Source of the DNA: a virus
Length of the DNA: 64,000 nt
Virus record (IMG/VR): IMGVR_UViG_3300042374_001687
Coordinates: 64,001 to 128,000 of that record
Strand: one strand, 5' to 3'
In this document: positions 1-64,000 of the stretch, piece by piece
Layout: each line of letters opens with the position of its first letter
How positions within the stretch are numbered: the first letter of the stretch is position 1
Notes under the pieces: generated by a model
The model's database searches: none
The model's input: the letters and a program-made list of their open reading frames with translations, nothing else
What the model was told of the DNA's origin: nothing
Made by a program: the position numbers and the translations under genes

Positions 1-2
1 AC

Positions 3-806
3 AAGAACATAAAGATCGCAAAATACAACGCCTTTGATGACGCTTATGAAAGCGTAAATTCAATAACGAACAGACCATGGAACTGGGCCGCATTGAACTC
101 ACCCGATAGAACTTATTTTATTTTTGGACAAGGACCAACAACAATTTCGGGTCAAAATCAAACTCTGGCCCAGAGGTTGGATTACAACATACTTACACAA
201 TCAGCATCCGCTCCAATAGAACTAACGACCTCAAGTTTTGAAAATGGAGCGGACGAATTACTAGAACATCCTTCCTATTTTGATGAAGATGGGCTGGCTA
301 CCAATGGCTACTTCGCCGTATACAGAACTGCCTGGAAGGATTCTGTCGGATACATACTCAGGAACTCTTCGGTCAATGAGTTCTTCAGACTTTCCGATTT
401 CTACAAGACGAAAGGCACGGTATCGGATCCCTATGGAACTATAACCAAACTCCCCAGCATGATCGGTTCTGTCAAGTTGGAAGGGCAATTAGTCGCCTTG
501 TACAATGGAATATTTATGTTCAACAACTCGGGCGAGATATGCGCTTGGAATGACACTTCTTTGACTTGGGAAGTGGGTCGGGCAAACTCATCATCATTGT
601 CTTTCAGATCCGTCCAAGACACCAGCAAGTCAAACTTTGACGACAAATCAAACACGCTTCTGGCGGCGTCTGATAATGACAGAATCGCTTATTTAAGTTA
701 TGACTACAGCGTAAAGGCCATGATAAAGTTCAACGGAACGGATCTCACTTTCTCCATGGCGAAAACAAGGCCTTCCGGCACCCAGTTCAAATTGGGAGTT
801 TATTGA
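3..806 (+). CDS. C-terminal part of a probable virion structural (beta-rich) protein, truncated by window start
   Basis: The frame is open from base 3 to TGA at 806 (the ORF track start at 93 is internal). S/T/N/G-rich, beta-strand-like composition, directly upstream of a fibre-like gene. Confidence 0.5.
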   Translation, partial: KNIKIAKYNAFDDAYESVNSITNRPWNWAALNSPDRTYFIFGQGPTTISGQNQTLAQRLDYNILTQSASAPIELTTSSFENGADELLEHPSYFDEDGLATNGYFAVYRTAWKDSVGYILRNSSVNEFFRLSDFYKTKGTVSDPYGTITKLPSMIGSVKLEGQLVALYNGIFMFNNSGEICAWNDTSLTWEVGRANSSSLSFRSVQDTSKSNFDDKSNTLLAASDNDRIAYLSYDYSVKAMIKFNGTDLTFSMAKTRPSGTQFKLGVY

Positions 807-827
807 TAGATACCTAAAAGAGACATC

Positions 828-3800
828 ATGCCAACAGGATTCCCCCCTCAACCAACATTTCCATTAGCAATAGATTCCGACAGGACTCTATTCCTCGTCT
901 ACAACACGAGCGAGGCCAAGACCATAAAAGAAAACCCGGCTTGGAGCGAAGAGATAGAAATTGAGCCCGTAAGGCCAGATCAACAAGAGATATGGGCAGA
1001 CAACGGATTTGCCAACATATCGGGGGAGATGTTTTATTATGACGCGGTAGAAAAGAACGAGGTTGTGGGCAGTGGGGCAGTTATTGGGCAAGTGAAGGTA
1101 AATGAAGATGGATCCTTGGTAAGCGTTTCCGTATTGAATGGCGGGTCGGGCTACAAGGTTCCAGCCATAAAGGTACTGGGAGCAGGGACGGGAGCAAAGG
1201 TTAAGGCCAATGTTGTAGATGGGTCGATACGCAGCATAGAGGTGGTCAGGGGAGGTTCCGGCTACAACGAAAATGGATTGACTTTTCAATTTGAGGGAAA
1301 AGTATTCAAACTAAAGAGATGCGCCAGAGGCCTAGGGGGCAAGCCCACAAAGTTCAATCCCGCCGGATCGTGGGTAAGAGGCTTTGTTATAGCAGAACAT
1401 CACAATCAGCTGGTTGATGCCACATTAGCTGTTGAGCAGTATATATTTGAAATAGAAGAAAGCATAACCAAACTTGAGAACGAACCTGTTTGCTTGGATG
1501 ATGCCTATTGCGTAGATGTCGTGCTTGAAACGAACGTGTTGACTGGGGGCTCTCCGAATTGCGAGGGAACCACCATAGAGTATTTCATAACAATAAACGG
1601 AACATTTGACACATTCAATCTTGACTTTGGAGATGGCCAATCCACAACATCCACGCAATCTGGGACTCACACCTATGCGGCAGGGGCGGTTATAGATCCT
1701 ATAGTAACTGTCATAAGTCCAGACTGTACAGTCGTACAGACCCCGATAACAAGATCTACAAGCAAAGTTCCAGAAGTTCCAACAGGACCTGATCCTTTCA
1801 TTGTTCCAATACCGCAAGTTCCTGCATTTCCGAACATAACAATACCCCAAATAAACCAAACCCCCCAGATAGAACTGCCTCAGATCATATTTCCGTGTCT
1901 GGACATAAATCCGATAAGTTTTCCAAGTATTGTCATACCAGCCCCCTCAATAACCATAAATGTTCCTAGTTTCGGACCCTTTCCAGGATTCGTTCCGACG
2001 GTAACATTCGGCCCTGCTCCCCAAGTGGGTCCGGCGAGTTTCACATTCGGCCCTGCTCCCCAAGTGGGTCCGGCGAGTTTCTTTTTCGGCCCGGCGCCAA
2101 GTGTTGGCCCAGCGAGCTTCACCTTCGGCCCAGCACCAAGTGTTGGCCCAGCGAGTTTTGAATTTGGCCCAGCACCAAGTGTTGGCCCAGCGAGTTTCTC
2201 CTTTGGCCCAGCACCAAGCGTAAGCCCAGCGAGTTTCACTTTTGGCCCGGCGCCTAAAATAAGCCCAGCGAGTTTCACCTTTGGCCCGGCGCCTAAAATA
2301 AGCCCAGCGAGTTTTGGCTTTGGACCGGCACCTAAAATGAGCCCAGCGAGTTTTAGTTTCGGGCCCGCACCAAAGATCGCCCCAGCCAGTTTCAATTTTG
2401 GCCCGGCCCCTAAAATAAGTCCGGCCAGTTTCAATTTTGGACCGGCACCTAAAATAAGCCCAGCGAGTTTTGGCTTTGGACCGGCACCTAAAATAAGCCC
2501 AGCGAGTTTTGGCTTTGGACCGGCACCTAAAATAAGCCCAGCGAGTTTTGATTGGGGCAAGGCTCCAAAGGTGGAAGGCGCAAGCTTCAACTGGGGAAAG
2601 GCTCCAAAGGTGGATGCATCCTTCAACTGGGGCAAGGCTCCAAAGGTGGAAGGCGCAAGCTTCTACTGGGGCAAGGCTCCAAAGGTGGAAGGCGCATCCT
2701 TCAACTGGGGAAAGGCTCCAAAGGTGGAAGGCGCAAGCTTCAACTGGGGAAAGGCTCCAAAGGTGGATGCATCCTTCAACTGGGGCAAGGCTCCAAAGGT
2801 GGAAGGCGCAAGCTTCTACTGGGGCAAGGCTCCAAAGGTGGAAGGCGCATCCTTCAACTGGGGAAAGGCTCCAAAGGTGGAAGGCGCATCCTTCAACTGG
2901 GGCAAGGCTCCAAAGGTGGATGCATCCTTCAACTGGGGCACGCCTCCAAAGATTGACGGAGCTAGTTTTAATTGGGGCAAGCCACCAAAAGTCGAAGGAG
3001 GGAGTTTCAACTGGGGGACGCCTCCAAAGATTGACGGAGCTAGTTTTAATTGGGGCAAGCCACCAAAAGTCGAAGGAGGGAGTTTCAACTGGGGGACGCC
3101 TCCAAAGATTGACGGAGCTAGTTTTAATTGGGGGACGCCTCCAAAGATTGACGGAGCTAGTTTTAATTGGGGGACGCCTCCAAAGGTGGAAGGAACTTCT
3201 TTTAATTGGGGAACGCCTCCAAAAATTGAGGGAGCCTCATTTAATTGGGGGACGCCTCCAAAAATTGAGGGATCCTCATTTAATTGGGGAACGCCGCCAA
3301 AGGTTGAGGGAGCCTCATTTAATTGGGGAACGCCGCCAAAGGTTGAGGGAGCCTCATTCAACTGGGGTACGCCGCCCAAGCTTGAGGCGTCATTTAGTTG
3401 GGGGACTCCTCCAAAGGTAGAGGGCGCGTCATTTAGTTGGGGGACTCCTCCAAAGGTAGAGGGCGCGTCATTTAGTTGGGGGACTCCTCCAAAGGTAGAG
3501 GGCGCGTCATTTAGTTGGGGGACTCCTCCAAAGGTAGAGGGCGCGTCATTTAGTTGGGGGACTCCGCCAAAGATTGAAGGGGCTTCTTTTACCTGGGGAA
3601 CTCCGCCTAAGATTGAAGGGGCTTCTTTTACCTGGGGAACTCCGCCTAAGATTGAAGGGGCTTCTTTTACCTGGGGCTCTGCTCCTACGGCTACAGGTAG
3701 TTTCACATGGGGCAACCCTCCCGAAGTCAGCGGAAGCTTCACTTGGGGAAACCCCCCAGAAGTTACAGTTAGTTGGGGAACTGCTCCGACTGTGGAGTGC

Positions 3801-4427
3801 GTGGTTACAGTGCAATGCCCATCGGCCTCCCCCGCCCCCTTCAGGAGAGGCATGACTCTTGATGAAAACTTTGTTGATGACTTTAACTCCCAAGACTATG
3901 ACATAGAAATAAATGATTTGGGAATACCTTCCGAAATCAGAGTCGTAGTTCCAAAGTTCCCCGAAATTCAAGTCAAACACGACATACCGGAATTCATAAA
4001 TATCAAATCGGACTTGCCCGAAAGAATAGAACTTTATCAGTCTGACGCTTTGCCAAAAGAAATAAAGATTGTCAATGAAGCAGTCATACCTCAACAAATT
4101 AAGGTTGACGCAACAGAGATACCTAATTCAATAAAGCTGGACACAAGCTCTTTGCCTGGAGTGATAAGCTTGGTTCCCATAGATTTGCCCTCTGTGATAA
4201 GGATTGACGGATCTGAGATACCGGAAACGATAAAAGTTGTGGGCATACCGGAGTCTATTGAGGTGAGGATGCCCAGCGAGATAGTTGCACGACTTGAAAT
4301 CCCAGAAAACCTAGAAATACCACTCGTTTACAGGGGAGGTCCTGTCCCTGTACAGTTTGACTCATCAAATTTGCTGGGAGGGGACGAACAAGCTTGTTTC
4401 GCCCTTGTTCCTTGCAATAAAAAATGA
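828..4427 (+). CDS. Large fibre-like virion protein with PKD/Ig-like domain and ~45 Pro-rich 12-13-aa repeats
   Basis: Contains 'V.V.NGGSGY...P' motifs common in T4-like baseplate/tail proteins, a PKD signature 'LDFGDGQS...THTYA', tandem FxFGPAPK / FNWGKAPK / FSWGTPPK repeats, and C-terminal IPxxI repeats. TAGATA motif at 807. Confidence 0.65.
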   Translation: MPTGFPPQPTFPLAIDSDRTLFLVYNTSEAKTIKENPAWSEEIEIEPVRPDQQEIWADNGFANISGEMFYYDAVEKNEVVGSGAVIGQVKVNEDGSLVSVSVLNGGSGYKVPAIKVLGAGTGAKVKANVVDGSIRSIEVVRGGSGYNENGLTFQFEGKVFKLKRCARGLGGKPTKFNPAGSWVRGFVIAEHHNQLVDATLAVEQYIFEIEESITKLENEPVCLDDAYCVDVVLETNVLTGGSPNCEGTTIEYFITINGTFDTFNLDFGDGQSTTSTQSGTHTYAAGAVIDPIVTVISPDCTVVQTPITRSTSKVPEVPTGPDPFIVPIPQVPAFPNITIPQINQTPQIELPQIIFPCLDINPISFPSIVIPAPSITINVPSFGPFPGFVPTVTFGPAPQVGPASFTFGPAPQVGPASFFFGPAPSVGPASFTFGPAPSVGPASFEFGPAPSVGPASFSFGPAPSVSPASFTFGPAPKISPASFTFGPAPKISPASFGFGPAPKMSPASFSFGPAPKIAPASFNFGPAPKISPASFNFGPAPKISPASFGFGPAPKISPASFGFGPAPKISPASFDWGKAPKVEGASFNWGKAPKVDASFNWGKAPKVEGASFYWGKAPKVEGASFNWGKAPKVEGASFNWGKAPKVDASFNWGKAPKVEGASFYWGKAPKVEGASFNWGKAPKVEGASFNWGKAPKVDASFNWGTPPKIDGASFNWGKPPKVEGGSFNWGTPPKIDGASFNWGKPPKVEGGSFNWGTPPKIDGASFNWGTPPKIDGASFNWGTPPKVEGTSFNWGTPPKIEGASFNWGTPPKIEGSSFNWGTPPKVEGASFNWGTPPKVEGASFNWGTPPKLEASFSWGTPPKVEGASFSWGTPPKVEGASFSWGTPPKVEGASFSWGTPPKVEGASFSWGTPPKIEGASFTWGTPPKIEGASFTWGTPPKIEGASFTWGSAPTATGSFTWGNPPEVSGSFTWGNPPEVTVSWGTAPTVECVVTVQCPSASPAPFRRGMTLDENFVDDFNSQDYDIEINDLGIPSEIRVVVPKFPEIQVKHDIPEFINIKSDLPERIELYQSDALPKEIKIVNEAVIPQQIKVDATEIPNSIKLDTSSLPGVISLVPIDLPSVIRIDGSEIPETIKVVGIPESIEVRMPSEIVARLEIPENLEIPLVYRGGPVPVQFDSSNLLGGDEQACFALVPCNKK
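2005..3790 (+). repeat. In-frame 39-bp (some 36-bp) tandem repeat array with a 153-bp higher-order unit
   Basis: Units are visible directly. The 36-bp 'VDAS' variant recurs at 2611, 2764 and 2917 (153-bp period). Confidence 0.95.
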
Positions 4428-5284
4428 GAGTTAAAAAATTTAAGAACAATGAGTATGTTTTGGCAGAGGGGGTTTGGGTTAGAAATCTTTGCCTTCCTGC
4501 CAAACCCATAGACATAAATCAACTTGGAAAGAATGAAGTCCGGCTCCTTTTGGAAAATGAATGCTCCAATCAGAGGATTTCGGGCATGGCCACGGACGAC
4601 TTGGATGAGTTGAATTTAGAGAACCTCATTATTTTTTCGGACGGATATGGATGGAAGTCTAGGCAAAAAGTTCTCGCGTCTATTCCAAACACGCTGGTCA
4701 AGACTATAGGAGTGAATGGCAGCCTTGCCAAATGGGATATGGTGGGGGAATCGGCAGAATTAAAAAGGACGATGACATTTTATCTCATTAACAATCCATA
4801 TCCGGAGTCTTTGTCCTTCCTTCCTAGGAGGCACAGATACTATCCCAATATTTTGGCATCAACGAAGACCAATCCTAAATTTCTAGAGGAGTACCGGAAC
4901 CAGCCTTTTTTCTACAAAGCCTCGCCGGATGTGAATTATTCGGGTGTGAAAAGTGAAGAAAACTATATGTGTCTGGATGACTACAGAAACCCCATATGCG
5001 CCGCTATCAGTTTTGCTTGGAGAAAACGGGTCAAGAGGCTTGTGCTTTTTTGCTGTGATGAGGCTTTTGAGGATGAACGGCCAGGCGCGGTCAAAATGAA
5101 AAACGGGCTTTATCAGTACCCTCAGCAGATAATGTGTCAGAAAATAATAGACAAGCAGTTGTACTGGCTGAGAAAATCAGGAGTCGTTGTGGCCGATTGT
5201 TCTTCAGGAGTGGAATATGAAAATGCTGAGTATATAGAAGCAGAAAGATTGTTGTCTTTTTTTAGCAGGAAGAGCGATGAATGA
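4424..5284 (+). CDS. Putative nucleotide-sugar transferase-like protein (Maf/DUF115/CstII-like Rossmann fold)
   Basis: The pattern 'IIFSDGYG...IGVNG...AAISFAW..RVKRLVLFCCD' resembles this fold. ATGA overlap with the fibre gene. Confidence 0.4.
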   Translation: MRVKKFKNNEYVLAEGVWVRNLCLPAKPIDINQLGKNEVRLLLENECSNQRISGMATDDLDELNLENLIIFSDGYGWKSRQKVLASIPNTLVKTIGVNGSLAKWDMVGESAELKRTMTFYLINNPYPESLSFLPRRHRYYPNILASTKTNPKFLEEYRNQPFFYKASPDVNYSGVKSEENYMCLDDYRNPICAAISFAWRKRVKRLVLFCCDEAFEDERPGAVKMKNGLYQYPQQIMCQKIIDKQLYWLRKSGVVVADCSSGVEYENAEYIEAERLLSFFSRKSDE

Positions 5285-5564
5285 TTTGTCCAATTTGAAT
5301 CCCGACAATTTCAAAAAATGGATGAGATCCCAGAACGACTTTGATGCCAACATGGAGCAAAATCTAGAAGGGGCTTCAGTGGAGACAAGATTTTCGGCAA
5401 AAAGAATAATAGCCCATATGATTCCAGAAGAAGGCAGGGTCTCCAAGATGGCAAAAGAGTTTGTTGAGTCTGGCGGCGCTTTGAGAAAAGTGGACGGAGA
5501 CGAGTATTTGATAGAAGTTGCGTCCGGATCTTTTTATATACACAAGAAATATGTTATCGTTTGA
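5277..5564 (+). CDS. Hypothetical protein (contains NFKKWM motif near N-terminus)
   Basis: ORF overlapping the upstream stop, with coherent composition. Confidence 0.6.
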   Translation: MNDLSNLNPDNFKKWMRSQNDFDANMEQNLEGASVETRFSAKRIIAHMIPEEGRVSKMAKEFVESGGALRKVDGDEYLIEVASGSFYIHKKYVIV

Positions 5565-5922
5565 TGTCGGAATTTCTTCTGAGCATAGTTGAACTTTTTG
5601 TGACAAGAGCCTCTTTGTTTATATATGTAGAGGGCACATAACCAGAGAACTGGCTTATTGGCAAGTGAGAGTATCCTCTTTTTCTCAAGGAAGACTTGAG
5701 ATCGTCAAAGGAGTCGGCGGACTCTATGAATAATTCATATTGCATTCTGTTGTCGTAAGCCTCTTTGGCAATTGCAGAGCCAATCTGGGGGTTGAGGTTT
5801 AATTTATCTACATCGTTGATCCTTGTGGCATAAACCTTTTGGTCAAATGCGAAGGCGCTTATGACTTTTATGCCCTTTTTGTCCAGTCGCGCAAGATACA
5901 CATACAGATTACTTTTTGCCAT
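5554..5922 (-). CDS. Hypothetical protein
   Basis: 122-aa ORF with GGAG RBS. Confidence 0.6.
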   Translation of the reverse strand: MAKSNLYVYLARLDKKGIKVISAFAFDQKVYATRINDVDKLNLNPQIGSAIAKEAYDNRMQYELFIESADSFDDLKSSLRKRGYSHLPISQFSGYVPSTYINKEALVTKSSTMLRRNSDIKR

Positions 5923-6043
5923 TAATTAACTCCGCAAGCAATTCTTCCAAAATTATCTGGGTGTAGATATCCATATCCCCAAATTGCTCCATGAAGTCCT
6001 TCATTGCCTCTCCGACTTCATTTTTTTCAATTTCTTGATTCAT
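5909..6043 (-). CDS. Small acidic hypothetical protein (44 aa, not in ORF track)
   Basis: MNQEIEKNEVGEAMKDFMEQFGDMDIYTQIILEELLAELINGKK*, with AGGTGA RBS, overlapping the next gene start. Confidence 0.5.
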   Translation of the reverse strand: MNQEIEKNEVGEAMKDFMEQFGDMDIYTQIILEELLAELINGKK

Positions 6044-6135
6044 AAATCACCTAGAAGGGTCAGACTAAGCGACCCAATTATATTGGCCCGGGAATGCACT
6101 ATATACTATTGCCTTTCACTTAAAAGAGGGAACCC

Positions 6136-6687
6136 ATGAGCGTTTTTAGAGTAAAACTCACAAATACTAGGCAAGGCCTTTTGGATGTTTACGACAATCA
6201 ACGAACAGCCTACATAACAGGCCCCAACAGGATAAACAGAAAGCTCAAGGACGGGGAAACCTTTGTGGATTGCAATTATTGGAAGAGGTTTGCCTATCCA
6301 AATGTGCCCTTGGAGGAGGCCTTCATAGAAGTGGTTGAGGATGACGGCACCATCTACAGTGACAAAATATCCGAAAACACCTATCCCAAGGTTTACGATC
6401 TGATTGCAGTTACAGGATCAACCTATGCGGACAACAAGGCCGACATAGTCAAAGACTCGGGAAGTTGGGCCCTTTTTGCCCAGATAACAAACAAAAGCGA
6501 TTCCGACGGGGTCAAGGTAAGGCTCAATGGATTGAACACGGCAATAATAGATCTTCCTGCCGGTAGCACTCAAGTTTTCAGCGTCGGAGATTTGACAATA
6601 GGCTCAATAGAGGTAGATAACGGCTCTGGATCGGCCGACGTGCAGGTTCAAATACTAGTATCGGTGAGTTCCATCGGAACTTCATGA
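6136..6687 (+). CDS. Probable virion protein carrying the shared 'G.LD...QRT.Y...RK..DGET' domain at its N-terminus
   Basis: Motif shared with 46966, 47677 and 60129. TATATA motif and GAGGG RBS upstream. Confidence 0.55.
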   Translation: MSVFRVKLTNTRQGLLDVYDNQRTAYITGPNRINRKLKDGETFVDCNYWKRFAYPNVPLEEAFIEVVEDDGTIYSDKISENTYPKVYDLIAVTGSTYADNKADIVKDSGSWALFAQITNKSDSDGVKVRLNGLNTAIIDLPAGSTQVFSVGDLTIGSIEVDNGSGSADVQVQILVSVSSIGTS

Positions 6688-6757
6688 TGCCCCTTAAAAA
6701 CACGAAAGTGTGACTATTATAGACTGGTGCGAATGCACCCAAACAACGGAACGATTC

Positions 6758-6985
6758 ATGCCAAATTTGATCAAACAAGGAGAGGCCAGGGTAATAACAA
6801 AAAACGGCGAGGTTTTTGTGAACATAGCCCTCGAGCTCACGATAAAATTGGACGGGTCGAATCTTCAAGTTCTGTCGGGATCGGGTTCCGGAACCGCCTC
6901 GCACGCGGCGAAGCAAGAAGAGGAAAAGGTCGACTGGGCTATTCAAGACTTTGCCCCTAGTAATAAGATAAAATTCGGCAAATAA
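6758..6985 (+). CDS. Small hypothetical protein, first gene of the actin-like operon
   Basis: ATG at 6758 is more plausible than the track start. Ends 10 nt before the actin-like gene. Confidence 0.6.
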   Translation: MPNLIKQGEARVITKNGEVFVNIALELTIKLDGSNLQVLSGSGSGTASHAAKQEEEKVDWAIQDFAPSNKIKFGK

Positions 6986-6995
6986 GGAGAAAATT

Positions 6996-8015
6996 ATGTC
7001 AGCACGCGGATTCGATTGCGGTACCTATAATCTGGTTTGTTGTAAGCGTACTGCCGAGAATGAATTTTCGTACAAGAGAGAGGTGAACGCCTTTTTGCAG
7101 ATGCCCTTGGAAAACCGCTTCGTCTTCAATATGATGAAGAACGCCGGCGTGCCCTTGATAGAGCAGCCCGAAGCGAACTTGGCGTATGCCCTCGGCGAGT
7201 CGGCGGTCAACATGGCATACACCATGAACCAAATTGAATTGAAGCGCCCGATGAAGGATGGCTGCCTCAATCCGAAGGAAAGATACGCACAGCAGATCAT
7301 GAATGTGATGTGCCACAGTCTCATAGGAGAGGTGGAGGAGGATGGAACTCCCTTGTACTACTCGGTTCCCGCAAATGCCATAAACCAAGAGACGGACGCG
7401 GATTATCACGGAAAAGTCTTGGAGGCGATGTTCCGTTCCTACAAGAGTGAGAAGGGATACACTGTGGATCCGCATCCGATTAACGAGGCATTGGCTCTCG
7501 TCTATGCGGAACTTTCCAACAAGGCTTGGACCGGCGTGGGAATATCATTCGGTGCAGGAATGGTGAATCTTTGCTACGCGATGTACGGAGCCCCCATCTT
7601 CCAGTTTTCTATAGTAAACAGCGGCGACTGGATCGACAAGATGGCCTCCAAGGCCCTTGGGGAAGATACGACGACATATGTGAACAAAGAAAAAATGCAC
7701 GCGGACTTGACCGTGGAGAATCCCGAAAGCCTTGTGCAGCGAGCCATAAAGTCGCAGTACGAAATCATGATCCAGCATACCGTTTCGGGAATAAAGAAGG
7801 GCGTGGAAGAGGCCGGAAACAAGGCCCGTTCGGAACAGCCCATAGACATAGTGGTGGCGGGCGGAACCAGCATGCCCAAGGGTTTCGATGTCTTGTTCCG
7901 TAAGATTCTAGAGCAATCCAAGATTTCGATGAAGATAGGCGATGTAATCAGGCCCAGCGACCCGCTATACTCGGTGGCTCGTGGTTGCTTGATTGCCGCA
8001 GAAAACGCAAAGTAA
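6996..8015 (+). CDS. Actin-like ATPase (MreB/MamK/ParM superfamily)
   Basis: Phosphate-1 'GFDCGT', connect-1 'INEALA', phosphate-2 'GISFGAGMVN', adenosine 'VVAGGTS' and connect-2 'YSVARGC'. 339 aa with a strong AGGAG RBS. Confidence 0.85.
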   Translation: MSARGFDCGTYNLVCCKRTAENEFSYKREVNAFLQMPLENRFVFNMMKNAGVPLIEQPEANLAYALGESAVNMAYTMNQIELKRPMKDGCLNPKERYAQQIMNVMCHSLIGEVEEDGTPLYYSVPANAINQETDADYHGKVLEAMFRSYKSEKGYTVDPHPINEALALVYAELSNKAWTGVGISFGAGMVNLCYAMYGAPIFQFSIVNSGDWIDKMASKALGEDTTTYVNKEKMHADLTVENPESLVQRAIKSQYEIMIQHTVSGIKKGVEEAGNKARSEQPIDIVVAGGTSMPKGFDVLFRKILEQSKISMKIGDVIRPSDPLYSVARGCLIAAENAK

Positions 8016-8034
8016 AAGAAAGAAAGAGAGAAAA

Positions 8035-8253
8035 ATGAAAAAGACAGTAAGTGACCTGGGTGCGGGAGCCTACCTGCTCATGCACGGGCACAAGGTGGTT
8101 GGAAGGCAAGGAAGGGATTTTATATTCGAGGTAGGAGAGCAAGAGGAGACGGAATTCGAGCAAAGAAAGTTAGAATACCTCTCGAGCGAGTTCCATAGAT
8201 TTGACTCTTATATAATGTCTTTGAAGAAGATTGGCGAATACAACCCGAAATGA
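8035..8253 (+). CDS. Small DUF5659-like phage protein
   Basis: 'SDLGAGAYLLMHG...F.F' pattern, 72 aa, directly after the actin gene. Confidence 0.5.
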   Translation: MKKTVSDLGAGAYLLMHGHKVVGRQGRDFIFEVGEQEETEFEQRKLEYLSSEFHRFDSYIMSLKKIGEYNPK

Positions 8254-8678
8254 AACCAGAGGGACTAGAATATTTTGTCGGGAAAATCTGCACTATTTTT
8301 ACTGTTCCGACGAACAGAGACTTCAAGTCAGAGAACCCCCAGACCTTTCCACAGCCCGTTTTTCACTATTTTGTGGGTAGAGTGCTTGAGGTAAATCAAA
8401 ACGGGATCTGCATAGAGCAGTGGAACAACAGGAAGAAGCTCAGAACTTTTTTCTTTATGGATCATTTGGTCTCTATTTCCGAGGAGGAGATACTTGACCC
8501 CTCAAATCCCGAGGATATAGAAGTAATAGAAGAATACAAAAAGGCGAACCAGCCGATCCACAAGGATCTTGGTTCGGGCGAAAAGGTCAAGGAAAAGATA
8601 GAACCAGCCGAAAGTCAATATGTTGATATAGATTCCTTGTCTAATCTTGCCAAGGAAAATTCAAAAATCAACCAGTAA
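8250..8678 (+). CDS. Hypothetical protein (possible Sm/SH3-like beta barrel)
   Basis: ATGA-coupled to the previous gene, with a beta-rich N-half and a charged tail. Confidence 0.55.
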   Translation: MKPEGLEYFVGKICTIFTVPTNRDFKSENPQTFPQPVFHYFVGRVLEVNQNGICIEQWNNRKKLRTFFFMDHLVSISEEEILDPSNPEDIEVIEEYKKANQPIHKDLGSGEKVKEKIEPAESQYVDIDSLSNLAKENSKINQ

Positions 8679-9723
8679 TGCTGTTTATGGCTATCCTTGT
8701 ACTTTCCCAATCTCCTCCGGCCAGAGAATTATTGTATTGCTTCTCTTGTGCGTTTATGTATCCGCGAAGGATCTTGTCGCCCTTTGCCATCAATAGGCCG
8801 TTCCAGTCCTTGAATTCCTTGCAAGGCCTCACATAATTAACTTTTTTGAATCCTCTGGCGAACAGAAAATTTGCCATTTTGGGAAGGGCTTGACTCCCGG
8901 CCTCGTCCGCATCAAGGCAAAGAACTGGGGTGTATTCTTCTATCATTCTCATTTGATTTTCTGTGATTGACTTTCCGCCTAGGGCGGCGGAATAGAAGCC
9001 GCACTGCGAAAGGGACATTGCGTCAAACTCTCCCTCCGTGATGTATATTTTTTCACTTTTGATTGGCCATTTTTGTACATACAGAACATCTCCCTTGCCA
9101 ATGCCTAGTTCCTTGGGAGGCCCCAAGTACCTCAAATTTGTTCCAGGATCTCCGATATATCTTCCGTTGTAGTAAATCAATGATCCTTTTTTGTCGTAAT
9201 ATGGTATTACTATCCTGTTTTTGTATCTTCCGGAAGTGCATATAAGAAGTCCGTCCGAGTTTATTCGGCGACCCTTGAGATAATCAGAAGCCTCTTTTCT
9301 CAAGTAGTTTGAAGAAGGAAGTTCGTCAAAAAGATAGCATCCAGAAGGTATCTCAAGACGATTCTCGACGGCAAGGGATGGCCGTTCTTGTTGATCATCC
9401 TTTGTCAAAAAAAGCTCGTGAACTTTTCTCTCCAGATCTTCGAGCGTTCCAGTAGACACGGCGTCCAATGTCTCAACGGCTTGCTCATATGAGCACTTGT
9501 CAACAAGCATCACCAATTTGACAAGGCTGCCCTTCTGGTCCGATTTCCAACAATGATACACGCCGTTCTGTATCTTGTTTTTTCCTCCGGAAGGATTGCA
9601 CCAGAGGTGGCGCTTGCGGTCTTCACAAAATATTGAGTTGACAAGCACCTCATCGCCCTTCACGGCGACATCGTCAAATCTGGATTCGGCCCAGGACAAA
9701 AATCTATCAAAATCAATTGACAT
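8668..9723 (-). CDS. DNA primase (DnaG/T4 gp61-like, Zn finger + TOPRIM)
   Basis: 'YHCWK..KGS' Zn-finger remnant, 'RIVIPYY...YYNGR', TOPRIM 'ITEGEFDAMS', 'LDADEAG' and 'KDWN'. Confidence 0.9.
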   Translation of the reverse strand: MSIDFDRFLSWAESRFDDVAVKGDEVLVNSIFCEDRKRHLWCNPSGGKNKIQNGVYHCWKSDQKGSLVKLVMLVDKCSYEQAVETLDAVSTGTLEDLERKVHELFLTKDDQQERPSLAVENRLEIPSGCYLFDELPSSNYLRKEASDYLKGRRINSDGLLICTSGRYKNRIVIPYYDKKGSLIYYNGRYIGDPGTNLRYLGPPKELGIGKGDVLYVQKWPIKSEKIYITEGEFDAMSLSQCGFYSAALGGKSITENQMRMIEEYTPVLCLDADEAGSQALPKMANFLFARGFKKVNYVRPCKEFKDWNGLLMAKGDKILRGYINAQEKQYNNSLAGGDWESTRIAINSITG

Positions 9724-9792
9724 TAGTCGTTCCTTTTGGAATAATCTTAGACAAAGGGATTGAAAAAATCAATCCCCATCTATGATAAACTT

Positions 9793-10599
9793 ATGAAGAT
9801 TGAGCACATATCTGTTTCCAGGGGTAAATCTTACGACCAGTGTCCCTACTACTACAAATTAAAATACCACGAGAAGATTCCGAATCCGGGCGAAGAGCAG
9901 TTTTATTTTGTTTATGGCAAAATCATACACAAGATCGCTGAGCAACATGTTCAAGAACGAGGAGCAAGAAGCCTCAAAGAGGTTTCTAATGATGTTCTCA
10001 AAGGCGCGATAGAAATAGAAGATGGCAAAAAGGCCCCGCCGTTGCCGGCCGACTATAAGAAAAGAATGCCGCAACACATAAAGGCGATAGACAACCTCAA
10101 TAAGAAGATAGGGTGCGACGGCATAACCGAATATAAATTCAAGTACGACTTGGATCCTCCTCATGGAAAGTTCGTAACGGGCTTCATAGATCGAATAATA
10201 TTAAGGAACTCCAAGGCATGGATATTGGACTACAAGACAACGAAGCCCGGGCCGTTCAGAGAAAACAAGCACACCATAAAGACCGATCCCCAGCTGAGGC
10301 TATACTCAAGGGTTGTTCAAAAAGAATTCGGGATTGATCCTGCGAACATAAAGGCAGCCTTGTATTACCTTGAAGGAGAACATCTGCTGCCCGCTTCATA
10401 TAGCGAAGATTCGCTAGACATGATAGAGAGGGAACTTCTAGAAGTTTATAATTCAATAAGTTCTCACGACCCGGACAAAGCGTTCGGCAAGACCGGTAAC
10501 CACTGCAACAGATGCGAATACAGGGACATGTGTCCATTCTTTAGGAATGGAAGTTCTAAAAAAAGAATAACCTGGGACGGCGACCTCGGAAGTCTCTGA
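9793..10599 (+). CDS. PD-(D/E)XK nuclease, Cas4/RecB-AddB-like with Fe-S cysteines
   Basis: 'S.S...YDQCP', 'GKIIHKIAE', 'GFIDRI', 'ILDYKT', 'QLRLY' and C-terminal 'HCNRCEYRDMC'. Confidence 0.85.
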   Translation: MKIEHISVSRGKSYDQCPYYYKLKYHEKIPNPGEEQFYFVYGKIIHKIAEQHVQERGARSLKEVSNDVLKGAIEIEDGKKAPPLPADYKKRMPQHIKAIDNLNKKIGCDGITEYKFKYDLDPPHGKFVTGFIDRIILRNSKAWILDYKTTKPGPFRENKHTIKTDPQLRLYSRVVQKEFGIDPANIKAALYYLEGEHLLPASYSEDSLDMIERELLEVYNSISSHDPDKAFGKTGNHCNRCEYRDMCPFFRNGSSKKRITWDGDLGSL

Positions 10600-10614
10600 T
10601 GCCGTCCCGGCTGT

Positions 10615-11475
10615 TCAGAACAATAAGAAATTCGGCACTGGGATGAGATTATTGTCGGAAATCTTCTTGAGTCTGTCCCAGTCATAAATGGGTATCAAGT
10701 CTAAGTCCATCTTCTTTTTCAATATCCATTCATGCTTGTTTTTAATAAACACAGCCTTTATTGAATTTAAGGGGGTGAAGAATCCTATGCCCCTGCCGGT
10801 TAATTCAGAGGTTCCCCAGCATATGCCTACAAGCTCTCCATCGTTTGTCAACAGACCTCCTCCGGACCTTCCCGGCCTGGGGCTGTTTTTTTCAGTGACT
10901 ATATCAGGATCTTTATACTCCAAAACTTTGACCTCGTATCTGGCGACCTCCCCTCCTCCGTCACAGCCCAATGAATTCAAAACCATTCCTTTCTTGATTT
11001 CAAAGTGAGGGGCTATAGGGAAAAATTGGGGGCTCCAGTCAGGCTGGAACCTCAAGAGGCTTGAGTCGAACCCTCTGTCGTTGCTCCAAAAAAGAACCTC
11101 TGCCTCATACGATTGAGTTTGCGGCAGTTTAAATCCATTTTTGTACCATACGACAATGCTGGCCTTCTCGGGCCTTTTGGGATCGTAGGACTTGTTCCCG
11201 TCCCACATATGGCCGCACGATATGACATACGCCCAGTTTGACTCTTGGTCATAGTGGCATATGGTTCCCGAACCAGAAGAAGATTTTACAGATATTTTAA
11301 CAGAAGCCGAGAGAAAATTTATATATCGCTTGTCCCTTTCTTCTTTGGGCAGCGAAAAGTCCACAAGCATAGCCGAATCTCTCAAGATCGGATAAAACGG
11401 TTCTTGAGAATATGACTGGTTGATACTTGTGAAGTAAAATGCTATAATACAGAAGACAATTGAAATCCTTTTCAT
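10615..11475 (-). CDS. Secreted trypsin-like serine protease
   Basis: N-terminal signal peptide. Catalytic triad in 'SCGH', 'FDSSLL' and 'PGRSGGGL'. GGAGG RBS before ATG 11475. Confidence 0.85.
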   Translation of the reverse strand: MKRISIVFCIIAFYFTSINQSYSQEPFYPILRDSAMLVDFSLPKEERDKRYINFLSASVKISVKSSSGSGTICHYDQESNWAYVISCGHMWDGNKSYDPKRPEKASIVVWYKNGFKLPQTQSYEAEVLFWSNDRGFDSSLLRFQPDWSPQFFPIAPHFEIKKGMVLNSLGCDGGGEVARYEVKVLEYKDPDIVTEKNSPRPGRSGGGLLTNDGELVGICWGTSELTGRGIGFFTPLNSIKAVFIKNKHEWILKKKMDLDLIPIYDWDRLKKISDNNLIPVPNFLLF

Positions 11476-11493
11476 TGTTAGCCTCCATGCTAC

Positions 11494-11505
11494 AAGTATA
11501 TACTT
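11494..11505. promoter_or_regulatory. Palindromic putative late promoter AAGTATATACTT between divergent genes
   Basis: Perfect 12-bp palindrome 19 nt from start 11475(-) and 10 nt from start 11515(+). Matches the window-wide TA.ATA motif. Confidence 0.5.
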
Positions 11506-11514
11506 CACAAGGAA

Positions 11515-12030
11515 ATGAATAATTTAGCCCTTTTCGTCACCCACAGTATATTTTTGACCGAAGAACAAATAGAGTCCTTGTTGAGAACTGAAGGATGTCT
11601 GGAGGTCGTGGGTCACTGTGTGCCCGTATGGGTGAATGCAAAAACGGGAGAAACAACGGAGCCGGGAAGCGAAGTTTTCTGTAACTATAAAATTCACAAT
11701 TCAGGAGAGAAGGTTGCTCAAATAAGCAACCTCAGGAAGAAAGGATTTGAAATATTTCTTCCCGGGGTTGGGGATTGGGTGCCTCCTGCTGATCTAGACC
11801 TTGAGCGGATGTCGGTATGGTCTAGTGAAGAAAGAATGTCATTTTTGAAGGAAAGGGACAAGTGGTGGTTCAACAACCCAAGGCCACCGTCGGCAGACCA
11901 ACTTAAGAATGGATACTTAAGGTTTGAAGTGAAAAAAATAAAGCAGAAGACGAAGAAGCATCAATATTCAGCCCAGCATATAGTGGAAATTGCTAATATG
12001 GGACGGCTGGTGGACTCTTTAACAATTTGA
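11515..12030 (+). CDS. Hypothetical protein
   Basis: 171-aa ORF with AAGGA RBS. Confidence 0.65.
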   Translation: MNNLALFVTHSIFLTEEQIESLLRTEGCLEVVGHCVPVWVNAKTGETTEPGSEVFCNYKIHNSGEKVAQISNLRKKGFEIFLPGVGDWVPPADLDLERMSVWSSEERMSFLKERDKWWFNNPRPPSADQLKNGYLRFEVKKIKQKTKKHQYSAQHIVEIANMGRLVDSLTI

Positions 12031-12528
12031 TAGTGCCATTCCCATTTTCATTGTGATTGTCTCTCCATCCGACACTGTTATGTTTCTACTTAATGGGGCG
12101 GATGATATTAGAACATTATTTGTTCCATAACCAAGATTTGTTGTAAGAAAAATATTCTTTACTGGTCCCCATGCTCCGCCGGTAGCCTTGAATAGTATGA
12201 CTGGGCTGTTGGCTTGACGATGTCCCGAATTGGTCGTCACAACATCAAAACTATCCGGCTGTATTTGTTGCCTCTCGTAGGCATTGTCTGTGGGTTCGAA
12301 GCCGAACAAGGATCCTATGCCCACCGAAGGATCCAAAAAGGTTCTAGAGTCTAGTCCGATATAGTATTTTTCAGGCACGGACAATCCGGCGAACAATATC
12401 TTTAAAATCAGTTCTTCGCCCGCGTAATGAAGAATGTTTTTGACATCCTTTTCTATGTGGAGCAATTCTCCATTCTTTGAAAGATGCTTGATCTCAAGAA
12501 CTTTCATTAAGCCGCGCCACTCTTTCAT
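12019..12528 (-). CDS. Probable virion (tail/baseplate-associated) protein
   Basis: 'KNIL...GE..IL...F...YIGL...Y.RQ......F.ATGG.WG.V..IFL' pattern typical of phage tail structural proteins. AAGGGG RBS at ATG 12528. Confidence 0.55.
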   Translation of the reverse strand: MKEWRGLMKVLEIKHLSKNGELLHIEKDVKNILHYAGEELILKILFAGLSVPEKYYIGLDSRTFLDPSVGIGSLFGFEPTDNAYERQQIQPDSFDVVTTNSGHRQANSPVILFKATGGAWGPVKNIFLTTNLGYGTNNVLISSAPLSRNITVSDGETITMKMGMALSNC

Positions 12529-12568
12529 TGTATCCCCTTTATTAACTTTGTCCCACATATATACGATC

Positions 12569-12793
12569 ATGGAATTTAAAAGATGGCTGGCTGAGGTGGG
12601 TGGCTCTGGCGGAATCGGGGGAGGATTGACTCCACCCTTGGAAAAAGCCACCGGATACTCCGGGGCATTCGCCGACTATCATGGAAAGGGGGCGAGCGAT
12701 CCCAAAAATCCCAATGGCACTCTTCCGCCCGTACCTCAAAAGGTCTTCCGAAGGGATTTCAAAAAGAAAGCAAAAACCTTGAGAAAGGTCTGA
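12569..12793 (+). CDS. Small protein with capsid-targeting-like N-terminus (MEFKRWLAE) and basic C-terminus
   Basis: ATG 12569 follows TATATA. The N-terminal motif is shared with many ORFs in the window. Confidence 0.6.
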   Translation: MEFKRWLAEVGGSGGIGGGLTPPLEKATGYSGAFADYHGKGASDPKNPNGTLPPVPQKVFRRDFKKKAKTLRKV

Positions 12794-12796
12794 TAT

Positions 12797-12979
12797 GTGA
12801 ACTACCCACTCCCCTAAAGGGAGTGGGCTTCCTGCTTCAACCTCGGTTGCCCTTGATTGCTCTCAGGTCTTACACCAAGTCCACAGGCTATTCCCGTAGT
12901 TCCTGCGGTTCTTTTCGCTTCATTAACCGCCATCTATCCCAGCCCCTAAAGGGACTGGGTTTTCTGGCGGCGAGGATAT
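12797..12979 (-). mobile_element. Non-autonomous IS200/IS605-family element (left-end hairpin + TnpB omega/reRNA-like right end, no ORFs)
   Basis: On the minus strand, TTTAT precedes the left hairpin ccgccagaaaacccagtccctttaggggctgggatagatggcgg. It continues 'accgcaggaactacgggaatagcctgtggac...gaagcaggaagcccactccctttaggggagtgggtagTTCAC', the typical tnpB 3'/right-end architecture. Confidence 0.75.
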
Positions 12980-12989
12980 ATAAAGAGCC

Positions 12990-14549
12990 ATGACAAAAGA
13001 CCAAATACTAAGACAGATAGACTCCATAATAGACGGTTGGGTCAACGACACAATTTCCAGTTTGACATCCGGCAAGTCAGAGGTTCAACCAAGAGGAATA
13101 TGGGACAGGCTCAAAGGCACATTCTATAACTTAAGGTATGGAAGAAACGACAAGCAAAACAACCCATATTATTGGAAGAACAGATTTGGCGATGAATTGG
13201 GAACAAAGCAAGAGTGCCACAACCCGTCATCCCTCACGCTTTCAGAGTATTGCGTCTTGAAATCTACGGTAAATGAGGCACAGACGATAATAAATGAAGC
13301 GTTAGATCCCGAGACGGAAAAGTTACGGCTTGTTCAACTTATTAGAAAGGCGGCGGAAGACCTTAAGGGTCGACTTCGCTCTGTTCTTTCCGCTTGGGAT
13401 ATGACCCAAGCCTCTTCCGGGAGCGGTATGGAGAAGGCCACCGCGGACAGAAATGTGGGAGGCGCCTCCGCGGGAAATAAAAAAGATCCCGAACCTGTTC
13501 CTAGCAGCGATGTAGACAATTCTCATGCTGGTGAGGAAGCGAAAACAGCAGCCGTGACCGGAGGTGCAGAGACGGCGCCCGTGAGCGGCGGTGTGGAGAC
13601 GGAGCCCGTGACCGGAGGTACGGAGACGGCACAAAGCGCTGCAAAATCAAGTGGCGGAAAATTGCCGACGGTTAGTGCGGCGGATGGCGGAAATGCAGTG
13701 GGGACAAACAAAGGTAAAAAAACAGAGACAGACTTAAAAAAGAGTATTCGAGAAGCTGCAAAAACCAGAAAAGAAAGTCCTAGCAATTTAACTCCTCAAG
13801 TTTCTTGGCTTAATTCTGGGGGGAGGTTAGTCAAAGAAAAAATGCCTTGGGTAATAGCTTGGATTTCTACCATGCCTCATGCTAGCTATGACGACGAAAT
13901 CATAGAGAGGGAATTAAAAAACAAGGATCGAGTTGGAGACAAATTCGCTTCCAAATTCAAAGGTCTGGCGTGGAAAAAGGAAGGTCACAGATCTTTGATC
14001 AGAGGCCTAAGGCAACACTTGGGCTTAATTTCTGACGAGGATTTCAAGAAAATAATTCACGACTTGACAGGTGGCGATACCGTAGATGCTGAAATTTCTA
14101 GATCAAAACAAGAAGTTAAGCCCGGGGCTGAGAAAAAGACCAAACAAAAAGAGGATCCTAAACAATCTGCGGTTTCTTCTAGGGGGGGCGAAAAGGAACA
14201 AGATCAAGATTCACCTAAAAAAGACGAAGAGAAAAAGAAGGATCTCCTCAAAACACTTTATGAGGGGAAGACAACAAAGGAGATACTTGACGGCATAAAA
14301 AGCAGATTGCTTTCGCCCTCGTGGATATTTCTAGGAAAGGACGAATCAATAGGCAGAAAATTCAACACACTCATGGGCAAGCTGAGGGCTCAGTATGGGG
14401 GTGACGACGACAAAACTCCGAACGCTCAAGAAGAAAGCAAGAATGGACTTATCATCAAAATTGCAAGTGGCGATCTATTAAAGGACATCCTGCAGACTGT
14501 TGGCTCGGGAAAGCTTAAAGAATCTGATCTGATTGGATTTTTAGGCTAA
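12990..14549 (+). CDS. Hypothetical protein with low-complexity A/G/T/E linker (possible internal head protein)
   Basis: 519-aa ORF after TATATA, with 'GG.ET.PV' short repeats and possible (I/L)xE maturation sites such as IINE. Confidence 0.6.
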   Translation: MTKDQILRQIDSIIDGWVNDTISSLTSGKSEVQPRGIWDRLKGTFYNLRYGRNDKQNNPYYWKNRFGDELGTKQECHNPSSLTLSEYCVLKSTVNEAQTIINEALDPETEKLRLVQLIRKAAEDLKGRLRSVLSAWDMTQASSGSGMEKATADRNVGGASAGNKKDPEPVPSSDVDNSHAGEEAKTAAVTGGAETAPVSGGVETEPVTGGTETAQSAAKSSGGKLPTVSAADGGNAVGTNKGKKTETDLKKSIREAAKTRKESPSNLTPQVSWLNSGGRLVKEKMPWVIAWISTMPHASYDDEIIERELKNKDRVGDKFASKFKGLAWKKEGHRSLIRGLRQHLGLISDEDFKKIIHDLTGGDTVDAEISRSKQEVKPGAEKKTKQKEDPKQSAVSSRGGEKEQDQDSPKKDEEKKKDLLKTLYEGKTTKEILDGIKSRLLSPSWIFLGKDESIGRKFNTLMGKLRAQYGGDDDKTPNAQEESKNGLIIKIASGDLLKDILQTVGSGKLKESDLIGFLG

Positions 14550-14938
14550 TCATCCCAGTCATCGTCTTCATCTTCGTCGTCGTCTTCGTCGTCGTCCCAA
14601 TCATCGTCTTCATCTTCGTCGTCGTCGTCCCAATCATCGTCTTCGTCTTCATCTTCGTCGTCGTCCCAATCGCTATCCCAATCGTCGTCATCGTCTTCAT
14701 CGTCGTCATCCCAATCCTCGTCGTCTTCGTCGTCGTCGTCGTCTTCGTCTTCGGAGGCTTCTTTCCACTCCCACTCGGTTATGCCTTCACTATCGTCGTC
14801 GTCGTCATCCTCATCATCTTCTTCTTCATACTGATGATTTTCTTCGTCGTCATCAAGCCTACTGCAGGGGCTTGAGTACTCATCAAACCAGTCATTTCCG
14901 TAAATGTTTTCAACTTGACTCTCAAAATCATCACGCAT
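14546..14938 (-). CDS. Extremely acidic Asp/Glu protein with periodic Trp
   Basis: TAGGAGG RBS and TATAAT upstream. C-terminal (W-D-D-D-E-D-E-D-D-D)n repeats. Confidence 0.75.
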   Translation of the reverse strand: MRDDFESQVENIYGNDWFDEYSSPCSRLDDDEENHQYEEEDDEDDDDDDSEGITEWEWKEASEDEDDDDDEDDEDWDDDDEDDDDDWDSDWDDDEDEDEDDDWDDDDEDEDDDWDDDEDDDEDEDDDWDD

Positions 14939-15025
14939 GGTTTAAAAGCCTCCTATTAATCGCCATTTTAGATATGGAACTTATTATAGTCAACCCCAAA
15001 AAACTCTCGGCCGATATATATTCAA

Positions 15026-16435
15026 CTAGGACAGAAATCTTCTTTGAAGCTTATTGTTTTCCACATACCACATCTTGCCTTTCCCAATGGAGTCGGATAT
15101 GCCCATGAGGCAAGCCGCGGTGGATTCTTTAATTTGATTTTCATCTGGCTTGATTTCGGCCACAAGTCTACCCTTGTTGTCAAATTCATAATACTCGTCG
15201 GATGGAATATCTATCTCAAAGTCCTCATTAGAGACGGATAGTCCCGAAACCAATGGCAATTCGCTAAATTTAATCGCCTTTTGGCCCTTGACGCAAACCG
15301 TCGTGATTCTGCTATTTTTAAAAACGCTGTCGTTCTTTTTGAGGCTTCTGGCAACATCCTTCCAGGACAAGTTAGACAAGGCCTTTATCTCATTTTGCTT
15401 TATCAAGCCCCATTCTACGAAAACATCCTTTACAATCTTTGAATATGTGGCCCCCTTTGAGGAGGCGACGGCAACCATCGCCATCGCCAAGTTGGAATAG
15501 TAGTCTACCACTCTTCCCGTGTTTGGAATTGCTTGGGCCATTATTGAAAATGAAACATCGCGGGCTGTTTTTGCAGCAGTAAGCTGATCGACCTTCAAAG
15601 ACATTTGTTGTTCGTATATCCGGACGAATATCTCGTACCAGGCGGCCGAAAAAACTCTTCCGAAACTGTGACACTCGGCTGCAAGCTGGTTGTTTGGGGC
15701 ATCTTTCGGGAGTCCGGCAGGATTGACATATTTGAATTTTTCTATGGCCGGATCCCTCAACGAATTGGGGAGGCATGTTCTGTCTTTGGATATTTTGCTT
15801 ATTAATATTCCGATTTCTTCGGCAAGTCTTGAAATTATATTGGAACTCCTCAAATCTCCATTGTTTTCCTTGAGGGCGGCGACCAAGGCCATTTCGTAAT
15901 TCATCATGTTGAACATCGCGACGATGTCCGAAAAAGCCTCGTGAAAAGACCATATCTCCAAGGATTGAACGCTCCAGAAATCGGGCCTCATGGAATCAAG
16001 AATAGCATGACCTAATTCGTGCGTCACTATATCTTGTGAGTCGCCGAAATAATAGTTCTTCCCTGAGTGCCTGTAGTAAAAGAACCTGAGCGAAGCTCTG
16101 TCGTAATAGGCATTCAAATCAGATCCGGCGGCGGGAATCACCTGGAGGAGGTTTGTGGCGGCCCAATTTTTAACCGGCGTCTTAAGATGGCTTTGGACTT
16201 TCTCTATGCAGTTCCCGACGGATATGTGGCAATTGGCGGCTCTTGTTTCATCCTCATTTTTGGGGACGGGATTAAAGCCTTTGACTGCATATTTAAGGAG
16301 TCCCGACTTTGGAAAAGTGAAATTCTCAACGAGGTTGGGAGTGGTCGGATCGTTGATCGTGTATTTTCCCAAAAATCGGGCCACATCAGAATGAATTCTC
16401 TCAAGTGCCGACAACTCAAACAGCTTCTTGAACAT
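15026..16435 (-). CDS. Zinc metalloprotease, M4/M36 (thermolysin/fungalysin) family
   Basis: 'NAYY', 'DIVTHELGHAILD' (HExxH), 'SFHEAFSD', 'LRD' and 'ECHSFG'. AAGGAGG RBS at ATG 16435. Confidence 0.85.
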   Translation of the reverse strand: MFKKLFELSALERIHSDVARFLGKYTINDPTTPNLVENFTFPKSGLLKYAVKGFNPVPKNEDETRAANCHISVGNCIEKVQSHLKTPVKNWAATNLLQVIPAAGSDLNAYYDRASLRFFYYRHSGKNYYFGDSQDIVTHELGHAILDSMRPDFWSVQSLEIWSFHEAFSDIVAMFNMMNYEMALVAALKENNGDLRSSNIISRLAEEIGILISKISKDRTCLPNSLRDPAIEKFKYVNPAGLPKDAPNNQLAAECHSFGRVFSAAWYEIFVRIYEQQMSLKVDQLTAAKTARDVSFSIMAQAIPNTGRVVDYYSNLAMAMVAVASSKGATYSKIVKDVFVEWGLIKQNEIKALSNLSWKDVARSLKKNDSVFKNSRITTVCVKGQKAIKFSELPLVSGLSVSNEDFEIDIPSDEYYEFDNKGRLVAEIKPDENQIKESTAACLMGISDSIGKGKMWYVENNKLQRRFLS

Positions 16436-16463
16436 ACAACCTCCTTGTTTTTGTTCCCAAAGA

Positions 16464-16473
16464 TATCTAGATA
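16464..16473. promoter_or_regulatory. Palindromic TATCTAGATA putative bidirectional late promoter
   Basis: Perfect palindrome between the divergent protease and MscL genes. An identical palindrome is at 52176. Confidence 0.55.
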
Positions 16474-16506
16474 CTAAGATCAAAAATGTACAATCAATTT
16501 TCAACA

Positions 16507-17028
16507 ATGTGCAAGAATCAAGAAGTAGAGGCGCAGATTAAATCGCTCATAGGAGAGAAGGAACTGCGAGAGTACAGAAACTTTGCCTTCAAGGATGACA
16601 TGTTGAAGTTGTCTGTGGGGATAATACTTGGGAACTCTTTCAATAAGGTTGTGCATGGGATATCGGATTATCTTGTCATGCCTATATTCACATTTTTGGT
16701 TTCAAAGACGGGGGATGGATGGAGGAATTGGACATTCACTCCCGTGAAGGGGCTGAATTTTGAGTTGGGACACCTTTTCGGCGTATTTTTTGACTTTCTG
16801 CTAATATCGATGCTGCTCTATGTCTTCTATATTAAGTTGATTGGGCAGATCGTAAATCGAGAAGTACCGAGCCTTAAGAACTGCCCTCACTGTTGTGGGC
16901 GCATAAATGCGGCTGCGAGAAAATGTCCGTTGTGTACGGGAGACATGATCGTAGAAGGAGATCCAATTGTCAAAACAAGAAGAACTAGAAGCAAGGATAC
17001 GAGAGCAAAGAACCGTAGAGGCAAATAA
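16507..17028 (+). CDS. mscL: Large-conductance mechanosensitive channel MscL with C-terminal Zn-ribbon
   Basis: 'EYRNFAFKDDMLKLSVGIILGNSFNKVV...DYLVMP' (TM1), 'ELGHLFGVFFDFLLISMLLYVF' (TM2) and 'CPHC...A.KCPLCT'. Confidence 0.8.
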   Translation: MCKNQEVEAQIKSLIGEKELREYRNFAFKDDMLKLSVGIILGNSFNKVVHGISDYLVMPIFTFLVSKTGDGWRNWTFTPVKGLNFELGHLFGVFFDFLLISMLLYVFYIKLIGQIVNREVPSLKNCPHCCGRINAAARKCPLCTGDMIVEGDPIVKTRRTRSKDTRAKNRRGK

Positions 17029-17581
17029 AAAAGGACTCATCGGTCAGAACGGAAAGATAGGGGTTGTGCTAAAGATGATGGGTCAGCCGATAGTGTCCCA
17101 CTCTGAGGGCGGAGCATATGTGGACACAAACTATCTAGAGTACGAGGAGGAAGCCGGTGAGCCTAGAAGTTCCGCTGAACTTCTAGAAAAAATCCCCATC
17201 ATGAACATTGATGGAAGCTTAAGGCCTGAAACTGCCGAGTGGGCTCAACTAGCCGATCCGGTTTCGTATGGGATATACAATGTGGGGTGGTATTTTGATG
17301 GCCTCAGTCGGGGAATGCACCTTGAAATAAAATACATGGACTCAGAGGCGGAACTTGTTGTCTTGCACAAGGGATATGTGGTGTACAAAGAGATAAAGGG
17401 AGAGATCGTTTCCTATGTTCCAAAAGATGAGTGGGAGGGCTGGGTAAACAATTTGTACAATAAGGCAAAAGACATGCAGAGAAAGATGAAGGAAAATGAA
17501 TTTGAGGAGCAAGTGAGAGAGTCGGAGAGAAAAAAGAAAAGTTGGTGGTCGGAAATGAAATCAAGGTGGGGAATAGAGTGA
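16967..17581 (+). CDS. Hypothetical protein
   Basis: 204-aa ORF with TTG start after an AGGAG RBS. Confidence 0.65.
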   Translation: MSKQEELEARIREQRTVEANKKGLIGQNGKIGVVLKMMGQPIVSHSEGGAYVDTNYLEYEEEAGEPRSSAELLEKIPIMNIDGSLRPETAEWAQLADPVSYGIYNVGWYFDGLSRGMHLEIKYMDSEAELVVLHKGYVVYKEIKGEIVSYVPKDEWEGWVNNLYNKAKDMQRKMKENEFEEQVRESERKKKSWWSEMKSRWGIE

Positions 17582-17584
17582 AAC

Positions 17585-17615
17585 AAAAAAGCCCAGATTT
17601 TGAAATCTGGGCTTG
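17585..17615. terminator. Intrinsic terminator between convergent genes
   Basis: aagcccagattt-tg-aaatctgggctt stem with an A-tract on the left. Confidence 0.7.
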
Positions 17616-17643
17616 AAATTAAGCTACGGCCGTGCGTTGTAGG

Positions 17644-18036
17644 TCACATGAAAAAAATGATATACGCCAAGACCAAAACTTGTAGTCCCACGATGGCGCC
17701 AAATACATACATATCGTAGCGGGTCTTTGACTTAATCTTATCCTCAACGACTAGTTGCATGGGCGACTTGTGAGAAACCGACGCGGCGGACGAGAGACCT
17801 TCCGATCTGCCTTGGTCGCAGCACACTCTTTCCGAGATTCTGTTGATCACCTCTCCTGTGACCTCATCGAATGTTTCGGTCTCTCTTTCACAGACGCAAT
17901 AGTGCTCGATGACTCTCTGCGCCAGCTTTTTCTGCGGCTTGGGCTCAACAAATACTTCAGTAACCCTAGTCAGCGAATCAGGTGTATTCTCCACCTTCTC
18001 GGCCTTTCTTCCGTCATCAAGCGTGAATTCAGACAT
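17644..18036 (-). CDS. Hypothetical protein with C-terminal TM anchor
   Basis: AGGAGG RBS and a hydrophobic C-terminal helix. Confidence 0.65.
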   Translation of the reverse strand: MSEFTLDDGRKAEKVENTPDSLTRVTEVFVEPKPQKKLAQRVIEHYCVCERETETFDEVTGEVINRISERVCCDQGRSEGLSSAASVSHKSPMQLVVEDKIKSKTRYDMYVFGAIVGLQVLVLAYIIFFM

Positions 18037-18116
18037 TTAGTCCTCCTTGTTTAATACCCACGCGCCTTCTATGTGTATTTATAATTGATCGTCAAGAAAA
18101 AATTGAATTTTGGTAC

Positions 18117-18150
18117 AAAAAAACCCCCCTGGCCGAAGCCAGGGGGGTTT
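18117..18150 (-). terminator. Intrinsic terminator
   Basis: aaacccccctggc-cgaa-gccaggggggttt (UUCG loop on minus) followed by a T-tract on minus. Confidence 0.8.
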
Positions 18151-18173
18151 GTAACAATCAAAAAGGAGTCAGA

Positions 18174-18452
18174 TCAAGCACCGTGAACGATGAGATCGGT
18201 CAAGGTGTGCTTGCTGAGCGTGGACTTAACTCCTCCCTTAACCGGAGCAATTTCGCTCTTCTTAAAGGACTTGATGGGAGCATCCTGGAGCCGGGTGCAA
18301 ACCGTGTTGCCCCTGCGAAGGACATATCCCTTCACCACATCGCCCTTGTTCTCAACGACCGCAATGGTCGTGCGAATGGGCTTGCTGTGGGTTCCCTTGT
18401 AAAAGAACTTCCAGACCGGGAGGTTTCTGACCAAACAATAACCTGTCGACAT
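18174..18452 (-). CDS. Small basic hypothetical protein
   Basis: AAAGGAG RBS at ATG 18452, with its own terminator. Confidence 0.65.
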   Translation of the reverse strand: MSTGYCLVRNLPVWKFFYKGTHSKPIRTTIAVVENKGDVVKGYVLRRGNTVCTRLQDAPIKSFKKSEIAPVKGGVKSTLSKHTLTDLIVHGA

Positions 18453-18509
18453 TGATTGAACTCCTTTCTTAAAGTTCAGGTATAGAGACATCTTATCAGA
18501 TCTGTTCTG

Positions 18510-18971
18510 CTAGTCAATAGCATTTTCTAGCATTTCAAGAATATTGTCAGCATCGCCCCTGCTGTCCAGGATCTGATCTTCCAGAAACAGGGCGACATAA
18601 GTGGCATCAACATCGCAAGAGCCGATATTTTCAGCCTGGCTATGACGAAGGACATAGTTATTCACCACATCGTTCTCCATTTGCAATGCGGCTTCCAGAA
18701 GAGCCTTCGGGCAAGTCATTCCGGACTTAAAAGATCCGACATCGGACGGGACTCCACCTGCGATGCCTCGCCTGGTCTTCAGGCCAGTGATGAGCCTTCT
18801 GAACTGCTCTATGTGCTTCATTTCGCTGGCGGCTTGCTCCAAGAAGAACTCGCTCAGTTCTTGCCGGTGCAATCCCCGCACATTAGTGGCCGCTTGCATG
18901 TAAAAATGCCAATGTGCATATTCATTAGAAAGATCTAAAGTTAGTAGATCCACGAGTTCTTCAATTGTCAT
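18510..18971 (-). CDS. Ferritin-like (bacterioferritin/Dps superfamily) protein
   Basis: Four-helix bundle with 'LSNEY', 'EQAASEMKH', 'ALQMENDVVNNY' and 'LEDQILD'. Confidence 0.75.
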   Translation of the reverse strand: MTIEELVDLLTLDLSNEYAHWHFYMQAATNVRGLHRQELSEFFLEQAASEMKHIEQFRRLITGLKTRRGIAGGVPSDVGSFKSGMTCPKALLEAALQMENDVVNNYVLRHSQAENIGSCDVDATYVALFLEDQILDSRGDADNILEMLENAID

Positions 18972-19252
18972 TGGTCGCCTTTCTTTGTAAACATAGGTTC
19001 GCCATCCACATCGAATCCGCAGATTTCTACGGATCCCATTATGAAGTTTTTAAAAAGTATTTGGCCGATTCGCACATGGCCGCACCAGGCCACAACCTTC
19101 AGAACATCATCTAGTTCGGACATGCCTTGATTGAGACAAGCCGATACTATTTGATTGGTCTCTTCGTCTGAAAGGGACACATACCTTTTTTGATTATCGT
19201 CCCAGTGCAGGTCATCGGCGGGAATCAAATTGTTTAGAATATGATGATACAT
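18968..19252 (-). CDS. Hypothetical protein
   Basis: ATGA-coupled to the ferritin-like gene. Confidence 0.6.
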   Translation of the reverse strand: MYHHILNNLIPADDLHWDDNQKRYVSLSDEETNQIVSACLNQGMSELDDVLKVVAWCGHVRIGQILFKNFIMGSVEICGFDVDGEPMFTKKGDQ

Positions 19253-19275
19253 GATTTGGCCTTGTTGCCAATATC

Positions 19276-19491
19276 TTATTGATTCCTTCCGTGCCGGTCA
19301 ATGTCAAAAAATTTAATAGAACGGGCCTTCCACTTTTCCCACCACTGCTTCGTGAAAAATGCCGAAGTTGCATATATCACGCCGCCCATTATGGTTTTAA
19401 TCAGCCAAAATGAAGCACAGGTCACGACGATAAACCTTCTTTTGTCGCCCAAATCGTTTTTGTTTTCCATACCAATATCTATTTTGGACAC
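19276..19491 (-). CDS. Small membrane protein
   Basis: Hydrophobic central segment; start uncertain. Confidence 0.45.
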   Translation of the reverse strand: MSKIDIGMENKNDLGDKRRFIVVTCASFWLIKTIMGGVIYATSAFFTKQWWEKWKARSIKFFDIDRHGRNQ

Positions 19492-19505
19492 ATATAATAG
19501 AATGT

Positions 19506-21320
19506 ATGCAAAATGGAAAAAATCAATTTCCCGAGGGGTTGGCCTATCCCACCGAGCCTTTTGAAGACTTTTATTTCAAATTTCGGAATACAAAGGAGAT
19601 GATCGAACATCCCGAATGGGATGAAATTTATTCAACTTATTACGAACTAGATCCCTACGAAATCGGAATTCCCGTGGGCGAGAAAGTTGAAGATCTTAAT
19701 TCCTTCCCCGCCGAGAAGCAGATAGAAGAGGTCATAAAGTGCGCAAAAAGTTTCTTCTATTTTTGCCACCGCTATGTGAAAATCCTACACCCAAAGTTCG
19801 GAACGATCCCATTTGTGCTCTACAAATACCAGCGGAGGGTCATAAAGGAGTACGAATCCAAAAGATTCAACATGATAAGCAAGTTCCGACAGGGGGGTCT
19901 AAGCACCGTCACGGTTCTCTGGGGACTTTGGAAGTGCATGTTCCAAAAAGACCAGCAGATATACTTTCTGTCAAAGACGGACCGAGAGGCTCTGGCCGCA
20001 GGTGATATAGCCAGAAGGGCCATGGACAACTTTCCTTACTGGATGTATGACAAAAATAACGCAGACATAACAAAGCACGAGAAGAGTTTCAACGATGTAG
20101 GGTCAAAAATATGTTTCTATACGCCCGAGGCGGCTCGAGGCAAGTCTGCCACATACATCATGATAGACGAGGCGGCATTCATAGAAAAAATGGACGAACA
20201 CTGGAAAGCGATGTATCCCGTGATCGCAACGGGAGGACACATAGAGATAATCTCTACCGTCAATGGTTTGGGGAACTGGTATGAGGAGACATACCATGAG
20301 GCCCAGGCCGGGAGAAATTTTTTTAACATCATAGACTTGGACTACTGGGAGCACCCCGTGTATGCGAATCCCGAATGGGCGGCTGCCATGAGGGCGAACT
20401 TGGGGGAAAAGGGGTGGCAACAAGAAGTGCTGCGAGATTTCTTGGGCTCGGGCGATACTTACATATCTTCAAATGTGATAAGCCAATACGACAGAGGAGC
20501 CAGAAGTACGGTTCCTGTCAGGACCGCCTTTTCTAAATGGACAAATGAATCGCAGCAAAAGCAGCAGTGGGATGACGGTGCCTTGTGGATATGGAAAGAG
20601 CCAATGGTGGGGCACGAGTACATAATAGGTGCGGACTGTGCCGAGGGAGTCGGAAAGGACGGCGACAACTCGTGCTTCCAGATAATAGACGCGGTTAGTC
20701 TAGAACAAGTCGCCGAATTCTACAGCAATTTGGTTCCTCCAAATGTATTCGCCCAGATAATAAACCAGATAGGCATATACTACAACACGGCGACCGTGGT
20801 GGTAGAAAACAATTCAGTAGGAGGTGCGGTCTTAAACAGCTTGAGCAACGACATGGGGTACGAAGCTCTCTATTATGAAAGTAGAAAGTCATCCACCAAG
20901 TTGGGAATCAAAATGGGCCCCTCTAACAGACCAATATTCCTGGAGGCTATGCAGAACAGACTCATGAATGGAACGGTCAGGATAAACAGTCATCGTTTAG
21001 TGAACGAGCTGAAGACCTTCATATACAGCCCCCAGAAAAAGCGAGCCGAGGCGATAAAAGGAAAGCACGACGACGCAATCATGGCCTTGTGCCTCGCTCT
21101 GTATGTCAGGGACGAAAGAATAAGGGGATTGCCTCTGGACATTGAGTACGCGGAACAATCTATACTTGCAAAAAACAGACCAGTAGATGACATAAAAAAA
21201 GAGATACTCGAGGGAGGAGTTTCTGACTGGTTTGAGATAAGATCTGGGGAGGACTCTTTTGCCGAGGATAAGCAAGACAGCAGAAAAAACAGTCCTATAC
21301 TCAAGGAATTTGGATGGTAG
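19506..21320 (+). CDS. Terminase large subunit (T4 gp17-like)
   Basis: Walker A 'KFRQGGLST', Walker B 'IMIDEAA', coupling motif 'ISTVNG', nuclease 'IGADCAEG' and 'HDDAIMA'. Confidence 0.95.
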   Translation: MQNGKNQFPEGLAYPTEPFEDFYFKFRNTKEMIEHPEWDEIYSTYYELDPYEIGIPVGEKVEDLNSFPAEKQIEEVIKCAKSFFYFCHRYVKILHPKFGTIPFVLYKYQRRVIKEYESKRFNMISKFRQGGLSTVTVLWGLWKCMFQKDQQIYFLSKTDREALAAGDIARRAMDNFPYWMYDKNNADITKHEKSFNDVGSKICFYTPEAARGKSATYIMIDEAAFIEKMDEHWKAMYPVIATGGHIEIISTVNGLGNWYEETYHEAQAGRNFFNIIDLDYWEHPVYANPEWAAAMRANLGEKGWQQEVLRDFLGSGDTYISSNVISQYDRGARSTVPVRTAFSKWTNESQQKQQWDDGALWIWKEPMVGHEYIIGADCAEGVGKDGDNSCFQIIDAVSLEQVAEFYSNLVPPNVFAQIINQIGIYYNTATVVVENNSVGGAVLNSLSNDMGYEALYYESRKSSTKLGIKMGPSNRPIFLEAMQNRLMNGTVRINSHRLVNELKTFIYSPQKKRAEAIKGKHDDAIMALCLALYVRDERIRGLPLDIEYAEQSILAKNRPVDDIKKEILEGGVSDWFEIRSGEDSFAEDKQDSRKNSPILKEFGW

Positions 21321-21333
21321 AAAGGGGGCTTGA

Positions 21334-21624
21334 TTGAAAAACGAAGAGATGAAGAGAGTGATAGGAAGGGCTATTGAATGTTGCACGGGGCATCACATGC
21401 AAGGGGTGAAGCGAAAGTTGATTGGCGTATTGCATGAAATATCAGAAATAGAAGATAAAAAAGTGCGAAGAAGGTCTGTGGACGATATTTACAAGCAGTG
21501 GACGGCAGAAAAATCCTCATCGGTCGCCAAGATGAGCGAAGTTCAAGCTAAAAACGCTCTCGGCGAAATAGAGAACATGATCAATACAGAGCACAGAAAG
21601 ATCGGGGGGGGCGGAGAGCGATAG
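21334..21624 (+). CDS. Hypothetical protein
   Basis: ORF directly after the terminase, with GGGGG RBS. Confidence 0.55.
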   Translation: MKNEEMKRVIGRAIECCTGHHMQGVKRKLIGVLHEISEIEDKKVRRRSVDDIYKQWTAEKSSSVAKMSEVQAKNALGEIENMINTEHRKIGGGGER

Positions 21625-21737
21625 AGGCACGCTAATGGACTGAGGCGGCGATCAGCCAGTCCCAGTTCAATCCAATCAAATAGCCCACAAGAAAAGCAAG
21701 AGCACACACAAAGACGACGGCGTTGTTGGCTAAAAAT

Positions 21738-21950
21738 TTAAAAATATGTTCCATTGATGTCGTTTCCTATTCTTTTGGTCGTAATGTCACGGACCGTTTG
21801 CAACCACAAAATTTCTTTTTCTGACATTTCAACATTTGAAGTCAAGACGAAGTCGGCCCCGATCCATTCGCCTATCTGCTCCTTCGTTCCATCTTTGCGA
21901 CGCTTTAAGAGCACATATTTATCCAATGATTTCATTTGATAGTCTTCCAT
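21738..21950 (-). CDS. Small hypothetical protein
   Basis: ORF MEDYQMKSLDK...; start uncertain. Confidence 0.35.
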   Translation of the reverse strand: MEDYQMKSLDKYVLLKRRKDGTKEQIGEWIGADFVLTSNVEMSEKEILWLQTVRDITTKRIGNDINGTYF

Positions 21951-22113
21951 GAAGTAGTTGGTAGACTCAATATTGCCGAAATCGCACTTGTAGTGGATCA
22001 CATTTTTTCCTATTCATCTAAAAACGGAATTATAGCAGAGATTGCGGCAATAAACAATGCCCAATCCGATATATATGAATAGAGATGATATCCATTAAAC
22101 AAGGAGGTTTAAA

Positions 22114-22416
22114 ATGGATGCAAGAACAAGACTTGAGATGGCCAGAGGCAAGGTGGCCAATGCAAAAAAAATGCAAGCGGAAATAATTTCCGCCACTCAA
22201 CAGATTCAAGATCTTGAAGACAGAACGATAGAAAACTCTTCTGCTCTCGTGAAATACAGACAAAATTTTACTGTGCCTGCGGTCTGGGTTCCTAAGCAAG
22301 GCATAAGAATATCAAACATACCTCAGATCCCAGCAGAAAAGATATCAAATATTAGTACATACATTCAAGCCAACGTTAAAAGAATTGACGGTGGCGATCT
22401 TGATGAGACTGGGTGA
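22114..22416 (+). CDS. Small fibre-associated protein
   Basis: AAGGAGG RBS. Ends in 'IDGGDLD', similar to the 'LDGG' ending of the following fibre. Confidence 0.6.
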   Translation: MDARTRLEMARGKVANAKKMQAEIISATQQIQDLEDRTIENSSALVKYRQNFTVPAVWVPKQGIRISNIPQIPAEKISNISTYIQANVKRIDGGDLDETG

Positions 22417-22443
22417 TTTGCAATAACCAAGGAGAAAAAGAAG

Positions 22444-24420
22444 ATGGCAGCAGAAACAATTATTCAGATACGCAGAGGTCTTGCGGCAACATGGACGGAG
22501 CTCAATCCGGTCCTGGCGGCTGGCGAGATGGGTCTGGAGACGGACACAAAGAAGGCCAAGATCGGCAACGGCTCGACCGCTTGGAATAGCTTGGCCTATT
22601 CAATCGGCCAAGTTGACAACATCAATTTTAGCGGCAACACGATCAGCTCCACCGACGCGAACGGCGACATAACGCTCGATCCGAACGGAACGGGCGACGT
22701 CAGAATTGCCGACAGTGCTGACCTGTATGTCGGTGGCGATGTCTATGCGAACAACAAGAGACTAGCGACCTTGGAGTATGTTGACGCTGTCAAGCAAGGC
22801 TTGGACGTCAAGGATTCGGTCAGGGTTGCGACGACTGGAAACATCACATTGTCGGGCGAGCAGGAAGTTGACGGCGTATCCTTGGTCGCCGGTAACCGCG
22901 TGCTAGTCAAGAATCAGACCACAGCCAGCCAGAACGGCATTTATGTCGTTGCTGCTGGTTCTTGGACGAGAGCCGACGATGCCAACGCCGATGCCGATGT
23001 TACATCTGGTCTCTTCACATTCGTGGAGCAAGGCACGGTTAATCAGGACAGCGGTTGGGTTTTGACCACAGACGGGGCGATCACAGTCGGAACGACCTCG
23101 CTTGCTTTCGCGCAGTTTAGTGGTGCGGGCTCGGTTACAGCCGGCGCCGGCCTCACAAAGAGTGGAAACACTCTTGATGTTGGCGGCACTGCTGACAGAA
23201 TCACTGTCAATTCCGACAGCGTCGACATTGCCAGCACCTATGCCGGTCAGTCCAGCATCACCACGCTCGGCACGGTGACGACGGGAACTTGGAATGGTAC
23301 AACGGTCGGGCTCAGCTATGGCGGCACGGGAGCTACGGACGCCTCGGGTGCTCGCTCAAACCTCGGCCTCGTGATCGGAACGGATGTTCAGGCGTACGAT
23401 GCTGAGTTGGCGGCTCTTGCCGGCACAACCAGTGCGGCTGACGCTCTTCCGTACTTCACAGGTGCGGGCACAGCGACGACAACAACGATGACGAGCTTTG
23501 CTCGTGGCCTTCTCGACGACACCAGCGCGTCGGACGCCCGCACAACGCTCGGCGTTGTGATCGGCACCGACGTTCAGGCGTACGATGCTGAGTTGGCTGC
23601 TATCGCTGGCCTGACCAGCGCTGCTGACGCTCTCCCGTACTTCACGGGTGCGGGCACAGCTGCGGTGACCACGCTGTCCAGCTTCGGCAGATCGCTTGTT
23701 GACGACGCCAGTGCGTCGGACGCCCGCACAACGCTCGGCGTTGTGATCGGCACCGACGTTCAAGCGTACGATGCTGAGTTGGCTGCTATCGCTGGCCTGA
23801 CCAGCGCTGCTGACGCTCTCCCGTACTTCACGGGTGCGGGCACAGCTGCGGTGACCACGCTGTCCAGCTTCGGCAGATCGCTTGTTGACGACGCCAGTGC
23901 GTCGGACGCCCGCACAACGCTCGGCGTTGTGATCGGCACCGACGTTCAAGCGTACGATGCCGAACTCGCGGCCCTCGCGGGTCTGACAAGTGCTGCTGAC
24001 GCTCTCCCGTACTTCACAGGCACGGGAACAGCGGCGACAACGACGATGACGAGCTTTGCTCGTGGCCTCCTTGATGACGCAAGCGCGTCGGATGCCCGCA
24101 CAACGCTCGGCGTTGTGATCGGCACTGACGTTCAGGCGTACAACAGCACTCTTGCTGCTGTGGCTGCCGGAACCTACACGGGTGACGACAGCATCACGAC
24201 TGTCGGAACCGTGACGGCGGGCACATGGAATGCCAGCGTGGTCGGATCCACCTACGGTGGAACCGGGCTCTCGAGCTACGCTGCTGGCGATATCATCTAC
24301 GCCTCCGCGACGGACACCTTGGCCAAGTTGGCTAAGGGAACCGGCTACCAGTTCTTGAAGATGAACTCGGCCGGCACCGCTCCGGAATGGTCCAGCTCGC
24401 TGGACGGCGGCACCCCGTGA
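22444..24420 (+). CDS. Tail fibre / receptor-binding protein with Mtd_N-like N-terminal domain
   Basis: '[31 protein letters not shown]' N-domain, '[15 protein letters not shown]' domain and 62-aa repeats. GC-rich codons. Confidence 0.8.
23371..24140 (+). repeat. 186-bp (62-aa) tandem repeat x4 plus partial within the tail fibre
   Basis: 'gtgatcgg' unit starts at 23371, 23557, 23743, 23929 and 24115. Copies 2 and 3 are near-identical. Confidence 0.95.
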
Positions 24421-24440
24421 TTTGACTCACGGAGTTGATT

Positions 24441-24482
24441 CAAAAGGCGGCTCGCCCCGAAAGGGGCGGGCCGTTTTTTTTG
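24441..24482 (+). terminator. Intrinsic terminator after the tail fibre
   Basis: gcggctcgcccc-gaaa-ggggcgggccgt followed by a T-run. Confidence 0.85.
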
Positions 24483-24542
24483 CTAGATAACCAAAGCAAT
24501 GGAGTGTTGTAAAACTAAATATGTTACACGAACAATCCAAGG

Positions 24543-24917
24543 ATGCAAATGTTTGAATACGAATATAATACAAAGATAAGGATCGTAGGTTGTGCTGAGA
24601 TAAAGTTAAAGAAAAACTTTTTGGCTTTGTTTCAAGTCGGATCAAAAGTTTATATTAAGAAAAATGCGAGGATCGGAGAAATGAGGTCGGTGGTCATAAA
24701 AAGATTCTCCAAGTCTCTGGCTCACAGTCTTAATGTGGAAAGCAATCCACAAATCATGTACACAGACACATTCAACAGGGTGTGGGCGGAGAATGAATTG
24801 TTATCAGAAGAAAACGCTGCGGATCAGGCGCTGTTGTATTTAAAGAACATACAAGAAGAAGGAAGGAGGCTATTTGAAGAAAATGGATGCTTCCCAATTA
24901 ACCCAGAAAACTGCTAG
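24543..24917 (+). CDS. Hypothetical protein
   Basis: 124-aa ORF with AAGGA RBS. Confidence 0.55.
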   Translation: MQMFEYEYNTKIRIVGCAEIKLKKNFLALFQVGSKVYIKKNARIGEMRSVVIKRFSKSLAHSLNVESNPQIMYTDTFNRVWAENELLSEENAADQALLYLKNIQEEGRRLFEENGCFPINPENC

Positions 24918-25657
24918 ATCAAAAAGCTTTCTTTGAAATTCTTGGTTATGTTCGCACGACCCCATTCTATGGAAGAATTGGCGACATAGTTTTTGCTAGT
25001 CGCAGCGTCTTCGCATATATTCATGCTCAAGTCTCTGGTGACCTCTATCTGCTTGAGTTGGCAGTTTTTTGTTCTAATTTCATTGGGATGGGGTATGCAC
25101 GAACAAATTTTCGGTGGGGTAAAAAGTTCTAGATTGTTTTGCATTCTCACCCTGAACTGATAGTTCATGTCGTCATAGCCCCAACCGAGATGAATACTTT
25201 CATCGTAGCCGTTGACTGAGTAGAAGTCCTTCCTTGTCGCAGCGACGAGGCCGGCACAACCATTATTTCCATACATATCCTCACTTTCAAAAGCCATCAC
25301 CATTCTTTTGCCCGAAGAAAATGCAGAATCCAAGTATTCGCAAAAACCTTCTGGGATGAATATGTCGCAGTCCAAATTCATAAGAATGTCGCCCGTGGCG
25401 ACCTTGTGGGCTATGTTCTTTGCATGAGCCGCCACCCAGTACCTCGGCTCTTTTGTTTGAACAAAAACTACTCTTCCTGATTCAATATATCCAGAAAGAT
25501 TTTCTTTTACCCAGTCTTCTAGCCCGTCTTTGCTATTATAGTCGAGAAGGACGAACTCCACATTTGATAACGATTTGGAACTTTCTATGTTGTGAACATA
25601 AGTCTGTTCCAGATGAAACAGCCTGTCCATGGATGTGGTGCAGAATGATATCTTCAT
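24914..25657 (-). CDS. Glycosyltransferase family 2 (GT-A) with GT7-like C-terminal motif
   Basis: 'ISFCTT', 'LLDYNS.DG', 'AKNIAH', DxD 'NLDCD' and 'VNGYDE...GWGYDD'. Confidence 0.85.
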   Translation of the reverse strand: MKISFCTTSMDRLFHLEQTYVHNIESSKSLSNVEFVLLDYNSKDGLEDWVKENLSGYIESGRVVFVQTKEPRYWVAAHAKNIAHKVATGDILMNLDCDIFIPEGFCEYLDSAFSSGKRMVMAFESEDMYGNNGCAGLVAATRKDFYSVNGYDESIHLGWGYDDMNYQFRVRMQNNLELFTPPKICSCIPHPNEIRTKNCQLKQIEVTRDLSMNICEDAATSKNYVANSSIEWGRANITKNFKESFLI

Positions 25658-26283
25658 TTTTGCTTAAAAAATCCAACGACTGTCGCTCTGCAATGGTCGC
25701 CGGCATCGTTATCTACTCTGTTTATGGAGTGCCAAACGCCGGGTCTGGTGAGGACAAGCCTGTTGGGCTTGCAAGTTATGTATGTTCCGGCTCCAAAATG
25801 GGACAAGAAAACATCCTCGTTCTTGTGGTCCAAATGAGGGGGGCTCACGCTGAATCCGGAAGGGGTCCTGGCCAGCATCAGTTCTCCGCCCCATGTGGAG
25901 GCCCATTCGGGATGGGCGTAAAAGATCGCGGCCCCAGAATACCCGAGGTCATTGTGCCAGTTCAATTTTGTTCCGCGCGGGTAAAGGTATGATCTCAAGA
26001 CAAGTTCGTCGCAACTCAATATTATTTGGGGATGCATCTTGGCAGCCTCCATGATAATAAACTTCATTAAGTCCATGTAGTTGCCAAATGAATCCGGACC
26101 CACATTGTAATCCCTAGTGCCCACCGGAGATCCGTCCGTTATTCTCCAAACCTTGGACCAGTTATTGATGTGCGGGATTAGAAATTCGTCGGACTGTATG
26201 GCCATCCATACCTTTTCAAACTGTTCGTTGTCCAGAACTTCGTCGTATATTGCGTAGTCGTTCGTTTCTTCAACTCTTATCAT
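25654..26283 (-). CDS. 2-oxoglutarate/Fe(II) dioxygenase (prolyl-4-hydroxylase-like)
   Basis: HxD 'LNWHND', 'WGGEL', 'KPNRLVL', distal H 'VWHSI' and 2OG-binding R 'CRATVVGF'. ATG 26283 overlaps the upstream stop. Confidence 0.85.
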   Translation of the reverse strand: MIRVEETNDYAIYDEVLDNEQFEKVWMAIQSDEFLIPHINNWSKVWRITDGSPVGTRDYNVGPDSFGNYMDLMKFIIMEAAKMHPQIILSCDELVLRSYLYPRGTKLNWHNDLGYSGAAIFYAHPEWASTWGGELMLARTPSGFSVSPPHLDHKNEDVFLSHFGAGTYITCKPNRLVLTRPGVWHSINRVDNDAGDHCRATVVGFFKQK

Positions 26284-26879
26284 AATGATCTTCTTAGTTT
26301 TAGCCTGTTCAAATAATAATAGTATCTCTCGTAAGCGTCTTGGCACTCCTCTATCAGATTTTCCTTAAATATGTCATTCATCCCAGAGGAAAAATGATTA
26401 AATTCGGTCTTTAATTGCGTGGACAGCCCCAAGTAATGTTCTATTATAGGAAATGCCGTTCCTTTCGCAAGATCATCCCAAGTGAGAAGCACCGAATCTG
26501 GGGATCGTTTGGCCATCTCGCAGATTCTTCTGAGCCTAAACCTATAGTATTTTGCCGCATCTTCTTGTGTGTACTTCTTGTCTCTAAGCGTCATTATCTC
26601 GTTTAATGACGCTCTGGCGGGCCTTATCACATATATGAACTTGCAAAAATCAAAGAAGGACTTGTGAGAAAGGGACATGTTAAAGAGGAGGTGATCCCCG
26701 TAAACGGCCGAACTGTCGCGGCACTTGTGTCCTGCGGCAAACATCCACTCCAGCGAAGAGGGATTGTTGTACTGGGCTTCGGAATCGTGTATTTGGCATC
26801 TCGGGTTTTTATTGAGCACATCCACCAGATCAGCAGATCCGGATCCGAGATGGCTGACGATAAAACAGACTCTTTTCAT
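26280..26879 (-). CDS. Sulfotransferase-like P-loop protein
   Basis: 'FIVSHLGSGSADL..VLNKNP', 'KFIYVIR.....LN' and 'LLTWDDL' follow the sulfotransferase pattern, but the PAPS-loop is degenerate. Confidence 0.55.
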   Translation of the reverse strand: MKRVCFIVSHLGSGSADLVDVLNKNPRCQIHDSEAQYNNPSSLEWMFAAGHKCRDSSAVYGDHLLFNMSLSHKSFFDFCKFIYVIRPARASLNEIMTLRDKKYTQEDAAKYYRFRLRRICEMAKRSPDSVLLTWDDLAKGTAFPIIEHYLGLSTQLKTEFNHFSSGMNDIFKENLIEECQDAYERYYYYLNRLKLRRSL

Positions 26880-26963
26880 GGCGCGATGGCTTAGTATTTA
26901 AGCCTTTTTGGGGCGGGTTCGACTATAATAGTAGAGTCGGCGTATAGATAAACCAAAAGAGAG

Positions 26964-29459
26964 GTGTCGATGGCTTGGTGGGATTTTTACAAGTTGTGGA
27001 CTTATCAATTTGAGAAAGGTCCCATAGAAAGAATGGACACCGCCCAAATAACCGGGGCGGGCGTTGTGGTTCCGGACGCCATGCCGGATCTGCGGGGGGA
27101 TTCCTTTGGCCTGACTCAGTCACAGATCAGGCTGTATGACAGCAACGACTTTATAGACCTGTCTACTGTTACCAACAGGCAATCCAGGTACAAGGAATAC
27201 GAAAGGCTCAGAAGCGTGGCTGAGATGGAAATGGCCATGACCGTGATCAGCGACGAGGCTTGCGTATCCGGCGATACAAAGATAGCCACACTTTTTGACG
27301 GCCAAAAAAGTATCAAGTGGCTGACCGAGAGATGGAGGAAGGATCCTAGTCCCTTCCTTGTTTACTGTTGGGATTTTGAAAAAGAAGATTATTCCTTGGG
27401 CTGGGCGTACGATCCTAGGGTTGTAAAGACAGAAAAGACGATCAGGGTGCTTCTTGACGACGGAAGCAGTTTCGTAGTGACGCCCGACCACAGAATACTG
27501 ACGAGGGATCAGGAATGGGTTCATGCAGAAGATCTTGAGGTTGGGAGCGAACTGATGCCGTTCTACCGAATGGATCCGAACAAGAAGATAAATAGCTTCA
27601 AGTCAAGGCAATTCCCCAGAATATTCACATTTGACGGATGGAAGCACGAGCGCCAGTTCATAGACGAGTGGAGGGACGGAAAGTCAAAATACAAGAGGGT
27701 GAGCGAAGCATCCAGGCTTATAGCTGCGGGTGCCACATGTCGCTCCGTGGAAAGCATGATGAAGCACTCATGGAAGAGCATAGATTCATGGATCAGAAAA
27801 GAAGGGTTTTGCACCAAAGAACTCAAGTGGCTGGGGAAGAGGAAGGACAGGCGGAGAGTGGTCGGAATACTACCCCATAAGGAAATGGAGGTTTTTGATC
27901 TTAGCGTAAAAGACCACGAGAATTTCTGTACTGACAGCGTTGTGATGCACAACTGCCAGAAGAACGAAAAGGGAAATGTTCTGACAATAACGGTGGAGAA
28001 CGAGCAGATAAAGAAAGAACTTGAATTCTTATGCTTCAACAGGAAGATGCTCAATCTTAACCGTAAGGCTTGGCAGATGGTAAAGAAGCTCTGCATATTT
28101 GGCGACGGCTTCTATGAACTCATAACCGACCCTAAGAATCCAAAGTACGGAGTGCTCAAGATCCAAGAACTACCCCCTGACAGCATGTACAAGATAGTAA
28201 CAACTAAGGGAAGGGTGGTGGAATTCCAGCAGAGTAAAGAGGGGCCGGACTATCAAGCCCTGACACGCAGCGAAGTCTCAAAAGCAACTGACCAGGAGTT
28301 GATGCAGTCCACGGCGATCAGGTTCGCCCCCACACAAGTAATCCACATGTACCTGGGTGACGACAGAAGGACGTTTTATCCATACGGACAAAGCCTTATG
28401 GAGCCGGCCAGAGGGCCTGCCCACCAGTTGAGACTTATGGAGGACGCGATGATGGTATATCGCCTCTCCAGAGCTCCCGAGCGTAGGGTTTTCTACATAG
28501 ATGTCGGACAGTTGCCGCCATTCAAAGCCGAGGCGTTTGTGGAAAGGATGAAAGATCAATTCCGGAAAAAGAAGGTTCCGGCCGCAAGGGGAGCGGGAGC
28601 AAATGCGGTCGAGGAAAGATGGCACGCACCGGCGGCTGACGAGGACTACTGGATTCCGATCCGACCGAGTGCGAATACTAGGATAGAAACCCTCCCCGGA
28701 GCCCAGAACCTTGGCGAGATCGATGATGCCCTATATTTCAGGAACAAGCTTTTCACAGCACTCAACTTCCCAAAGAACTACCTGAGCAATGAGGATGTGG
28801 GGGCGACAAGAATAACGCTGAGCGCCCAAGACGCAAGGTTTGCAAGGATGGTAGAAAGAATACAATCAAGCATGGAGGATGCAATACTTGAAATATGTGA
28901 GCGTCACCTTGAAATGAGAGGGTTCCCATCAGAGGCCTATGAAGACCTTAAGATAGAGATGACGCCACCGAGCAGCTGGAGGGAACTGAGCGAGGCCGAG
29001 ATCATGAACAACAGGATCAACGCGGTAACGACGCTGAAGTCCTCCATGCTCATGAGCGATTTTGACTTGCTTACTAAATTCCTCAAGATCAGCGAGGAGG
29101 AGGCCGTTAGAATAATATCAAGGAACAAGATTCAGAAACTAGAAGACCTCAAGATCCAGATAATAGGACAAAACCCGCAGCTTTTGGGAGTAGGTACGCC
29201 AGGAATTCCAACCGGGGAGCCTGAAATTGGAGCCGAACGAGGCGGCCCCACGCCAAACCTAGAGGCACCCGAAGAGTCCGAAAGCGAAATAAACCAGACG
29301 GAAGAGGAAAGTCCCGAGGCGGAAACGGGAGAAGGCCAAGAAATAACGGCCGAACTCCCAGACCCCAGCGAAGAGGACATCAAAAAGTACGATTTGGGCA
29401 TAGAGAACTACAGCAAGGATATAGACAACGAGGACATAGACTGGAGCGAAGAGGGATGA
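26964..29459 (+). CDS. Portal protein (T4 gp20-like) containing an intein
   Basis: 'LRLMEDAMMVYRLSRAPERRVFYIDVGQLP..KAE', 'EDYWIP', 'IETLPGAQNLGEIDD..YFRNKLF.AL..P'. Confidence 0.95.
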   Translation: MSMAWWDFYKLWTYQFEKGPIERMDTAQITGAGVVVPDAMPDLRGDSFGLTQSQIRLYDSNDFIDLSTVTNRQSRYKEYERLRSVAEMEMAMTVISDEACVSGDTKIATLFDGQKSIKWLTERWRKDPSPFLVYCWDFEKEDYSLGWAYDPRVVKTEKTIRVLLDDGSSFVVTPDHRILTRDQEWVHAEDLEVGSELMPFYRMDPNKKINSFKSRQFPRIFTFDGWKHERQFIDEWRDGKSKYKRVSEASRLIAAGATCRSVESMMKHSWKSIDSWIRKEGFCTKELKWLGKRKDRRRVVGILPHKEMEVFDLSVKDHENFCTDSVVMHNCQKNEKGNVLTITVENEQIKKELEFLCFNRKMLNLNRKAWQMVKKLCIFGDGFYELITDPKNPKYGVLKIQELPPDSMYKIVTTKGRVVEFQQSKEGPDYQALTRSEVSKATDQELMQSTAIRFAPTQVIHMYLGDDRRTFYPYGQSLMEPARGPAHQLRLMEDAMMVYRLSRAPERRVFYIDVGQLPPFKAEAFVERMKDQFRKKKVPAARGAGANAVEERWHAPAADEDYWIPIRPSANTRIETLPGAQNLGEIDDALYFRNKLFTALNFPKNYLSNEDVGATRITLSAQDARFARMVERIQSSMEDAILEICERHLEMRGFPSEAYEDLKIEMTPPSSWRELSEAEIMNNRINAVTTLKSSMLMSDFDLLTKFLKISEEEAVRIISRNKIQKLEDLKIQIIGQNPQLLGVGTPGIPTGEPEIGAERGGPTPNLEAPEESESEINQTEEESPEAETGEGQEITAELPDPSEEDIKKYDLGIENYSKDIDNEDIDWSEEG
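27261..27953 (+). mobile_element. Intein (231 aa) in the portal protein
   Basis: Block A 'CVSGDTKI', block B 'VTPDHRIL', block F 'VFDLSV', and block G 'VMHN' followed by extein Cys. Confidence 0.9.
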
Positions 29460-29632
29460 CGGAACACGAAATAAGGAACAAGCTTAATGAAATACGGGAG
29501 TATGTGTGCTCCAAGTACTTCACGACAGATCAAGCCAAAGCCCTTTATGCCGAAAAAGAGAAACTGGAAAAGATGCTGGAGGTTTTGTCAAATGATAAAG
29601 AGAAAGCCCGGGATAAGCGCAAAGAAGATTGA
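29456..29632 (+). CDS. Small hypothetical protein (58 aa, not in ORF track)
   Basis: ATGA-coupled to the portal stop; MTEHEIRNKLNEIREY... Confidence 0.5.
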   Translation: MTEHEIRNKLNEIREYVCSKYFTTDQAKALYAEKEKLEKMLEVLSNDKEKARDKRKED

Positions 29633-29786
29633 AAAGCTCGCAAAGCAAGGCCGGCTGAGGGATAATTTTGAAATTTGGGTTGACAAGCACAACCACAAGA
29701 TGGAACTTATTAGAACCTTAACAAGCGTTATGGGTCTCATAGTTTCTTCAATCGTGATGCTTAAGGTTTTCGGGCTGATTAAATAG
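29592..29786 (+). CDS. Small membrane protein
   Basis: GGAGG RBS before ATG 29592 and a C-terminal TM helix. Confidence 0.55.
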   Translation: MIKRKPGISAKKIEKLAKQGRLRDNFEIWVDKHNHKMELIRTLTSVMGLIVSSIVMLKVFGLIK

Positions 29787-29793
29787 ATATAGC

Positions 29794-30420
29794 ATGACCA
29801 ATTTCAAAGAATGGCTCATCTCTGAGGCCGCCATAGTGCCGGAGAAGATCCAGTATGACGAAAAAGGAAGACCCAACTTCCGCGTGTACTTCATGAATGA
29901 AGGCCAGACGATAGGGCTGGAGGTGCTGCAAGGGGGAGGATACAAATTTGCAGGCGATCTCATAAGCGATGTGTTTGGAAACACGCAAATTCTACAAGGC
30001 TACAAGTTGTTTAATTGGCACAACGATCTACCCAAGGACGGAGGCTACAGCCCGATGTTCTACGACATCGCCATGGAACTCGCGACAAAGAAGGGCGGAT
30101 ATCTGGTGTCCGCAACCTTGGTCAACAGGCTTGTCGGAGCAAAGAACGCAAAGGAAAACAAGGGCTACGCGGGAGGAGACACCAGCGATGGAGCAGAGGC
30201 CATCTACAAGTTCTACTACGAAAGAAGAGGCGATGTTGAGAAGGTGCAGCCCAATCTGATTTTGATGAACGAACCAGACCAAGCCAACAAACCATATCTG
30301 TACGAACTCTATAAGAAAAGCCCGACAGTCATACCCAAACTGATCCAGATGAATTCAAAAGGACAGCCTGTGCTAGTGTCGGGGATGGGCATACATGCGA
30401 AGCCCATCATGAGCCTTTAG
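29794..30420 (+). CDS. GNAT-like protein with capsid-targeting-like N-terminus (MTNFKEWLISE)
   Basis: TAGATA upstream. 'GGYSPMFYDIAMELA...G.LVS...S.GAEAIYKFY' resembles the GNAT motif A/B region. Confidence 0.5.
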   Translation: MTNFKEWLISEAAIVPEKIQYDEKGRPNFRVYFMNEGQTIGLEVLQGGGYKFAGDLISDVFGNTQILQGYKLFNWHNDLPKDGGYSPMFYDIAMELATKKGGYLVSATLVNRLVGAKNAKENKGYAGGDTSDGAEAIYKFYYERRGDVEKVQPNLILMNEPDQANKPYLYELYKKSPTVIPKLIQMNSKGQPVLVSGMGIHAKPIMSL

Positions 30421-31601
30421 AATCCGACCTTTCTCTTCTCTTCCTCCTCGTGGAAGTTGTCGTCGTCATTGTATATTTCGGCAAGGGTCATGGGAGAATC
30501 TGTCCTTCTCGAGGATCCCATGGACTCCAACACTCGGTTCGCATCCTCGGCGGACAAGGCTTTGAAGCAGTGCTCAAAAAGGAGCCTCCCCTTCCTAACA
30601 AGCGCCGAGTCTATGTTCTCGCGCTCTATGTTGAAGGTTGCGATGATCATGATGTTGAGGCAGTCGCCCAGTATGCCGTCGGTGATGTTTAGTATGTTGC
30701 TGACAGCACCGTTGTCTCCCGAGTCCCGGCTCCTTATTACCTTCTCGGCGTCCTCCAGCAAGAGTATGGAATTCCTGTGTCCCATCATAAAACTCAAAAA
30801 ATCGGGACTTGTGAGCTGCTCGGCGGCGGCGGAGGAAAGATATATCACCTTCCTGTTGGTCTTAGTTGTGAGATACTTTATGAATGTGCTCTTGCCAGTG
30901 CCGGGGTCTCCTGAAAAAAGAACAAGGCCGTTCTTGTTTTTGGACAGAAGATCCACGACCCTTCCGAGTTTCTCGGAATAATCGCGGCCATAGTTGAGTT
31001 CAATGTCCACGGAGGGAGGAAGCTTTATATTAAATCTCTGGAGCGATAGCATCCCGTCAGAGGCGCAAAGCAGATAAACATTACTGTGCTTCCTGGGTTC
31101 GGGTTCCAATTCAAAACAGCCCTTGACCTTTTCTAGGGTCTCGGAAGAAGCATAAAGTATGCGACCTCTGTAATTGGTGAAATCTTTGTCCTCTTCCTCC
31201 TCCTCGTCGTCGGCCTCGTCAATGTGAAAATAATTCCTTCTCAAGAGGCTTTCTTTTCTGTATATCAGGATCATGGAGTCCTCGTACTCGTAGCAAATTT
31301 CCGTGTTGTCCACGAGTTTTTTGCCGTCTATAAGCGTCTCCAGTTCGCACTGAAAAAACCTCTTGGCGCCCATCTTTTCAAGGTTTTCCAGCGTGGAAAC
31401 GCTTATGGGCGACTGGTACTCGTAGACCGATGGCTGTTTGGAGTGACGGTCCACATAGTTGTAGAAAAAATTAAGGTATGTTCCGTAGTCGCCCGAGTTA
31501 GTCTTGCGACCGTAAGGATTGGAATTTAGGTCTTTCATTCCATTATCATAATCCCGACTGTTAAAAAAATCAAGGCCTTTCAGGGATTTTTGAGTTATCA
31601 A
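30417..31601 (-). CDS. AAA+ ATPase
   Basis: Walker A 'GDPGTGKST', Walker B 'LLLEDAE', 'ILNITDG' and SRH 'DSALVRKGR'. The true start may be ~31538. Confidence 0.9.
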   Translation of the reverse strand: MITQKSLKGLDFFNSRDYDNGMKDLNSNPYGRKTNSGDYGTYLNFFYNYVDRHSKQPSVYEYQSPISVSTLENLEKMGAKRFFQCELETLIDGKKLVDNTEICYEYEDSMILIYRKESLLRRNYFHIDEADDEEEEEDKDFTNYRGRILYASSETLEKVKGCFELEPEPRKHSNVYLLCASDGMLSLQRFNIKLPPSVDIELNYGRDYSEKLGRVVDLLSKNKNGLVLFSGDPGTGKSTFIKYLTTKTNRKVIYLSSAAAEQLTSPDFLSFMMGHRNSILLLEDAEKVIRSRDSGDNGAVSNILNITDGILGDCLNIMIIATFNIERENIDSALVRKGRLLFEHCFKALSAEDANRVLESMGSSRRTDSPMTLAEIYNDDDNFHEEEEKRKVGF

Positions 31602-31720
31602 GCATACTATACAGATGACGTTGGGTCGCTATGCCAATTCGTCGAAAAAAAGGCCTGCCCGACTATATAGAACTATGTGCCACGGTTTTTAGGGCTGAAA
31701 AAGACTAGGAGTATATTGAC

Positions 31721-33517
31721 ATGAAAAGAAAACTCATCGAGTACGATGCATTCAACAAAATAAAGACGGAGTCGCTGTCGAACGCCCAGAAGGAATTGGA
31801 GGCGGCGTCCAACCTTCTGGCCGTGGCTCTGGAGATGGAAGGACTTTCCTTGGACTCATTCGGGCCCAATGAAGTACTGTTCGAATCGCTGGACGGTGAT
31901 TTCGTCCACGCAAACTATGAAATAAAGAATGGTTATGTGCAGTTTGACAATGTCGAGCAGCTCGTGATCAACGAGGAGAGTGAGGCTGCCAAGTCGAAGG
32001 AAGTTATATCGCGCATGATCGACTCGCTCATCGAGAGCGACGAGGCCAAGGCCAACGAGATCTTCGCGGAGTGGATGAACCTCCCAAGAACAAAGAGAAT
32101 ATTCACCGAGACCAAGAAGCTCCGCGTAGTCCCGATCCGAAAGAGGGTCGGCGGCAAAACAAAGATCGTCGGCTACAGAAAGGCGCGCTGGAGTGTCACT
32201 CCCCACTCGCACGAGAGCGGAAGCAAGACGGCCAAGAGAATGCGCATGAAGAGGGCCAGCCAGAGAAAAATGCCACTCGGCCTAAAGAAGTTCCTCGCCG
32301 CGAGGCGCGACAGGGTCAAGAAGACAATCGGCGAGTGGAATGTGATCGCCGAAAACGTGCTGAACTACCTTGATCTAACACAGAACGGCCCGGTTGTTGA
32401 CCAGTGCGGCGTCTTGAGGAAAGAGAACGAGATCGTTTCGGTCAGGGTTCCGACCATGAAACTCAGGAACGAGGCCAAACTCCTCAAGTTCAACTGGGAC
32501 ACTATGAACACCGATGTCGTTGTCAAGAGAAGCAACGCCAAGAAGATGAATGAGAACAGCGAATTCGTCAAGGAAATCGCCGAACTCAAGAGAGCCAACG
32601 CCCTCTCCGACACCAAGTCGTTTGAGGAGTCACTCGAGAGCATCTCCACAAAGTATGCCGACTGCATCTATCTGACCGAGGGAGAACTCGCCAGACAGAT
32701 AAAGCTGTGCCTAGAGTCCGCTGCGGCCAGCAACTACGACGATGAAACATGCCAGTTCCTGGCTGAGGGCATCATCAGGACGATCCACGAAAACTTCGTG
32801 GAGCGTGTCGCGAAGATCGTAAAGCTCGCCGGATCCAAGATCAACGAGGAAGCCGCCGACAAGTATGCCGAGTTCAAGGCCATCGCCGAAACCTATTTCA
32901 AGAAGTTGGACGAGTCCAGAATGCTTGAGATGCAGGCCTTCGTCGATGTGTATGAAGCCCTGAGACAAGTTCACGAACTAGCTAAGGAAGAGAACAACGA
33001 GATAGTTGCCGAGGAAGCCGCCGCTCAACTGGACAGCTTGCTGCCCATCGTGAAGGGCGAGGCTGAACTTTCGGCCGAAGTTCTCGGCGAGGCCGCCGAA
33101 CTCCTATATGACATCGTGGAAGGCACGATGCCCGAGGAGTGGAAGGTTTCGGAGCCGGTCGTCAGCGCCGAGGGCGAGCACCCCGAAGTCGCCAAGAAGG
33201 GCAAGACTAGCCAGTCGCCCGCCGAGATGCAGGGCAGAACGCCCGAAGCTCAGCACACAAGCGACGGAAAGGAATGCGACGGTGACGCGGCCCGCGAACT
33301 TGAAGGCGAGGGCTGGAGCAACCTGGGCGGCGAGGGAGTCTACCCCGAGCTTGATAACCCGTACGTACTCAAGGCCGGAGAATACAAGATTGCCAACGAG
33401 AAGGACATTGATTCCGACTCCGATCAGCTAGCGCACTGGGGAGACGCCGACACATGGCCGAACCTCCAGAATCCTTATTCCAAGGCCAGCGTCACGCCGA
33501 AGTCTGTCAAAGAGTAA
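31721..33517 (+). CDS. Large prohead core/head assembly protein
   Basis: First gene of the head operon, directly before the protease. Acidic coiled-coil with a very basic central segment (T4 gp68-like). TATATA upstream and GC-rich codons. Confidence 0.6.
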   Translation: MKRKLIEYDAFNKIKTESLSNAQKELEAASNLLAVALEMEGLSLDSFGPNEVLFESLDGDFVHANYEIKNGYVQFDNVEQLVINEESEAAKSKEVISRMIDSLIESDEAKANEIFAEWMNLPRTKRIFTETKKLRVVPIRKRVGGKTKIVGYRKARWSVTPHSHESGSKTAKRMRMKRASQRKMPLGLKKFLAARRDRVKKTIGEWNVIAENVLNYLDLTQNGPVVDQCGVLRKENEIVSVRVPTMKLRNEAKLLKFNWDTMNTDVVVKRSNAKKMNENSEFVKEIAELKRANALSDTKSFEESLESISTKYADCIYLTEGELARQIKLCLESAAASNYDDETCQFLAEGIIRTIHENFVERVAKIVKLAGSKINEEAADKYAEFKAIAETYFKKLDESRMLEMQAFVDVYEALRQVHELAKEENNEIVAEEAAAQLDSLLPIVKGEAELSAEVLGEAAELLYDIVEGTMPEEWKVSEPVVSAEGEHPEVAKKGKTSQSPAEMQGRTPEAQHTSDGKECDGDAARELEGEGWSNLGGEGVYPELDNPYVLKAGEYKIANEKDIDSDSDQLAHWGDADTWPNLQNPYSKASVTPKSVKE

Positions 33518-33535
33518 CAAATAGGAGGGACCCAC

Positions 33536-34255
33536 ATGAATCTGTTGCTAGAGCATGACCAGACGCCGGGCACTGTTTACGAGAATAGACTTATTCTCGG
33601 AGGCGGATGCTGCGCCGTACTAAACGAGATGGACTTGCACGAGTCCGCCGGAACCGGCGGGAATGTCGTCAAGTTCAGGGGCAAGTTTCAAGAAGCCGAC
33701 GCGATCAACAAGAACAAGAGGACATACCCGTTCAGTGTTCTGGACGATAATGTCAAGAGCCTCATGGAGACCATTTCCAGCGGCGGCCTCATCGGCGAGC
33801 TGGACCACCCCACGGACAGCATAGTCCACTTCACGAACGCCTCCCACAAGATCACAAAACTCTGGTGGGAGGGTAAGACCCTCATGGGTGAAGGGGTAAT
33901 ACTGAACACTCCCCACGGCAAGATACTCAAGGCGCTCATCAACGACGGCGTCCGAGTGGGAATCAGCAGCCGCGGGGTTGGTAACGGAAAGGTGAACGAG
34001 AACGGAATACTTGTCATCGGCGAGAGCTACAAGCTCATAACCTTTGATGCTGTCGCCGACCCGAGCACCAGCCAGGCTTTCCAGGAAAAAGTGGTTTCCA
34101 AAGAGAGCGTGACCCCCAAGACAGTCCAGCAGGAAGTTCATTCGGTTAAAAATGAAACCAGCAGCATACATACTCTGAGCAAAGAGCTCATTCTTGCTGC
34201 TTTCGGCGGGATTGTTCAACAACAAGCCAGAGTTATTAAAGAGAGGACAAACTAA
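33536..34255 (+). CDS. Prohead protease (T4 gp21-like, peptidase U9/S77)
   Basis: 'NKNKRTY', 'GELDHP', 'SHKI', 'GISSRGVG' and 'FDAVADPS'. Confidence 0.95.
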   Translation: MNLLLEHDQTPGTVYENRLILGGGCCAVLNEMDLHESAGTGGNVVKFRGKFQEADAINKNKRTYPFSVLDDNVKSLMETISSGGLIGELDHPTDSIVHFTNASHKITKLWWEGKTLMGEGVILNTPHGKILKALINDGVRVGISSRGVGNGKVNENGILVIGESYKLITFDAVADPSTSQAFQEKVVSKESVTPKTVQQEVHSVKNETSSIHTLSKELILAAFGGIVQQQARVIKERTN

Positions 34256-35169
34256 TGGAAAAAATTGTAGAGGCTTTGACCAAACTGCTCCCCGAGGACG
34301 CCGTCACGGAAGTCACCGAGGCAGTCAAGAACGAACTGGAAGGTGCCAAGCAGGCGTACGAGCAAGAGTTCAACTCCAAGCTCGAGGAAGCCTATGCAGA
34401 ACTTTCCGAGGAACTGAAGACCGCCGAGGAGACCGCCATCCAAGGCTATAAGGAAGCGTACGCGATCATCCAGGATCTCCGCAGCCGCCTTGAGACGCAG
34501 CAGAAGGAATTCGAGGCCTCGATGGAAGAGGGCTACGAGGAGGCCTACCAGATGCTGCTCGCCGAGAAGGGCAAGAACGAGAACCTCGAGGTAGAGATGT
34601 ACGAGCAGTTCAATACAAAACTCCAGGAGATGAAGGAGTACATGGTCGACAAGGTCGACGCCTTCCTCCAGTACAAGGGCGCCGAGATATACGAATCGGC
34701 CCACAAGGAAATCACGAGCGATCCGAGACTGGTGGAGCACAAGTCCGCCCTCGACAAGGTCGTGGAATGCGTTGCCAACTACATCGGGGACGAAGAGTTC
34801 GCCGGTGTCAACAACGCGAAGGTTGAAGAAATCGCCCGCAAGGCTGAGGAACTCAAGAGCCAGGTCAAGATCCTGGAGGCTAGGAACATCAGACTGAGCG
34901 CCGAGAACACGAAACTCACCGAGGCCGTCAGGGAGACCCAGAAGGTCATCACCGAATCGGTCGAGGCCGAGAAGAAAGAAAGAGCAGAAAAGGCAAAGAA
35001 TGTGCAGGGGAGAGGACGTGCCGTCAACGACTCTGAGCTTGTTGCCGAATGGAATAACAATAAGTCCGAAGAAAAGAAGCCAAACGTTGACACAACATTG
35101 GTCGAAAGTCTCGATCCTGACTTGCTTCGTCAAATGCAGGTCCTAGCCGGAACGAAAAACAACGACTGA
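34255..35169 (+). CDS. Prohead scaffold protein (T4 gp22-like)
   Basis: Glu/Ala-rich coiled coil between the protease and the MCP. 'ITES' and 'LVES' are cleavage-like sites. Confidence 0.8.
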   Translation: MEKIVEALTKLLPEDAVTEVTEAVKNELEGAKQAYEQEFNSKLEEAYAELSEELKTAEETAIQGYKEAYAIIQDLRSRLETQQKEFEASMEEGYEEAYQMLLAEKGKNENLEVEMYEQFNTKLQEMKEYMVDKVDAFLQYKGAEIYESAHKEITSDPRLVEHKSALDKVVECVANYIGDEEFAGVNNAKVEEIARKAEELKSQVKILEARNIRLSAENTKLTEAVRETQKVITESVEAEKKERAEKAKNVQGRGRAVNDSELVAEWNNNKSEEKKPNVDTTLVESLDPDLLRQMQVLAGTKNND

Positions 35170-35205
35170 TCAGAATCTTTAGTATAACCAAGGAGAAAAC
35201 CAAAA

Positions 35206-36633
35206 ATGCAAGCAAATGCAAAGTTCCTAAATGAAGCAAGGGAGCTGGAATCTCGTTGGGCGCAAACAGGTTTGCTAGAGAACATAAGCGACAAGTACAC
35301 ACGTTCTTGCACTGCCGTTCTCCTCGAAAACCAGCGTCTCATCAACGAGAACTCGACCGACTCGGGCGACGTCGCCCAGTTCAAGAGGATCTCGATTCCG
35401 CTCGTCCGTAGAATTTACCCCCAGCTGATCGCCAACAAGGTGGTCTCGGTTCAGCCGTTGCTCGGCCCGACCGGCCTCGTCTATTACCTCCGTTTTAGAT
35501 ACGGCAGCAACAAGGGCAGCGTCCGTGGAGCCACCAAGAGCGGCTTCCCCACAGACGACGCCAACTCGCTCCAGCAGCTCGCCAGCGGCGATGCCAACCT
35601 GAGCGTCTACTACTCGCACCAGTTCGTTGAGAACGAGACGAGTGCCACAGACGCCGGCGGCACCAGCACCAGCGTGACGCTTGAGCACACCCCGGTTCTC
35701 GCCGGAACCGTGACCGGCACCGTCTATGACGGTGACGTCGCCGTCCAGACCTTCGTGGTCTCGGAAAGCGGCTCGTTCACGTTCCACGACATCGGATCGC
35801 CCTCGGCCAAGGTCACCAGCGCCACGCTGAACCTGACCACAGGCGAGATGGGCCTGACTTGGAACAGCGACCCGGGTGCCAACCATGTTACCGTCTCGTA
35901 CGAGTACAACATGGAATGCAACCAGGACCTCCCCGAAATCAACCTCGTTGTTGAGTCGGAAGAGATCGCCGCCAAGACCCGCAAGTTGAAGGCCGTGTGG
36001 AGCTACGAGGCCCAGCAGGACCTCCGCAGTCAGCACAACCTCGACGCCGAGGCCGAGCTCACAGCCGTTCTGGCTCAAGAGATCAACCTCGAGATCGACC
36101 GTGAAGTTCTCAGCGACCTCCGCAACAACGCGGGCACAGTCGCCTCGTGGGACTTCAATACCGCCCTTGGTGATACCATCAAGGAAAAGTATGAGTCGCT
36201 CTACGTCAAGGTCGTCGAAGTCAGCAACGTGGTGCATCGCAAGACGCTCCGCGGCGGCTGCAACTGGCTCGTCACCAGCCCCGAAGTTGCCTCGATCTTC
36301 GAGACAGCCACCGCTGGTTTCGCTCCGGCCCCCTCGGAAGGCTTCACATCGTCGCTCGGCATCCAGTATGTCGGCACCGTGAACAACCGTTGGAGACTCT
36401 ACAAGGATCCGCTGTTCCCGACGGGACAGATCCTCATGGGTTACAAGGGTGACTCGTACATGGACAGTGGTTACTTCTACTGCCCGTACGTGCCGCTTAC
36501 CCAGACGCCAGTCGTGCTCGATCCCGAGTCCTTCTGCCCGCGTAAGGGAATACTTACCCGCTATGGTAAGAAGCTCCTCCGCGAAGGCGCGAAGTTCTAC
36601 GCCAGACTCAGCGTTGCTAATTTTGTGATTTAG
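35206..36633 (+). CDS. Major capsid protein (T4 gp23-like)
   Basis: 'AVLLENQ', 'IPLVRR', 'VSVQPLLGPTGLVYYLR', 'KTRKLKAVWS.EAQQDL...H.LDAEAEL..LA.EI..EIDREV' and 'YCPYVPL'. Confidence 0.97.
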   Translation: MQANAKFLNEARELESRWAQTGLLENISDKYTRSCTAVLLENQRLINENSTDSGDVAQFKRISIPLVRRIYPQLIANKVVSVQPLLGPTGLVYYLRFRYGSNKGSVRGATKSGFPTDDANSLQQLASGDANLSVYYSHQFVENETSATDAGGTSTSVTLEHTPVLAGTVTGTVYDGDVAVQTFVVSESGSFTFHDIGSPSAKVTSATLNLTTGEMGLTWNSDPGANHVTVSYEYNMECNQDLPEINLVVESEEIAAKTRKLKAVWSYEAQQDLRSQHNLDAEAELTAVLAQEINLEIDREVLSDLRNNAGTVASWDFNTALGDTIKEKYESLYVKVVEVSNVVHRKTLRGGCNWLVTSPEVASIFETATAGFAPAPSEGFTSSLGIQYVGTVNNRWRLYKDPLFPTGQILMGYKGDSYMDSGYFYCPYVPLTQTPVVLDPESFCPRKGILTRYGKKLLREGAKFYARLSVANFVI

Positions 36634-36669
36634 CGGAAACCCTTGCTGAACGCAAAGAGTTACGAACAG

Positions 36670-36706
36670 AAACCCTCGGCAGAAATGCTGGGGGTTTTTT
36701 GTTTTC
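36670..36706 (+). terminator. Intrinsic terminator after the MCP
   Basis: aaaccctcggca-gaaa-tgctggggttt followed by a T-run. Confidence 0.8.
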
Positions 36707-37883
36707 ATTCATATGGTTTGTGCGTAACCACGACTTCCTTTTTGCCCAATATGTCAAGAAGATTGATGCCTAGAGCATGGATGTCTTTCTTCAAAAAAAT
36801 ATTGTACTCAATATTAGGATTATTTTTGACATATTCTCTTGCGCAATCGTACTTCATCTGGGTCTCCAGACTATCGTGAAGATAATCCGCTTTGATTTCG
36901 CAAAGAGACAAAACTGAATTGTTTTGATACTTGACCAAGAAGTCAGGAAAATAAAGACCGATATTGCCATTGTCTTTCTTGTAGGGAATACAGAAGGGTT
37001 CATAATCGTACCATTCAACCAATTCTGAATGATCCAAGTGCCAATGGTAAATCAATTCAAATCCAGACCTGAACATGGGATTGGACTTCTTGCACTTTAT
37101 AGAATCGTAATTACCCCGCCAAGTGTTCTTGTGCCCAGCATTCCATTTTCCTTGAAGTATTAGTTCAGTTATGGTTTCCCTCTGCTTCTGGTTCCACTCC
37201 TCCGGCCTGACGATACCCTTTGCCCAAGGGTTCGCCCACGACTCGGCCAGCCACTCCTTGCAGTTCTCACGGAGGTAGTCCTTCATCTCCGGCAATTGGT
37301 TGTAGTGTTCTACTCCGTAGCGCTGGAGGGTGGTCTGAGCCATCTTTACCCTGACCTCGGGGGCTTGGGCGGCGTTCTCGACCCCATAGCGCTCTAAGTT
37401 GGTCTTCCTTGCTTTCTTCTTAATCTCCTCGGCTTGCATGGGATTGTCTACGCCGTATTTATCTTGCACGGTTTGTCGCTGACGCTCCTTGGTCTCGTCA
37501 AGGTGCATGGGGTGTTCCACCCCGTACCTCTCCAAGGATGTCTGCCGGTGCTTCTCCACCCACTGCTTCTTAAAGTCCTCATCCTTGAACTTCGCTTTCC
37601 TTTTTTCCACAAGTTCCTTCTTGTTCATGGGCATTTCCGTGCCGTACTTCTTGAGGCAGGTCTTCTTGGCCTTCTCCTTGATTTCCTTTTTTTTCATGGG
37701 ATTCTTGCTCTTGAGGAAGCACTTGCGACATATGTGCTTTCCCTCGTTATCCCTGAAGTTCTTCTCGGCGTAGCGGAGTTTGAGCATCCGTTCACGCCCG
37801 CATTCATCAAAGCCCCCGTCGCAGTCATACTTGATCTTGACCTCGTGGCCCGGCAGTTTGCCCTCAATTTTTTCTAAATACAT
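36705..37883 (-). CDS. Putative homing endonuclease: 'T.LERYGVE.P' repeats + TnsA/gp4-like PD-(D/E)XK domain
   Basis: Five ~27-aa KYG/RYG repeats. C-terminal 'FRSGFEL...LD....YEPFCIPY...YFPDFLV...EIK'. Confidence 0.7.
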   Translation of the reverse strand: MYLEKIEGKLPGHEVKIKYDCDGGFDECGRERMLKLRYAEKNFRDNEGKHICRKCFLKSKNPMKKKEIKEKAKKTCLKKYGTEMPMNKKELVEKRKAKFKDEDFKKQWVEKHRQTSLERYGVEHPMHLDETKERQRQTVQDKYGVDNPMQAEEIKKKARKTNLERYGVENAAQAPEVRVKMAQTTLQRYGVEHYNQLPEMKDYLRENCKEWLAESWANPWAKGIVRPEEWNQKQRETITELILQGKWNAGHKNTWRGNYDSIKCKKSNPMFRSGFELIYHWHLDHSELVEWYDYEPFCIPYKKDNGNIGLYFPDFLVKYQNNSVLSLCEIKADYLHDSLETQMKYDCAREYVKNNPNIEYNIFLKKDIHALGINLLDILGKKEVVVTHKPYE

Positions 37884-37920
37884 ATTGATTTCTCCGATTG
37901 ATTGACTATTATATATGTAG

Positions 37921-39466
37921 TATGACAGACATAAAAAATCAATATCAAATGGCCAATATAATAGTGCTTGATGAAATCAAGGAACCTACATGGATGAAAA
38001 GGACGCTGGCGGCCGAGAGGGTAGCGAATCCGAATACATTCATCTTTTTCAGGCACGAATGGAACGAGCGTTCGGAGCATATACTTTCACACATCAATTC
38101 CTATTCGCAGGATCGGTTCAAAATACATGCACGAAAGTGCACCGTCAAAAAGATCAGGTCTAAGCAGCATAGGGATTTTTGCGACCTCCACCACATCCAA
38201 GGATCAAACAAACTAACCCTCTCTGCGTTCGGGATATTTTTAGGCGACGATCTTCTGGGCGTTCTGTCGCTCGGAAGGCATAACAGAGACAGCAAGGCGA
38301 CTGTGCTTGATCGTCTGTGTTTTAAGGCGGGGTGGCGGGTTGTGGGTGGAGCCAGCAGACTTTTCTCCGCCGCCAAGAAATGGGCCTTGGAGAACGGCAT
38401 CTATTCCATAGTCAGTTTCAGCGACAACAGAATGAGCCTGGGTACGGTTTACGAAAGGCTAGGTTTTGAGATTGATTGCGAACTGCCTCCCGATTACATC
38501 TACATCAAGGCTGACGACCCCGGCGTCGCCTTCAGCAAACAGAGCCAGCGCAAGAAAGTCACCGGATGTCCTTCCGATGTGACCGAGAAGGAGTGGGCAA
38601 GCAGGCAGGGCCTTGTTCAGGCTTTCGACGCCGGAAAGAAGAGGTGGTTGCTCAAACTCCGATTGCACAAAGAAGTGCCGTTGAAGAGCAGGAGGCAGGG
38701 ATATTACGAGACGAAAAAGGCCAACCCTAGGGTTTTGTACTACCAGTCCAGCTACGAACTGAAAGCGGCAACCATATTGGACGAGATGGACGATGTGAAT
38801 TCTTACATTAGCCAGCACACTTTCACGATGGACGGAAGGGAGAGGGTAACTGATTTCATAGTAACATGGAAGGACGGATCAAAAACCATACTTGAAATCA
38901 AGCCGGAAAGGAGGATTGAACAGTTCAGAGAGCAGATAGGGGACAACAAGGAGTACGCTAGGCGGAACGGGTGGAAGTTCCAAATATGGACGGAGAAAGA
39001 ACTCGGATTCCAAACCGAGTATTTCGCGACCAAGTGGGCCGACGAGTTCATATCAAAGATCACCAAAGTAGACTTCGTTCAAGAGAGAAAGGACAGAAAT
39101 CTCACCAAGTCAAAGAAATACTATGCCGAGAAGATCGCCACCAACAAGGTCTCCGTCTTCTGCGAGTACTGCCAGACGACGCATGAGGCTCTTAGATTGA
39201 CTCACGACAAGAACATAGCCCGCAACGGCCGGTACATTTGTGAACGCGAGGGAGGGCATATAGCGGGCAGCAAGCCCAAGCTCCATCTCAGAAAGGACAA
39301 CCCCCATGCCGCCGATGGGAAGAAGCAGTGCTTGGGTTGCAAGCAAGTTCTATCCTTTGATAATTTCGGCACGGACAAGGTTCGTGCGGACGGGTACGCC
39401 AGCAAGTGCAAGGAGTGCAGGAGGAAGGCGGCGAACGAGAAATATGCCAAGAAGAAGGCTACTTGA
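37921..39466 (+). CDS. Putative mosaic homing endonuclease (Hef-like acetyltransferase-fold domain + TnsA-like nuclease + Zn fingers)
   Basis: 'IHARKC.VK.I...F...HHIQG...GGASRLF', then 'YQSSYE...LD...TDFIV...ILEIKP', then C-terminal CxxC pairs. Confidence 0.65.
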
Positions 39467-39504
39467 TGGCCCCTACAAACTCCTCAATCAACTTTGGTAT
39501 ATTT

Positions 39505-39714
39505 TCATAGTCCCAGTAGGTGCCATATCAATTTTTTACCTGATCCAGCAGTGACTTTTTCCGGAGTTAAATCTCCATTTTGAATCAAAATGCACGCCAA
39601 ATTGACAACTGGGAGATCTTTCAGATTTACAATCTTGTATAGATGCTTATACTTATTCTTTTGGTGAAGAGTTTGCAGATAATTTTTGTAATCAGTGTGT
39701 TTGATTTTATACAT
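39505..39714 (-). pseudogene. Short AT-rich ORF, probable remnant at the edge of the glycan island
   Basis: 69 aa, following the GT gene; appears truncated. Confidence 0.3.
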
Positions 39715-39727
39715 GGGGTAGGAGTAT

Positions 39728-41974
39728 TCACATTAAACTTCTTATAATTTGAGAACAATAAGATTCATAAGACAACAATTGTTGTGAAATAAACTCAACC
39801 CTGTCGCCCACAGTTTTACCTTGCCCTTCAAATATTGGGTTGTAAAAAATAGGATTATTAAATTGTAAGTTTAAAATTTCTTTGTGGAAAACTCTAAGAT
39901 TTTCAAATATATTGATCCAATTAAACTTAAAATCGTCTTTTATGAATTTATCTATCGAGCTTACAAGTTCCTTTGAATTAAAATTAATACTTCTAAAATC
40001 TCTTCTTATATCAAAGTGATAGGAAGGCTCAAGATTTAAGTGATAATCACCACCACCATCACCAGAATTTAAATTATAAAAACAACCACTATTTTGATAT
40101 CTGTATATTTTTGTCATTGGATTTATCGGACCATAAATTATAAAACTAGGTGTGTTTAGTAGTTGTGCAATATGAGAAGGCCCAGAGTCTATGCCTATAA
40201 AAAGAAATGCATTATTTATAAAAACAAACATATCTTTTATAGATCCAACATCCCTTTGATCGAATAAAATATTTTTGTTTTTATATTCTTCTATTTTTTT
40301 TTCATACTCATTACAATAAAATTTATTTTCTTTTTTGAGTCTTTGTCCAATTAAAACAATTTTATAATCCCCAGAAAGATAATCTATCAGATCTATAAAC
40401 TTATCTTGCTTTGGCATCCTTCCTTCAAAACCTACTCTTTGAGAATCCAGATGTAGCACCACATATTTTTCTTCGATAGGATTAAAGTTAGAATCAAATT
40501 TTTCTATAAATTGCTTGATCAAGTAAGGGTTTGTATCTGTTTCAACAACATTTAGTTTTGCACATATCAAATCAATAGTGTGCATTGGGTATGAATAATT
40601 TAAACTAGTCAAATTGTAAATTGTATCATAATTTGCTTGATCAAAATCATTTACGATTTTTATTTTTGGTAGAAGTTCGTATAGAAAATTAAGTTTATTT
40701 GTGGACAAAGATATGTCAACATTATTTAATTTATGTTGCATTAAGCAACTAGAGACAGGGTATAGTGCATCTACCATATCTCCAAAACCATCTACATTCA
40801 AATTTATCAATATTCTGTTTTTAAATTCTTTTGATTTTAATGATAAATATTTTCGCCATCTACAAAGAAATTTAGATCTATTTAATTCAACAATAGAGTT
40901 TTTAATTGATTCTGGTATTTTATTTGAGCTTTGTGCTCTTTTATGATAAATTTTTATATTTATGTTTTCTTGCTCAAATCCAATTTGTTTTGCCCGTAGA
41001 CAAAAATCTACATCCTCGAAATAAAAATATCTATATAGGTTATCAAAACCGGACAATTGTTTAAAAACACAAGATCTTATGAATAAAACAGAGCCTTCGC
41101 TATAGTCTGGTGTTTGTTTATATTGAGTTTTAATATCGTGTCCACATCCAAATTCATTTACAAATTGAGGCAGATTAGATGAACCTACTATAGCGACATT
41201 TGGTCTTGATTCGAAAATATAAACCGCCTCATTCAGCCAATTAAAATCTTCTATTTCAATGTCATCGTTTAAACACAAAAACAAATCGCTTTCTTGTTGA
41301 TCAAAGTTTTTGTTGTGCCCTTTGCCATAACCTATATTATAGTTGTTGTAAAAACAAACTGATAGATATTTAAGTTCTGATTTAATTTGAAGGCAAGCGT
41401 CTTTTATAATTTCTTGATTACAATCAAAAGAATTATTTCTAATAAATAGTGTTATACTCTCACACCCCATTAGCTCCAATTGCTTGAAAATTCCATAACA
41501 TGTTTTTTTAATGAAATCTACTACAGATTGTTCTGGCTGGTATAGCAAAACGGATACTAACACTTTGGTTTTTGGTGACATTTTATACAGCTTGTTTTGA
41601 ACGTAGTGCTCTGTTGGTAAATCGAGCATGGATTTTTTGTATATCCTTTTTTCTTTTGAACCGTGTAGTAGAAAATGTTGTGCTGCTTTTTCTTTTGAGT
41701 CTAAGTGTTTTAACTCCTTGTATCTTTCAACATATGAGATCCAATCAAAATCTTTTGGTATCAAATTCTCTAGCTGGCTTTTATTTTTAAAATTATTGGG
41801 TGCATAAGTTTTATAATGATAAAATAACCTGTGTTTGTCGTCATAGTTATTCTCCGTGCAATAAGGCTGATAAAAATTTTTGGTTTCGGGATTTTGAGTT
41901 TGATAAAACGCTTCATCGAAATCTTCATCAATAGAATTGACTTCATAAAATTCTTTTATGTTTAAAATTTTCAT
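39728..41974 (-). CDS. Bifunctional glycosyltransferase (GT2 + GT9/heptosyltransferase-like)
   Basis: GT2 motifs 'NIGYGKGHN', 'LNDD' and 'YFEDVDFCLRA'. GT9 motifs 'GFGDMV' and 'FIGIDSGPSHIA'. Two 'DFD..Y...' modules at the N-terminus. Confidence 0.85.
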   Translation of the reverse strand: MKILNIKEFYEVNSIDEDFDEAFYQTQNPETKNFYQPYCTENNYDDKHRLFYHYKTYAPNNFKNKSQLENLIPKDFDWISYVERYKELKHLDSKEKAAQHFLLHGSKEKRIYKKSMLDLPTEHYVQNKLYKMSPKTKVLVSVLLYQPEQSVVDFIKKTCYGIFKQLELMGCESITLFIRNNSFDCNQEIIKDACLQIKSELKYLSVCFYNNYNIGYGKGHNKNFDQQESDLFLCLNDDIEIEDFNWLNEAVYIFESRPNVAIVGSSNLPQFVNEFGCGHDIKTQYKQTPDYSEGSVLFIRSCVFKQLSGFDNLYRYFYFEDVDFCLRAKQIGFEQENINIKIYHKRAQSSNKIPESIKNSIVELNRSKFLCRWRKYLSLKSKEFKNRILINLNVDGFGDMVDALYPVSSCLMQHKLNNVDISLSTNKLNFLYELLPKIKIVNDFDQANYDTIYNLTSLNYSYPMHTIDLICAKLNVVETDTNPYLIKQFIEKFDSNFNPIEEKYVVLHLDSQRVGFEGRMPKQDKFIDLIDYLSGDYKIVLIGQRLKKENKFYCNEYEKKIEEYKNKNILFDQRDVGSIKDMFVFINNAFLFIGIDSGPSHIAQLLNTPSFIIYGPINPMTKIYRYQNSGCFYNLNSGDGGGDYHLNLEPSYHFDIRRDFRSINFNSKELVSSIDKFIKDDFKFNWINIFENLRVFHKEILNLQFNNPIFYNPIFEGQGKTVGDRVEFISQQLLSYESYCSQIIRSLM

Positions 41975-42675
41975 AAGTAAAAATTCTCTATAAGATCTAA
42001 TTCTAATTTAAGTTTTTTTTCCAGATAGTTTTTTAAATTTTCGTTAATTTTTAAATCTTCTTTTTTGTTTTTGATATTGTTATATACATTTTTTAATTTT
42101 AGCGAAAAGGGATTAATTTGGTTAAATCTATCAATACAAGTCTGCATTTTTTCTTGGATAAAAATAAAGTTATATTTTTTAATTTCTTCTTTTGCTATTT
42201 CAAATTTTTCTTCTAAGCTTTTATCCTCATAGCCACAAAGCATATTCATTGTTTCGTGCCCAAATTTTGATATAAAACTATTTAATTCGTCTATTTTTAA
42301 ATCTTTTGGATGCTTTTTTTCAAAAAACAAACAGTGACTTATAAATCTGCTTATAGGATTTCTTATGGTAAAAATTCTATAGGTCTCCTCTTGTTTTAAA
42401 TTAAATTGATCTTCTATAAAGTTCGCGTAACTATGATCTATAAAAGCCTTTGTTCCTTTGTGTATTGCTTTTATGCAACACATATCTCTATGAAGACTTA
42501 TATTCCCATGTGTTAGCATAGAAATATAAGTCGGATTGTTTGAAAAATATTCGTTTTCTTTAAAAGCATCATGAAATGAATGCCTTAGGCTGCTCCCTGC
42601 ACATTTTGCCACATGATTTAATACTAAGTATCTAAACACTAGTAAATCCTTGTATATCCAAAACCTTGTTTCCAT
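41971..42675 (-). CDS. Sulfotransferase family 2-like protein
   Basis: 'HVAKCAGSSL' and 'FTIRNPISRFISH'. Confidence 0.75.
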   Translation of the reverse strand: METRFWIYKDLLVFRYLVLNHVAKCAGSSLRHSFHDAFKENEYFSNNPTYISMLTHGNISLHRDMCCIKAIHKGTKAFIDHSYANFIEDQFNLKQEETYRIFTIRNPISRFISHCLFFEKKHPKDLKIDELNSFISKFGHETMNMLCGYEDKSLEEKFEIAKEEIKKYNFIFIQEKMQTCIDRFNQINPFSLKLKNVYNNIKNKKEDLKINENLKNYLEKKLKLELDLIENFYL

Positions 42676-43982
42676 TATTCTCCATAAGATTTCTCCTCCA
42701 CTATTTGCGACTTGTAATGTAAATTTACATCTTTCTTTATTTTTGCTCTTATATCATTAAATTGATATACCTGTCTTGCGGTTTGTGTAAACTCATCATC
42801 AAATCGACCAGTAGATTCTATGTGTCTTATCTTATCTTCTACTTCCCAAAGTTTTTTGTTTATGTTTATCAATTTATCGAAAAATAATAAATAATTTTTA
42901 TCATAATTGATTTTTTTTGACTCTAATACAAGTTCTAAAGATTTAAGTTCTTTGCAAATGTTTTTGCTTTTTTTTTCATCGTTTATTTTTATTTTTTTAA
43001 TTGTTAATATCGTTACTTTATCAATCAAATCGCCAACAGATGTCGGGACAAATAATTTAGATTCTTCGTTTTTTTCTCCAAGAACATAAATTCTTTTGTT
43101 AAATTCCCTTATCATATTTCCAAACAATCTCTCAAAAGCGTGGGCAATTGTACCATCTGATTTGTGTCTTTTTTCAAAAATATCAACATTTAAATTTGTT
43201 AAAAAATAATTGATAATGTCATATCTAACAACAAACATGGTGCCATAAATAAAGTCTATAGTATTATCTTCAATCTTTAGAAGCTTTCTAATTTTATTAA
43301 AATTTTTTTCATTGATAAAATCTTGCTCATGAGTTAACGACAACCTTGTGTTTGGAGAGCCGATCATTCCAATCGATTCTTCAACCTCAAGAAGCAATAC
43401 TATAGAGCTTAAGTTTTTACAAAGATTTTTATAAACACTATTTCTAAAACAGTGTGTCCAAAATTCATTGGTTTGCGAAGACTTTTTAGTATGAAGTTTT
43501 AGGATATATTTATATTTTTTCCCAGTAGAGTTAATGTGTTGAATAGTTTTTACAAACGGAGCAATATCAGCTCCTGAATTTTTTAATAAAATTATATTCG
43601 ACTCTGGAATTTGTTCTTTAATTGTTTTTTCGTACTCTTTATTGTTTATTGTAATGTAGATATCTCTTGGAACATCTAAGTTTTTAATTAACGGTTTTAT
43701 TTCTTGCTCCCACACTTCAAAATAATGCACATGAACTATTATGCATATTTTATCCTTTATTGGACAGAAATCATAATCATAATAATTTAATAACTCTTTT
43801 CTATTTTTAAACCGCCCTATTCCTTCGTTTTTATAAAGACTATAATGATAAAACAACCTTCTTCTATCATCTATGTTGTTTTCTTGACAATAAGGCTGAT
43901 AAAAACAAATAGTCTCTGGGTATAGGGAGGAGTAGAAGTTTTCATCAAAATCAATGTCTATTGATATTTCTTTGATATCCAT
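42675..43982 (-). CDS. RgpF (rhamnan synthesis F)-like glycosyltransferase fused to a DUF6165-like domain
   Basis: 'IIVHVHY', 'NSGADIAPF', 'LKLHTKKS', 'GTMFVVR' and 'AHAFERLFG'. C-terminal 'SVGDLIDKVTIL.IK...LWEVED.IR...ND.RA.IK..N...IVEEKSY'. Confidence 0.8.
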   Translation of the reverse strand: MDIKEISIDIDFDENFYSSLYPETICFYQPYCQENNIDDRRRLFYHYSLYKNEGIGRFKNRKELLNYYDYDFCPIKDKICIIVHVHYFEVWEQEIKPLIKNLDVPRDIYITINNKEYEKTIKEQIPESNIILLKNSGADIAPFVKTIQHINSTGKKYKYILKLHTKKSSQTNEFWTHCFRNSVYKNLCKNLSSIVLLLEVEESIGMIGSPNTRLSLTHEQDFINEKNFNKIRKLLKIEDNTIDFIYGTMFVVRYDIINYFLTNLNVDIFEKRHKSDGTIAHAFERLFGNMIREFNKRIYVLGEKNEESKLFVPTSVGDLIDKVTILTIKKIKINDEKKSKNICKELKSLELVLESKKINYDKNYLLFFDKLININKKLWEVEDKIRHIESTGRFDDEFTQTARQVYQFNDIRAKIKKDVNLHYKSQIVEEKSYGE

Positions 43983-44142
43983 ATTTTTATTTTACTTTAG
44001 ATCTGGGTCATCACCAAGTCATAAAAATATTGACTCTCCCATTTGCGAAGGTGATAGTAAAAGGATTTAAATACGGCGGAAGGACGGTGAAAGCCGTGGT
44101 CAGCATAGATGCTTTTAAAAGAGATAGAGGCATAGATAAGGC

Positions 44143-44299
44143 ATGAAAACATTTAATGAATGGTTAGAATTGAGGGAGGCCGGTTTCTTCTCAAAAATTT
44201 CACGAATGGCTTGAATTGAAAGAGGCTGGGTTCTTCTCCGGTTTGTTCGGGAAGAAACCCGCTCCAGCGCCGGTCACGCAAGTCGGATCGGTGACATGA
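44143..44299 (+). pseudogene. Duplicated, out-of-frame capsid-targeting-like leader without cargo
   Basis: MKTFNEWLELREAGFFSK..* overlaps a +1-frame KFHEWLELKEAGFFSGLFGKKPAPAP...*. TAGATA upstream. Confidence 0.55.
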
Positions 44300-44375
44300 T
44301 CGTAAAGGTTGTTGCGAAGGGCTTCTTTAGACGTTCCGAAATAATGGTCCCTGCCTATGTTGAAAAAATAATCAA

Positions 44376-44768
44376 ATGAAACAACTACCCAGAAAGAAAC
44401 TTCCAAAAGAATTGGCTGTCATAAACGCAGATAATTGCACTGGGTGCGAGGCTTGCTTGGAGGTTTGCCCTGTTGATTGCATTATCAAGATTCAGCAACA
44501 TGACAAGTTCCATAATCTACAGAGTTGGTGCCAGATTGATTTGGACAGGTGTGTTGGCTGCGAGGTTTGTGTACATATTCCCGGAAAGAAGACCAATCCC
44601 TATGATCTGAAGGTTTGTCCTTGGGATGCGATTGAGATGGTTCCGACGGAAAAAGCAGCCGAAGTTGTTGCCCAGATTGGCGGTCCTCCCGAGTACATCG
44701 AGAAGAATTGGGATAATCTTGTAGGAATTGCGTATAATTTGGCGAAATTGAAGGCGGAGAATAAGTAG
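44376..44768 (+). CDS. 4Fe-4S dicluster ferredoxin
   Basis: 'CTGCEACLEVCP' and 'CVGCEVC...VCPWDAI'. Confidence 0.9.
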   Translation: MKQLPRKKLPKELAVINADNCTGCEACLEVCPVDCIIKIQQHDKFHNLQSWCQIDLDRCVGCEVCVHIPGKKTNPYDLKVCPWDAIEMVPTEKAAEVVAQIGGPPEYIEKNWDNLVGIAYNLAKLKAENK

Positions 44769-44782
44769 AAATGCCTACCAAT

Positions 44783-44820
44783 TAAAAAACGGCCCCCGAG
44801 TTTCCCCGGGGGCCGTTCTA
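44783..44820. terminator. Intrinsic terminator between convergent genes
   Basis: aacggccccc(g)...gggggccgtt stem with an A-tract. Confidence 0.7.
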
Positions 44821-44829
44821 TTAAATCAA

Positions 44830-45405
44830 TTAATACTTGATTATGTAGTTTAGGACTGCGAACGGTTGCATGTTGTTGTGCGCTTGGCCGCTGCCGACGC
44901 TAGTTGAAGCTGTGGAAACGGTAGTGACGGTGTCAATTTCATTTCCGCCATTATCCAAACTGCCTGGGGTGTTGAATCCGCTTTTCTGCACGGTGTTTGA
45001 GACATCGTGGGAGTGGCTTGGCATTTCACCGGCGGTCAAGGTGTGGGTTTCGGCTCCGCCCGTGGCGCCCATGCTCCTGGCGGTGAGTCCTGATCCGCTT
45101 CCTTGTCCGACGACCACTCTGCCCGCTAGGTTGGGCAGGTTGAATGTCGTGCTTCCGTCTCCCGCGCCGTATGTGGTTCCGATCACCGCGAATAGGTTGG
45201 GGTAATCTCCTCTGTAGAGTTCTTGACCTTGGCAGTTCAGCCAGCCGTTCGGGGCGTTGCTTGAGCTGTAGGCGAGCACCACGCCGACAGGCATGAGCAT
45301 CTCTGGGGGGAAGATATTTTCCTCTCTTACGACAGAGTTTTGTATTTTTCTTCTAATTTCCTCGACCGAACCTGGTCCTGTTCCTTCCGTAGTTGTTGCG
45401 GGCAT
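44830..45405 (-). CDS. Phage tail collar domain protein
   Basis: 'PVGVVLAY....APNGWLNCQGQ....YPNLFAVIGTTYG.GDG.TTFNLPNL.GR' and 'HNNMQP...LNYIIK'. Confidence 0.9.
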   Translation of the reverse strand: MPATTTEGTGPGSVEEIRRKIQNSVVREENIFPPEMLMPVGVVLAYSSSNAPNGWLNCQGQELYRGDYPNLFAVIGTTYGAGDGSTTFNLPNLAGRVVVGQGSGSGLTARSMGATGGAETHTLTAGEMPSHSHDVSNTVQKSGFNTPGSLDNGGNEIDTVTTVSTASTSVGSGQAHNNMQPFAVLNYIIKY

Positions 45406-45615
45406 GTTTTCCTCCTTGATATTAGGATGCCTTCACAATTATCTACTATTTGACTGGGAGAAAACTGGGTTGGTTCTTTAGAAAAATTATTCCGCGTGCG
45501 TTTGGAGAGCCGATCAAGCACTCTAATTTTGTGGTTAAGAGCGAAGTTCTGCGTTCTAATATAGTATTAAATATTGGCGATAAGAGCATAGATAATGAAA
45601 ACAAAAAGAGGCTTC

Positions 45616-46146
45616 ATGAAGACATTTTACGAGATGTTGCAGATATTGAGCGAGGAGGAATACGATGCGGAGAAAGACGCTCGTGCCATGGGATACAGTG
45701 GTGCGGCGGACGCTGACAGGAACAATTGGGGCAGCCCTGTCCGCCGAGATCCGAATGCCAAGATGACCCAGCAGGAAAAGAGCGAAATGTATCGGGACGC
45801 TGCGGAAAATCCCAAGACGATTGAAGAATTCGTGAAGTTCGTGAATGGAATGAAGAATCCTGTAGTTCTGAAGTGGAGGAAGGACGATACTTGGATTTCC
45901 GGCAATTTCTTGAGCGATCCCAGCAACTACATTGATCTAAAAGAACTTATCAATGGAATAGAAAAATACAGAAGTTTTAAAGAGTTTTGGAGGAGTCTGG
46001 ATCTTTCTCCCAAGGATCATATGATAATTGCAAACACGATAACGGGCTTGCTGCGTCAGGGTCTTCCAATGAGCGTCAGGGACGCCTTTGCGAGCGGGGA
46101 GTTGCGTTCCGGGGCTCCTTTCAGGAGCGGTAGCGGATGGGCATGA
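45616..46146 (+). CDS. Hypothetical protein with capsid-targeting-like N-terminus (MKTFYEMLQILSEE)
   Basis: GAGG RBS and TAGATA at 45589. Confidence 0.65.
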   Translation: MKTFYEMLQILSEEEYDAEKDARAMGYSGAADADRNNWGSPVRRDPNAKMTQQEKSEMYRDAAENPKTIEEFVKFVNGMKNPVVLKWRKDDTWISGNFLSDPSNYIDLKELINGIEKYRSFKEFWRSLDLSPKDHMIIANTITGLLRQGLPMSVRDAFASGELRSGAPFRSGSGWA

Positions 46147-46451
46147 TTAATTTTTACGGGTGGCTAGAATTGGCCGAGGCTCGGGCTCCAAAAGGCAGCC
46201 CCACCAGCCTTAACATATGGGTGATGTTTGACTCTCTGGAGAAGGGTGGCGGGGTGATATCCGACCGCGTGGAACCGACCAGCTTGAGTCATCTTCGGAG
46301 GTGTTTGGAGGCGGGTCTTCTAGAGCGTGGGGCTTCGGGAGGTTTTGTACCAACCCAGAATGGTATAGAGGCGATGGAGAAGGATCTCGCCGTCAAGATG
46401 TCGCGGGATCCTAATTACAAGAGGCCTGCGTGGATGGGTCCTGGCTCTTAA
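46143..46451 (+). CDS. Small protein with capsid-targeting-like N-terminus (MINFYGWLELAE), possible winged helix
   Basis: ATGA-coupled. 'LRRCLEAGLLER....GFVPTQNG' resembles a wHTH. Confidence 0.55.
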   Translation: MINFYGWLELAEARAPKGSPTSLNIWVMFDSLEKGGGVISDRVEPTSLSHLRRCLEAGLLERGASGGFVPTQNGIEAMEKDLAVKMSRDPNYKRPAWMGPGS

Positions 46452-46462
46452 AAAAATACAAT

Positions 46463-46798
46463 ATGAAAACTTTTAATGAATGGCTGGAAAAGAAGGCTGA
46501 GTCTTGGGATCCCGAGACCCAAAGGTACCTGGACTGGCGCAAGCAGTTCACTGCGAAGTTCCCGGTTGGAGAATACAACCCTAGGAACGGCATGGACAGG
46601 GACAACCTTTTCGCCGGGCGTATATCTTGGGTTCTTGACGAGTTTGGTGGCGGGGAGCATGGCAAAATATGGGATTACATCGGAGGCGTCAATCAGTCCG
46701 AAAACAACTACTACATGCTTCTGGAGAAGCTTGTGGAAAGGGAATTCCCGGAAATGCTAGTTCAGTGGAAGGAGGATGGCGGAGGACGGGACGGCTGA
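46463..46798 (+). CDS. Small protein with capsid-targeting-like N-terminus (MKTFNEWLEKKAE)
   Basis: ATG at 46463 with the shared N-terminal motif. Confidence 0.6.
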   Translation: MKTFNEWLEKKAESWDPETQRYLDWRKQFTAKFPVGEYNPRNGMDRDNLFAGRISWVLDEFGGGEHGKIWDYIGGVNQSENNYYMLLEKLVEREFPEMLVQWKEDGGGRDG

Positions 46799-46873
46799 AT
46801 TTATTTTTTGATCGTAGATTATGACAAATGGCCTTGTGAGTCGCCGGATACTTATCCATTATGTCTAAAAATC

Positions 46874-47550
46874 ATGTCAATTGTGACAGAATTGAAAGGC
46901 AGCGTGACGAGTACGAAAGAGCTCAAGATCGCTATGATTACCGAGGATACTAGTCTTTCAAGTAATTGAAAACGAACTACCCGGACGCGGCTGGTGGCGA
47001 TCCTTCTGTTAATCACTTGATAATAGTCCCAGGAAATTCTGATGGGCTCACGCAATTGATAAACGAAGATGGAGATGAATATGATGATCATTGTGTTAAA
47101 GGACTATCTGGTAGGGGTGCGATCGCGTTCCTGGTGATTGCAAGGGACGAAGCCCAGTATCTTTCTAATGAGGACGCAGAAGCCGTTGCCTTGAAGTTCT
47201 TGGAGGTCACGGGCGGATTTTCTTCGGTTCAAAACTACTCCGCGACCGGCGACAGTGCCTATGACTTGTCCCCGCAAGTTGTGAAGCAGGTCGGCGAAGG
47301 ATCCTTGGACGCGGCAATCGTGATGGTTGAAGGGGAGAGAGTTTCTCTCCAGAGAACAGGATATTACGAAGTCGTCAATTCTGAGGGCGGCAGAAAGGTC
47401 GTCGCGGTCAACGACGGAGAAACTTGGGACGACGCTCCCGAGACGCCGGAGGTGACGGACAATCCGAACGGACACCCCAGTTTCGGCGAGAACGACGTCT
47501 ACTCAATAACCGAGATGGTCATCCCCGTCGGCAATCCGCTGGCCAGGTGA
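46874..47550 (+). CDS. Virion-type protein with the shared C-terminal 'QRTGY..DGET' domain; apparently frameshifted near 46966
   Basis: The ATG 46874 frame stops at TGA 46967; the main ORF continues in the -1 frame from 46966. Confidence 0.55.
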
Positions 47551-47563
47551 TTTTTAAATATTG

Positions 47564-47607
47564 AAAAAGAAGGGCCGGGGGATTTTCCTCCGGCCCTTTT
47601 CTTTTTG
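47564..47607. terminator. Bidirectional intrinsic terminator
   Basis: aaaaagaagggccgggg...ctccggcccttttcttttt. Confidence 0.8.
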
Positions 47608-47676
47608 ATGGTGGGCTGCGCATTAAAACAATTTGCAGTTAGGTATATATCATGGAATATCAATTAAGGAGAAGAC

Positions 47677-49350
47677 ATGAGTTTGTATATTGTAGCCAAC
47701 ATAGATGGTAATGTTATTAGTTCTACTAACGGGATAGAGTGGTCTGCTCCTTTTGATACGGGAATTAGTATAGGGAAGGTGGCGGTAGGTCCAAATAAGA
47801 TAGTTTATGCGGCGACTAGCGGCGAGGGTGGCGAGGGTGGCGAGGGTGTTTCGTCTGGCTTGTTTTATGCGTCTAGTTGGAACTCAACGCCAATACAAGC
47901 AGAGGGAACAGAAAGTTATAGATTTAATGAAGTTCGTTATTTGGGAAATAAATTTGTAGCGGTGGGTCATACAACATCATCCCCAACAACTCCGGCGTTT
48001 GCATACAGCGAAGATGGAGAAAATTGGACAATAGGCGATATAGACCCAGCATATATTGCATTAGTAGGAAATGGAAATGATCTAGAATTTACGGATGTTG
48101 GCTACAATGGAGTGGGGTATTTTATAATTGGAATATTGGCGGGCGAGGGCGGAGAAAATGACAAGGCCGGGGGTTTCTACACAACGGATTTGACACAAGG
48201 GTTAAATGAAAGCAATTATGTAACCCCGGAAAATTTTCCAACCGACGCTAGACAACTCGTATTTGCTCAGTACGAGGGTGGCGAAAATTTCGGAGCATGG
48301 AGTGCATTTGCCGATGATAGTAAAACTTGGTGGTCAACATTTGATCAAGATCCCTCTCAACCTTGGAATTTCATACCGGGAGTTGATTTAAGTGAAACTC
48401 TTTTTGACAACGTAGGATTGCAAAATTTATCAATAGCCGAGGCGACAATTGGAACCCTAAATCATGAAGGAAGCTCATACGTAGTTTGGATGGTAAGCAC
48501 AACCAACGGTCAAATTATTTGGTGGCCTCACGTTCCTGCTGGACCTTTTGTTAGCGTTCCAAACCCTTATACCACTTCAATAGCCACTATAGAAAATTTA
48601 AATCCTTTGCAGATTACTTTTACAAGTAACGAAGAAACCGATAATAATGAAAAAATAACAGTTTCAAACTCTTCGGGACTCACAGATTTAGATGGAGTGT
48701 ATTTTATAAAAGAAATGGGTAGCGGAGTATATGAACTTCATGAAACCAAAGAACTAAATTCTCCAATTGATGCATCTGGTTGGGCCGGATCTTATGTCAA
48801 TAGTAGTGCAACTGCAACTTTGAGTCATGGAACTTATATAGATGCACTTGGTTATGGAGATGGTAAATTTTTTGCCGGCAATGATGACGAAGAGGTTTTT
48901 GTATGCTCGGAATTTAATGTTGGTGGAGAAAGTATTGGAGAATTAGTGTGGGTAGAAGTAGAAGATTTGAATGATAGTCTAGTGTATTGGAATGATATTG
49001 AATATGGAGATTTTGAAGGATGTGTAACAACTTATACTTACGACTTAAGCCCAGACAATCCGGAAACAATCCCTAATTATCGATATGGCGGAGAAGGAAA
49101 TATGGATACCGCAATCGTAGTTGGTGAAGACGGAACAAGAAGATCAATTCAAAGAACCGGATATTTTGATTACTTGGACGCTTGTGGAAATAGAAAAGTT
49201 ATGAGTGTTGATGACGGAGAAACGGTAACAGATGCCCCAGAAATTCCTGAGGCGGCGCCTAATTCAATTGGCCATCCTACTTTTGGACAAAACGACAATC
49301 CTTCCGTAACTAATCAGACCATCCCGACAGGCAATCCGCTCATGAATTAA
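47677..49350 (+). CDS. Acidic beta-propeller/BNR-like virion protein with the shared C-terminal domain
   Basis: Asp-box-like 'SSTNGIEW' and 'YSEDGENW'. The C-terminal ~100 aa is paralogous to 46966 and 60129. AAGGAG RBS and TATATA upstream. Confidence 0.65.
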   Translation: MSLYIVANIDGNVISSTNGIEWSAPFDTGISIGKVAVGPNKIVYAATSGEGGEGGEGVSSGLFYASSWNSTPIQAEGTESYRFNEVRYLGNKFVAVGHTTSSPTTPAFAYSEDGENWTIGDIDPAYIALVGNGNDLEFTDVGYNGVGYFIIGILAGEGGENDKAGGFYTTDLTQGLNESNYVTPENFPTDARQLVFAQYEGGENFGAWSAFADDSKTWWSTFDQDPSQPWNFIPGVDLSETLFDNVGLQNLSIAEATIGTLNHEGSSYVVWMVSTTNGQIIWWPHVPAGPFVSVPNPYTTSIATIENLNPLQITFTSNEETDNNEKITVSNSSGLTDLDGVYFIKEMGSGVYELHETKELNSPIDASGWAGSYVNSSATATLSHGTYIDALGYGDGKFFAGNDDEEVFVCSEFNVGGESIGELVWVEVEDLNDSLVYWNDIEYGDFEGCVTTYTYDLSPDNPETIPNYRYGGEGNMDTAIVVGEDGTRRSIQRTGYFDYLDACGNRKVMSVDDGETVTDAPEIPEAAPNSIGHPTFGQNDNPSVTNQTIPTGNPLMN

Positions 49351-50072
49351 TGTAGGATAATGGTTGATTGGCTAGTTTTAATCAAATCAACATAGGTTAA
49401 ATTCCAATTCAAAATACATTTTTCTTTATTTTCATAGCCAACAAAATCATTCAAAGCATCAAGTATTTGTTTGTCCTCAACATTTTTCAAATCAAATAAA
49501 AGCCTACAGTACTCTGCCATTTGTTGCTCTGATTCAAACACCCAAGGGCAAGGGCGATTTTCTATGCCAACCACTTCTAGATTGGCTGGGTAATTCACAT
49601 CGTTCCAATCGTAATAGTTGCCATGGTGTGAGCCAGTAGAGGTATTTGAGCCTACAAATTCATCAAGAAATTTTGAAATTGAACTGTCCAATGCCACATC
49701 TGCCAAATGGATAGTTCCATTTTCAAGCAAATGATCGTTCATATTGTGCAAAAATAGATAAAGGTCGTCAATGTGATGGGCCGCGGCCAAACAAACTATT
49801 CGGTTGACCGGTTTGACCGGCCATTTTTCATATGGGGAAACAACATCAATTCCGTTAATTGATTTTGAAAAGTCCAAACAAATAACGGTGTTTTCAACGC
49901 AATATTTTTGCAAATAGCCACCCAAAGCAGGAATGTCCAATATCGTTTCATTCATACCTAATGGAACTTTTGAAAAAAGTTGTAGAAACTCCATGTCGCG
50001 CACCCAAGGAAACCTTTTCATGGCGGAATCATATGATTCGCCTCTGTGTCTGAATATGCTCTCGTAGTTCAT
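49347..50072 (-). CDS. Class I SAM-dependent methyltransferase-like protein
   Basis: 'TILDIPALGGYL', 'RIVCLAAAHHI' and 'LLENGTIHLAD'. Confidence 0.7.
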   Translation of the reverse strand: MNYESIFRHRGESYDSAMKRFPWVRDMEFLQLFSKVPLGMNETILDIPALGGYLQKYCVENTVICLDFSKSINGIDVVSPYEKWPVKPVNRIVCLAAAHHIDDLYLFLHNMNDHLLENGTIHLADVALDSSISKFLDEFVGSNTSTGSHHGNYYDWNDVNYPANLEVVGIENRPCPWVFESEQQMAEYCRLLFDLKNVEDKQILDALNDFVGYENKEKCILNWNLTYVDLIKTSQSTIILH

Positions 50073-50677
50073 GTATTGCCTTTTATTTTTTTGATTTCCA
50101 TGCATGTTCTGCATCTTCCGCACTTCTTAATTTCATCTCCATAAATTGGGGTTCTACAACTCCAAGTCATTTTTATTAGTTCTTCTGGGAGCATTTCATA
50201 TATTTCTTCTTTAGTCATATCTCCAACGGGATATGTTTTTTCAACCCAAGGGGACAATGTTTTGAGTATTTTTGTCCCCCTATCGGCACGATCTAGTCCG
50301 CCGTCTGATTTGGTTCTTCCGATTGCCACCAATTCAATACTCTTAATGCTGAGGCATATTGTTCCTGCGATAAAGTTATACAAGTCACTATCCCACATAA
50401 AGTTGCCATCATGGCATGGGTATTCATGAAAACTATCGCTATAGGCAAAGTCTCTAATTTTTTTCATATATTTGACTATGTCTAAAACCGCTTTACTCTC
50501 TGCTTCGGCTCGATTTTCTTTGTTTTGCAAATGAAGATGATGAACATGGAGTGGTTCTTTGGTGTTCATTATTAGTTTCCAAAACGCACCGGTAGAATCC
50601 AATCCCCCTGAGAACATGATCAATATTTTTGGCTTCAAGATAATGCCCCTCGGAGCGTGGGTCAATTTTTCGTCCAT
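50069..50677 (-). CDS. QueC-like PP-loop ATPase (paralog 1)
   Basis: 'MFSGGLDST' PP-loop and the Zn cluster 'WSCR....CGRCRTC'. Confidence 0.75.
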   Translation of the reverse strand: MDEKLTHAPRGIILKPKILIMFSGGLDSTGAFWKLIMNTKEPLHVHHLHLQNKENRAEAESKAVLDIVKYMKKIRDFAYSDSFHEYPCHDGNFMWDSDLYNFIAGTICLSIKSIELVAIGRTKSDGGLDRADRGTKILKTLSPWVEKTYPVGDMTKEEIYEMLPEELIKMTWSCRTPIYGDEIKKCGRCRTCMEIKKIKGNT

Positions 50678-50767
50678 GGAGGTATATATCCACAACGAAT
50701 CAAGGGAGTAAGCCGGCTGGCAATGCGAACATAAAAGATTTGAGAAGCACCATTTGGAAACATTGGA

Positions 50768-51397
50768 ATGGAAAGACCTGACACGCTGATCATGTTCTCC
50801 GGCGGACTTGACTCCACCGGGGTCTTCTGGAAGCTCATAAAATCAACAAAAAAACTCCATGTTCATCATCTGTATCTGGTCAACAAGGAGAACAGGGCGA
50901 AGGCCGAAGACAGAGCCGTTAGTGCTATCGTCGCCTACATGAAGAACATAAGGGAATTCGGATACTCGGAAAGCTATCACGAGTATCCTTCCTATAACGG
51001 CAACTTCATCTTTGACAGCGACATCTTCTCATTCATGGCGGGCTCCATATGCCTCAGCACGAAGACCATCAGAGAAGTGGCAATAGGCATGACCGCGTCC
51101 GACATGGGGTCTGGTCTGTCGGAGCGGGTGAATAGGGCGAACAAGATATTTGAGTCGTTCGGGACGAAGGCCCAAAAGGTCTATCCTCTGATGGACATGA
51201 CAAAGAAACAGATATATGAAATGCTCCCCGAGGACCTCCGCAACATGAGTTGGAGCTGTCGTACGCCGATCTACGAAGGTGATGAAATCAAGGAATGCGG
51301 AAGGTGCAGGACATGCAGGGAAATTAAGTTAATTGTCCCACACGACGATGGCAATGTCGGCTTGGGTGGGGATGACCCTACTCGCCCCGGGGAATGA
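50768..51397 (+). CDS. QueC-like PP-loop ATPase (paralog 2)
   Basis: Same motifs, and co-linear with paralog 1 along its length. Confidence 0.75.
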   Translation: MERPDTLIMFSGGLDSTGVFWKLIKSTKKLHVHHLYLVNKENRAKAEDRAVSAIVAYMKNIREFGYSESYHEYPSYNGNFIFDSDIFSFMAGSICLSTKTIREVAIGMTASDMGSGLSERVNRANKIFESFGTKAQKVYPLMDMTKKQIYEMLPEDLRNMSWSCRTPIYEGDEIKECGRCRTCREIKLIVPHDDGNVGLGGDDPTRPGE

Positions 51398-51772
51398 GGT
51401 CGGAAAGTGGGTCGCGTACTTCATGCCGCACATTTTTTTCAGAAAGACCCTACACACGAGCAGATCGCACTTATCCAGCAGCTTGGGCACTACTTCCATT
51501 CCGGCAAGGTTGAGGATTCCGTCGCCGATTATGGCTTCGGCAAGACACTCGAAGCTGTACCAGTCCGACTTAATGACCGGCTTTGGCTGGGGTATGGGGT
51601 TTAGATCCACCATGTAGTCGCAGATGTGTATGAGTTGCTTGGTCATGCCTAAGAGGCACACGGGCCCTTTGTCCTTCACGATGGACTCGTACAGCTCCAC
51701 CTCGTTAGGGTTCGGGCACAAGGGAGGCTCAAGATTCTGCCAGTGGTTGGTATCTTCAATCAGTTTGTTCAT
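51329..51772 (-). CDS. Small methyltransferase-fold-like protein
   Basis: 'VCLLGMTKQL', 'VIKSDW' and 'IIGDGILN' resemble a truncated Rossmann MTase. Confidence 0.45.
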   Translation of the reverse strand: MNKLIEDTNHWQNLEPPLCPNPNEVELYESIVKDKGPVCLLGMTKQLIHICDYMVDLNPIPQPKPVIKSDWYSFECLAEAIIGDGILNLAGMEVVPKLLDKCDLLVCRVFLKKMCGMKYATHFPTSFPGASRVIPTQADIAIVVWDN

Positions 51773-51795
51773 TTTGTTTTGGCCTTGTGTTTGGG

Positions 51796-52170
51796 CTAGG
51801 AAACTTTTCCTTTCCATACGGCTCCGAGCGAGGACAGATCCTTGGAGTGGGCTATTGATTCAAATCCTTGCCTAGCACGGTCGAGAAGGCTCCTTGCCAA
51901 GCCCTGTTTCCTGTATTCCGGTAAAGTGTAAACATTTGCTATTTGTCCGTTGATTCCGTCCTTGGATACGATCTGGAGGGCGCTGACAGGCTTGCCGTCA
52001 ATGTAGTGGACATACCGGTACGAGCCGTGAGGCGAAAGGAACTTGACGGATCCGTCGGCCTCCCTCCCGACTTGTTTTTCTGGGCCGATCTGAGGTATGG
52101 TTCCGGCCGGGCCGAGGAGATATAACAGATCCGGCTCGCCAGATTCTGCAAGCCATATTTTAAAATTCAT
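51796..52170 (-). CDS. GNAT acetyltransferase with capsid-targeting-like N-terminus (MNFKIWLAE)
   Basis: Motif A 'IANVYTLPEYRKQGLARSL'. Confidence 0.8.
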   Translation of the reverse strand: MNFKIWLAESGEPDLLYLLGPAGTIPQIGPEKQVGREADGSVKFLSPHGSYRYVHYIDGKPVSALQIVSKDGINGQIANVYTLPEYRKQGLARSLLDRARQGFESIAHSKDLSSLGAVWKGKVS

Positions 52171-52175
52171 GAAGG

Positions 52176-52185
52176 TATCTAGATA
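52176..52185. promoter_or_regulatory. Palindromic TATCTAGATA putative bidirectional late promoter
   Basis: Lies between divergent genes 52170(-) and 52225(+). Identical to 16464-16473. Confidence 0.55.
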
Positions 52186-52224
52186 TTTGATTTTTAAAAC
52201 CTAGATATGGTCTGGAGGTTGAAT

Positions 52225-52593
52225 ATGAAGAGTTTTTACGAAATGATGAAGTTGATAGAGGAGGATCTGGGTCTGGGCGATCAGCAAGCCCCAATGGTGG
52301 CACAAGACCAGCCGGCTCCCGAGGCGGCCGGACAAGAGGGCCAAGAGACACCCGACCAAGCCGCCGCTCAACCTTCGGATCAAGAAAAGCCTAAGCACTA
52401 CATGTTCTTTTCCAACTTGAAGGTCATAAAGAACATGGCAGAAGAGATGCTTTCCATGGATCCCTCTCAAGTTGACGCCCTCCTAGACGACGGTCACGAC
52501 TGGGCTTCGGATCATGTTGCGACGAGCAAGGATGATGTGGAAGAAGTTTGCAATTGGCTCAAAAGCAACATGGAAGGCTCTAATCAAGGATGA
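52225..52593 (+). CDS. Acidic protein with capsid-targeting-like N-terminus (MKSFYEMMKLIEE)
   Basis: GGAGG RBS; C-terminal 'HDWASDHVATSKDDVEEV' helical domain. Confidence 0.65.
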   Translation: MKSFYEMMKLIEEDLGLGDQQAPMVAQDQPAPEAAGQEGQETPDQAAAQPSDQEKPKHYMFFSNLKVIKNMAEEMLSMDPSQVDALLDDGHDWASDHVATSKDDVEEVCNWLKSNMEGSNQG

Positions 52594-53291
52594 AAAGTTT
52601 CAAGAGTTGGCTGCTGGAGGTCGTGACCCAGGAAGAATTCGGCGAGGAAAACAACAGCAGCAAGAAGGAGATGGTAGTTCTAGTCGGACCGCCGGCGGTT
52701 GGGAAAAGCACATTCATCAAGAGCAAATTTCCTCCGGGAGATGTTTTCTTGGTGAGCCGCGACGACATCGTGGACGATGTCGCGGGTTCCTTGGGTATGA
52801 CCTACGATGATATGTTTGAAATGCCCCCAGAGAGCTCGGCAATTGGGTCCATGGTTCCCGGCAAGGAAAAGTTCGGAGTCGTCTTGGCCGCTCCGCAATG
52901 GATGAGGTGGACGACAAAGGTTTACTCTAAAATCCAAGAGGCAAACAATTCCATAAATGGAAGGCTGGAGGAGCGCTTCAAAAGGGCGGTAGATTCGGGA
53001 AAACATGTGGTCGTGGATATGACCAACATGACAGTCGGCGCCAGACGGGGGGCTTTGAAATATATACACGGAAAGGATTTCTTTAGGAGAGCAGTCGTCT
53101 TTACCCTCCAAGAGTCGGACATTCCCGAACTCTTGCGCAGGATGAGATCAAGAAGCGATCAGATCAAGGCTAACGGCGGATCCAAGACCATAGGCGACGA
53201 TGTAGTGGCCAGGATGATCAAGAGTTTTCAGAAAATAGGCCCCGAAGAGGGATTTGACAAGGTAGATACTTTTAATTCATTCTCGCCTTGA
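52590..53291 (+). CDS. P-loop kinase (AAA_33 / polynucleotide-kinase-like) with capsid-targeting-like N-terminus (MKSFKSWLLE)
   Basis: 'LVGPPAVGKST', 'VSRDD', 'VVVDMTNMT...RR' and lid 'LLRRM..R'. Confidence 0.8.
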   Translation: MKSFKSWLLEVVTQEEFGEENNSSKKEMVVLVGPPAVGKSTFIKSKFPPGDVFLVSRDDIVDDVAGSLGMTYDDMFEMPPESSAIGSMVPGKEKFGVVLAAPQWMRWTTKVYSKIQEANNSINGRLEERFKRAVDSGKHVVVDMTNMTVGARRGALKYIHGKDFFRRAVVFTLQESDIPELLRRMRSRSDQIKANGGSKTIGDDVVARMIKSFQKIGPEEGFDKVDTFNSFSP

Positions 53292-53325
53292 TTTATTTTA
53301 AAGTTCATGGTATATTTTTGCTACT

Positions 53326-54213
53326 ATGAACACTATAAAATTAGAAAATCGGATGTTCGGCCATGTTGAATCGGCGGAAGATGTGGAAAAGGGCGCTCAC
53401 CTCAACCATTTCTTGAATGTCCGCACCACGAATGGCTTCTTGTCCGTCAAGTACTGGAACATGAAGAATCGCGATCTTTTTCCGGTCGTCGGAGATCTAG
53501 TGGAGCTCAAGATGAAGGATCTTGAGGAGGCCCAGGCTGAGCTGGACAAATGGAGGAGTTTGAGCTTGGACTCCAAGAGCGGGCGGTCTTATTTTTGCGA
53601 CATATCCATACTGAATGAGGAGGATGTTCCAGAGGATGTTAGAAAAAAGATAAAGAGGGACAGGACAAAGCAGAAAATTCGGGCGTTGGAGATCATCAAG
53701 GACGATTCTTATTGGAAGGACAAGAACCTCCATAGTTTCTTGATGAACTTCTTCAAGAAAGAGATGGAGAGGTTCGCGAGCGTCCCTGCGGCGATCAAGA
53801 ATCATCACGCGTACAAAAGCGGTCTTTTTATACATACTGCTCATGTGTTTAGTTTGTGCCAAGGTGTAGTGAACAATCCCATGAAGGAATTTGACGAGGT
53901 GGATTCGGATGTTCTTTACATGGCAGCTTGGTTCCACGACATGGGAAAGATGGATGTTTATTCCATGGATGGAGAGGCTCCCAAGATGAATTTTGACAAG
54001 GAGAACATGTTCGGCCACATCGTGTTGTCCGACCGCATTTTCAGGAAGGCGGCCGAGGAAGCCGGTTTGGATTCAAAGTTTATCGATGCCGTTAGCCACT
54101 GCATTCTTTCACACCACCAGATGAGGGAGTGGAATGCGGTCGTCGAGCCGGTTACGAACGAGGCGCACATTCTCTGCAGGGCTGATGGAATTAGTTCAAG
54201 AATATCGGAATAG
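53326..54213 (+). CDS. HD-domain 3'-5' exonuclease, YhaM/Cbf1-like
   Basis: 'PAA..NHHAYKSGL..HT', 'FHDMGK', 'GHI', 'ILSHH' and 'ADGISS', with an OB-like N-terminus. Sigma70-like TTGATT-TATATT upstream. Confidence 0.85.
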   Translation: MNTIKLENRMFGHVESAEDVEKGAHLNHFLNVRTTNGFLSVKYWNMKNRDLFPVVGDLVELKMKDLEEAQAELDKWRSLSLDSKSGRSYFCDISILNEEDVPEDVRKKIKRDRTKQKIRALEIIKDDSYWKDKNLHSFLMNFFKKEMERFASVPAAIKNHHAYKSGLFIHTAHVFSLCQGVVNNPMKEFDEVDSDVLYMAAWFHDMGKMDVYSMDGEAPKMNFDKENMFGHIVLSDRIFRKAAEEAGLDSKFIDAVSHCILSHHQMREWNAVVEPVTNEAHILCRADGISSRISE

Positions 54214-54228
54214 CCGAGGTCAACTAAT

Positions 54229-54266
54229 AAAAAACAGCACGGGCCGCGTTTCCGCGGCCCGTGCAT
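54229..54266. terminator. Intrinsic terminator between convergent genes
   Basis: gcacgggccgcg-tttc-cgcggcccgtgc with an A-tract. Confidence 0.8.
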
Positions 54267-54274
54267 CTGGAAGA

Positions 54275-54754
54275 TCACTCGGACTTTATTTTTAACTTCT
54301 TAGTTTGAACTAGTTCTTGCTTTTGCTGGGTGGTCTTGAAGGACAGCCGCAGCACGCCGTCTTTAAGTGTAGCCTCAGGCTCTTCCTCGGTGACGTCCTC
54401 CGGGAGGCGTATCACCCTTCTGAACTCCCTGCTGGAGAGCTCTCTGATGGCGTAACTGTCTTCTTGGTGGGTGTATTCCTCAGAGAGCCTTCCCGAAACG
54501 GTGAGTATTCTCCCTTGGTCGTCGCGTGTCACCTCCACATCAAGGTCGTCCAGTTTGACGCCGGGCACGGTATATTGCAGCGTTAGAACTCCGTCGCCTT
54601 GGATGGCGTCCATGAGTGGGTAGCCCTTGGACTTTTTGCCGGCAAAGAACGGCGCAGCAAATACCTCATTGAACATTTGATCAAGTTCCCTACTTACTTC
54701 AGAGAACAGATCTACCCTTCTCGGAGAAAGAGCGTTGGTTCTTATCAAATTCAT
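54275..54754 (-). CDS. Small heat-shock protein Hsp20
   Basis: 'YPLMD', 'VPGV...DLDV', 'LTVSG', 'REL..REFRR.I.LP' and 'ATLKDGVLRL'. AGGAGG RBS. Confidence 0.92.
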   Translation of the reverse strand: MNLIRTNALSPRRVDLFSEVSRELDQMFNEVFAAPFFAGKKSKGYPLMDAIQGDGVLTLQYTVPGVKLDDLDVEVTRDDQGRILTVSGRLSEEYTHQEDSYAIRELSSREFRRVIRLPEDVTEEEPEATLKDGVLRLSFKTTQQKQELVQTKKLKIKSE

Positions 54755-54900
54755 ATATCCTCCTGTTACAACTTTTAAAGTTTAACAACTATCAACATTT
54801 GGCCCGCCAACGAGGCGGCGTCAAATTGGCCTTCCGTGAGTGGACTGGCCGAAAATATTATAGTAAAATCAAAGCCGCATTTTATGGCATAAATATTCGG

Positions 54901-55356
54901 ATGATTGAAATAAGACCCATTAAGCCGGATGAGATCGAGGCCGTGGAGGAGATTGGCACGGCGTCGTATCCGATGAATTACTACGAGGGAAGCGATTCTT
55001 TCCGATCCAAGATACACGGAAGTCCGGAGGGGTGTTTCGCGGGCTTCGTAGGAGGGGAACTAGCGGGGTATGTAATAACCTTCCCTTATTTTTCGGGAAA
55101 GCCCTATCCTATAGACGAGGTCTATGTGCCCGTATTCGGAGCCGACTGCCGGTATGTGCATGACTTGTGCGTTGCTGACTGGGCCAGAGGGGCGGGGCTG
55201 GGAGAGGCTATGGCGGAGGTTGTCTTGAGGAAGCCTGGGGTCGTGGCGTTGACGACGGTGATGGGCTCGGAGAGCTTCTGGGAGAACTTCGGATTCGAGC
55301 GGATTTTTGAATTTGATTATTATGGGAGAGGCGCGACCTACATGGTGCGCCCTTGA
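54901..55356 (+). CDS. GNAT acetyltransferase
   Basis: 'YVHDLCVADWARGAGLG' and 'FWENFGF'. Confidence 0.8.
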   Translation: MIEIRPIKPDEIEAVEEIGTASYPMNYYEGSDSFRSKIHGSPEGCFAGFVGGELAGYVITFPYFSGKPYPIDEVYVPVFGADCRYVHDLCVADWARGAGLGEAMAEVVLRKPGVVALTTVMGSESFWENFGFERIFEFDYYGRGATYMVRP

Positions 55357-55997
55357 CGGATTATGGTGAGTTGAGGTTTGTGGCCGGTCGTGTTCATGAT
55401 GTTGCTCTTTAGTTGTTCGAGATCTTTCTTGTTTGACCGAGCAACTCGTTCGTCCATCATCTTTCCAAAGAAGAAGGGTATGGTCTTCCTTACCTTGAGT
55501 TCGCTTTTTATTGAAACATGCGTTCTTTCGGCCAATCCGCCTTGCTCCACGGACGGACTGACTTCTATCGTTCTTTGGCAAGATGCAATATGTTCTTGAG
55601 GAGAGACAAGTCTGGTGTTTATGGACAAGATTTGATCGTCCAAGTGCATCTCTTGAACGAACGGAAGTTCAAGATGGCCAAGGTCGGGATCCTTTTTCTC
55701 CACCGTGAACTTCATTGTCCCCTCTAGCTTGTATTCTCGGATCCTCAGTATCCTTCTGGGGACTTCCACTTGAAAACTATCCCAGTTCTTATTCTTCACC
55801 ACGCCGTCATTTTCCTCAACGATCTTTTCCAGAGAGTTTTTAGAAGCCAGCCCTTTAATTACGAGGAGGTATGGGCTTTCAATGACAAAATCCGAGGTCT
55901 CCACACTTTCGGACTCGTGAACCTTCAAGCAAAAATATCCTGCTGTGAATAGCAGAGCGATCAATGCGGCCAATCCAACTGCGATTTTTTTCATCAT
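55338..55997 (-). CDS. Membrane-anchored/exported hypothetical protein
   Basis: N-terminal signal/TM segment. Confidence 0.6.
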   Translation of the reverse strand: MMKKIAVGLAALIALLFTAGYFCLKVHESESVETSDFVIESPYLLVIKGLASKNSLEKIVEENDGVVKNKNWDSFQVEVPRRILRIREYKLEGTMKFTVEKKDPDLGHLELPFVQEMHLDDQILSINTRLVSPQEHIASCQRTIEVSPSVEQGGLAERTHVSIKSELKVRKTIPFFFGKMMDERVARSNKKDLEQLKSNIMNTTGHKPQLTIIRQGRTM

Positions 55998-56155
55998 GGT
56001 TTAACTTAGTGTCCTGTTGGAATTGTTTGCGACAAGGCGGCTTTGGGCCGTTTTGGGCGGAAAAACAAGGCAGCGCCGGATTTCAAGGGCCGTTTTCGTT
56101 TCTGGTTTACAGTCGGGAAAAGTCGGACTACAATCTTCCAGAAGGAGAAACATCC

Positions 56156-56311
56156 ATGCAAAATGAACTCTGGGAAGTCTTGAAGAATGACCCCATGATG
56201 CTCAGGGAGTTCGTGGATATCCATAAAAACATGACACTCTGGCAGAGGTTCTCTTACGGCATTTCCTTGGGCTGGTGGAGATTCAAAATGAAGTTTGGAC
56301 TCACTAGATAG
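56156..56311 (+). CDS. Small hypothetical protein (51 aa)
   Basis: AAGGAG RBS before ATG 56156. Confidence 0.5.
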   Translation: MQNELWEVLKNDPMMLREFVDIHKNMTLWQRFSYGISLGWWRFKMKFGLTR

Positions 56312-56314
56312 TGC

Positions 56315-57052
56315 ATGGAATTTAGGGAGTTTCTTGAAGAACAAGAGTTCAAGGCATTTGACGAGCAGATGGCTCTTGAAGTCAATCTGTTGACCGTGCC
56401 GAAATTTGTGGCCGGGGCGGCTGCAAATGCTGTGACGCAAGCTGGCAGAGGGGTCGGCAACATCGTCGGCGGGGCGGCAAAGAGTGCCCTTGGTGCAGCC
56501 CGCATGGGTCTTGGCGGCCTCCAGATGATTGGAGGCGGTGTAGAGCCGGGCTGGGATAATGTTAAGGCGGGATGGGGTGCTGCTCAGGATGCTGGCCTCC
56601 AAATTGGAAAAGGCGTCCTTCAAGGGGCCGGCGTCGTTACCGGGGCCACCCCGCTTCTAAGAGGGGCTCAGGCTGCGAGCGAAAAGATAACCGATATAAG
56701 CGGGATTTATTCGCCCAAAGGAAAGAATTCTTGGCAAGACATCTTCGGAATGAATTCTTGGAAAAAAGATTCAAGTGAGTCTGGGGTCAAGAATTTAGAG
56801 CGTGCCAAAGCTGCCGGAAAGGCTGTTCCCTCTGAGAGGAGGAGTGGAGTAAGCTCAAAAGTTTCAGCCGAGGCAAGAGAGAAGGCTCTTGAAAGACAGC
56901 AGCTCTGGCTGCATTTGGTCGCCGCCTATAAGTCTTCTAGAAGTTTGGCCGAGAAGAAGAAACTCCAAGACACGATAAGAAAGGTGTTTCCGGAAAAGTA
57001 CGCAGAGATAATGGCGCGGCAAGAAACCAAGAAGATAATGGACAAAAAATGA
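56315..57052 (+). CDS. Gly/Ala-rich protein with capsid-targeting-like N-terminus (MEFREFLEE)
   Basis: TAGATA at 56305. Glycine-zipper-like helices and a basic C-terminus. Confidence 0.65.
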   Translation: MEFREFLEEQEFKAFDEQMALEVNLLTVPKFVAGAAANAVTQAGRGVGNIVGGAAKSALGAARMGLGGLQMIGGGVEPGWDNVKAGWGAAQDAGLQIGKGVLQGAGVVTGATPLLRGAQAASEKITDISGIYSPKGKNSWQDIFGMNSWKKDSSESGVKNLERAKAAGKAVPSERRSGVSSKVSAEAREKALERQQLWLHLVAAYKSSRSLAEKKKLQDTIRKVFPEKYAEIMARQETKKIMDKK

Positions 57053-57186
57053 AAAAGAAGAAGAAAAAGAGCAAAAGTGGCGGACTGAAGATGGTGCTGA
57101 ACTCCAGCGGACAGCCGGTGTTTATCGGTTTCAAGGACTGGCTGGTCGCTCGGGGCAAGCTTGTTGAAGGCCAAGTCCAGACTTAA
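57049..57186 (+). CDS. Small basic protein (45 aa, not in ORF track)
   Basis: MKKKKKKSKSGGLKMVLNSSGQPVFIGFKDWLVARGKLVE...; ATGA-coupled, with an internal FKDWL motif. Confidence 0.4.
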   Translation: MKKKKKKSKSGGLKMVLNSSGQPVFIGFKDWLVARGKLVEGQVQT

Positions 57187-57985
57187 TTTTTGCTGCCGTG
57201 CTTTCGTTTTCAAAAAGAAGGGCGTCTTCGGACTCTACCTCGCTCCTCCAGTTTTCGTTCATTTCTTTGTACTTCTCGGAAAGTTCCTCTGGGGCCGGCA
57301 TCTTTAGTCCGGATATCTCGACAAGCAAAGACCCCAATTCCCCGTGACCCTTGATTTCGTAAATATCGCCCACGCTTGTTCCGGGCTTTATGTGAAGTTT
57401 CCTAGGGCCGTAGAGTGTTTCCACCTCTATTATGCCGCCTTGAAGAGCTACAATTACCGGTATGGCTTCGTTGACAAGAAGCAGTCCGGCATCCTTGTTG
57501 GGCGAAGGCTTGTAACGCTCATGTTCCTTTATGGAATAGTGAACCTTTATGTCCTTTATGGATCCGCCTATCCTCTGTGCTTTGTGCAACTTAGAAACTG
57601 GTGACGCTTTTAAAAGCAACATTGGGGGTATCTTCTCCACCACCGTCAGGACATGAATGTTTGCCTTGGATGAAATATTCCTTTTGTCTGATATCATGGG
57701 AACGCTGGATATAACCTCTTGCCTCAGGTGTGTCTCCAAGGTCGTTCCGAATATTGCCTCCTCAAGAGATACTTGAACATGAAACTCAATCTTGTCTTCT
57801 TTTGGGGTTTCGTCTTCTTGCAAGGATGTAAGAAGTTTGTATGCCTCGTGTATCTTCAAGAATTTCTCAGGATCGCCGCCCTTGTCGGGGTGGTTCTCCT
57901 TGCTCATCTTCAGATATGCCTTTTTTATAGTCTCCTTGGGGTCGGAACTTATTCCTAGGATTTCATACGCTTCTTCAATAGTCAT
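57131..57985 (-). CDS. DnaJ-like (class II/CbpA-type) co-chaperone
   Basis: J-domain 'YEILG...IKKAY......HPDKGGD..KF..I.EAY..L' and a C-terminal DnaJ_C-like domain; no Zn finger. Confidence 0.85.
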   Translation of the reverse strand: MTIEEAYEILGISSDPKETIKKAYLKMSKENHPDKGGDPEKFLKIHEAYKLLTSLQEDETPKEDKIEFHVQVSLEEAIFGTTLETHLRQEVISSVPMISDKRNISSKANIHVLTVVEKIPPMLLLKASPVSKLHKAQRIGGSIKDIKVHYSIKEHERYKPSPNKDAGLLLVNEAIPVIVALQGGIIEVETLYGPRKLHIKPGTSVGDIYEIKGHGELGSLLVEISGLKMPAPEELSEKYKEMNENWRSEVESEDALLFENESTAAKIKSGLGLQQACPERPASP

Positions 57986-58004
57986 ATCTTATATATGATT
58001 GCAT

Positions 58005-58044
58005 AAAAAAAGCCGGCCAGGTCATTTCTGACTCTGGCCGGCTT
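58005..58044 (-). terminator. Intrinsic terminator ending the putative large ncRNA
   Basis: Minus strand: aagccggccagagtca-gaaa-tgacctggccggc followed by TTTTTTT. Confidence 0.85.
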
Positions 58045-58877
58045 GATTTGGCGAAAGGATTTTGATCCACTCGTGGTTTAACAGAGGAATGAATCAATCA
58101 TTGAAGTCCGTCACTTAAAGCAGATCCCACAGGTTCCTTCCGCCTTTGGGCATTTTTAACCCACCGCGTTTGACCTGTGTGTGACAGTCGTGGTCTGTCC
58201 GTAAACTTGCTGACGGCCATGGATTTAGCCTTTCGCGCCAGATTCCGCCTGTAACCAGCGGTTGCCCTAGCGTGGAGGCGTATGTCCAACATGCTGACGA
58301 CTCGTTCCGTGCATTTGCCGCGACATTCCTGTTTTTTAACGTGTTCAGGCACCACGTCGTTTCTGGGGATTTTTTATCCCGGGCTCAACATCACTATGTT
58401 CCGTCGCCACGGATGCTCTGTGTTCACAGAGGGATTTCCATGAGAGACTGCTGGTTCAAATGGCTATCCCGTGATGCTCAAGGACCGTTACTCCGTTTTA
58501 TTTTGGGCTTGCCCACAAGGAGCAAGTGCGTTCCCGAACTGTGCGGAGGCGTTTTGAAAACATTTGGGCGAGTCTTCATTTCTGTCGGCTCGTCCTATCT
58601 GCCTTCTCATCCTTTCTACGAAGCCCGCCTTAGAGTTCCGAGTCCGACTCCTCCTTTTACGGTTTTGTCGGATCGTATGTGGTTCAGATGCACCTTTCGG
58701 AGCAGGAGCCACATCCCGGCCCATTCTGCGGGTTGGGCTTTTGTCAACGTGGAGATCTTTTGGACTCCATCGTATGACCCTAAGGCTTCATTTTTCACCG
58801 ATACCTTTTCGGTATCGGCAAGGACTTGGCTTAATTGTCAATGATCAGCTCAGCCATCGCGTTTCCGTGCGGCTGAT
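58005..58877 (-). ncRNA. Putative large structured non-coding RNA (~870 nt)
   Basis: No credible ORF. Bounded by a sigma70 promoter and a terminator, with many stems, purine-rich loops and long-range pairings. Confidence 0.65.
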
Positions 58878-58883
58878 GGGCTC

Positions 58884-58911
58884 AGTATACAAAGATCGGC
58901 ACGCGTTGCAA
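58884..58911 (-). promoter_or_regulatory. Sigma70-type promoter TTGCAA-N16-TATACT
   Basis: Minus-strand sequence ttgcaa cgcgtgccgatctttg tatact. Confidence 0.65.
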
Positions 58912-58966
58912 GGGCCGGACGAAATTTTTTTTCGGATTGGTCGCAAACCCTTTTGGCAAAAGAAGA

Positions 58967-59257
58967 TCAGTCCTTATAGGGTATCCAGTGCTTCCGGGTA
59001 AATAGGAGGTTTGCGAAAAATCCACAAAATGCGCTCATGATATTGCTCGCATACGGAAGGGTGACATCCTGCATCGGGTTGATGAGGAAGCTCAGTCCCA
59101 AACTGATCCAGAAACTCGAGCATTCGTGGCAGAGGAGCATCCTTCTGATGTAGGGCACTCTTGCCACAAGGTTTCTAAACGGAACACTGGCCTCGGTGTC
59201 GCTCCACGCGTAGCACACCCCGAGGCTCGTGATGAGAAATAAAACGAGAGTGTTCAT
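58967..59257 (-). CDS. Small membrane protein (DUF1360-like)
   Basis: Three TM segments with 'LLCHECSSFWI'. Confidence 0.6.
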   Translation of the reverse strand: MNTLVLFLITSLGVCYAWSDTEASVPFRNLVARVPYIRRMLLCHECSSFWISLGLSFLINPMQDVTLPYASNIMSAFCGFFANLLFTRKHWIPYKD

Positions 59258-59658
59258 AGGAAGTACACCGCGACCGAATTCTCCCTTTCCACAACGCTGA
59301 ATGCCCTAAAGGCCTTTCCGGCAAGCGATTGCGAGAAGGTCAACCAAGCCTCGTCGCCCTTCTGGACCTCAAACACCCTGCCGGAATAGTTGTTGGCAGC
59401 ACGCTGGCTGACCAGCTGATTGATCTCGGCTTGGAGGCCAGCAGGATCCTTGACATACTTTTCAAGCACATCCTTGTTCTGCTCCAACTGCTCGGTGAAG
59501 AACTTTATCACCCTGCCCCTGCAGGTGCAGTTGGGATTGTTCTTGAAGGTCACCAGGTCAGCTAGAATTGCTGGGAAGTCCGCCTTGAGTTGTTCAAATA
59601 CAGAATCATCTTTGATGAGTATGGGAAGCGCATCGCCCAGATTTGCTATTGTTATCAT
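59254..59658 (-). CDS. Hypothetical protein
   Basis: AAGGAG RBS, 'NPNCTC' motif, ATGA-coupled to the next gene. Confidence 0.65.
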   Translation of the reverse strand: MITIANLGDALPILIKDDSVFEQLKADFPAILADLVTFKNNPNCTCRGRVIKFFTEQLEQNKDVLEKYVKDPAGLQAEINQLVSQRAANNYSGRVFEVQKGDEAWLTFSQSLAGKAFRAFSVVERENSVAVYFL

Positions 59659-59704
59659 GATTTCTCCTTGTTTATTATTCTAGTACCGATTGGTAAAAAA
59701 TTTT

Positions 59705-59947
59705 TTAACGGTTTATGTGGCAAAAAACAGCGTAAATGAAGCACATGGCAAAATGAAGCATCATGCACAGGACAATGAACTTTGCGGCCGTCGCCAGAGG
59801 ATCCGCCTTCTCAAGAAACGACACCAAATTTTGCATTTTCTTCTTGTCCATGCCTCCTTGATGGATTAGGTAGTTGAATTGAACTTCCGTGCATTCGCCG
59901 CTCATGTGCTTCCTGGCGAGCGCTAGTTCGTCTTCCGTGTATTCCAT
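59705..59947 (-). CDS. Small membrane protein
   Basis: C-terminal TM helix. Confidence 0.5.
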   Translation of the reverse strand: MEYTEDELALARKHMSGECTEVQFNYLIHQGGMDKKKMQNLVSFLEKADPLATAAKFIVLCMMLHFAMCFIYAVFCHINR

Positions 59948-59966
59948 TTGTGACGCTTTCTTTGAT

Positions 59967-60014
59967 GCGAACTGCCCAACTCCTAAAGGGATTGGGTTTT
60001 CTGGCGGGAGTCGT
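59967..60014 (-). mobile_element. 48-bp single-hairpin remnant of the IS200/IS605-like element
   Basis: gcgaactgcccaactcctaaagggattgggttttctggcgggag: the left part matches the right end and the right part matches the left end of the 12797 element. Confidence 0.6.
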
Positions 60015-60128
60015 ATAAATCATAGAGTATGTCTTGGAGCAAATAAGCAATGGGTTGGGGCCGTTAGTTTTGTTAATTTTGACTGGGTGTTAAGATATAT
60101 ACTTTTGGGCTCTAGCACAGGAGAAAAA

Positions 60129-60443
60129 ATGGCAGTATACACAGTTGATCTTACACCCGTCGTTGTGACGAACTCATCGGAAGGCAGCTTGGACACCTCG
60201 GTTGTGGGTGGACTTTCTATTCAAAGAACATTCAATGACCACATGGTGGTGAACGGATCGGATCGCAAGATTGTCGGCAGACTTGCGGACGGATCTACCT
60301 ACGACGACACCACGTTCGAGACGGTCTCTTCAGACCTTCCCATCGGAAACCCGACAGTTTCCGAAGGAAATCCGGTAATAAGCGAAAACAATGTTACAGC
60401 CGGACACCCGACAGCCAGCAGCGCTTCGGGAAGCACAATCTGA
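60129..60443 (+). CDS. Stand-alone copy of the shared 'DL.P...EG.LDT...SIQRT...RK...DG' virion-type domain
   Basis: CAGGAG RBS, TATATA upstream and its own terminator. Paralogous to the C-termini of 46966 and 47677. Confidence 0.7.
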   Translation: MAVYTVDLTPVVVTNSSEGSLDTSVVGGLSIQRTFNDHMVVNGSDRKIVGRLADGSTYDDTTFETVSSDLPIGNPTVSEGNPVISENNVTAGHPTASSASGSTI

Positions 60444-60461
60444 TTTGTTTATTTTAATTGT

Positions 60462-60497
60462 GGACGGCCGCTCAAATGGGCGGCCGTCTTTTTTTAT
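60462..60497 (+). terminator. Intrinsic terminator
   Basis: gacggccgctca-aa-tgggcggccgtc followed by a T-run. Confidence 0.8.
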
Positions 60498-60544
60498 GTA
60501 TTTTGGAATAGATACTGCTGAGCTTTTATGAGGCGGGAGGAAGA

Positions 60545-60925
60545 ATGCTATCGATGCAAGAATACAGGCAGTCCAAGAGTGTCAAAGGGCTCGTGCAGAA
60601 ACTTTTTGAAGCCAGGCAAGTGATTCACACTTGTCATCTGAAGTCGAAGAGTTTCAGCGAACACAAGGCTTTGGACGATTTCTACAGCGGAATATTGGAT
60701 CTTGCGGACGAGTTCGTCGAAACCTATCAGGGTCAATACGGAATACTCTCGGACTACGAGATACAGACCCAGCCGGTAAGCAATCCTTTGGAATATTTGG
60801 AGGATTGCGTGAAGATGTTCGTATTGGGTAGGGATTCCATTAAGGATTCCCATCTTCAAAACATCATGGACGAGATAGTTGCCATGACTTACAGAACCAT
60901 ATACAAGTTGAAAAATTTGAAGTGA
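60545..60925 (+). CDS. Dps/ferritin-like protein (DUF5856-like) with capsid-targeting-like N-terminus
   Basis: 'H..HL.SKSFSEHKALDDFY......DEFVE.YQG.YG' and 'LQNIMDEI.....TIYKL'. N-terminus MLSMQEYR; TAGATA upstream. Confidence 0.75.
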   Translation: MLSMQEYRQSKSVKGLVQKLFEARQVIHTCHLKSKSFSEHKALDDFYSGILDLADEFVETYQGQYGILSDYEIQTQPVSNPLEYLEDCVKMFVLGRDSIKDSHLQNIMDEIVAMTYRTIYKLKNLK

Positions 60926-60966
60926 TAAAAAAGAAGGGCACAGGAATTCCTGTGCCCTTCTTGCCT
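60926..60966. terminator. Palindromic terminator between convergent genes
   Basis: aagaagggcacaggaattcctgtgcccttctt is a perfect inverted repeat. Confidence 0.75.
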
Positions 60967-60989
60967 TTTTCAAAAAAGACGATGTTGCT

Positions 60990-61382
60990 TTACTTGCAGC
61001 AGCAGTCGCACTTCTTGACCTTTGACTCTACGACAAGAGTCTTGGGCTTCTTGCGACATTCGCAGCCGCTGTTGCAGCAGTCGCAGCAATTACGGCTTTC
61101 TCGAGCCTCCTGCCTGTCTGCAATCCGGTTCAAGCGGCGTGTATGCCAAGGCGAAAGCTTGACAGAGCGAGCCTCTTCGCAACAAGCGACTGTCTGCACA
61201 GCAACGGGCTGAGCGGCGACTGTCTGCACAGCAACGGGCTGAGCGGCAGCTTGTGTTGTCTGTGTCGCAGGGGCTGCGGCTGGGGTGGGGGTGCTCGTCT
61301 TGAGGACGCTGACCGTGCCGTCATCCGAACGGGCGGTCGAGGCAAGAGCAAGCAAGCAAAGTGCGGCAAAAATAATCTTCAT
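60990..61382 (-). CDS. Exported Cys-rich small protein with A/Q/T/V repeats
   Basis: Signal peptide, a 30-bp direct repeat (AAQPVAVQTV x2) and CC clusters. AAGGAG RBS. Confidence 0.7.
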   Translation of the reverse strand: MKIIFAALCLLALASTARSDDGTVSVLKTSTPTPAAAPATQTTQAAAQPVAVQTVAAQPVAVQTVACCEEARSVKLSPWHTRRLNRIADRQEARESRNCCDCCNSGCECRKKPKTLVVESKVKKCDCCCK

Positions 61383-61523
61383 ATTAACTCCTTTGTGTTT
61401 TCGCCGAAGAATTCGGCGACAAGGTCATTATAGTCGCTCGGCGGAGAAAAGTAAAATTTGACGGGGAAGCTGCCGGTTTTGAAAATATAGGTAATGTAGG
61501 CAACAATGTGGGAGATGTGGGAG

Positions 61524-61946
61524 CTATATTTTTTGGCTGGGGACCACAACGCCCAAGTGAACCGTTCCCGAGCCGGATTGAATGTCGATACAGACCTCTC
61601 TCTTGGATGCATCAAAGCTTGTTATTCTCCAAGGAACCTCCAGCCCTTCCAGATACCTTCTAGTGCTTCCAACACTGCGGGGCTCATCTTGTGCAGCCGT
61701 TCCAGGATCGGCGTCAAGGCGGCGAAGTAGGCTTGCCATAGATATCCCGAGGCTCGCGGCGGCGGCCTTGTAGTTGCCGTCAAATTGCTCAAGAACTTCT
61801 GCGGTGGATGCCTTTTTCTGGTATTGTACGCCGGAAAACGGGCTGAAGTTTTTTGGCCTTGTGTACCTGGGCGGGCCGATCATTGAAAGCAGCGCTTTCT
61901 TGTTGAGTCTGTCCGTCCCTTTGCAAGCGCCGCGTATTATGCCCAT
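61524..61946 (-). CDS. Fis-type helix-turn-helix protein
   Basis: 'EVLEQFDGNYKAAAASLGISMASLLRRL' matches HTH_8. Confidence 0.7.
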   Translation of the reverse strand: MGIIRGACKGTDRLNKKALLSMIGPPRYTRPKNFSPFSGVQYQKKASTAEVLEQFDGNYKAAAASLGISMASLLRRLDADPGTAAQDEPRSVGSTRRYLEGLEVPWRITSFDASKREVCIDIQSGSGTVHLGVVVPSQKI

Positions 61947-62001
61947 GAACTTATATAGTCTTTCTGGGCTAGTTTGACCCGATGGTTACTATCTTATCTT
62001 A

Positions 62002-62226
62002 ATGAAGTCCCTCATAAAGCAAGACAGTTATTGGTACGTTGATGGCGAGGACGACGACGCAAGGATGATGGCCCTATGTTCTATCTGCGCCAAAAAGCAG
62101 AACAAAGGGTGGCTTTGGAAGGGGGAAATGGGGTACGGGAACTATGATTTGTTCTGTGCGTCTTGTAAAAATGCCATCCATATAAGGGAGAATAATGAGG
62201 CTAAAGCCAATAATAAAGGTCAGTGA
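62002..62226 (+). CDS. Small Zn-finger protein
   Basis: CxxC...CxxC. Confidence 0.55.
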   Translation: MKSLIKQDSYWYVDGEDDDARMMALCSICAKKQNKGWLWKGEMGYGNYDLFCASCKNAIHIRENNEAKANNKGQ

Positions 62227-62908
62227 AAGCAAGAGCTACCTTGTTTCATGGATTATAGAAAAATTCCCGGAAGGATACCAGAACATGGTTTACATAGAGC
62301 CCTTTCTGGGGTCCGGGGGGGTTCTCTTGAACAAGGAGCCCTCGCGCGAGGAGTGTGCCAATGATCTGGATCCGGGTGTCATGGACATATGGAGGGCTCT
62401 AAGGGACGAGCCAAAGTTGTTTACATCCAAGGCAAGAAGGATGGAATACAAGGAGGCAACTTTCAAGCGACTTCTTAAAAAAAAGGAGACCGACTACTTG
62501 GCGAGGGCCGTGAACGAGTTTGTCCTCAGACAGATGAGCAAGAGTGGGTTGAAGAAACACTTTCTGCCCAAGGAAAAGAGTGTCAAGTGCAAGGATTGCT
62601 GGCAGGAGGTATTTGAGAAGATACCGGCCATTTCCGAAAGGATTGATAAAGTACACTTGTTGGATCAAGACGCCATAAAAATACTGGGCTCTTTCAGTCA
62701 CAAGGACACTCTTGCCTATTGCGATCCCCCATCCACGAAGGAGATGAGTCCGGACAAACATGTGGAACTGGGCGAGGTTTTGAAAAACTTCAAGGGCAAG
62801 GTGGTAATAAGCGGCTCCAACACCCCCCTCTACAAACGAATATATTCCGGCTGGGTTCGGAAGGGCATTCCCGGGCGTCCCAAGGAATGCATATGGACGA
62901 ATTTTTGA
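62195..62908 (+). CDS. Dam-family (D12-class) DNA adenine methyltransferase with atypical DPPS motif
   Basis: 'YIEPFLGSGGV', 'ANDLD', 'LAYCDPPS' and 'KGKVVISG'. Confidence 0.8.
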   Translation: MRLKPIIKVSESKSYLVSWIIEKFPEGYQNMVYIEPFLGSGGVLLNKEPSREECANDLDPGVMDIWRALRDEPKLFTSKARRMEYKEATFKRLLKKKETDYLARAVNEFVLRQMSKSGLKKHFLPKEKSVKCKDCWQEVFEKIPAISERIDKVHLLDQDAIKILGSFSHKDTLAYCDPPSTKEMSPDKHVELGEVLKNFKGKVVISGSNTPLYKRIYSGWVRKGIPGRPKECIWTNF

Positions 62909-62930
62909 CGCGTGGCCGCTAAATATATCC

Positions 62931-63212
62931 ATGACCATCACCTTCAAGGAATTTGCAGATAGCAACGACGAGTCCAAGGACGAACAGAAGGCCCTCGAGG
63001 TCGTCAGGAAGGGAATGAACATGCAGAGGGGCTCGGACTTCTGGGACGACTTAATAAGCCTTTGCGGGAATGCCGAAGGCATGTCCAAGCTTCTAGGGGT
63101 TCCGAGGGAAAAGATCACCGGGCTGGCCGGCAGGATCGGCAAATTGAAGGATAAGGCAATAGATACGGACGAAACTAGTTCCAAAGACCGACTTATCAAA
63201 ACGGGGAAATAA
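62931..63212 (+). CDS. Small protein with capsid-targeting-like N-terminus (MTITFKEFAD)
   Basis: TAAATA at 62921. Confidence 0.6.
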   Translation: MTITFKEFADSNDESKDEQKALEVVRKGMNMQRGSDFWDDLISLCGNAEGMSKLLGVPREKITGLAGRIGKLKDKAIDTDETSSKDRLIKTGK

Positions 63213-63214
63213 AA

Positions 63215-63853
63215 ATGAAGAGCATAAGAGAGTGGAGAGCGGACAGAGAAGGAAGAATTGGCAAAAATCTTATGGAGTTGAACCTCGCGACATCTCTAAG
63301 GAATTTTGTGGGCGGCGCCAACATAAAACAAGACCCCAGGATAAAGGCGGGGCTAAGGTCCAAGATACTTGGTCTTTGGAAGGACGCTCAAGGGTCGGGA
63401 ATGAGCGCCCTTGACTTTGTCAGGCAAGTTTGGGCGATAGCCGGATCTTTGGCCACCGGCAAATCGGGAACAAACCTCAGCGTCGGGACGGCGGCAAAGG
63501 GGCTGAACGCAGTTGACGATCACCATCAAGAGTGGGCGGAACTGAGCGAGTTGGTTCTGAAGGAGATGGTCGGAGATGCCGATATAGACAAGAGCCAGTT
63601 TGCAAAATTCGCGGGAAGCACAACCCTTGATGTAGACTCAAAATTGAAGCAGGAACTAAGGTCTAAGATAAACCACATAGGAGAGATGAAGGAGTTCTCT
63701 GGTCTGACTAAGGCCGAGTTGTTCAAGAAAATAGTTGCTGCCGTCGCCGCGTTAGAGGCCGATGTCAGCGGAAGCACCATATCCATCGCATCCGTTGCTG
63801 GCAAGATGAATAGTGCGGACGACGACAAGGACATAGCCCAAGAGGTAAGATGA
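63215..63853 (+). CDS. Protein with capsid-targeting-like N-terminus (MKSIREWR) and an internal domain duplication
   Basis: Two ~90-aa copies of 'F.G.....D...K..LRSKI...A.L....SG...S....A..N..DD'. Confidence 0.6.
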   Translation: MKSIREWRADREGRIGKNLMELNLATSLRNFVGGANIKQDPRIKAGLRSKILGLWKDAQGSGMSALDFVRQVWAIAGSLATGKSGTNLSVGTAAKGLNAVDDHHQEWAELSELVLKEMVGDADIDKSQFAKFAGSTTLDVDSKLKQELRSKINHIGEMKEFSGLTKAELFKKIVAAVAALEADVSGSTISIASVAGKMNSADDDKDIAQEVR

Positions 63854-64000
63854 TTCCTTTCTCTAAGTGGATGGAGGGATTGTCCGAGCCCCAAGACAAA
63901 GTCGGCGAGAAAAATGCGGACCTGGAGAAGGTCGTTGAGAAACGGCTGATGCAGATGATCATGTCGCTGGAGATGGATGGCAGGGGAGCCAGGAAGGACA
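63850..64000 (+). CDS. Partial ORF with capsid-targeting-like N-terminus (MIPFSKWME), runs off window
   Basis: ATGA-coupled with a GAGG RBS; open to the window end. Confidence 0.55.
   Translation, partial: MIPFSKWMEGLSEPQDKVGEKNADLEKVVEKRLMQMIMSLEMDGRGARKD

What the first reader, a model, noticed from the sequence alone, without database searches (positions are those of the whole stretch)
6758..8678. Phage-encoded actin-like ATPase operon (candidate phage cytoskeleton)
Seen: a 339-aa protein with all five actin-fold motifs, in a tight four-gene unit with a 75-aa upstream ORF, a 72-aa DUF5659-like ORF and a 142-aa ORF, next to the primase. Known: large phages often use the tubulin PhuZ, plasmid ParM/AlfA systems pair an actin with a small DNA-binding adaptor, and a prophage actin (AlpC/AlpA of Corynebacterium CGP3) exists. 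Inference: a filament plus adaptor system that positions phage DNA or capsids in a large, compartmentalised host. Phosphate-2 is atypical (SFGAG instead of DxGGG). I saw no parC-like centromere repeat nearby.
Basis: partly seen in the sequence, partly recalled or inferred. Interest (0 to 1): 0.72.

Follow-up and report, generated by a model that had tools for sequence, protein, structure and literature searches.

The report
Volactin-type actin module of huge phage
A fragment of an uncultivated giant phage encodes its own actin-like protein of the "volactin" family, flanked by two small conserved phage-only partners, so these tubulin-less phages probably build their own actin filaments; no filament has been seen, and I found no paper that describes this.

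Summary
ORF 6996-8015 is a 339-aa actin-fold ATPase that scores 218.8 bits against Pfam Volactin (cut-off 35). It falls below every MreB, MamK and BeeR cut-off. The model is confident (pLDDT 94.8) and its nearest solved folds are filament formers: BeeR, MreB, crenactin and MamK.

The "atypical" SFGAG phosphate-2 loop is the hallmark of the whole volactin family. Some relatives carry an intein in that loop.

The gene belongs to a large clade of huge phages (complete relatives 390-572 kb, no Pfam Tubulin match). It is the most conserved gene of its neighbourhood, at a median 65% identity against 44% for the primase.

- **75-aa gene:** it lies directly upstream in 67 of 82 loci. It has a conserved tail, WxIPDF...KIxFGK.
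- **72-aa gene:** this DUF5659-like gene follows in 78 of 82 loci.
- **142-aa ORF:** it belongs with the primase and is only inverted into the operon in this sub-lineage.

I found no DNA-binding fold and no centromere repeats, and the host is unknown. Polymerisation and adaptor docking are inferred, not shown.

This scan has already reported the same module on other DNA (171 notes, at least 139 genomes).

The parts
6714..6722 (+). Promoter-like motif CTATTATAG, 36 nt upstream of the 75-aa gene
   Evidence: CTATWWTA occurs 18 times in the window against 5.3 expected, and 0 of 100 shuffles reach 18. Related loci carry TATATAA-like boxes just upstream of the same gene. Function and timing are not shown.
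6758..6985 (+). 75-aa candidate adaptor (g75): N-terminal beta-rich module, variable linker and conserved C-terminal tail DKVxWAIPDF....KIxFGK
   Evidence: It lies directly upstream of the actin in 67 of 82 loci, and within 138 nt in 61 of those 67. One search found 418 homologues, and the 120 listed are 69-84 aa with no Pfam domain. It has no TM segment, no Pfam or PDB match, and a poorly ordered Atlas model.
6996..8015 (+). 339-aa volactin-family actin-fold ATPase
   Evidence: PF25216 1.7e-64, 218.8 bits against a cut-off of 35. AF2 pLDDT 94.8, pTM 0.92. VIA Z: BeeR 28.5, MreB 26.9, crenactin 25.4. Foldseek top hit is MamK. The profile against PDB sequences gives MamK 2.6e-16. It forms a strongly supported phage clade in the tree.
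8035..8253 (+). 72-aa DUF5659-like accessory protein (g72)
   Evidence: It lies downstream on the same strand in 78 of 82 loci, with a median identity of 58%. It is tandemly duplicated in many relatives. Five of 20 members hit PF18903, best E 2.4e-5. Its Atlas neighbours are viral DUF5659 clusters. AF2 pLDDT is 95.5, and no solved fold match exceeds Z 4.6.
8250..8678 (+). 142-aa ORF, translationally coupled here but not a conserved member of the module
   Evidence: It lies on the + strand after g72 only in L002, L003, L004, L018 and L081. In the other 53 loci where it is found, it lies on the - strand directly downstream of the primase. Its only family hit is a weak phrog_12337 match.
8668..9723 (-). 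DnaG-type primase (context, replication module)
   Evidence: Toprim_2 2.1e-15 and phrog_47 DNA primase 8.9e-39.
6136..6687 (+). 183-aa conserved upstream neighbour of unknown function (context)
   Evidence: It is present upstream in 77 of 82 loci, with a median identity of 47%. It has no family hit. In many relatives a GT9-like gene of about 320 aa separates it from g75.

Best explanation
The 339-aa gene encodes a viral member of the volactin family of actins. It most likely binds and hydrolyses ATP and polymerises into dynamic filaments inside the infected cell. This would give these tubulin-less huge phages a cytoskeleton of their own. The 75-aa protein encoded 10 nt upstream is most likely its adaptor. 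In this reading a conserved C-terminal tail (WxIPDF....KIxFGK), held on a variable flexible linker, docks on the actin, and the N-terminal beta-rich module binds the cargo or oligomerises. The 72-aa DUF5659-like protein is a second conserved accessory of unknown role. The 142-aa ORF is a primase-linked gene that was inverted into the operon in this sub-lineage. Shown: family membership, fold, conserved nucleotide-binding residues, very strong conservation and conserved gene order. Inferred: polymerisation, tail docking and the existence of a cargo. The cargo itself (replicating DNA, proheads or membrane) is unknown.
For: - **Family membership:** Pfam Volactin 218.8 bits against a cut-off of 35. 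The founding member forms dynamic filaments in Haloferax volcanii (PMC10869688).
- **Fold:** the AF2 model has pLDDT 94.8. Its best solved matches are filament formers: BeeR Z 28.5, MreB 26.9, crenactin 25.4, and MamK as Foldseek top hit.
- **Nucleotide site:** D7, G9, G186, G289, G290 and G330 are invariant. T10, E164, S184, G188 and T291 are nearly invariant. This holds across 57 relatives down to about 30% identity.
- **Inteins:** relatives carry a LAGLIDADG intein between S184 and residue 185 of the phosphate-2 loop.
- **Conservation:** the actin is the most conserved gene in the region. Median identities over 73 loci are 65% for the actin, 44% for the primase and 46% for the nuclease.
- **Gene order:** g75 lies upstream in 67 of 82 loci and g72 downstream in 78 of 82. 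Insertions accumulate around the g75-actin pair but rarely inside it.
- **A second lineage:** about 200-kb phages, whose actin is about a third identical, keep a different gene upstream. It encodes 102-144 aa and ends 2-4 nt before the actin in most loci. It has an N-terminal TM helix and an almost invariant C-terminal tail, SVSKLAQLKGK. The same architecture therefore recurs with an unrelated partner.
- **No tubulin:** no Pfam Tubulin match in the window's own record, in four relatives at least 98% complete (390-572 kb) or in LR756511.
Against: - No filament, ATPase activity or protein-protein contact has been measured or modelled here, because no multimer prediction was available.
- The phosphate-2 Asp of canonical actins is Ser in this family.
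- The Hsp70 nucleotide-binding domain (BiP) also scores Z 23.8, so the fold alone does not prove polymerisation.
- g75 and g72 were found only within one phage clade (actin at least 60% identical). No homologue lies near more distant family members. Their linkage could therefore be inherited synteny.
- The two upstream partner families show no homology (hhalign probability 0.1%).
- g72's fold matches nothing informative.
- About half of the loci have 0.2-1.2 kb inserted between the actin and g72.
Confidence: 0.6

Rival explanations
1. This is a ParMRC/AlpAC-type DNA-positioning machine. One of the small proteins binds a phage DNA site and couples it to actin filaments, which move or anchor replicating phage genomes.
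For: The module lies in the replication block, beside the primase and a PD-(D/E)XK nuclease. The gene order, small gene then actin, matches alpA-alpC, where AlpA binds DNA and AlpC (PMC4446434). Some unnamed family members (source organism not given) carry an N-terminal ParB-type HTH fused to the volactin domain (P0166, P0189).
Against: No iterated repeats or centromere-like array were found at 5500-9800. g75 has no recognisable DNA-binding domain. g72's confident model matches no HTH, RHH or other DNA-binding fold (best Z 4.6). In the second phage lineage the partner is a membrane protein, not a DNA binder.
Confidence: 0.22
2. This is a filament system for late functions or host remodelling. 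It could traffic or organise proheads and virion assembly. Alternatively it could reshape the infected cell, as volactin does in Haloferax.
For: Volactin itself acts in cell-shape transitions, and its filaments bridge the cytoplasm with their tips at the membrane (PMC10869688). TATA-rich boxes reminiscent of T4 late promoters lie just upstream of g75 in many relatives. The partner is membrane-anchored in the roughly 200-kb lineage. Earlier scan notes place the module among head and neck genes in other lineages; I did not test this.
Against: In this lineage the neighbours are replication genes. g75 has no membrane segment. The exact T4 late box TATAAATA is not upstream of the operon. Promoter class and timing are untested.
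Confidence: 0.25
3. The protein does not polymerise. It is an ASKHA-fold ATPase acting as an enzyme, chaperone-like factor or regulator, and the flanking genes are only syntenic neighbours.
For: Hsp70 nucleotide-binding domains score nearly as well as actins (BiP Z 23.8). The phosphate-2 Asp is replaced by Ser. The neighbour linkage is seen only within one clade.
Against: The protein is only 339 aa and has no substrate-binding domain. It sits far above the Volactin cut-off. The best sequence-profile hits in the PDB are MamK, BeeR and MreB. A sugar kinase ranks lower (MurK Z 17.8). Conservation exceeds that of the primase, as expected for a polymer with many interfaces.
Confidence: 0.12

Closest known systems
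Volactin (VolA, HVO_2015) of Haloferax volcanii; Pfam PF25216 (Schiller et al. 2024, PMC10869688)
   Same: Both belong to the same Pfam family (218.8 bits against a cut-off of 35). They share the phosphate-2 signature G-I/L-S-F-G-A-G-M-V/T-N, which a DNA pattern scan found in 86 haloarchaeal loci. Both are single-domain proteins of about 330 aa.
   Different: The phage proteins form their own strongly supported clade, separate from the haloarchaeal, Thermoplasmata and Archaeoglobi clade and from the Planctomycetota clade. They are encoded by huge phages and have phage-only partners (g75, g72) that are absent next to the cellular genes. A role in cell shape is not implied.
AlpC/AlpA of Corynebacterium glutamicum prophage CGP3 (Donovan et al. 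2015, PMC4446434)
   Same: Both are phage-encoded actin-like proteins with a small co-transcribed partner gene directly upstream. In CGP3 the partner is an adaptor that binds the actin.
   Different: AlpA binds a DNA site in its own promoter, whereas no DNA-binding fold or repeats were found here. I did not compare the sequences, because no AlpC sequence was at hand. The present protein is placed in the volactin family by Pfam.
ParMRC / AlfAB / Alp7AR plasmid segregation systems
   Same: All pair an actin-fold NTPase with a small partner. A docking tail on a flexible linker is the logic of ParR-ParM; this rests on my own knowledge.
   Different: ParM, Alp7A and AlfA are more distant structural matches (Z 22.7-16.9). 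The small gene lies upstream here rather than downstream. There are no centromere repeats, and no RHH was detected.
MreB, MamK and BeeR bacterial actins
   Same: These are the nearest solved folds and the nearest profile hits.
   Different: Scores are far below the family cut-offs: Pfam MreB_Mbl 25 against 27; NCBIfam MamK 34.6 against 400, MreB 20.8 against 293 and BeeR 15.7 against 530. MreB joins the tree on a branch of 3.86 substitutions per site. The N-terminus starts directly at the phosphate-1 strand, so there is no N-terminal amphipathic helix.
PhuZ/TubZ tubulin cytoskeleton of nucleus-forming jumbo phages
   Same: Both would be phage-encoded cytomotive filament systems in very large phages.
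   Different: The protein superfamily differs (actin, not tubulin). No Pfam Tubulin match exists in this record or in complete relatives. I did not search for the phage-nucleus shell protein.

Membership tests
Volactin family (Pfam PF25216) | Score above the curated Pfam gathering threshold over the full model | tested here: met
   218.8 bits against a cut-off of 35, covering residues 3-335 on model positions 2-321 of 321. The genome search gave 218.3 bits.
Volactin family (Pfam PF25216) | Family-typical phosphate-2 loop I-S-F-G-A-G-M-V-N, with Ser in place of the actin/MreB Asp | tested here: met
   The window protein has GISFGAGMVN at 182-191. S184 is present in 35 of 36 diverse members, and G186 in all 36. 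The same motif is encoded in 86 haloarchaeal genome loci.
Volactin family (Pfam PF25216) | Dynamic filaments in vivo, as shown for HVO_2015 | not testable with these tools
   This needs microscopy or biochemistry. The published evidence covers only the Haloferax protein.
MreB/Mbl | Score above the Pfam MreB_Mbl and NCBIfam MreB cut-offs | tested here: not met
   PF06723 scores 25 bits against 27, on residues 60-106 only. NF010539 scores 20.8 against 293, and TIGR00904 scores 19.6 against 365.75.
MamK | Score above the NCBIfam MamK cut-off | tested here: not met
   NF040964 scores 34.6 bits against 400, although MamK is the best profile hit among PDB sequences (2.6e-16).
BeeR | Score above the NCBIfam BeeR equivalog cut-off | tested here: not met
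   NF053558 scores 15.7 bits against 530. The structural Z of 28.5 reflects the shared actin fold.
ParMRC-type segregation locus | Centromere made of iterated repeats next to the operon | tested here: not met
   Only two-copy, chance-level repeats were found at 5500-9800.
ParMRC-type segregation locus | Small DNA-binding adaptor (RHH or HTH) | tested here: inconclusive
   g75 has no Pfam or PDB match and is predicted to be poorly ordered. g72 has a confident model with no match above Z 4.6. An undetected DNA-binding mode is not excluded.
AlpAC-type phage actin system | Phage-encoded actin with a co-transcribed small partner upstream that binds the actin | tested here: inconclusive
   The architecture is met: g75 ends 10 nt before the actin, and this order is conserved in 67 of 82 loci. 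Binding was not tested. I made no sequence comparison with AlpC or AlpA.
DUF5659 (PF18903), for the 72-aa protein | Significant match to the Pfam model | tested here: inconclusive
   The window protein itself does not hit the model. Five of 20 orthologues do, best E 2.4e-5. Its Atlas neighbours are viral clusters in which 30-37% of members carry DUF5659.

The most novel reading that the evidence does not exclude
Half-megabase phages that lack tubulin run a cytoskeleton of their own, built from a viral branch of the volactin actins. The filaments are steered by a new class of small adaptors that plug a conserved C-terminal tail into the actin. These adaptors are soluble in this lineage and membrane-anchored in a second lineage. 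This would be a further type of phage cytoskeleton beside PhuZ/TubZ tubulins and AlpC. It would also link an archaeal cell-shape actin family to virus biology.
Probability: 0.45. Interest if true: 0.8.

Novelty: new variant of a known kind. Interest (0 to 1): 0.62.

Why it matters
Phage cytoskeletons are known mainly as PhuZ/TubZ tubulins, and the one studied phage actin is AlpC. Here a different actin family, so far characterised only in a haloarchaeon, turns up in huge phages. It is the best-conserved gene of a replication-module neighbourhood in hundreds of environmental contigs, and it has dedicated small partners.

If it polymerises, it offers a tractable system of one 339-aa protein and one 75-aa partner. 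That system could show how the largest phages organise replication or assembly without tubulin. It could also show how volactin-type filaments are nucleated, capped or tethered. The 2026 jumbo-phage review I read does not mention phage actins.

Tried and rejected
- I could therefore not read the contexts of the 36-44% identical representatives (P0125, P0129, P0136) that way.
- **Scans that failed:** The scan with P0136 found nothing. Relatives cannot be drawn for a virus record.
- **Partners near distant relatives:** HMMs of g75 and g72 found no homologue near distant family members, viral or cellular (L083-L207).
- **Homology of the two partner families:** hhalign of the g75 family against the upstream partner family of the second lineage gave none (probability 0.1%). 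The shared architecture is analogy, not shown homology.
- **g72 as a winged-helix or DNA-binding adaptor:** neither Foldseek nor the wide VIA search gave a meaningful match.
- **g75 N-terminus as an AbrB-like or other known domain:** no member of the alignment hit such a family, and there were no PDB sequence hits.
- **Fused forms of g75:** I found none.
- **Direct phmmer of the actin against PDB sequences:** nothing at E of 1 or less. Only the profile reached MamK and MreB.
- **T4 late box TATAAATA:** it occurs three times in the window, none upstream of the operon.
- **Viral structure library (BFVD):** no close model.
- **Literature:** I found no paper on volactin-type actins in phages.
- **Host assignment:** not attempted beyond noting that cellular family members occur in Halobacteria, Thermoplasmata, Archaeoglobi, Planctomycetota, Acidobacteriota and Patescibacteria.
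Full report
**What is there**

The window is bases 64001-128000 of a 143.6-kb IMG/VR virus record that CheckV rates 28% complete. Earlier notes of this scan call it a giant T4-related freshwater phage; I did not test that.

On the + strand lie four tightly spaced ORFs:
- 6758-6985, 75 aa (g75).
- 6996-8015, 339 aa (the actin).
- 8035-8253, 72 aa (g72).
- 8250-8678, 142 aa (g142).

They converge on a DnaG-type primase at 8668-9723 on the - strand. A PD-(D/E)XK nuclease follows at 9760-10599.

The stop of g75 overlaps an AAGGAG site 10 nt before the actin ATG. The actin and g72 are 19 nt apart. The g72 and g142 genes overlap by ATGA.

The motif CTATTATAG lies 36 nt upstream of g75. The pattern CTATWWTA is enriched in the window, 18 copies against 5.3 expected. 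Relatives carry TATATAA-like boxes at the same place. This is consistent with a promoter in front of g75, but the promoter class and timing are unknown.

**The actin**

The 339-aa protein matches Pfam Volactin (PF25216) end to end at 1.7e-64, 218.8 bits against a cut-off of 35. It misses the MreB_Mbl cut-off (25 against 27). It lies far below the NCBIfam cut-offs for MamK, MreB and BeeR.

Volactin (HVO_2015) is a Haloferax volcanii actin that forms dynamically unstable filaments in vivo and acts in the rod-to-disk transition (PMC10869688).

An AlphaFold2 model built on 57 relatives is confident (pLDDT 94.8, pTM 0.92). Foldseek ranks MamK first, then MreB, BeeR and actins. The exhaustive VIA search gives these Z scores:

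| Solved structure | Z |
|---|---|
| BeeR | 28.5 |
| MreB | 26.9 |
| Crenactin | 25.4 |
| Actin | 23.9 |
| BiP nucleotide-binding domain | 23.8 |
| FtsA | 23.0 |
| ParM structures | 22.7-16.9 |
| MamK | 21.6 |
| Alp7A | 19.0 |
| AlfA | 18.3 |
| Sugar kinase MurK | 17.8 |

A profile of the family reaches MamK (2.6e-16), BeeR, MreB and FtsA among PDB sequences. The single sequence reaches none.

The nucleotide-site residues are invariant or nearly so across relatives down to about 30% identity: D7, G9, T10, E164, S184, G186, G188, G289, G290, T291 and G330.

A degenerate DNA pattern for it recovered the following genome loci:
- 86 haloarchaeal loci.
- 11 Planctomycetota loci.
- Several Thermoplasmata and Archaeoglobi loci.
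- Single Acidobacteriota and Patescibacteria loci.

**How widespread and how constrained**

The word-indexed search found 1545 relatives. The best 120 are all at least 68% identical, and many lie on contigs of 200-630 kb. The exhaustive search of 50% cluster representatives found 903 representatives, 240 of them below 1e-30.

Eighty IMG/VR loci were fetched, with actins 60-97% identical to the window's, plus the uncultured huge phage LR756511 (595 kb). Four relatives are at least 98% complete, at 390-572 kb, and one of them has terminal repeats. None of these records, nor the window's own, has a match to Pfam Tubulin.

In a maximum-likelihood tree (quick search, SH-aLRT support only) the huge-phage proteins form a clade with 100% support. 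That clade is separate from the archaeal volactin clade (99%) and from a Planctomycetota clade (100%). MreB joins on a branch of 3.86 substitutions per site. This is therefore a viral branch of the family, not a recent capture from haloarchaea.

The actin is the most conserved gene of the region. Median identity to the window's proteins over 73 loci is as follows:

| Gene | Median identity |
|---|---|
| Actin | 65% |
| g72 | 58% |
| 183-aa upstream gene | 47% |
| Nuclease | 46% |
| Primase | 44% |
| g75 | 38% |

Several relatives of about 700 aa (for example P0121, 64% identical) carry an intein with a LAGLIDADG endonuclease. In P0121 it sits exactly between S184 and a Cys at position 185 of the phosphate-2 loop. 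From general knowledge, inteins favour conserved active-site motifs of important proteins.

**The neighbours**

- **g75** lies directly upstream of the actin in 67 of 82 loci, and within 138 nt in 61 of those 67. The exceptions have inserts, for example a GIY-YIG homing endonuclease in L022.
- **g72** follows on the same strand in 78 of 82 loci. About half of these have 0.2-1.2 kb of variable ORFs in between. The g72 domain is tandemly duplicated in many relatives.
- **g142** lies on the + strand only in the window's close relatives (L002, L003, L004, L018, L081). Elsewhere it lies on the - strand directly behind the primase. It belongs with the primase and was inverted in this sub-lineage.

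The g75 protein has three parts: a conserved N-terminal beta-rich segment (VVTKDGE..I.LDLNINLN), a variable Ser/Lys/Glu-rich linker, and a conserved C-terminal tail (DKVxWAIPDF....KIxFGK). One search found 418 homologues, and the 120 listed are 69-84 aa with no Pfam domain. I found no fused form, no PDB or Pfam hit and no membrane segment.

The g72 protein gives a confident beta-alpha-beta-beta-alpha-alpha model (pLDDT 95.5) with no informative structural match. Five of 20 orthologues hit DUF5659, and its Atlas neighbours are viral DUF5659 clusters.

**Are the partners functional?**

Within this clade, the conserved order could be plain inheritance. HMMs of g75 and g72 find nothing near more distant family members.

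I followed a lead from earlier scan notes about membrane adaptors and examined a second phage lineage. Its records reach about 200 kb. I kept 80 loci, and their actins are about a third identical to the window's.

There the gene ending 2-4 nt before the actin in most loci encodes a 102-144-aa protein. It has an N-terminal transmembrane helix, a variable linker and an almost invariant C-terminal tail, SVSKLAQLKGK. It shows no homology to g75 (hhalign probability 0.1%).

So two divergent lineages each keep a different small, translationally coupled upstream gene built as "anchor module, linker, conserved tail". That is the architecture of known actin adaptors. AlpA is co-transcribed upstream of AlpC and binds it. 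ParR docks on ParM through a C-terminal tail; this last point is my own knowledge. This raises my confidence that g75 is an adaptor, but no contact was modelled or measured.

**Mechanism and rivals**

- **Most likely (0.6):** the actin forms ATP-dependent filaments. g75 docks by its tail and links them to a cargo or to itself. g72 is an accessory.
- **DNA-positioning machine (0.22):** the position beside the primase and nuclease favours a ParMRC/AlpAC-type machine. So do ParB-HTH-volactin fusions in unnamed family members. The lack of repeats and of any DNA-binding fold speaks against it.
- **Late function or host remodelling (0.25):** a role in virion assembly or in reshaping the host remains possible.
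- **Non-polymerising ATPase (0.12):** this is less likely, given the family, the profile hits and the extreme conservation.

These readings overlap, so the figures are separate estimates, not shares of one total.

**Novelty**

I found no paper that describes volactin-type actins in phages. The 2026 jumbo-phage review discusses only tubulin filaments. This scan has already reported the same module on other DNA: 171 notes in at least 139 genomes.

I rate it a new variant of a known kind. Phage-encoded actin cytoskeletons are known; this one uses another actin family and other partners.

Noticed in passing
window 828-4427 (+): A 1199-aa ORF with no Pfam hit. Its middle consists of dozens of tandem units of about 13-14 aa (FGPAPxVGPASF, then NWGKAPKVEGASF and NWGTPPKIEGASF). 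It may be a fibre or surface protein.
   Followed up: no
window 39728-43982 (-), GC 27-28% against about 47% elsewhere: A low-GC island of three genes: a GT9-like glycosyltransferase, a sulfotransferase-like protein and an RgpF (rhamnan synthesis) protein with DUF6165. It looks like an acquired polysaccharide-modification cassette.
   Followed up: partly
P0121, P0130, P0132, P0134, P0141 (relatives of the actin, about 700 aa): P0121 and P0130 carry inteins with LAGLIDADG endonuclease domains in the phosphate-2 region of the actin (Pfam). In P0121 the intein sits exactly between Ser184 and a Cys at position 185. P0132, P0134 and P0141 show the same split match at about residue 185 but were not scanned.
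   Followed up: partly
P0166, P0189, P0220, P0131 (family representatives, origin unnamed): Volactin domains occur fused to an N-terminal ParB-type HTH (P0166, P0189). One is fused to a Wzz/GNVR/ParA-like tyrosine-kinase-type module (P0220). In P0131 two stretches match the volactin model. The ParB-HTH fusions hint at a DNA link for some family members.
   Followed up: no
L022:5255-5998, and comparable gaps in L035, L047, L054, L066: In L022 a GIY-YIG/NUMOD3 homing endonuclease is inserted between g75 and the actin. The whole region collects mobile and variable inserts in related phages.
   Followed up: partly
L012:4766-5761, L005:4797-5735 and many other relatives: A weak GT9-like glycosyltransferase gene of about 320 aa lies between the 183-aa gene and g75 in most relatives. 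It is absent from the window.
   Followed up: no
window 8250-8678 compared with L005-L082: The 142-aa gene next to the primase has been inverted in situ. In the window's sub-lineage it is coupled to g72 by an ATGA overlap. Elsewhere it lies downstream of the primase on the other strand.
   Followed up: partly
window-wide; for example 6714, 14982, 26923, 37906: The near-palindromic motif CTATWWTA is about three times over-represented, 18 copies against 5.3 expected. Several copies lie just upstream of gene starts, so it is a candidate phage promoter element.
   Followed up: partly
L015, L019, L025, L036, L053, L058 and others (downstream of the actin): The g72 (DUF5659-like) domain is tandemly duplicated into a protein of about 150 aa in roughly two thirds of the distinct relatives aligned.
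   Followed up: no
window 10615-11508 (-): A 297-aa protein with a hydrophobic N-terminal segment and a trypsin-like peptidase domain (Trypsin_2, 3.3e-9) lies next to the nuclease. It is conserved in 26 of the related loci.
   Followed up: no

Follow-up and report, generated by a model that had tools for sequence, protein, structure and literature searches.

An N-terminal leader resembling the T4 capsid targeting sequence on unrelated proteins of a giant lake-water phage

The closest described counterpart of the leader considered here is the capsid targeting sequence of phage T4, which is carried by the internal proteins IPI, IPII and IPIII and, as the work of Mullaney & Black (1996) is cited in later accounts (PMC9026906, PMC3012670), is removed by the gp21 prohead protease. 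For IPIII, residues 4 and 7 are assigned to targeting and residues 8 and 10 to processing (review PMC9026906). In the T4 record (NC_000866), IPII and IPIII begin MKTYQEFIAE, and IPI begins MKTFKEFTST. Ejection or inner-body proteins that are processed by a prohead protease occur in the giant phages SPN3US and phiKZ (PMC5694885, PMC7411985). The Dar anti-restriction proteins of phage P1 are described as head-packaged (PMC9024508, PMC12810830), and mobile promoter cassettes are reported to mediate modular shuffling in T4-type genomes (Arbiol et al. 2010, PMC2839356). Our literature search found no paper on a tag system of this kind in huge phages.

The sequence analysed here, referred to as the window, is a 64,000-nt stretch within a 143,618-bp record of an uncultured giant phage from freshwater (lake water). 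Many of its otherwise unrelated proteins begin with a short tag whose conserved F, W, L and E are the functionally mapped residues of T4 IPIII. We consider, with a probability of roughly two in three (0.66), that this N-terminus is a T4-type capsid targeting sequence on a large, fast-changing set of cargo proteins, which would be cut, packaged and delivered with the DNA. All points that can be checked in silico agree with such a leader, and the interpretation is partly supported.

Distribution and composition of the tag

In the whole record, the motif in its strict form, M-x(1-3)-F-x-x-[WFM]-[LMIF], forms the N-terminus of 19 of 188 called genes, as compared with 4 of the 758 ATG codons internal to those reading frames (Fisher p = 9e-11); the genome-wide N-terminal enrichment that the preliminary description had proposed as a check is thus borne out. 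With a weight matrix trained on other phages only, 16 start-proximal ATGs score at least 10 bits, and the sole "internal" ATG at this threshold is itself a true start. There are about 12 tagged genes in the window and 25–30 in the 143-kb fragment, and the tagged share of the phage’s genes is a tenth or more.

All 14 N-termini listed in the preliminary description do begin from an ATG at the position given there, and 12 of them score as tags (7.9–28 bits), but two do not. These are MKSIREW (63215..63853; −1.1 bits) and MLSMQEY (60545; −15.8 bits), the latter being the start of a DUF5856 protein. The genes described below are on the plus strand unless marked otherwise. The first is a 74-aa Gly-rich protein, MEFKRWLAE (12569..12793; 7.9 bits), with TATATA 5 nt before its ATG. 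It is followed, just after the portal gene, by a 208-aa protein, MTNFKEWLISE and then AA (29794..30420; 17.2 bits), with TAGATA 4 nt before the ATG. Three tagged genes lie close together: a 176-aa protein without known family, MKTFYEMLQILSE (45616..46146; 16.4 bits), a 102-aa protein, MINFYGWLELAE followed by ARAPKG (46143..46451; 18.8 bits), whose family is tagged in relatives too, and a 111-aa protein, MKTFNEWLEKKAE (46463..46798; 24.2 bits).

On the minus strand, a 124-aa GNAT acetyltransferase begins MNFKIWLAE (51796..52170; 10.4 bits; TAGATA 5 nt before the ATG). Next come a 122-aa acidic protein, MKSFYEMMKLIEE (52225..52593; 17.8 bits), which has a Shine-Dalgarno site with TAGATA farther upstream, and a 233-aa P-loop kinase, MKSFKSWLLE and then V (52590..53291; 14.5 bits). 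A 245-aa Gly/Ala-rich protein begins MEFREFLEE (56315..57052; 17.2 bits; TAGATA 4 nt before the ATG). The 93-aa protein MTITFKEF (62931..63212; 9.1 bits) is a moderate match, and its orthologue in a 595-kb relative begins MTFLEAWE. The last is an 85-aa protein, MIPFSKWMEGLSE (63850..64000; 11.4 bits), which continues in the record beyond the window end, to 64107. A DnaG-type primase on the minus strand (8668..9723; 7.3 bits) has an ambiguous tag-like start, MSIDFDRFLSWAE, kept by its orthologue in the 595-kb relative (MVDFDSFVDWCE); this start may be no more than a piece of the primase itself, which is a less natural fit to packaging.

The tag is a leader of about 10–20 residues at the extreme N-terminus, in which positions 4 and 7 are aromatic or hydrophobic, as for the IPIII targeting determinants, and in which an aliphatic position 8 and a Glu near position 10 together form an (L/I)-x-E site. 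In 67% of 156 tags, the residue at +3 from the anchor (W, F or M) is Trp; F at the anchor is fixed by construction in this count. Within the record, 22 of 31 tags have [LIVMFA]-x-E 2–7 residues past the second aromatic residue, and about a quarter of tags have no clear (L/I/V)-x-E within 7 residues of it. When the first 15 residues are removed, all-against-all BLASTP of the tagged proteins gives no match at E<1e-3, in keeping with the earlier statement that the downstream domains are unrelated. Given these unrelated bodies, and the synonymous variation between tags in Phe, Leu, Glu and Lys codons, selection on the tag is at the peptide level.

The tag persists in orthologues and across the clade. 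The complete 595-kb relative (LR756511.1) has about 45 tagged ORFs, and a diverged tag is retained in five of its orthologues; the capsid-gene neighbourhoods of 80 relatives, 0.93 Mb in all, contain 95 unique tagged ORFs.

Head genes and a possible route into the capsid

The window contains a set of head genes of T4 type. The portal protein (26964..29459; plus strand, as are the other head genes) is T4 gp20-like (phrog_213, E 3e-77). The prohead protease (33536..34255) is of the gp21 type (PF03420, 94.6 bits, E 4e-28), as had been claimed, and in comparison with T4 gp21 (PDB 5JBL; E 1.6e-15) its His, Ser and Asp align at the catalytic positions. It is followed by an acidic, Glu-rich 304-aa protein (34255..35169) at the position of the T4 scaffold protein gp22. 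This protein has no PHROG match, and so its assignment as a scaffold-like, putative gp22 counterpart rests on position, together with its composition. The major capsid protein (35206..36633) is of the gp23 type; it shares only ∼30% identity with the capsid proteins of cultured T4-like phages, and 78% with that of the 595-kb relative. A “LINE” cleavage site had been ascribed to it, and RLINE does occur at residues 44–48, but the first 48 residues offer four or five (L/I)-x-E candidates in all, and alignment with T4 gp23 does not favour RLINE among them.

With these components, the tag would act in four steps. It is predicted to form a two-turn amphipathic helix, with F4, W7 and L8 on one face, and this helix would dock the new protein to the scaffold core of the assembling prohead. 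The gp21-type protease would then cut after a downstream Glu, typically in (L/I/V)-x-E. Finally, the mature protein would be kept in the DNA-filled head and would enter the next host cell with the DNA. Since a T4-like tag is present on a tenth or more of the genes, a large enzyme set is probably delivered in this way.

Tagged proteins and their turnover

Two of the tagged proteins depict how the leader relates to the fold behind it. In the family of the 208-aa protein, compared across 44 homologues with identities down to 36%, F4 and E11 never change, W7 is present in 39, and A12 and A13 are each present in at least 40, while positions 2, 3 and 10 vary freely. In the predicted structure, the tag is a helix (residues 4–11) ahead of the fold, which is weakly GNAT-like (Z 5–6.4 to GNAT folds). 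For the kinase at 52590, residues 1–10 have a predicted pLDDT of 47, as compared with >90 for the remainder, so that the tag is outside the fold; polynucleotide 5'-kinases are the nearest folds, and the P-loop is invariant. The present tag occurs on 48 of 120 homologues of the kinase domain, the rest having other leaders or none. Other tagged cargoes are a CCA-adding enzyme, an ArdC-N-domain protein (in the record), GNAT-type proteins and many small orphans. A possible anti-defence role is based on a few domain matches, and since ten of the window’s cargo proteins have no family match, the effector roles are guesses.

The tagged gene set is probably large and fast-changing. A homologue in the 595-kb relative was found for only 6 of 32 tagged proteins, and a phage with an identical capsid protein has one intact gene in common among six tagged. 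Relics of tagged genes occupy 43979..44330. Here, a 3' fragment (43979–44128) of a gene that relatives have is followed by a 23-codon ORF with its tag intact (44143–44214; 28.4 bits), and a second tag copy, out of frame and start-less, begins at 44198. The 44143 member of the original list is therefore a relic instead of an intact gene.

The bodies of the tagged proteins differ from other proteins in their content of T4-type cleavage motifs. For [LIV]-x-E-[AGS], a motif borrowed from T4, the observed/expected ratio in tagged bodies is 0.46 in this record (1.36 in other proteins) and 0.45 in LR756511.1 (1.18 in other proteins); in the two genomes combined, tagged bodies contain 13 sites where shuffles predict 28.8. 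This is about a threefold depletion in both genomes, which suggests that the cargo survives the protease, although part of it could be due to small orphan proteins differing in secondary-structure content.

Such survival bears on an alternative in which the leader brings proteins into the prohead as core, scaffold or filler, where they may be degraded or remain inert and do not act as effectors. The T4 core proteins gp67 and gp68 are encoded between the portal and protease genes (PMC5694885), as is the tagged 208-aa protein here, and many tagged proteins are small, Gly/Ala-rich orphans. However, the cargo includes enzymes with intact motifs (the kinase with its invariant P-loop, the CCA-adding enzyme and a GNAT), their bodies are depleted in cleavage-type motifs, and rapid gene turnover is unusual for structural parts. 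We regard this alternative as unlikely.

Equally, the leader could be a handle for another process, such as recognition by an enzyme that modifies many substrates, the timing of protein levels through a chaperone or degradation tag, or delivery to some other structure that the phage builds inside the infected cell. The phage encodes an actin-like protein, a DnaJ and an AAA+ ATPase that adjoins a tagged gene, and there is a ferredoxin-like gene within one tag cluster. This is improbable in our estimation, because the positions at which the leader agrees with the T4 sequence are exactly those mapped functionally, and because it ends in Glu followed by small residues, as do protease sites; nor does such a handle predict the depletion of protease-type motifs. 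Two further candidates were rejected. For a leader of a co-encoded radical-SAM maturase, PF04055 is absent from the record and from the 595-kb relative, but was found in all 14 control genomes. A Sec or Tat signal peptide would have a hydrophobic core of about 10–15 residues behind a basic N-region, whereas these tags are of charged, amphipathic composition (K, E, W, L, E), with no subsequent hydrophobic stretch.

The upstream hexamer and comparison with known systems

A promoter-like hexamer, TA-N-ATA, is seen 4–5 nt before the ATG in about half of the tagged genes. In this record it occurs in 11 of 30 tagged genes, as compared with 3 of 178 others, so that the association of tag and promoter-like element put forward earlier is upheld; in relatives it precedes 65 of 133 tagged ORFs. 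The same hexamer is found upstream of the portal gene (TAGATA, 17 nt before the start) and of baseplate-wedge genes. A late promoter is a plausible reading of it, drawn from the sequence; a tblastn search for a gp55-like late sigma factor gave none, and no RNA run was found to contain this sequence. The position of the hexamer, 4–5 nt before the ATG, suggests that the transcripts are probably leaderless mRNAs, which would be co-transcribed with the head genes. It is very improbable that the conserved start is only a translation-initiation constraint of leaderless or poorly led mRNAs, with no role for the peptide: a Shine-Dalgarno site could not be accommodated in about half of the tagged genes, and AAA is frequent as their second codon, but conservation peaks at codons 4, 7, 8 and about 10–11 with synonymous variation, the motif is retained where a tagged gene has a good Shine-Dalgarno site, and untagged genes have the same hexamer-ATG arrangement.

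Returning to the capsid targeting reading, the two out-of-frame tag copies of the relic, along with the stereotyped ggcCTAGATAgggcATGAAAAC starts in relatives, suggest that recombination may occur at the tags, a view based on this one relic and on gene turnover. A broader proposal, which we advance tentatively and place somewhat below even odds, is that a widespread clade of freshwater huge phages (genomes up to ∼600 kb) loads about a tenth of its proteome into the capsid by means of a T4-type tag. This load would consist of dozens of unrelated, rapidly exchanged proteins, including an RNA-repair set (polynucleotide-kinase-like and CCA-adding enzymes), an ArdC-like protein and acetyltransferases. 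Promoter-plus-tag cassettes would serve both as the starts of leaderless late mRNAs and as recombination handles, and any newly acquired gene could become injected cargo in a single step.

Should the tag function as it does in T4, inspection of N-termini would be enough to list the proteins that are delivered in the first seconds of infection. Most of these have no known family, and they would be the place to seek counter-defence and take-over functions. A mechanism known from three T4 proteins would be extended to dozens of cargoes, and, from the hexamer-ATG arrangement, leaderless late genes would be recognised as a further class in phages. Being short and portable, the tag provides a concrete, testable handle.

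Of the known systems, P1 Dar is similar in that anti-defence proteins are in the capsid and are delivered with DNA, and here an ArdC-N-domain protein is tagged; as the Dar system is described in the sources cited, however, loading follows an ordered protein-protein pathway and not a short shared cleavable leader. In the promoter cassettes, as reported, short conserved sequences at gene starts could likewise be recombination handles for gene swapping, but the repeated unit here would be the hexamer plus the tag-coding codons. SPN3US and phiKZ also have a giant capsid with about 50 or more proteins, many of them packaged and ejected with DNA, and N-terminal propeptides are thought to direct them to the prohead. 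Those propeptides are mostly >100 residues with no common short motif, and the protease and capsid are of another lineage than the T4-type set of the present phage.

The likeness to T4 extends from the leader itself (∼10 residues, aromatic at 4 and 7, aliphatic at 8, Glu near 10, with unrelated mature proteins) to a gp21-type protease and a gp23-type capsid protein in the same genome, and to variable loci where genes are replaced rapidly. On the matrix of this clade, T4 IPI scores 9.7 bits, and its MKTFKEF nearly equals MKSFKEF and MTITFKEF of this phage. The differences are that there are dozens of tagged genes per genome rather than three, with sizeable enzymes among the cargo, that position 7 favours Trp and the distance to the Glu varies, and that a promoter-like hexamer abuts the ATG in half of the genes. 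Finally, this is a freshwater huge phage with its nearest complete relative at 595 kb, and its system is a predicted one.

A leader peptide at the starts of unrelated genes

The tag considered here is a short N-terminal leader, M-x(1-3)-F-x-x-[WFM]-[LMIF], represented in this phage by MKTFNEWLELRE and MTNFKEWLISE. Across all six frames of the whole record, this motif lies overwhelmingly at the starts of long open frames. In its strict form it opens 19 of 188 called genes, versus 4 of 758 internal ATG codons in the same frames (p = 9e-11), and so the N-terminal enrichment proposed as a check in the preliminary description is present. A weight matrix trained only on tags from other phages gives bimodal scores in this record, with 16 start-proximal ATGs at 10 bits or more and the next class at 3 bits or less; the sole "internal" ATG that matches the matrix is itself a true start. 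Chance or composition is rejected as the source of the motif, based on its placement, its enrichment, and the matrix and DNA-pattern counts.

All 14 N-termini initially listed as tagged have the peptides that were given for them. Twelve score 7.9–28.4 bits, while the other two fall outside the set: MKSIREW at 63215 scores -1.1 bits, and the start at 60545 (-15.8 bits) belongs to a DUF5856 protein. Although its tag is perfect, the item at 44143 is a relic of 23 codons; a second copy of the tag follows it, out of frame and with no start codon, and just upstream is the 3' end of a tagged gene, which relatives have in intact form. The right edge of a low-GC island (39728-43982, minus strand; GC 0.28 versus ∼0.47 around it) adjoins truncated remains of a tagged gene. 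The three genes of the island encode a glycosyltransferase-9-like protein (748 aa), a sulfotransferase-like protein (234 aa) and an RgpF rhamnan-synthesis plus DUF6165 protein (435 aa), and it has the appearance of an acquired cassette for glycan modification. An untagged 130-aa 4Fe-4S ferredoxin-like protein is encoded within the tagged-gene array (44376-44768, plus strand), and an HD-domain protein (53326-54213, plus strand) and a DnaJ-type chaperone (57131-57985, minus strand) among the tagged genes.

Tags differ in the codons they use for Phe, Leu, Glu and Lys, with six Leu codons among them, and tagged proteins stripped of their first 15 residues do not match one another, as the claim of unrelated downstream domains had it. 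This combination of synonymous codon variation and unrelated bodies shows that selection is on the short peptide itself. The tagged bodies have a higher isoelectric point (median 8.5 versus 6.6), though the difference is not significant (p = 0.08).

Conservation and turnover of the tagged proteins

One tagged family is that of a 208-aa protein (29794-30420, MTNFKEWLISE|AA), whose gene lies just after the portal gene (26964-29459). It has 54 homologues, 52 of which start with the tag. Aligning 44 of these, with identities as low as 36%, shows no variation at F4 or E11 and almost none at A12 and A13; W7 and L8 occur in 39 and 37 sequences, respectively, and positions 2, 3 and 10 are freely variable. 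A docking face with a cleavage site behind it, (I/V/L)-x-E plus Ala-Ala, would be expected to give this pattern. The tag is predicted to form a short helix (residues 4–11), which would place F4, W7 and L8 on one face. Foldseek finds no significant match for the protein, and its weak likeness to GNAT folds (VIA-align Z of 5–6.4) is below the trustworthy level.

Tagged enzymes in the window include a GNAT acetyltransferase (51796-52170) and a polynucleotide-kinase-like protein (52590-53291). Residues 1–10 of the latter are outside the fold predicted by AlphaFold2 (pLDDT 47, versus >90 for the rest), and the predicted fold most resembles those of polynucleotide 5'-kinases (Foldseek E ∼2e-7, TM ∼0.5). 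The kinase has 434 homologues. Among the best 120, the tag is present on 48, while others have different leaders that also end in an aromatic or aliphatic residue plus Glu, and some begin directly at the P-loop strand; some of the tagged homologues are on 150–230-kb contigs. The metagenomic-phage homologues P0048-P0120 have other, stereotyped leaders (e.g., MYNKNNPNYKLYLAGIISENQYYEMLE, MKTISLLQRLIREFIEE and MSFYRNQKPISERSWMES), which may represent dialects of a capsid-loading leader, each specific to a clade. Elsewhere in the record, the tag is found on an ArdC-N-domain protein, a CCA-adding or poly(A)-polymerase-family enzyme, a GP88-family protein and a LuxR-type helix-turn-helix protein; together, the kinase and the CCA-adding enzyme would make a sensible set for tRNA repair, delivered upon entry. 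The remaining cargoes are without family: most tagged proteins have no Pfam match, and nine have nothing in PHROGs.

LR756511.1, a complete 595-kb uncultured relative with ∼45 tagged ORFs of its own, has homologues of only six of this record's 32 tagged proteins. Five of the six homologues keep a diverged tag, and the sixth is a primase, whose start (MSIDFDRFLSWAE, 7.3 bits) is conserved in LR756511.1 and could just belong to the primase itself. In 80 relatives, the sequence surrounding the capsid gene (0.93 Mb in all) contains 95 unique tagged ORFs, frequently arrayed in tandem. The tagged repertoire turns over very fast: even a phage with an identical capsid protein has just one intact gene in common with this record out of six tagged ones. 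The small orphan tagged proteins may instead have a purely structural role in the core, but such a role fits poorly with the tagged enzymes and with the rapid turnover.

Head genes, cleavage motifs and the upstream hexamer

The existence of a gp21-like protease, noted in the preliminary description, is upheld by a PF03420 family match (33536-34255) and by an alignment to structure 5JBL of T4 gp21 in which His, Ser and Asp are all in position. It is followed by a scaffold-like acidic gene (34255-35169) and a gp23-type capsid gene (35206-36633). The "LINE" site ascribed to the capsid protein is present, as RLINE, but is one of several (L/I)-x-E sites in the first 48 residues. Alignment to mature T4 gp23 puts the T4 cut near residue 33, without a Glu, and singles out none of the maturation candidates LLE25, LLE41 and INE48. 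Also within the head module are an AAA+ ATPase gene on the opposite strand (30417-31601, minus) and, between the portal and protease genes, a gene for a very acidic 598-aa protein (31721-33517, plus), which has no PHROGs match and may be a core or scaffold component. Directly 3' of the capsid gene are two endonuclease-type genes, encoding a DUF7487 plus TnsA-like nuclease (36705-37883, minus) and an HNH/endonuclease VII-like protein (37922-39466, plus). Most of the stretch 36705-39466 is absent from close relatives, and these genes are probably homing elements.

If the tagged proteins share the prohead with a gp21-type protease, they should lose cleavable motifs from their bodies through selection. 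In this record, [LIV]-x-E-[AGS] occurs 0.13 times per 100 residues in tagged bodies versus 0.40 in other proteins (observed/shuffled expectation 0.46 versus 1.36), and LR756511.1, used as an independent genome, gives 0.10 versus 0.29 (observed/expected 0.45 versus 1.18). For both genomes combined, 13 sites are found versus 28.8 predicted by shuffles (Poisson p = 8e-4), with the caveats that the motif is borrowed from T4 and that small orphan proteins may be structurally unlike the others. The depletion is suggestive of exposure of the tagged proteins to the protease.

A second feature of the tagged genes is the hexamer TA[GAT]ATA, which is six-fold enriched between genes. In 11 of 30 tagged genes, versus 3 of 178 others, it precedes the ATG by exactly 4–5 nt (p = 2e-8); the same spacing recurs in 65 of 133 tagged ORFs of relatives, where the sequence is often ggcCTAGATAgggcATG. 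A ribosome-binding site would not fit into so short a gap. The same hexamer precedes the portal and baseplate-wedge genes at a normal leader distance. The hexamer is similar to the final six bases of the T4 late promoter, TATAAATA. Because of the spacing, this promoter likeness and the portal and baseplate-wedge hexamers, we infer that the tagged genes with the hexamer give leaderless late transcripts. A tblastn search with T4 gp55 finds no significant match in this record or LR756511.1. The divergent tagged genes at 52170 (minus) and 52225 (plus) have a common 54-bp spacer (region 52160-52230) with two CTAGATA motifs, one per gene. About a dozen untagged genes also have the hexamer 3–8 nt before the ATG (among others at 12984-12989, 37910-37915, 50683-50688 (minus), 54890-54895, 57990-57995 (minus) and 61952-61957 (minus)); they include the 519-aa ORF at 12990, the HNH endonuclease at 37922 and the DnaJ gene at 57985 (minus). 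Genes with leaderless-type starts may form a general class in this phage.

A pure translation-initiation constraint on the gene starts does not fit the tag, since its conservation is position-specific at the amino-acid level and it is also found on genes with Shine-Dalgarno sites. A radical-SAM-linked leader is excluded, as neither this record nor LR756511.1 has a radical-SAM domain.

Comparison with the T4 internal proteins

The window is positions 64,001–128,000 of an IMG/VR virus record (143,618 bp, 28% complete by CheckV). We assign this record, as a fragment, to a common huge phage of fresh water that has a T4-type head. This assignment is based on the lake-water origin of the DNA runs that contain the window sequence, on the identity of the capsid protein to its LR756511.1 counterpart (77.6%) and to those of cultured T4-like phages (only ∼30–40%), and on the 402 IMG/VR stretches that encode capsid-protein relatives, the best 80 of which are 82–100% identical and in some cases on contigs of up to 533 kb. 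A 12-kb part of the window has no megablast match among 50,697 phage records, and no RNA run is among the sequencing runs that contain the window sequence.

In T4, IPII and IPIII start with MKTYQEFIAE and IPI with MKTFKEFTST (NC_000866). The first ten residues of IPIII are enough for packaging, with residues 4 and 7 being the main targeting determinants and 8 and 10 serving in processing (PMC9026906). The 156 clade tags have Phe at the anchor, Trp, Phe or Met at +3 and then Leu, Met, Val or Ile, with Glu enriched two to five residues further on. These informative positions are exactly those mapped in IPIII, and T4 IPI itself scores 9.7 bits on the clade matrix. The Trp form of the tag is specific to this clade, because a DNA pattern for M..F..WL is in clear excess in this record and LR756511.1, in no more than slight excess in LR756508.1, and not in excess in T4, Flavobacterium phage immuto, XacN1 or Mel-JY01. 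One 50-kb stretch of the cultured phage Atu_ph07, with 131 virion proteins reported by mass spectrometry in its paper, has no shared leader, but this relative is too distant to bear on the tag.

Both the T4 capsid targeting sequence and the notion that T4-like phages use it to package a variety of proteins are established (PMC3012670, PMC9026906); in the paper collection searched, only 21 papers use the term "capsid targeting sequence", and we found none on huge, jumbo or metagenomic phages that does. The fast turnover of the tagged genes likewise resembles that of the T-even internal-protein loci (PMC3012670, PMC4437046). What is new here would be the same mechanism, greatly expanded, in a clade of huge phages and with a distinctive promoter-tag arrangement.

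Follow-up and report, generated by a model that had tools for sequence, protein, structure and literature searches.

Introduction

To our knowledge, bacteria and phages have yielded very few classes of non-coding RNA that are both large (>500 nt) and elaborately folded, and each such class has repaid study: rRNA, RNase P, introns, OLE, and the RNA-only cages of ROOL and GOLLD. The RNA described here is most similar in kind to GOLLD and ROOL, which are likewise large (approximately 600 to 800 nt), GNRA-rich RNAs of many helices and without a known function, carried as accessory genes, chiefly in phages or prophages. Lake metagenomes were among the sources in which GOLLD was first seen, and GOLLD is said (in work by Weinberg et al. 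in 2009) often to adjoin or include tRNA genes. Both GOLLD and ROOL form RNA-only multimers (bioRxiv 10.1101/2024.12.08.627333).

The second system to which the locus can be compared is the leader of rRNA operons, with which it has in common an A/T tract upstream of a promoter and, at the start of a long and highly structured transcript that is not translated, a hairpin followed by a putative, unpaired boxA close to the consensus. In the Nus complex, NusB-NusE binds to boxA, and the complex protects the transcript from Rho and aids the co-transcriptional folding of rRNA. The transcript described here differs from that of an rRNA operon in that no rRNA model matches it, and in that no boxC was identified, whereas the rRNA leader has the order boxB-boxA-boxC.

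The window (the whole stretch of DNA that was analysed, 64 kb in length) consists of bases 64001 to 128000 of a 143.6-kb IMG/VR virus record, which is 28% complete according to CheckV. Among the genes in the window are those for portal, large terminase, tail-fibre, and baseplate proteins, and therefore the carrier is a tailed phage. The best match of the large terminase in the phage collection was the uncultured 595-kb phage LR756511.1 (48% identity), and identity to cultured relatives was about 30% at most. The genome of the carrier is probably several hundred kb in size, much above the length recovered. We report that a stretch between two minus-strand genes of this window is very probably a stand-alone gene for an RNA of approximately 873 nt, which would represent an undescribed family of large, multi-domain RNAs and an accessory gene of an uncultivated clade of huge tailed phages.

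Results

The Stretch Does Not Code for Protein

The RNA gene is on the minus strand of the window, where it lies between a gene for a 96-aa membrane protein and a DnaJ-like gene with the Pfam domains DnaJ and DnaJ_C (Table 1). A 22-nt inverted repeat joins the end of the 96-aa gene to the DNA upstream of the promoter. A second copy of the RNA was not found in the 143.6-kb record, and ARAGORN found no tRNA genes in the window or in eight homologue-bearing loci.

The stretch does not code for protein. The local ORFs scored between -0.32 and +0.08 per codon, compared to 0.28 ± 0.11 for long real genes, and no frame of the region had a Pfam or PHROG match. Long open frames, of 190 and 145 codons, are present on the plus strand and are explained by base composition, because the RNA strand contains only 18% U (that is, the plus strand is A-poor). 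Allowing alternative genetic codes with reassigned stop codons opened no credible frame. When the homologues described below were compared, mismatches were spread evenly over the three codon phases (p 0.42-0.97), and of 89 indels only 7 were multiples of three. No frame was conserved, and no open frame exceeded 86 codons in L110, L198, or L199 (lineages C and E).

Homologues Fall into Five Lineages

The search for homologues that succeeded used a stop-free 99-aa frame of the minus strand, over the 5′ domain, as a query against metagenome contigs, and a 1,033-nt metagenome contig (L092) aligns to positions 59084-58081 of the window with 73% identity. The same RNA was found in eight ENA scaffolds (L093-L100) that were reached via relatives of a neighbouring 95-aa protein, and this protein also led to a further variant, L105. 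In IMG/VR, L110 and L111 were found with a pattern made from one block that is invariant among these copies. Two more copies (L198 and L199) came from running R2, a covariance model built on the central domain, over 81 IMG/VR records having the 95-aa protein, and L205 was found by a later scan with a conserved-block pattern.

In total, five independent lineages were found: A (the window copy), B (L093 and L105), C (L110), D (L111), and E (L198, L199, and L205). Full-length copies are present in each of the four further diverged lineages, and their identity to that of the window is 61-74% (61-73% for B to E when compared over 873-916 nt). The length of the RNA ranges from approximately 870 to 916 nt across lineages, and the invariant blocks in the family reach 19-31 nt.

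Other searches gave no relative. These were blastn of the RNA against 50,697 phage records; the spurious 190-aa plus-strand frame as a query against a protein database, viral contigs, and metagenome contigs; the spurious 145-aa frame against viral contigs and genome contigs; and a single-sequence covariance model (R1) run over 1.5 Mb of J-domain-bearing viral loci. Exact 17- and 18-mers of the most conserved block had only chance matches in viral contigs (L091) and bacterial genomes (L112-L115), and a J-domain alignment search was dropped because it yielded unrelated viruses. Several candidates were rejected: L200 and L201 (R2, 23 bits), which are without the invariant hairpins and invisible to nhmmer; L204, in LR756511.1 (19 bits), which looks protein-coding and is also invisible to nhmmer; and L206 and L208, which are chance pattern matches.

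Promoter, Leader, and Terminator

The promoter given in Table 1 is of a kind that is found near chance frequency, with 30 such sites within 20 kb compared to 22 expected, and so its weight comes only from conservation. In the seven-sequence alignment of the five lineages (A7), the -35 CTTG and the -10 TAnAnT are invariant columns, in three genomic contexts, and the spacing is constant, such that both hexamers and spacing are conserved in all five lineages. An A/T run equivalent to that of the window also precedes the -35 element in each of the five; this tract resembles an UP element and may function as one.

The 5′ hairpin, located at the boxB position, has the outer stem CAGCC/GGCUG in the window copy and CAAC/GUUG in other lineages, which is a compensatory change, and its loop is GAAA, or GAGA in L111. 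The putative boxA element that follows is GAUCAUUGACAAUU in lineages A and B, GAUCUUUGACAAUU in C and D, and GCUCUUUGACAAUU in E; it is invariant in position and nearly so in sequence. The boxA pattern taken alone was not enriched over chance in the window, and therefore its weight, too, rests only on conservation. A boxA consensus, GYTCTTTAANA, has been derived for gamma-proteobacteria (PMC5725501). The GCUCUUUGACA segment of lineage E agrees with this gamma-proteobacterial consensus at 10 of 11 positions, lineages C and D at 9 of 11, and the window copy at 8 of 11; the boxA of the host itself may differ from this consensus.

At the other end of the gene, the intrinsic terminator has an invariant loop and U run, and 8 of its 16 stem pairs show compensatory changes between lineages.

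Table 1. Positions of the RNA gene, its flanking genes, and its predicted elements in the window; helices are predictions.
Feature	Position	Strand	Details
96-aa membrane-protein gene	58967-59257	minus	flanks the RNA gene on its upstream side
A/T-rich tract, UP-element-like	58932-58921	minus	AAAAAAAATTTC
ncRNA gene, promoter through terminator	58911-58003	minus	RNA of ~873 nt
Sigma-70-type promoter, TTGCAA-N16-TATACT	58911-58884	minus	-35 at 58911-58906, -10 at 58889-58884; from promoter scan
Putative transcription start	~58877	minus	A, 7 nt after the -10; placed from promoter geometry only
5′ GNRA hairpin, boxB position	58876-58850	minus	conserved in all lineages
boxA element (putative)	58846-58833	minus	GAUCAUUGACAAUU; unpaired, conserved in all lineages
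Body-closing helix	58826-58822/58109-58105	minus	2 of 5 pairs compensatory; none of 35 cells broken
Hairpin GCCGAUACC/GGUAUCGGU	58821-58795	minus	11 pairs, 3 compensatory
Domain I	58786-58627	minus	multi-way junction, four arms; closed by 58786-58778/58635-58627
Domain I, sub-stem AUGUG/CACAU	58714-58710/58681-58677	minus	compensatory changes
Domain I, sub-stem UCCGAC/GUCGGA	58675-58667/58648-58639	minus	compensatory changes
Domains II and III	58626-58381	minus	enclosed by 58626-58621/58386-58381
Domains II-III, helix	58605-58601/58560-58556	minus	5 of 5 pairs compensatory
Domains II-III, helix	58593-58587/58574-58568	minus	7 of 7 pairs compensatory
Domains II-III, helix	58525-58519/58515-58509	minus	5 of 7 pairs compensatory
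Domains II-III, CAUCAC/GUGAUG stem	58478-58471/58394-58387	minus	2 of 8 pairs compensatory
Hairpin	58380-58366	minus	
H-type pseudoknot	58358-58328	minus	hairpin 58358-58338, A-rich tail, loop CCUG (58349-58346) with CAGG (58331-58328)
Domain IV	58324-58187	minus	closed by 58324-58318/58193-58187
Domain V	58185-58110	minus	helix 58179-58173/58134-58128, 4 compensatory pairs, 0 broken cells
Long-range tertiary helix	58452-58448/58123-58119	minus	loop 58452-58448; AGCAG/CUGCU, canonical in 7 of 7 sequences, 2 covarying pairs
3′ hairpin before terminator	58097-58064	minus	11 pairs, 3 compensatory, 1 of 75 cells broken
Intrinsic terminator	58044-58010	minus	16-bp stem, loop AGAAAU, U run to ~58003
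DnaJ-like gene	57131-57985	minus	Pfam DnaJ and DnaJ_C; flanks the other end of the RNA gene

Predicted Fold and Covariation

When the whole unit was folded as a single sequence, the z-score was -8.1 for the minus strand and -6.3 for the plus strand (20 shuffles), with the signal coming mostly from the terminator and the first 270 nt. The 5′ 270 nt gave a z-score of -5.6 (200 shuffles), compared to -0.36 ± 1.41 (minimum -4.8) for 41 controls of this length drawn from the same genome, and the 3′ 565 nt gave only -2.3. It is only by covariation among homologues that structure is shown in the 3′ part.

Covariation among copies from the five lineages was measured relative to column shuffles. In a pairwise test, the minimum-energy fold of the window copy imposed on L093 kept 20 double-changed pairs, compared to a mean of 6.7 and a maximum of 13 in 60 column shuffles, and the reciprocal test gave 19 compared to 5.9. 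With five sequences, RNAalifold gave 79 compensatory pairs versus 31.5 ± 5 in shuffles. For A7, RNAalifold predicted 223 pairs with 94.5% of cells canonical, of which 96 pairs were compensatory versus 26.4 ± 5.3 in 73 column shuffles (maximum 39), and the consensus energy was -218.9 kcal/mol versus -47.1 ± 5.6 kcal/mol in shuffles. The consensus energy of the reverse complement was -148.6 kcal/mol; because the opposite strand scores far worse, the G-U pairs favour the minus strand, as do the promoter and terminator. The compensatory changes are spread along the full RNA, including its 3′ part. Several of the predicted helices contain broken cells, and support varies from helix to helix.

The predicted fold has approximately 220 pairs in about 33 helices, arranged as five domains that are closed by long-range helices, together with two helices of pseudoknot type, and compensatory changes maintain it. 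In Domain I, which carries the invariant block UCGGAACUCUAAGGCGGGCUUCG, 6 of the 9 pairs of the closing helix are compensatory, and the arms have 3, 1, 4 + 5, and 5 compensatory pairs. Domains II and III hold the invariant GAGCAUCCGUGGCGACGG hairpin as well as the CAUCAC/GUGAUG stem. Domain IV includes three stacked long-range helices with 2 compensatory pairs each, a hairpin at 58261-58245 that also has 2, and the conserved CUGGUAACAGG hairpin. Insertions in some lineages lengthen hairpins, as in lineage B, where a GNRA-capped GGCGAAAGCC replaces the short A-rich loop found at 58380-58366 in the window copy. Several loops are conserved GNRA or GNRA-like tetraloops, for example GAAA/GCAA at 58698-58695 and GUAA in CUGGUAACAGG.

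The two pseudoknot-type helices came from a search for additional pairings that are canonical in each of the seven sequences. Two covarying helices were found that draw on columns left unpaired by the rest of the fold, namely 58349-58346/58331-58328 and 58452-58448/58123-58119. The first of these is the 4-bp second helix of the predicted H-type pseudoknot; its pairs are canonical in every one of the seven sequences, and three positions covary, with the variants CCUG/CAGG, CUUG/CAAG, CUUA/UAAG, and CUCA/UGAG. No conserved palindromic loop of a kind suggesting kissing-loop dimers was found in the family.

Every element that the sequence-only reading had named was present where that reading had placed it. 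In the control regions, these were the promoter, the 5′ hairpin, the boxA-like element, and a strong terminator, and all four were borne out by the conservation and, for the hairpin and terminator stems, the compensatory changes given above. In the body of the RNA, RNAalifold recovered with compensatory changes the GCCGAUACC/GGUAUCGGU hairpin, the long-range helix that closes Domain I, the UCCGAC/GUCGGA sub-stem, the CAUCAC/GUGAUG stem, and, as AUGUG/CACAU, the sub-stem that had been read as augugg/ccacau.

Comparison with Known RNA Families

Rfam 15 gave no match at gathering thresholds over the whole 64-kb window, only noise at E <= 10 on 57900-59050, and no match at E <= 1 on L093, L105, L110, and L111. 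The RNA is therefore neither GOLLD (RF01998) nor ROOL (RF03087), as the covariance models of both failed to match the window, the 57900-59050 region, and the four homologues. Nor is it a group I or group II intron, because RF00028, RF00029, and related models had no match at E <= 10 and the unit is intergenic, with a promoter and terminator of its own.

The RNA differs from GOLLD in that no copy has a tRNA gene next to it (ARAGORN, window and eight loci), and from both GOLLD and ROOL in that its carriers are huge phages of an uncultivated clade and in that it has a putative leader of the rRNA type, consisting of a hairpin and boxA. We know of no report of such a leader for GOLLD or ROOL.

A local likeness was seen between the element at 58358-58328 and the preQ1-I riboswitch (RF00522), as in both a short hairpin is followed by an A-rich tail (UUAAAAAAC) and then by a 3′ segment whose pairing with the loop of the hairpin gives an H-type pseudoknot. 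The score was 18.8 bits (E 0.53) compared to a gathering score of 39, and the assignment was rejected; the window element, unlike the riboswitch, is embedded in a 0.9-kb RNA and has no downstream gene to control.

Distribution and History of the Site

The RNA is sporadic: it is present in 4 of the 81 related IMG/VR records, and it is absent from all seven of those that are at least 90% complete, and therefore it is dispensable. Some homologues are at the same site as the window copy and others are in unrelated gene contexts, of which there are at least three. In lineages C, D, and E, the RNA is located behind unrelated genes or between genes on opposite strands, which argues that the unit from promoter to terminator is autonomous and not the tail of an upstream operon. 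The promoter, 5′ hairpin, boxA, and terminator thus move with the RNA as a single module between differing genomic contexts.

The RNA of the window occupies a swap site, at which relatives carry several other alleles. In the sister phage L002, whose DnaJ is 82% identical, the 95-aa gene is followed directly by the terminator and dnaJ; in L006, a 211-aa methyltransferase-like gene is found at the corresponding site; and in L094, L098, and L099, an IS605 TnpB gene is directly after the RNA. On a first look at the sister sites, the RNA was taken for an insertion gained by the window phage. This was rejected because the "empty" sites in L002, L101, and L102 keep the last ~60 nt of the RNA, namely the terminator and about 20 nt upstream of it. 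Therefore, the RNA gene was lost there by deletion rather than gained by the window phage.

Discussion

The RNA has more than 500 nt, does not code for protein, and has many covarying helices as well as invariant nucleotides in loops and junctions, features by which large ornate ncRNAs are recognised. To judge from its sequence and that of its homologues, it belongs to the loose kind of large, ornate, phage-borne RNAs of unknown function, in which it would be a new family with a putative rRNA-type leader. The sequence-only reading had proposed a GOLLD-like or new large phage RNA. The new large phage RNA stands, with strong covariation and no coding signature, and the GOLLD-like part does not, as nothing in Rfam 15 matched. 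The comparison with GOLLD, ROOL, and introns that it had called for found no family for the window copy or for four homologues, and its remark that hallmarks of RNase P, rRNA, and group II introns are missing agrees with the lack of a match to any such Rfam model. It had judged the ORFs spurious, as is indicated by their non-coding codon scores and the absence of Pfam and PHROG matches; the check for a coding signal that it had suggested showed no phase bias, frame-breaking indels, and no conserved frame; and the collection of homologues that it had urged produced the five diverged lineages.

Could the RNA instead be part of a mobile element, such as a group I or II intron without an ORF, the RNA of a retroelement, or an orphan guide RNA from an IS605-type element, with a fold that serves its own mobility? 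Its presence in 4 of 81 records of the clade, its copies in at least three unrelated gene contexts, the several alleles of the swap site, and the TnpB gene directly after the RNA in L094, L098, and L099 would all be in keeping with this. We nevertheless consider it very unlikely, because no Rfam intron or ribozyme model matched at E <= 10, and because the unit, which interrupts no gene, comes with a conserved promoter and terminator of its own. Furthermore, the copies have no reverse transcriptase, nuclease, or transposase as a constant neighbour, most of them being without TnpB; no clean target-site duplication was seen, and there is a single copy per genome record; and the 3′ end kept at the "empty" sites points to deletion and not to precise excision.

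That the RNA is instead a long structured 3′ untranslated region of the operon upstream (the genes for the 134-aa and 96-aa proteins), with a cis effect on the stability or termination of that mRNA, might be suggested by its location after the stop codon of the 96-aa gene and before the operon terminator, with no terminator between that gene and the RNA, and by the 22-nt inverted repeat that links the end of the 96-aa gene to the DNA upstream of the promoter. This explanation is more improbable still, since in lineages C, D, and E the RNA, again with its promoter, boxA, and terminator, follows unrelated genes or lies between genes on opposite strands, the promoter hexamers are conserved, and sister phages lack the RNA. 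We give next to no credence to the remaining view, that the apparent structure is incidental because the stretch is spurious or in decay, or encodes a protein by some unusual manner of reading. The plus-strand open frames of 190 and 145 codons and the 3′ two thirds, which as a single sequence fold only slightly better than shuffles, could be cited in its favour; however, an A-poor (18%) plus strand accounts for the open frames, there is no codon periodicity or conserved frame, the indels break frames, alternative genetic codes open no credible frame, and compensatory changes extend over the whole length. As far as sequence analysis reaches, this view is refuted.

Returning to a stand-alone RNA gene, the most economical reading of its leader is that the phage would use the Nus machinery of the host to complete and fold a long untranslated RNA. 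In such a scheme, the sigma-70 RNA polymerase of the host would start at ~58877, and the nascent 5′ hairpin and boxA would recruit a host complex based on NusB/NusE, as on rRNA operons. The long untranslated transcript would then escape Rho and fold while being made, and transcription would end at the intrinsic terminator.

As for the mature RNA, we tentatively suggest that it may act in trans during infection, by scaffolding either a ribonucleoprotein or an assembly made of RNA alone, as ROOL and GOLLD do; a catalytic or decoy role is less likely than that of a scaffold. The more far-reaching proposal, that this is a new class of ~0.9-kb phage RNA that would borrow the host machinery for rRNA antitermination and folding and then become an RNA machine (a self-assembling particle of the ROOL/GOLLD type or a ribozyme), seems to us rather unlikely as a whole.

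The finding adds a well-supported new RNA class from huge phages, the RNA genes of which are nearly unexplored. The alignment, covariance model, and domain map enable structural work at once, by chemical probing and cryo-EM, and the conserved rRNA-type boxA leader provides a testable handle on whether the host Nus complex may be recruited by a phage for a long untranslated RNA.

Gene exchange next to dnaJ and the start of dnaJ

The gap between the gene for a 95/96-aa membrane protein and the DnaJ-like gene dnaJ is a swap site. When the window was compared with the same site in L006, L094, L106 and the "empty"-site relatives L002, L101 and L102, at least five alleles were found: the RNA; the RNA with an IS605 TnpB gene behind it; only the last ~60 nt of the RNA; a 211-aa methyltransferase-like gene; and a 625-aa gene on the opposite strand.

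The start of dnaJ lies 19 nt past the U run of the RNA terminator. In the window and its relatives, no Shine-Dalgarno sequence precedes dnaJ, with only a TATATA-like sequence upstream. The dnaJ mRNA may lack a leader or carry only a very short one.

A local pseudoknot in the RNA

Within the RNA, a local pseudoknot of the H type that carries an A-rich tail shares its topology with the preQ1-I aptamer, to which it has a weak Rfam match (18.8 bits versus 39). The second helix of this pseudoknot shows covariation across all five lineages of the RNA.

Other regions of the phage record

The window contains a low-GC island (GC of 0.27-0.28, versus 0.45-0.55 around it) that looks like foreign DNA. Another ORF-free gap, of 657 nt, is present outside the window in the same phage record (G000:C1), and the folding of two 270-nt control windows gave z values of -4.8 and -4.0; this gap and these two low-z windows may be further structured elements.

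The inverted repeat and the 96-aa membrane protein

The arms of a 22-nt inverted repeat are located in the 3′ end of the 96-aa membrane protein gene and immediately upstream of the promoter of the RNA, and can pair with each other. The repeat could serve for processing or as an insulating stem, or could be due to chance (rough p ~0.02-0.05).

Positions of the features (window coordinates, except where G000:C1 is indicated)
Feature	Position	Strand	Remark
Swap site	57985-58967		
RNA terminator U run to dnaJ start	57985-58005		
Pseudoknot with A-rich tail	58328-58358	minus	
22-nt inverted repeat	58928-58949 and 59008-59029		arms 82% complementary
96-aa membrane protein gene	58967-59257	minus	
Low-GC island	~40000-44000		
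ORFs inside low-GC island	39728-43982	minus	
ORF-free gap	G000:C1:37828-38484		

The 96-aa membrane protein, which has the invariant motifs CHEC.SFW and FCGFF, belongs to no Pfam or PHROG family and has ~200 relatives, found in huge-phage contigs. Its gene is a useful clade marker.
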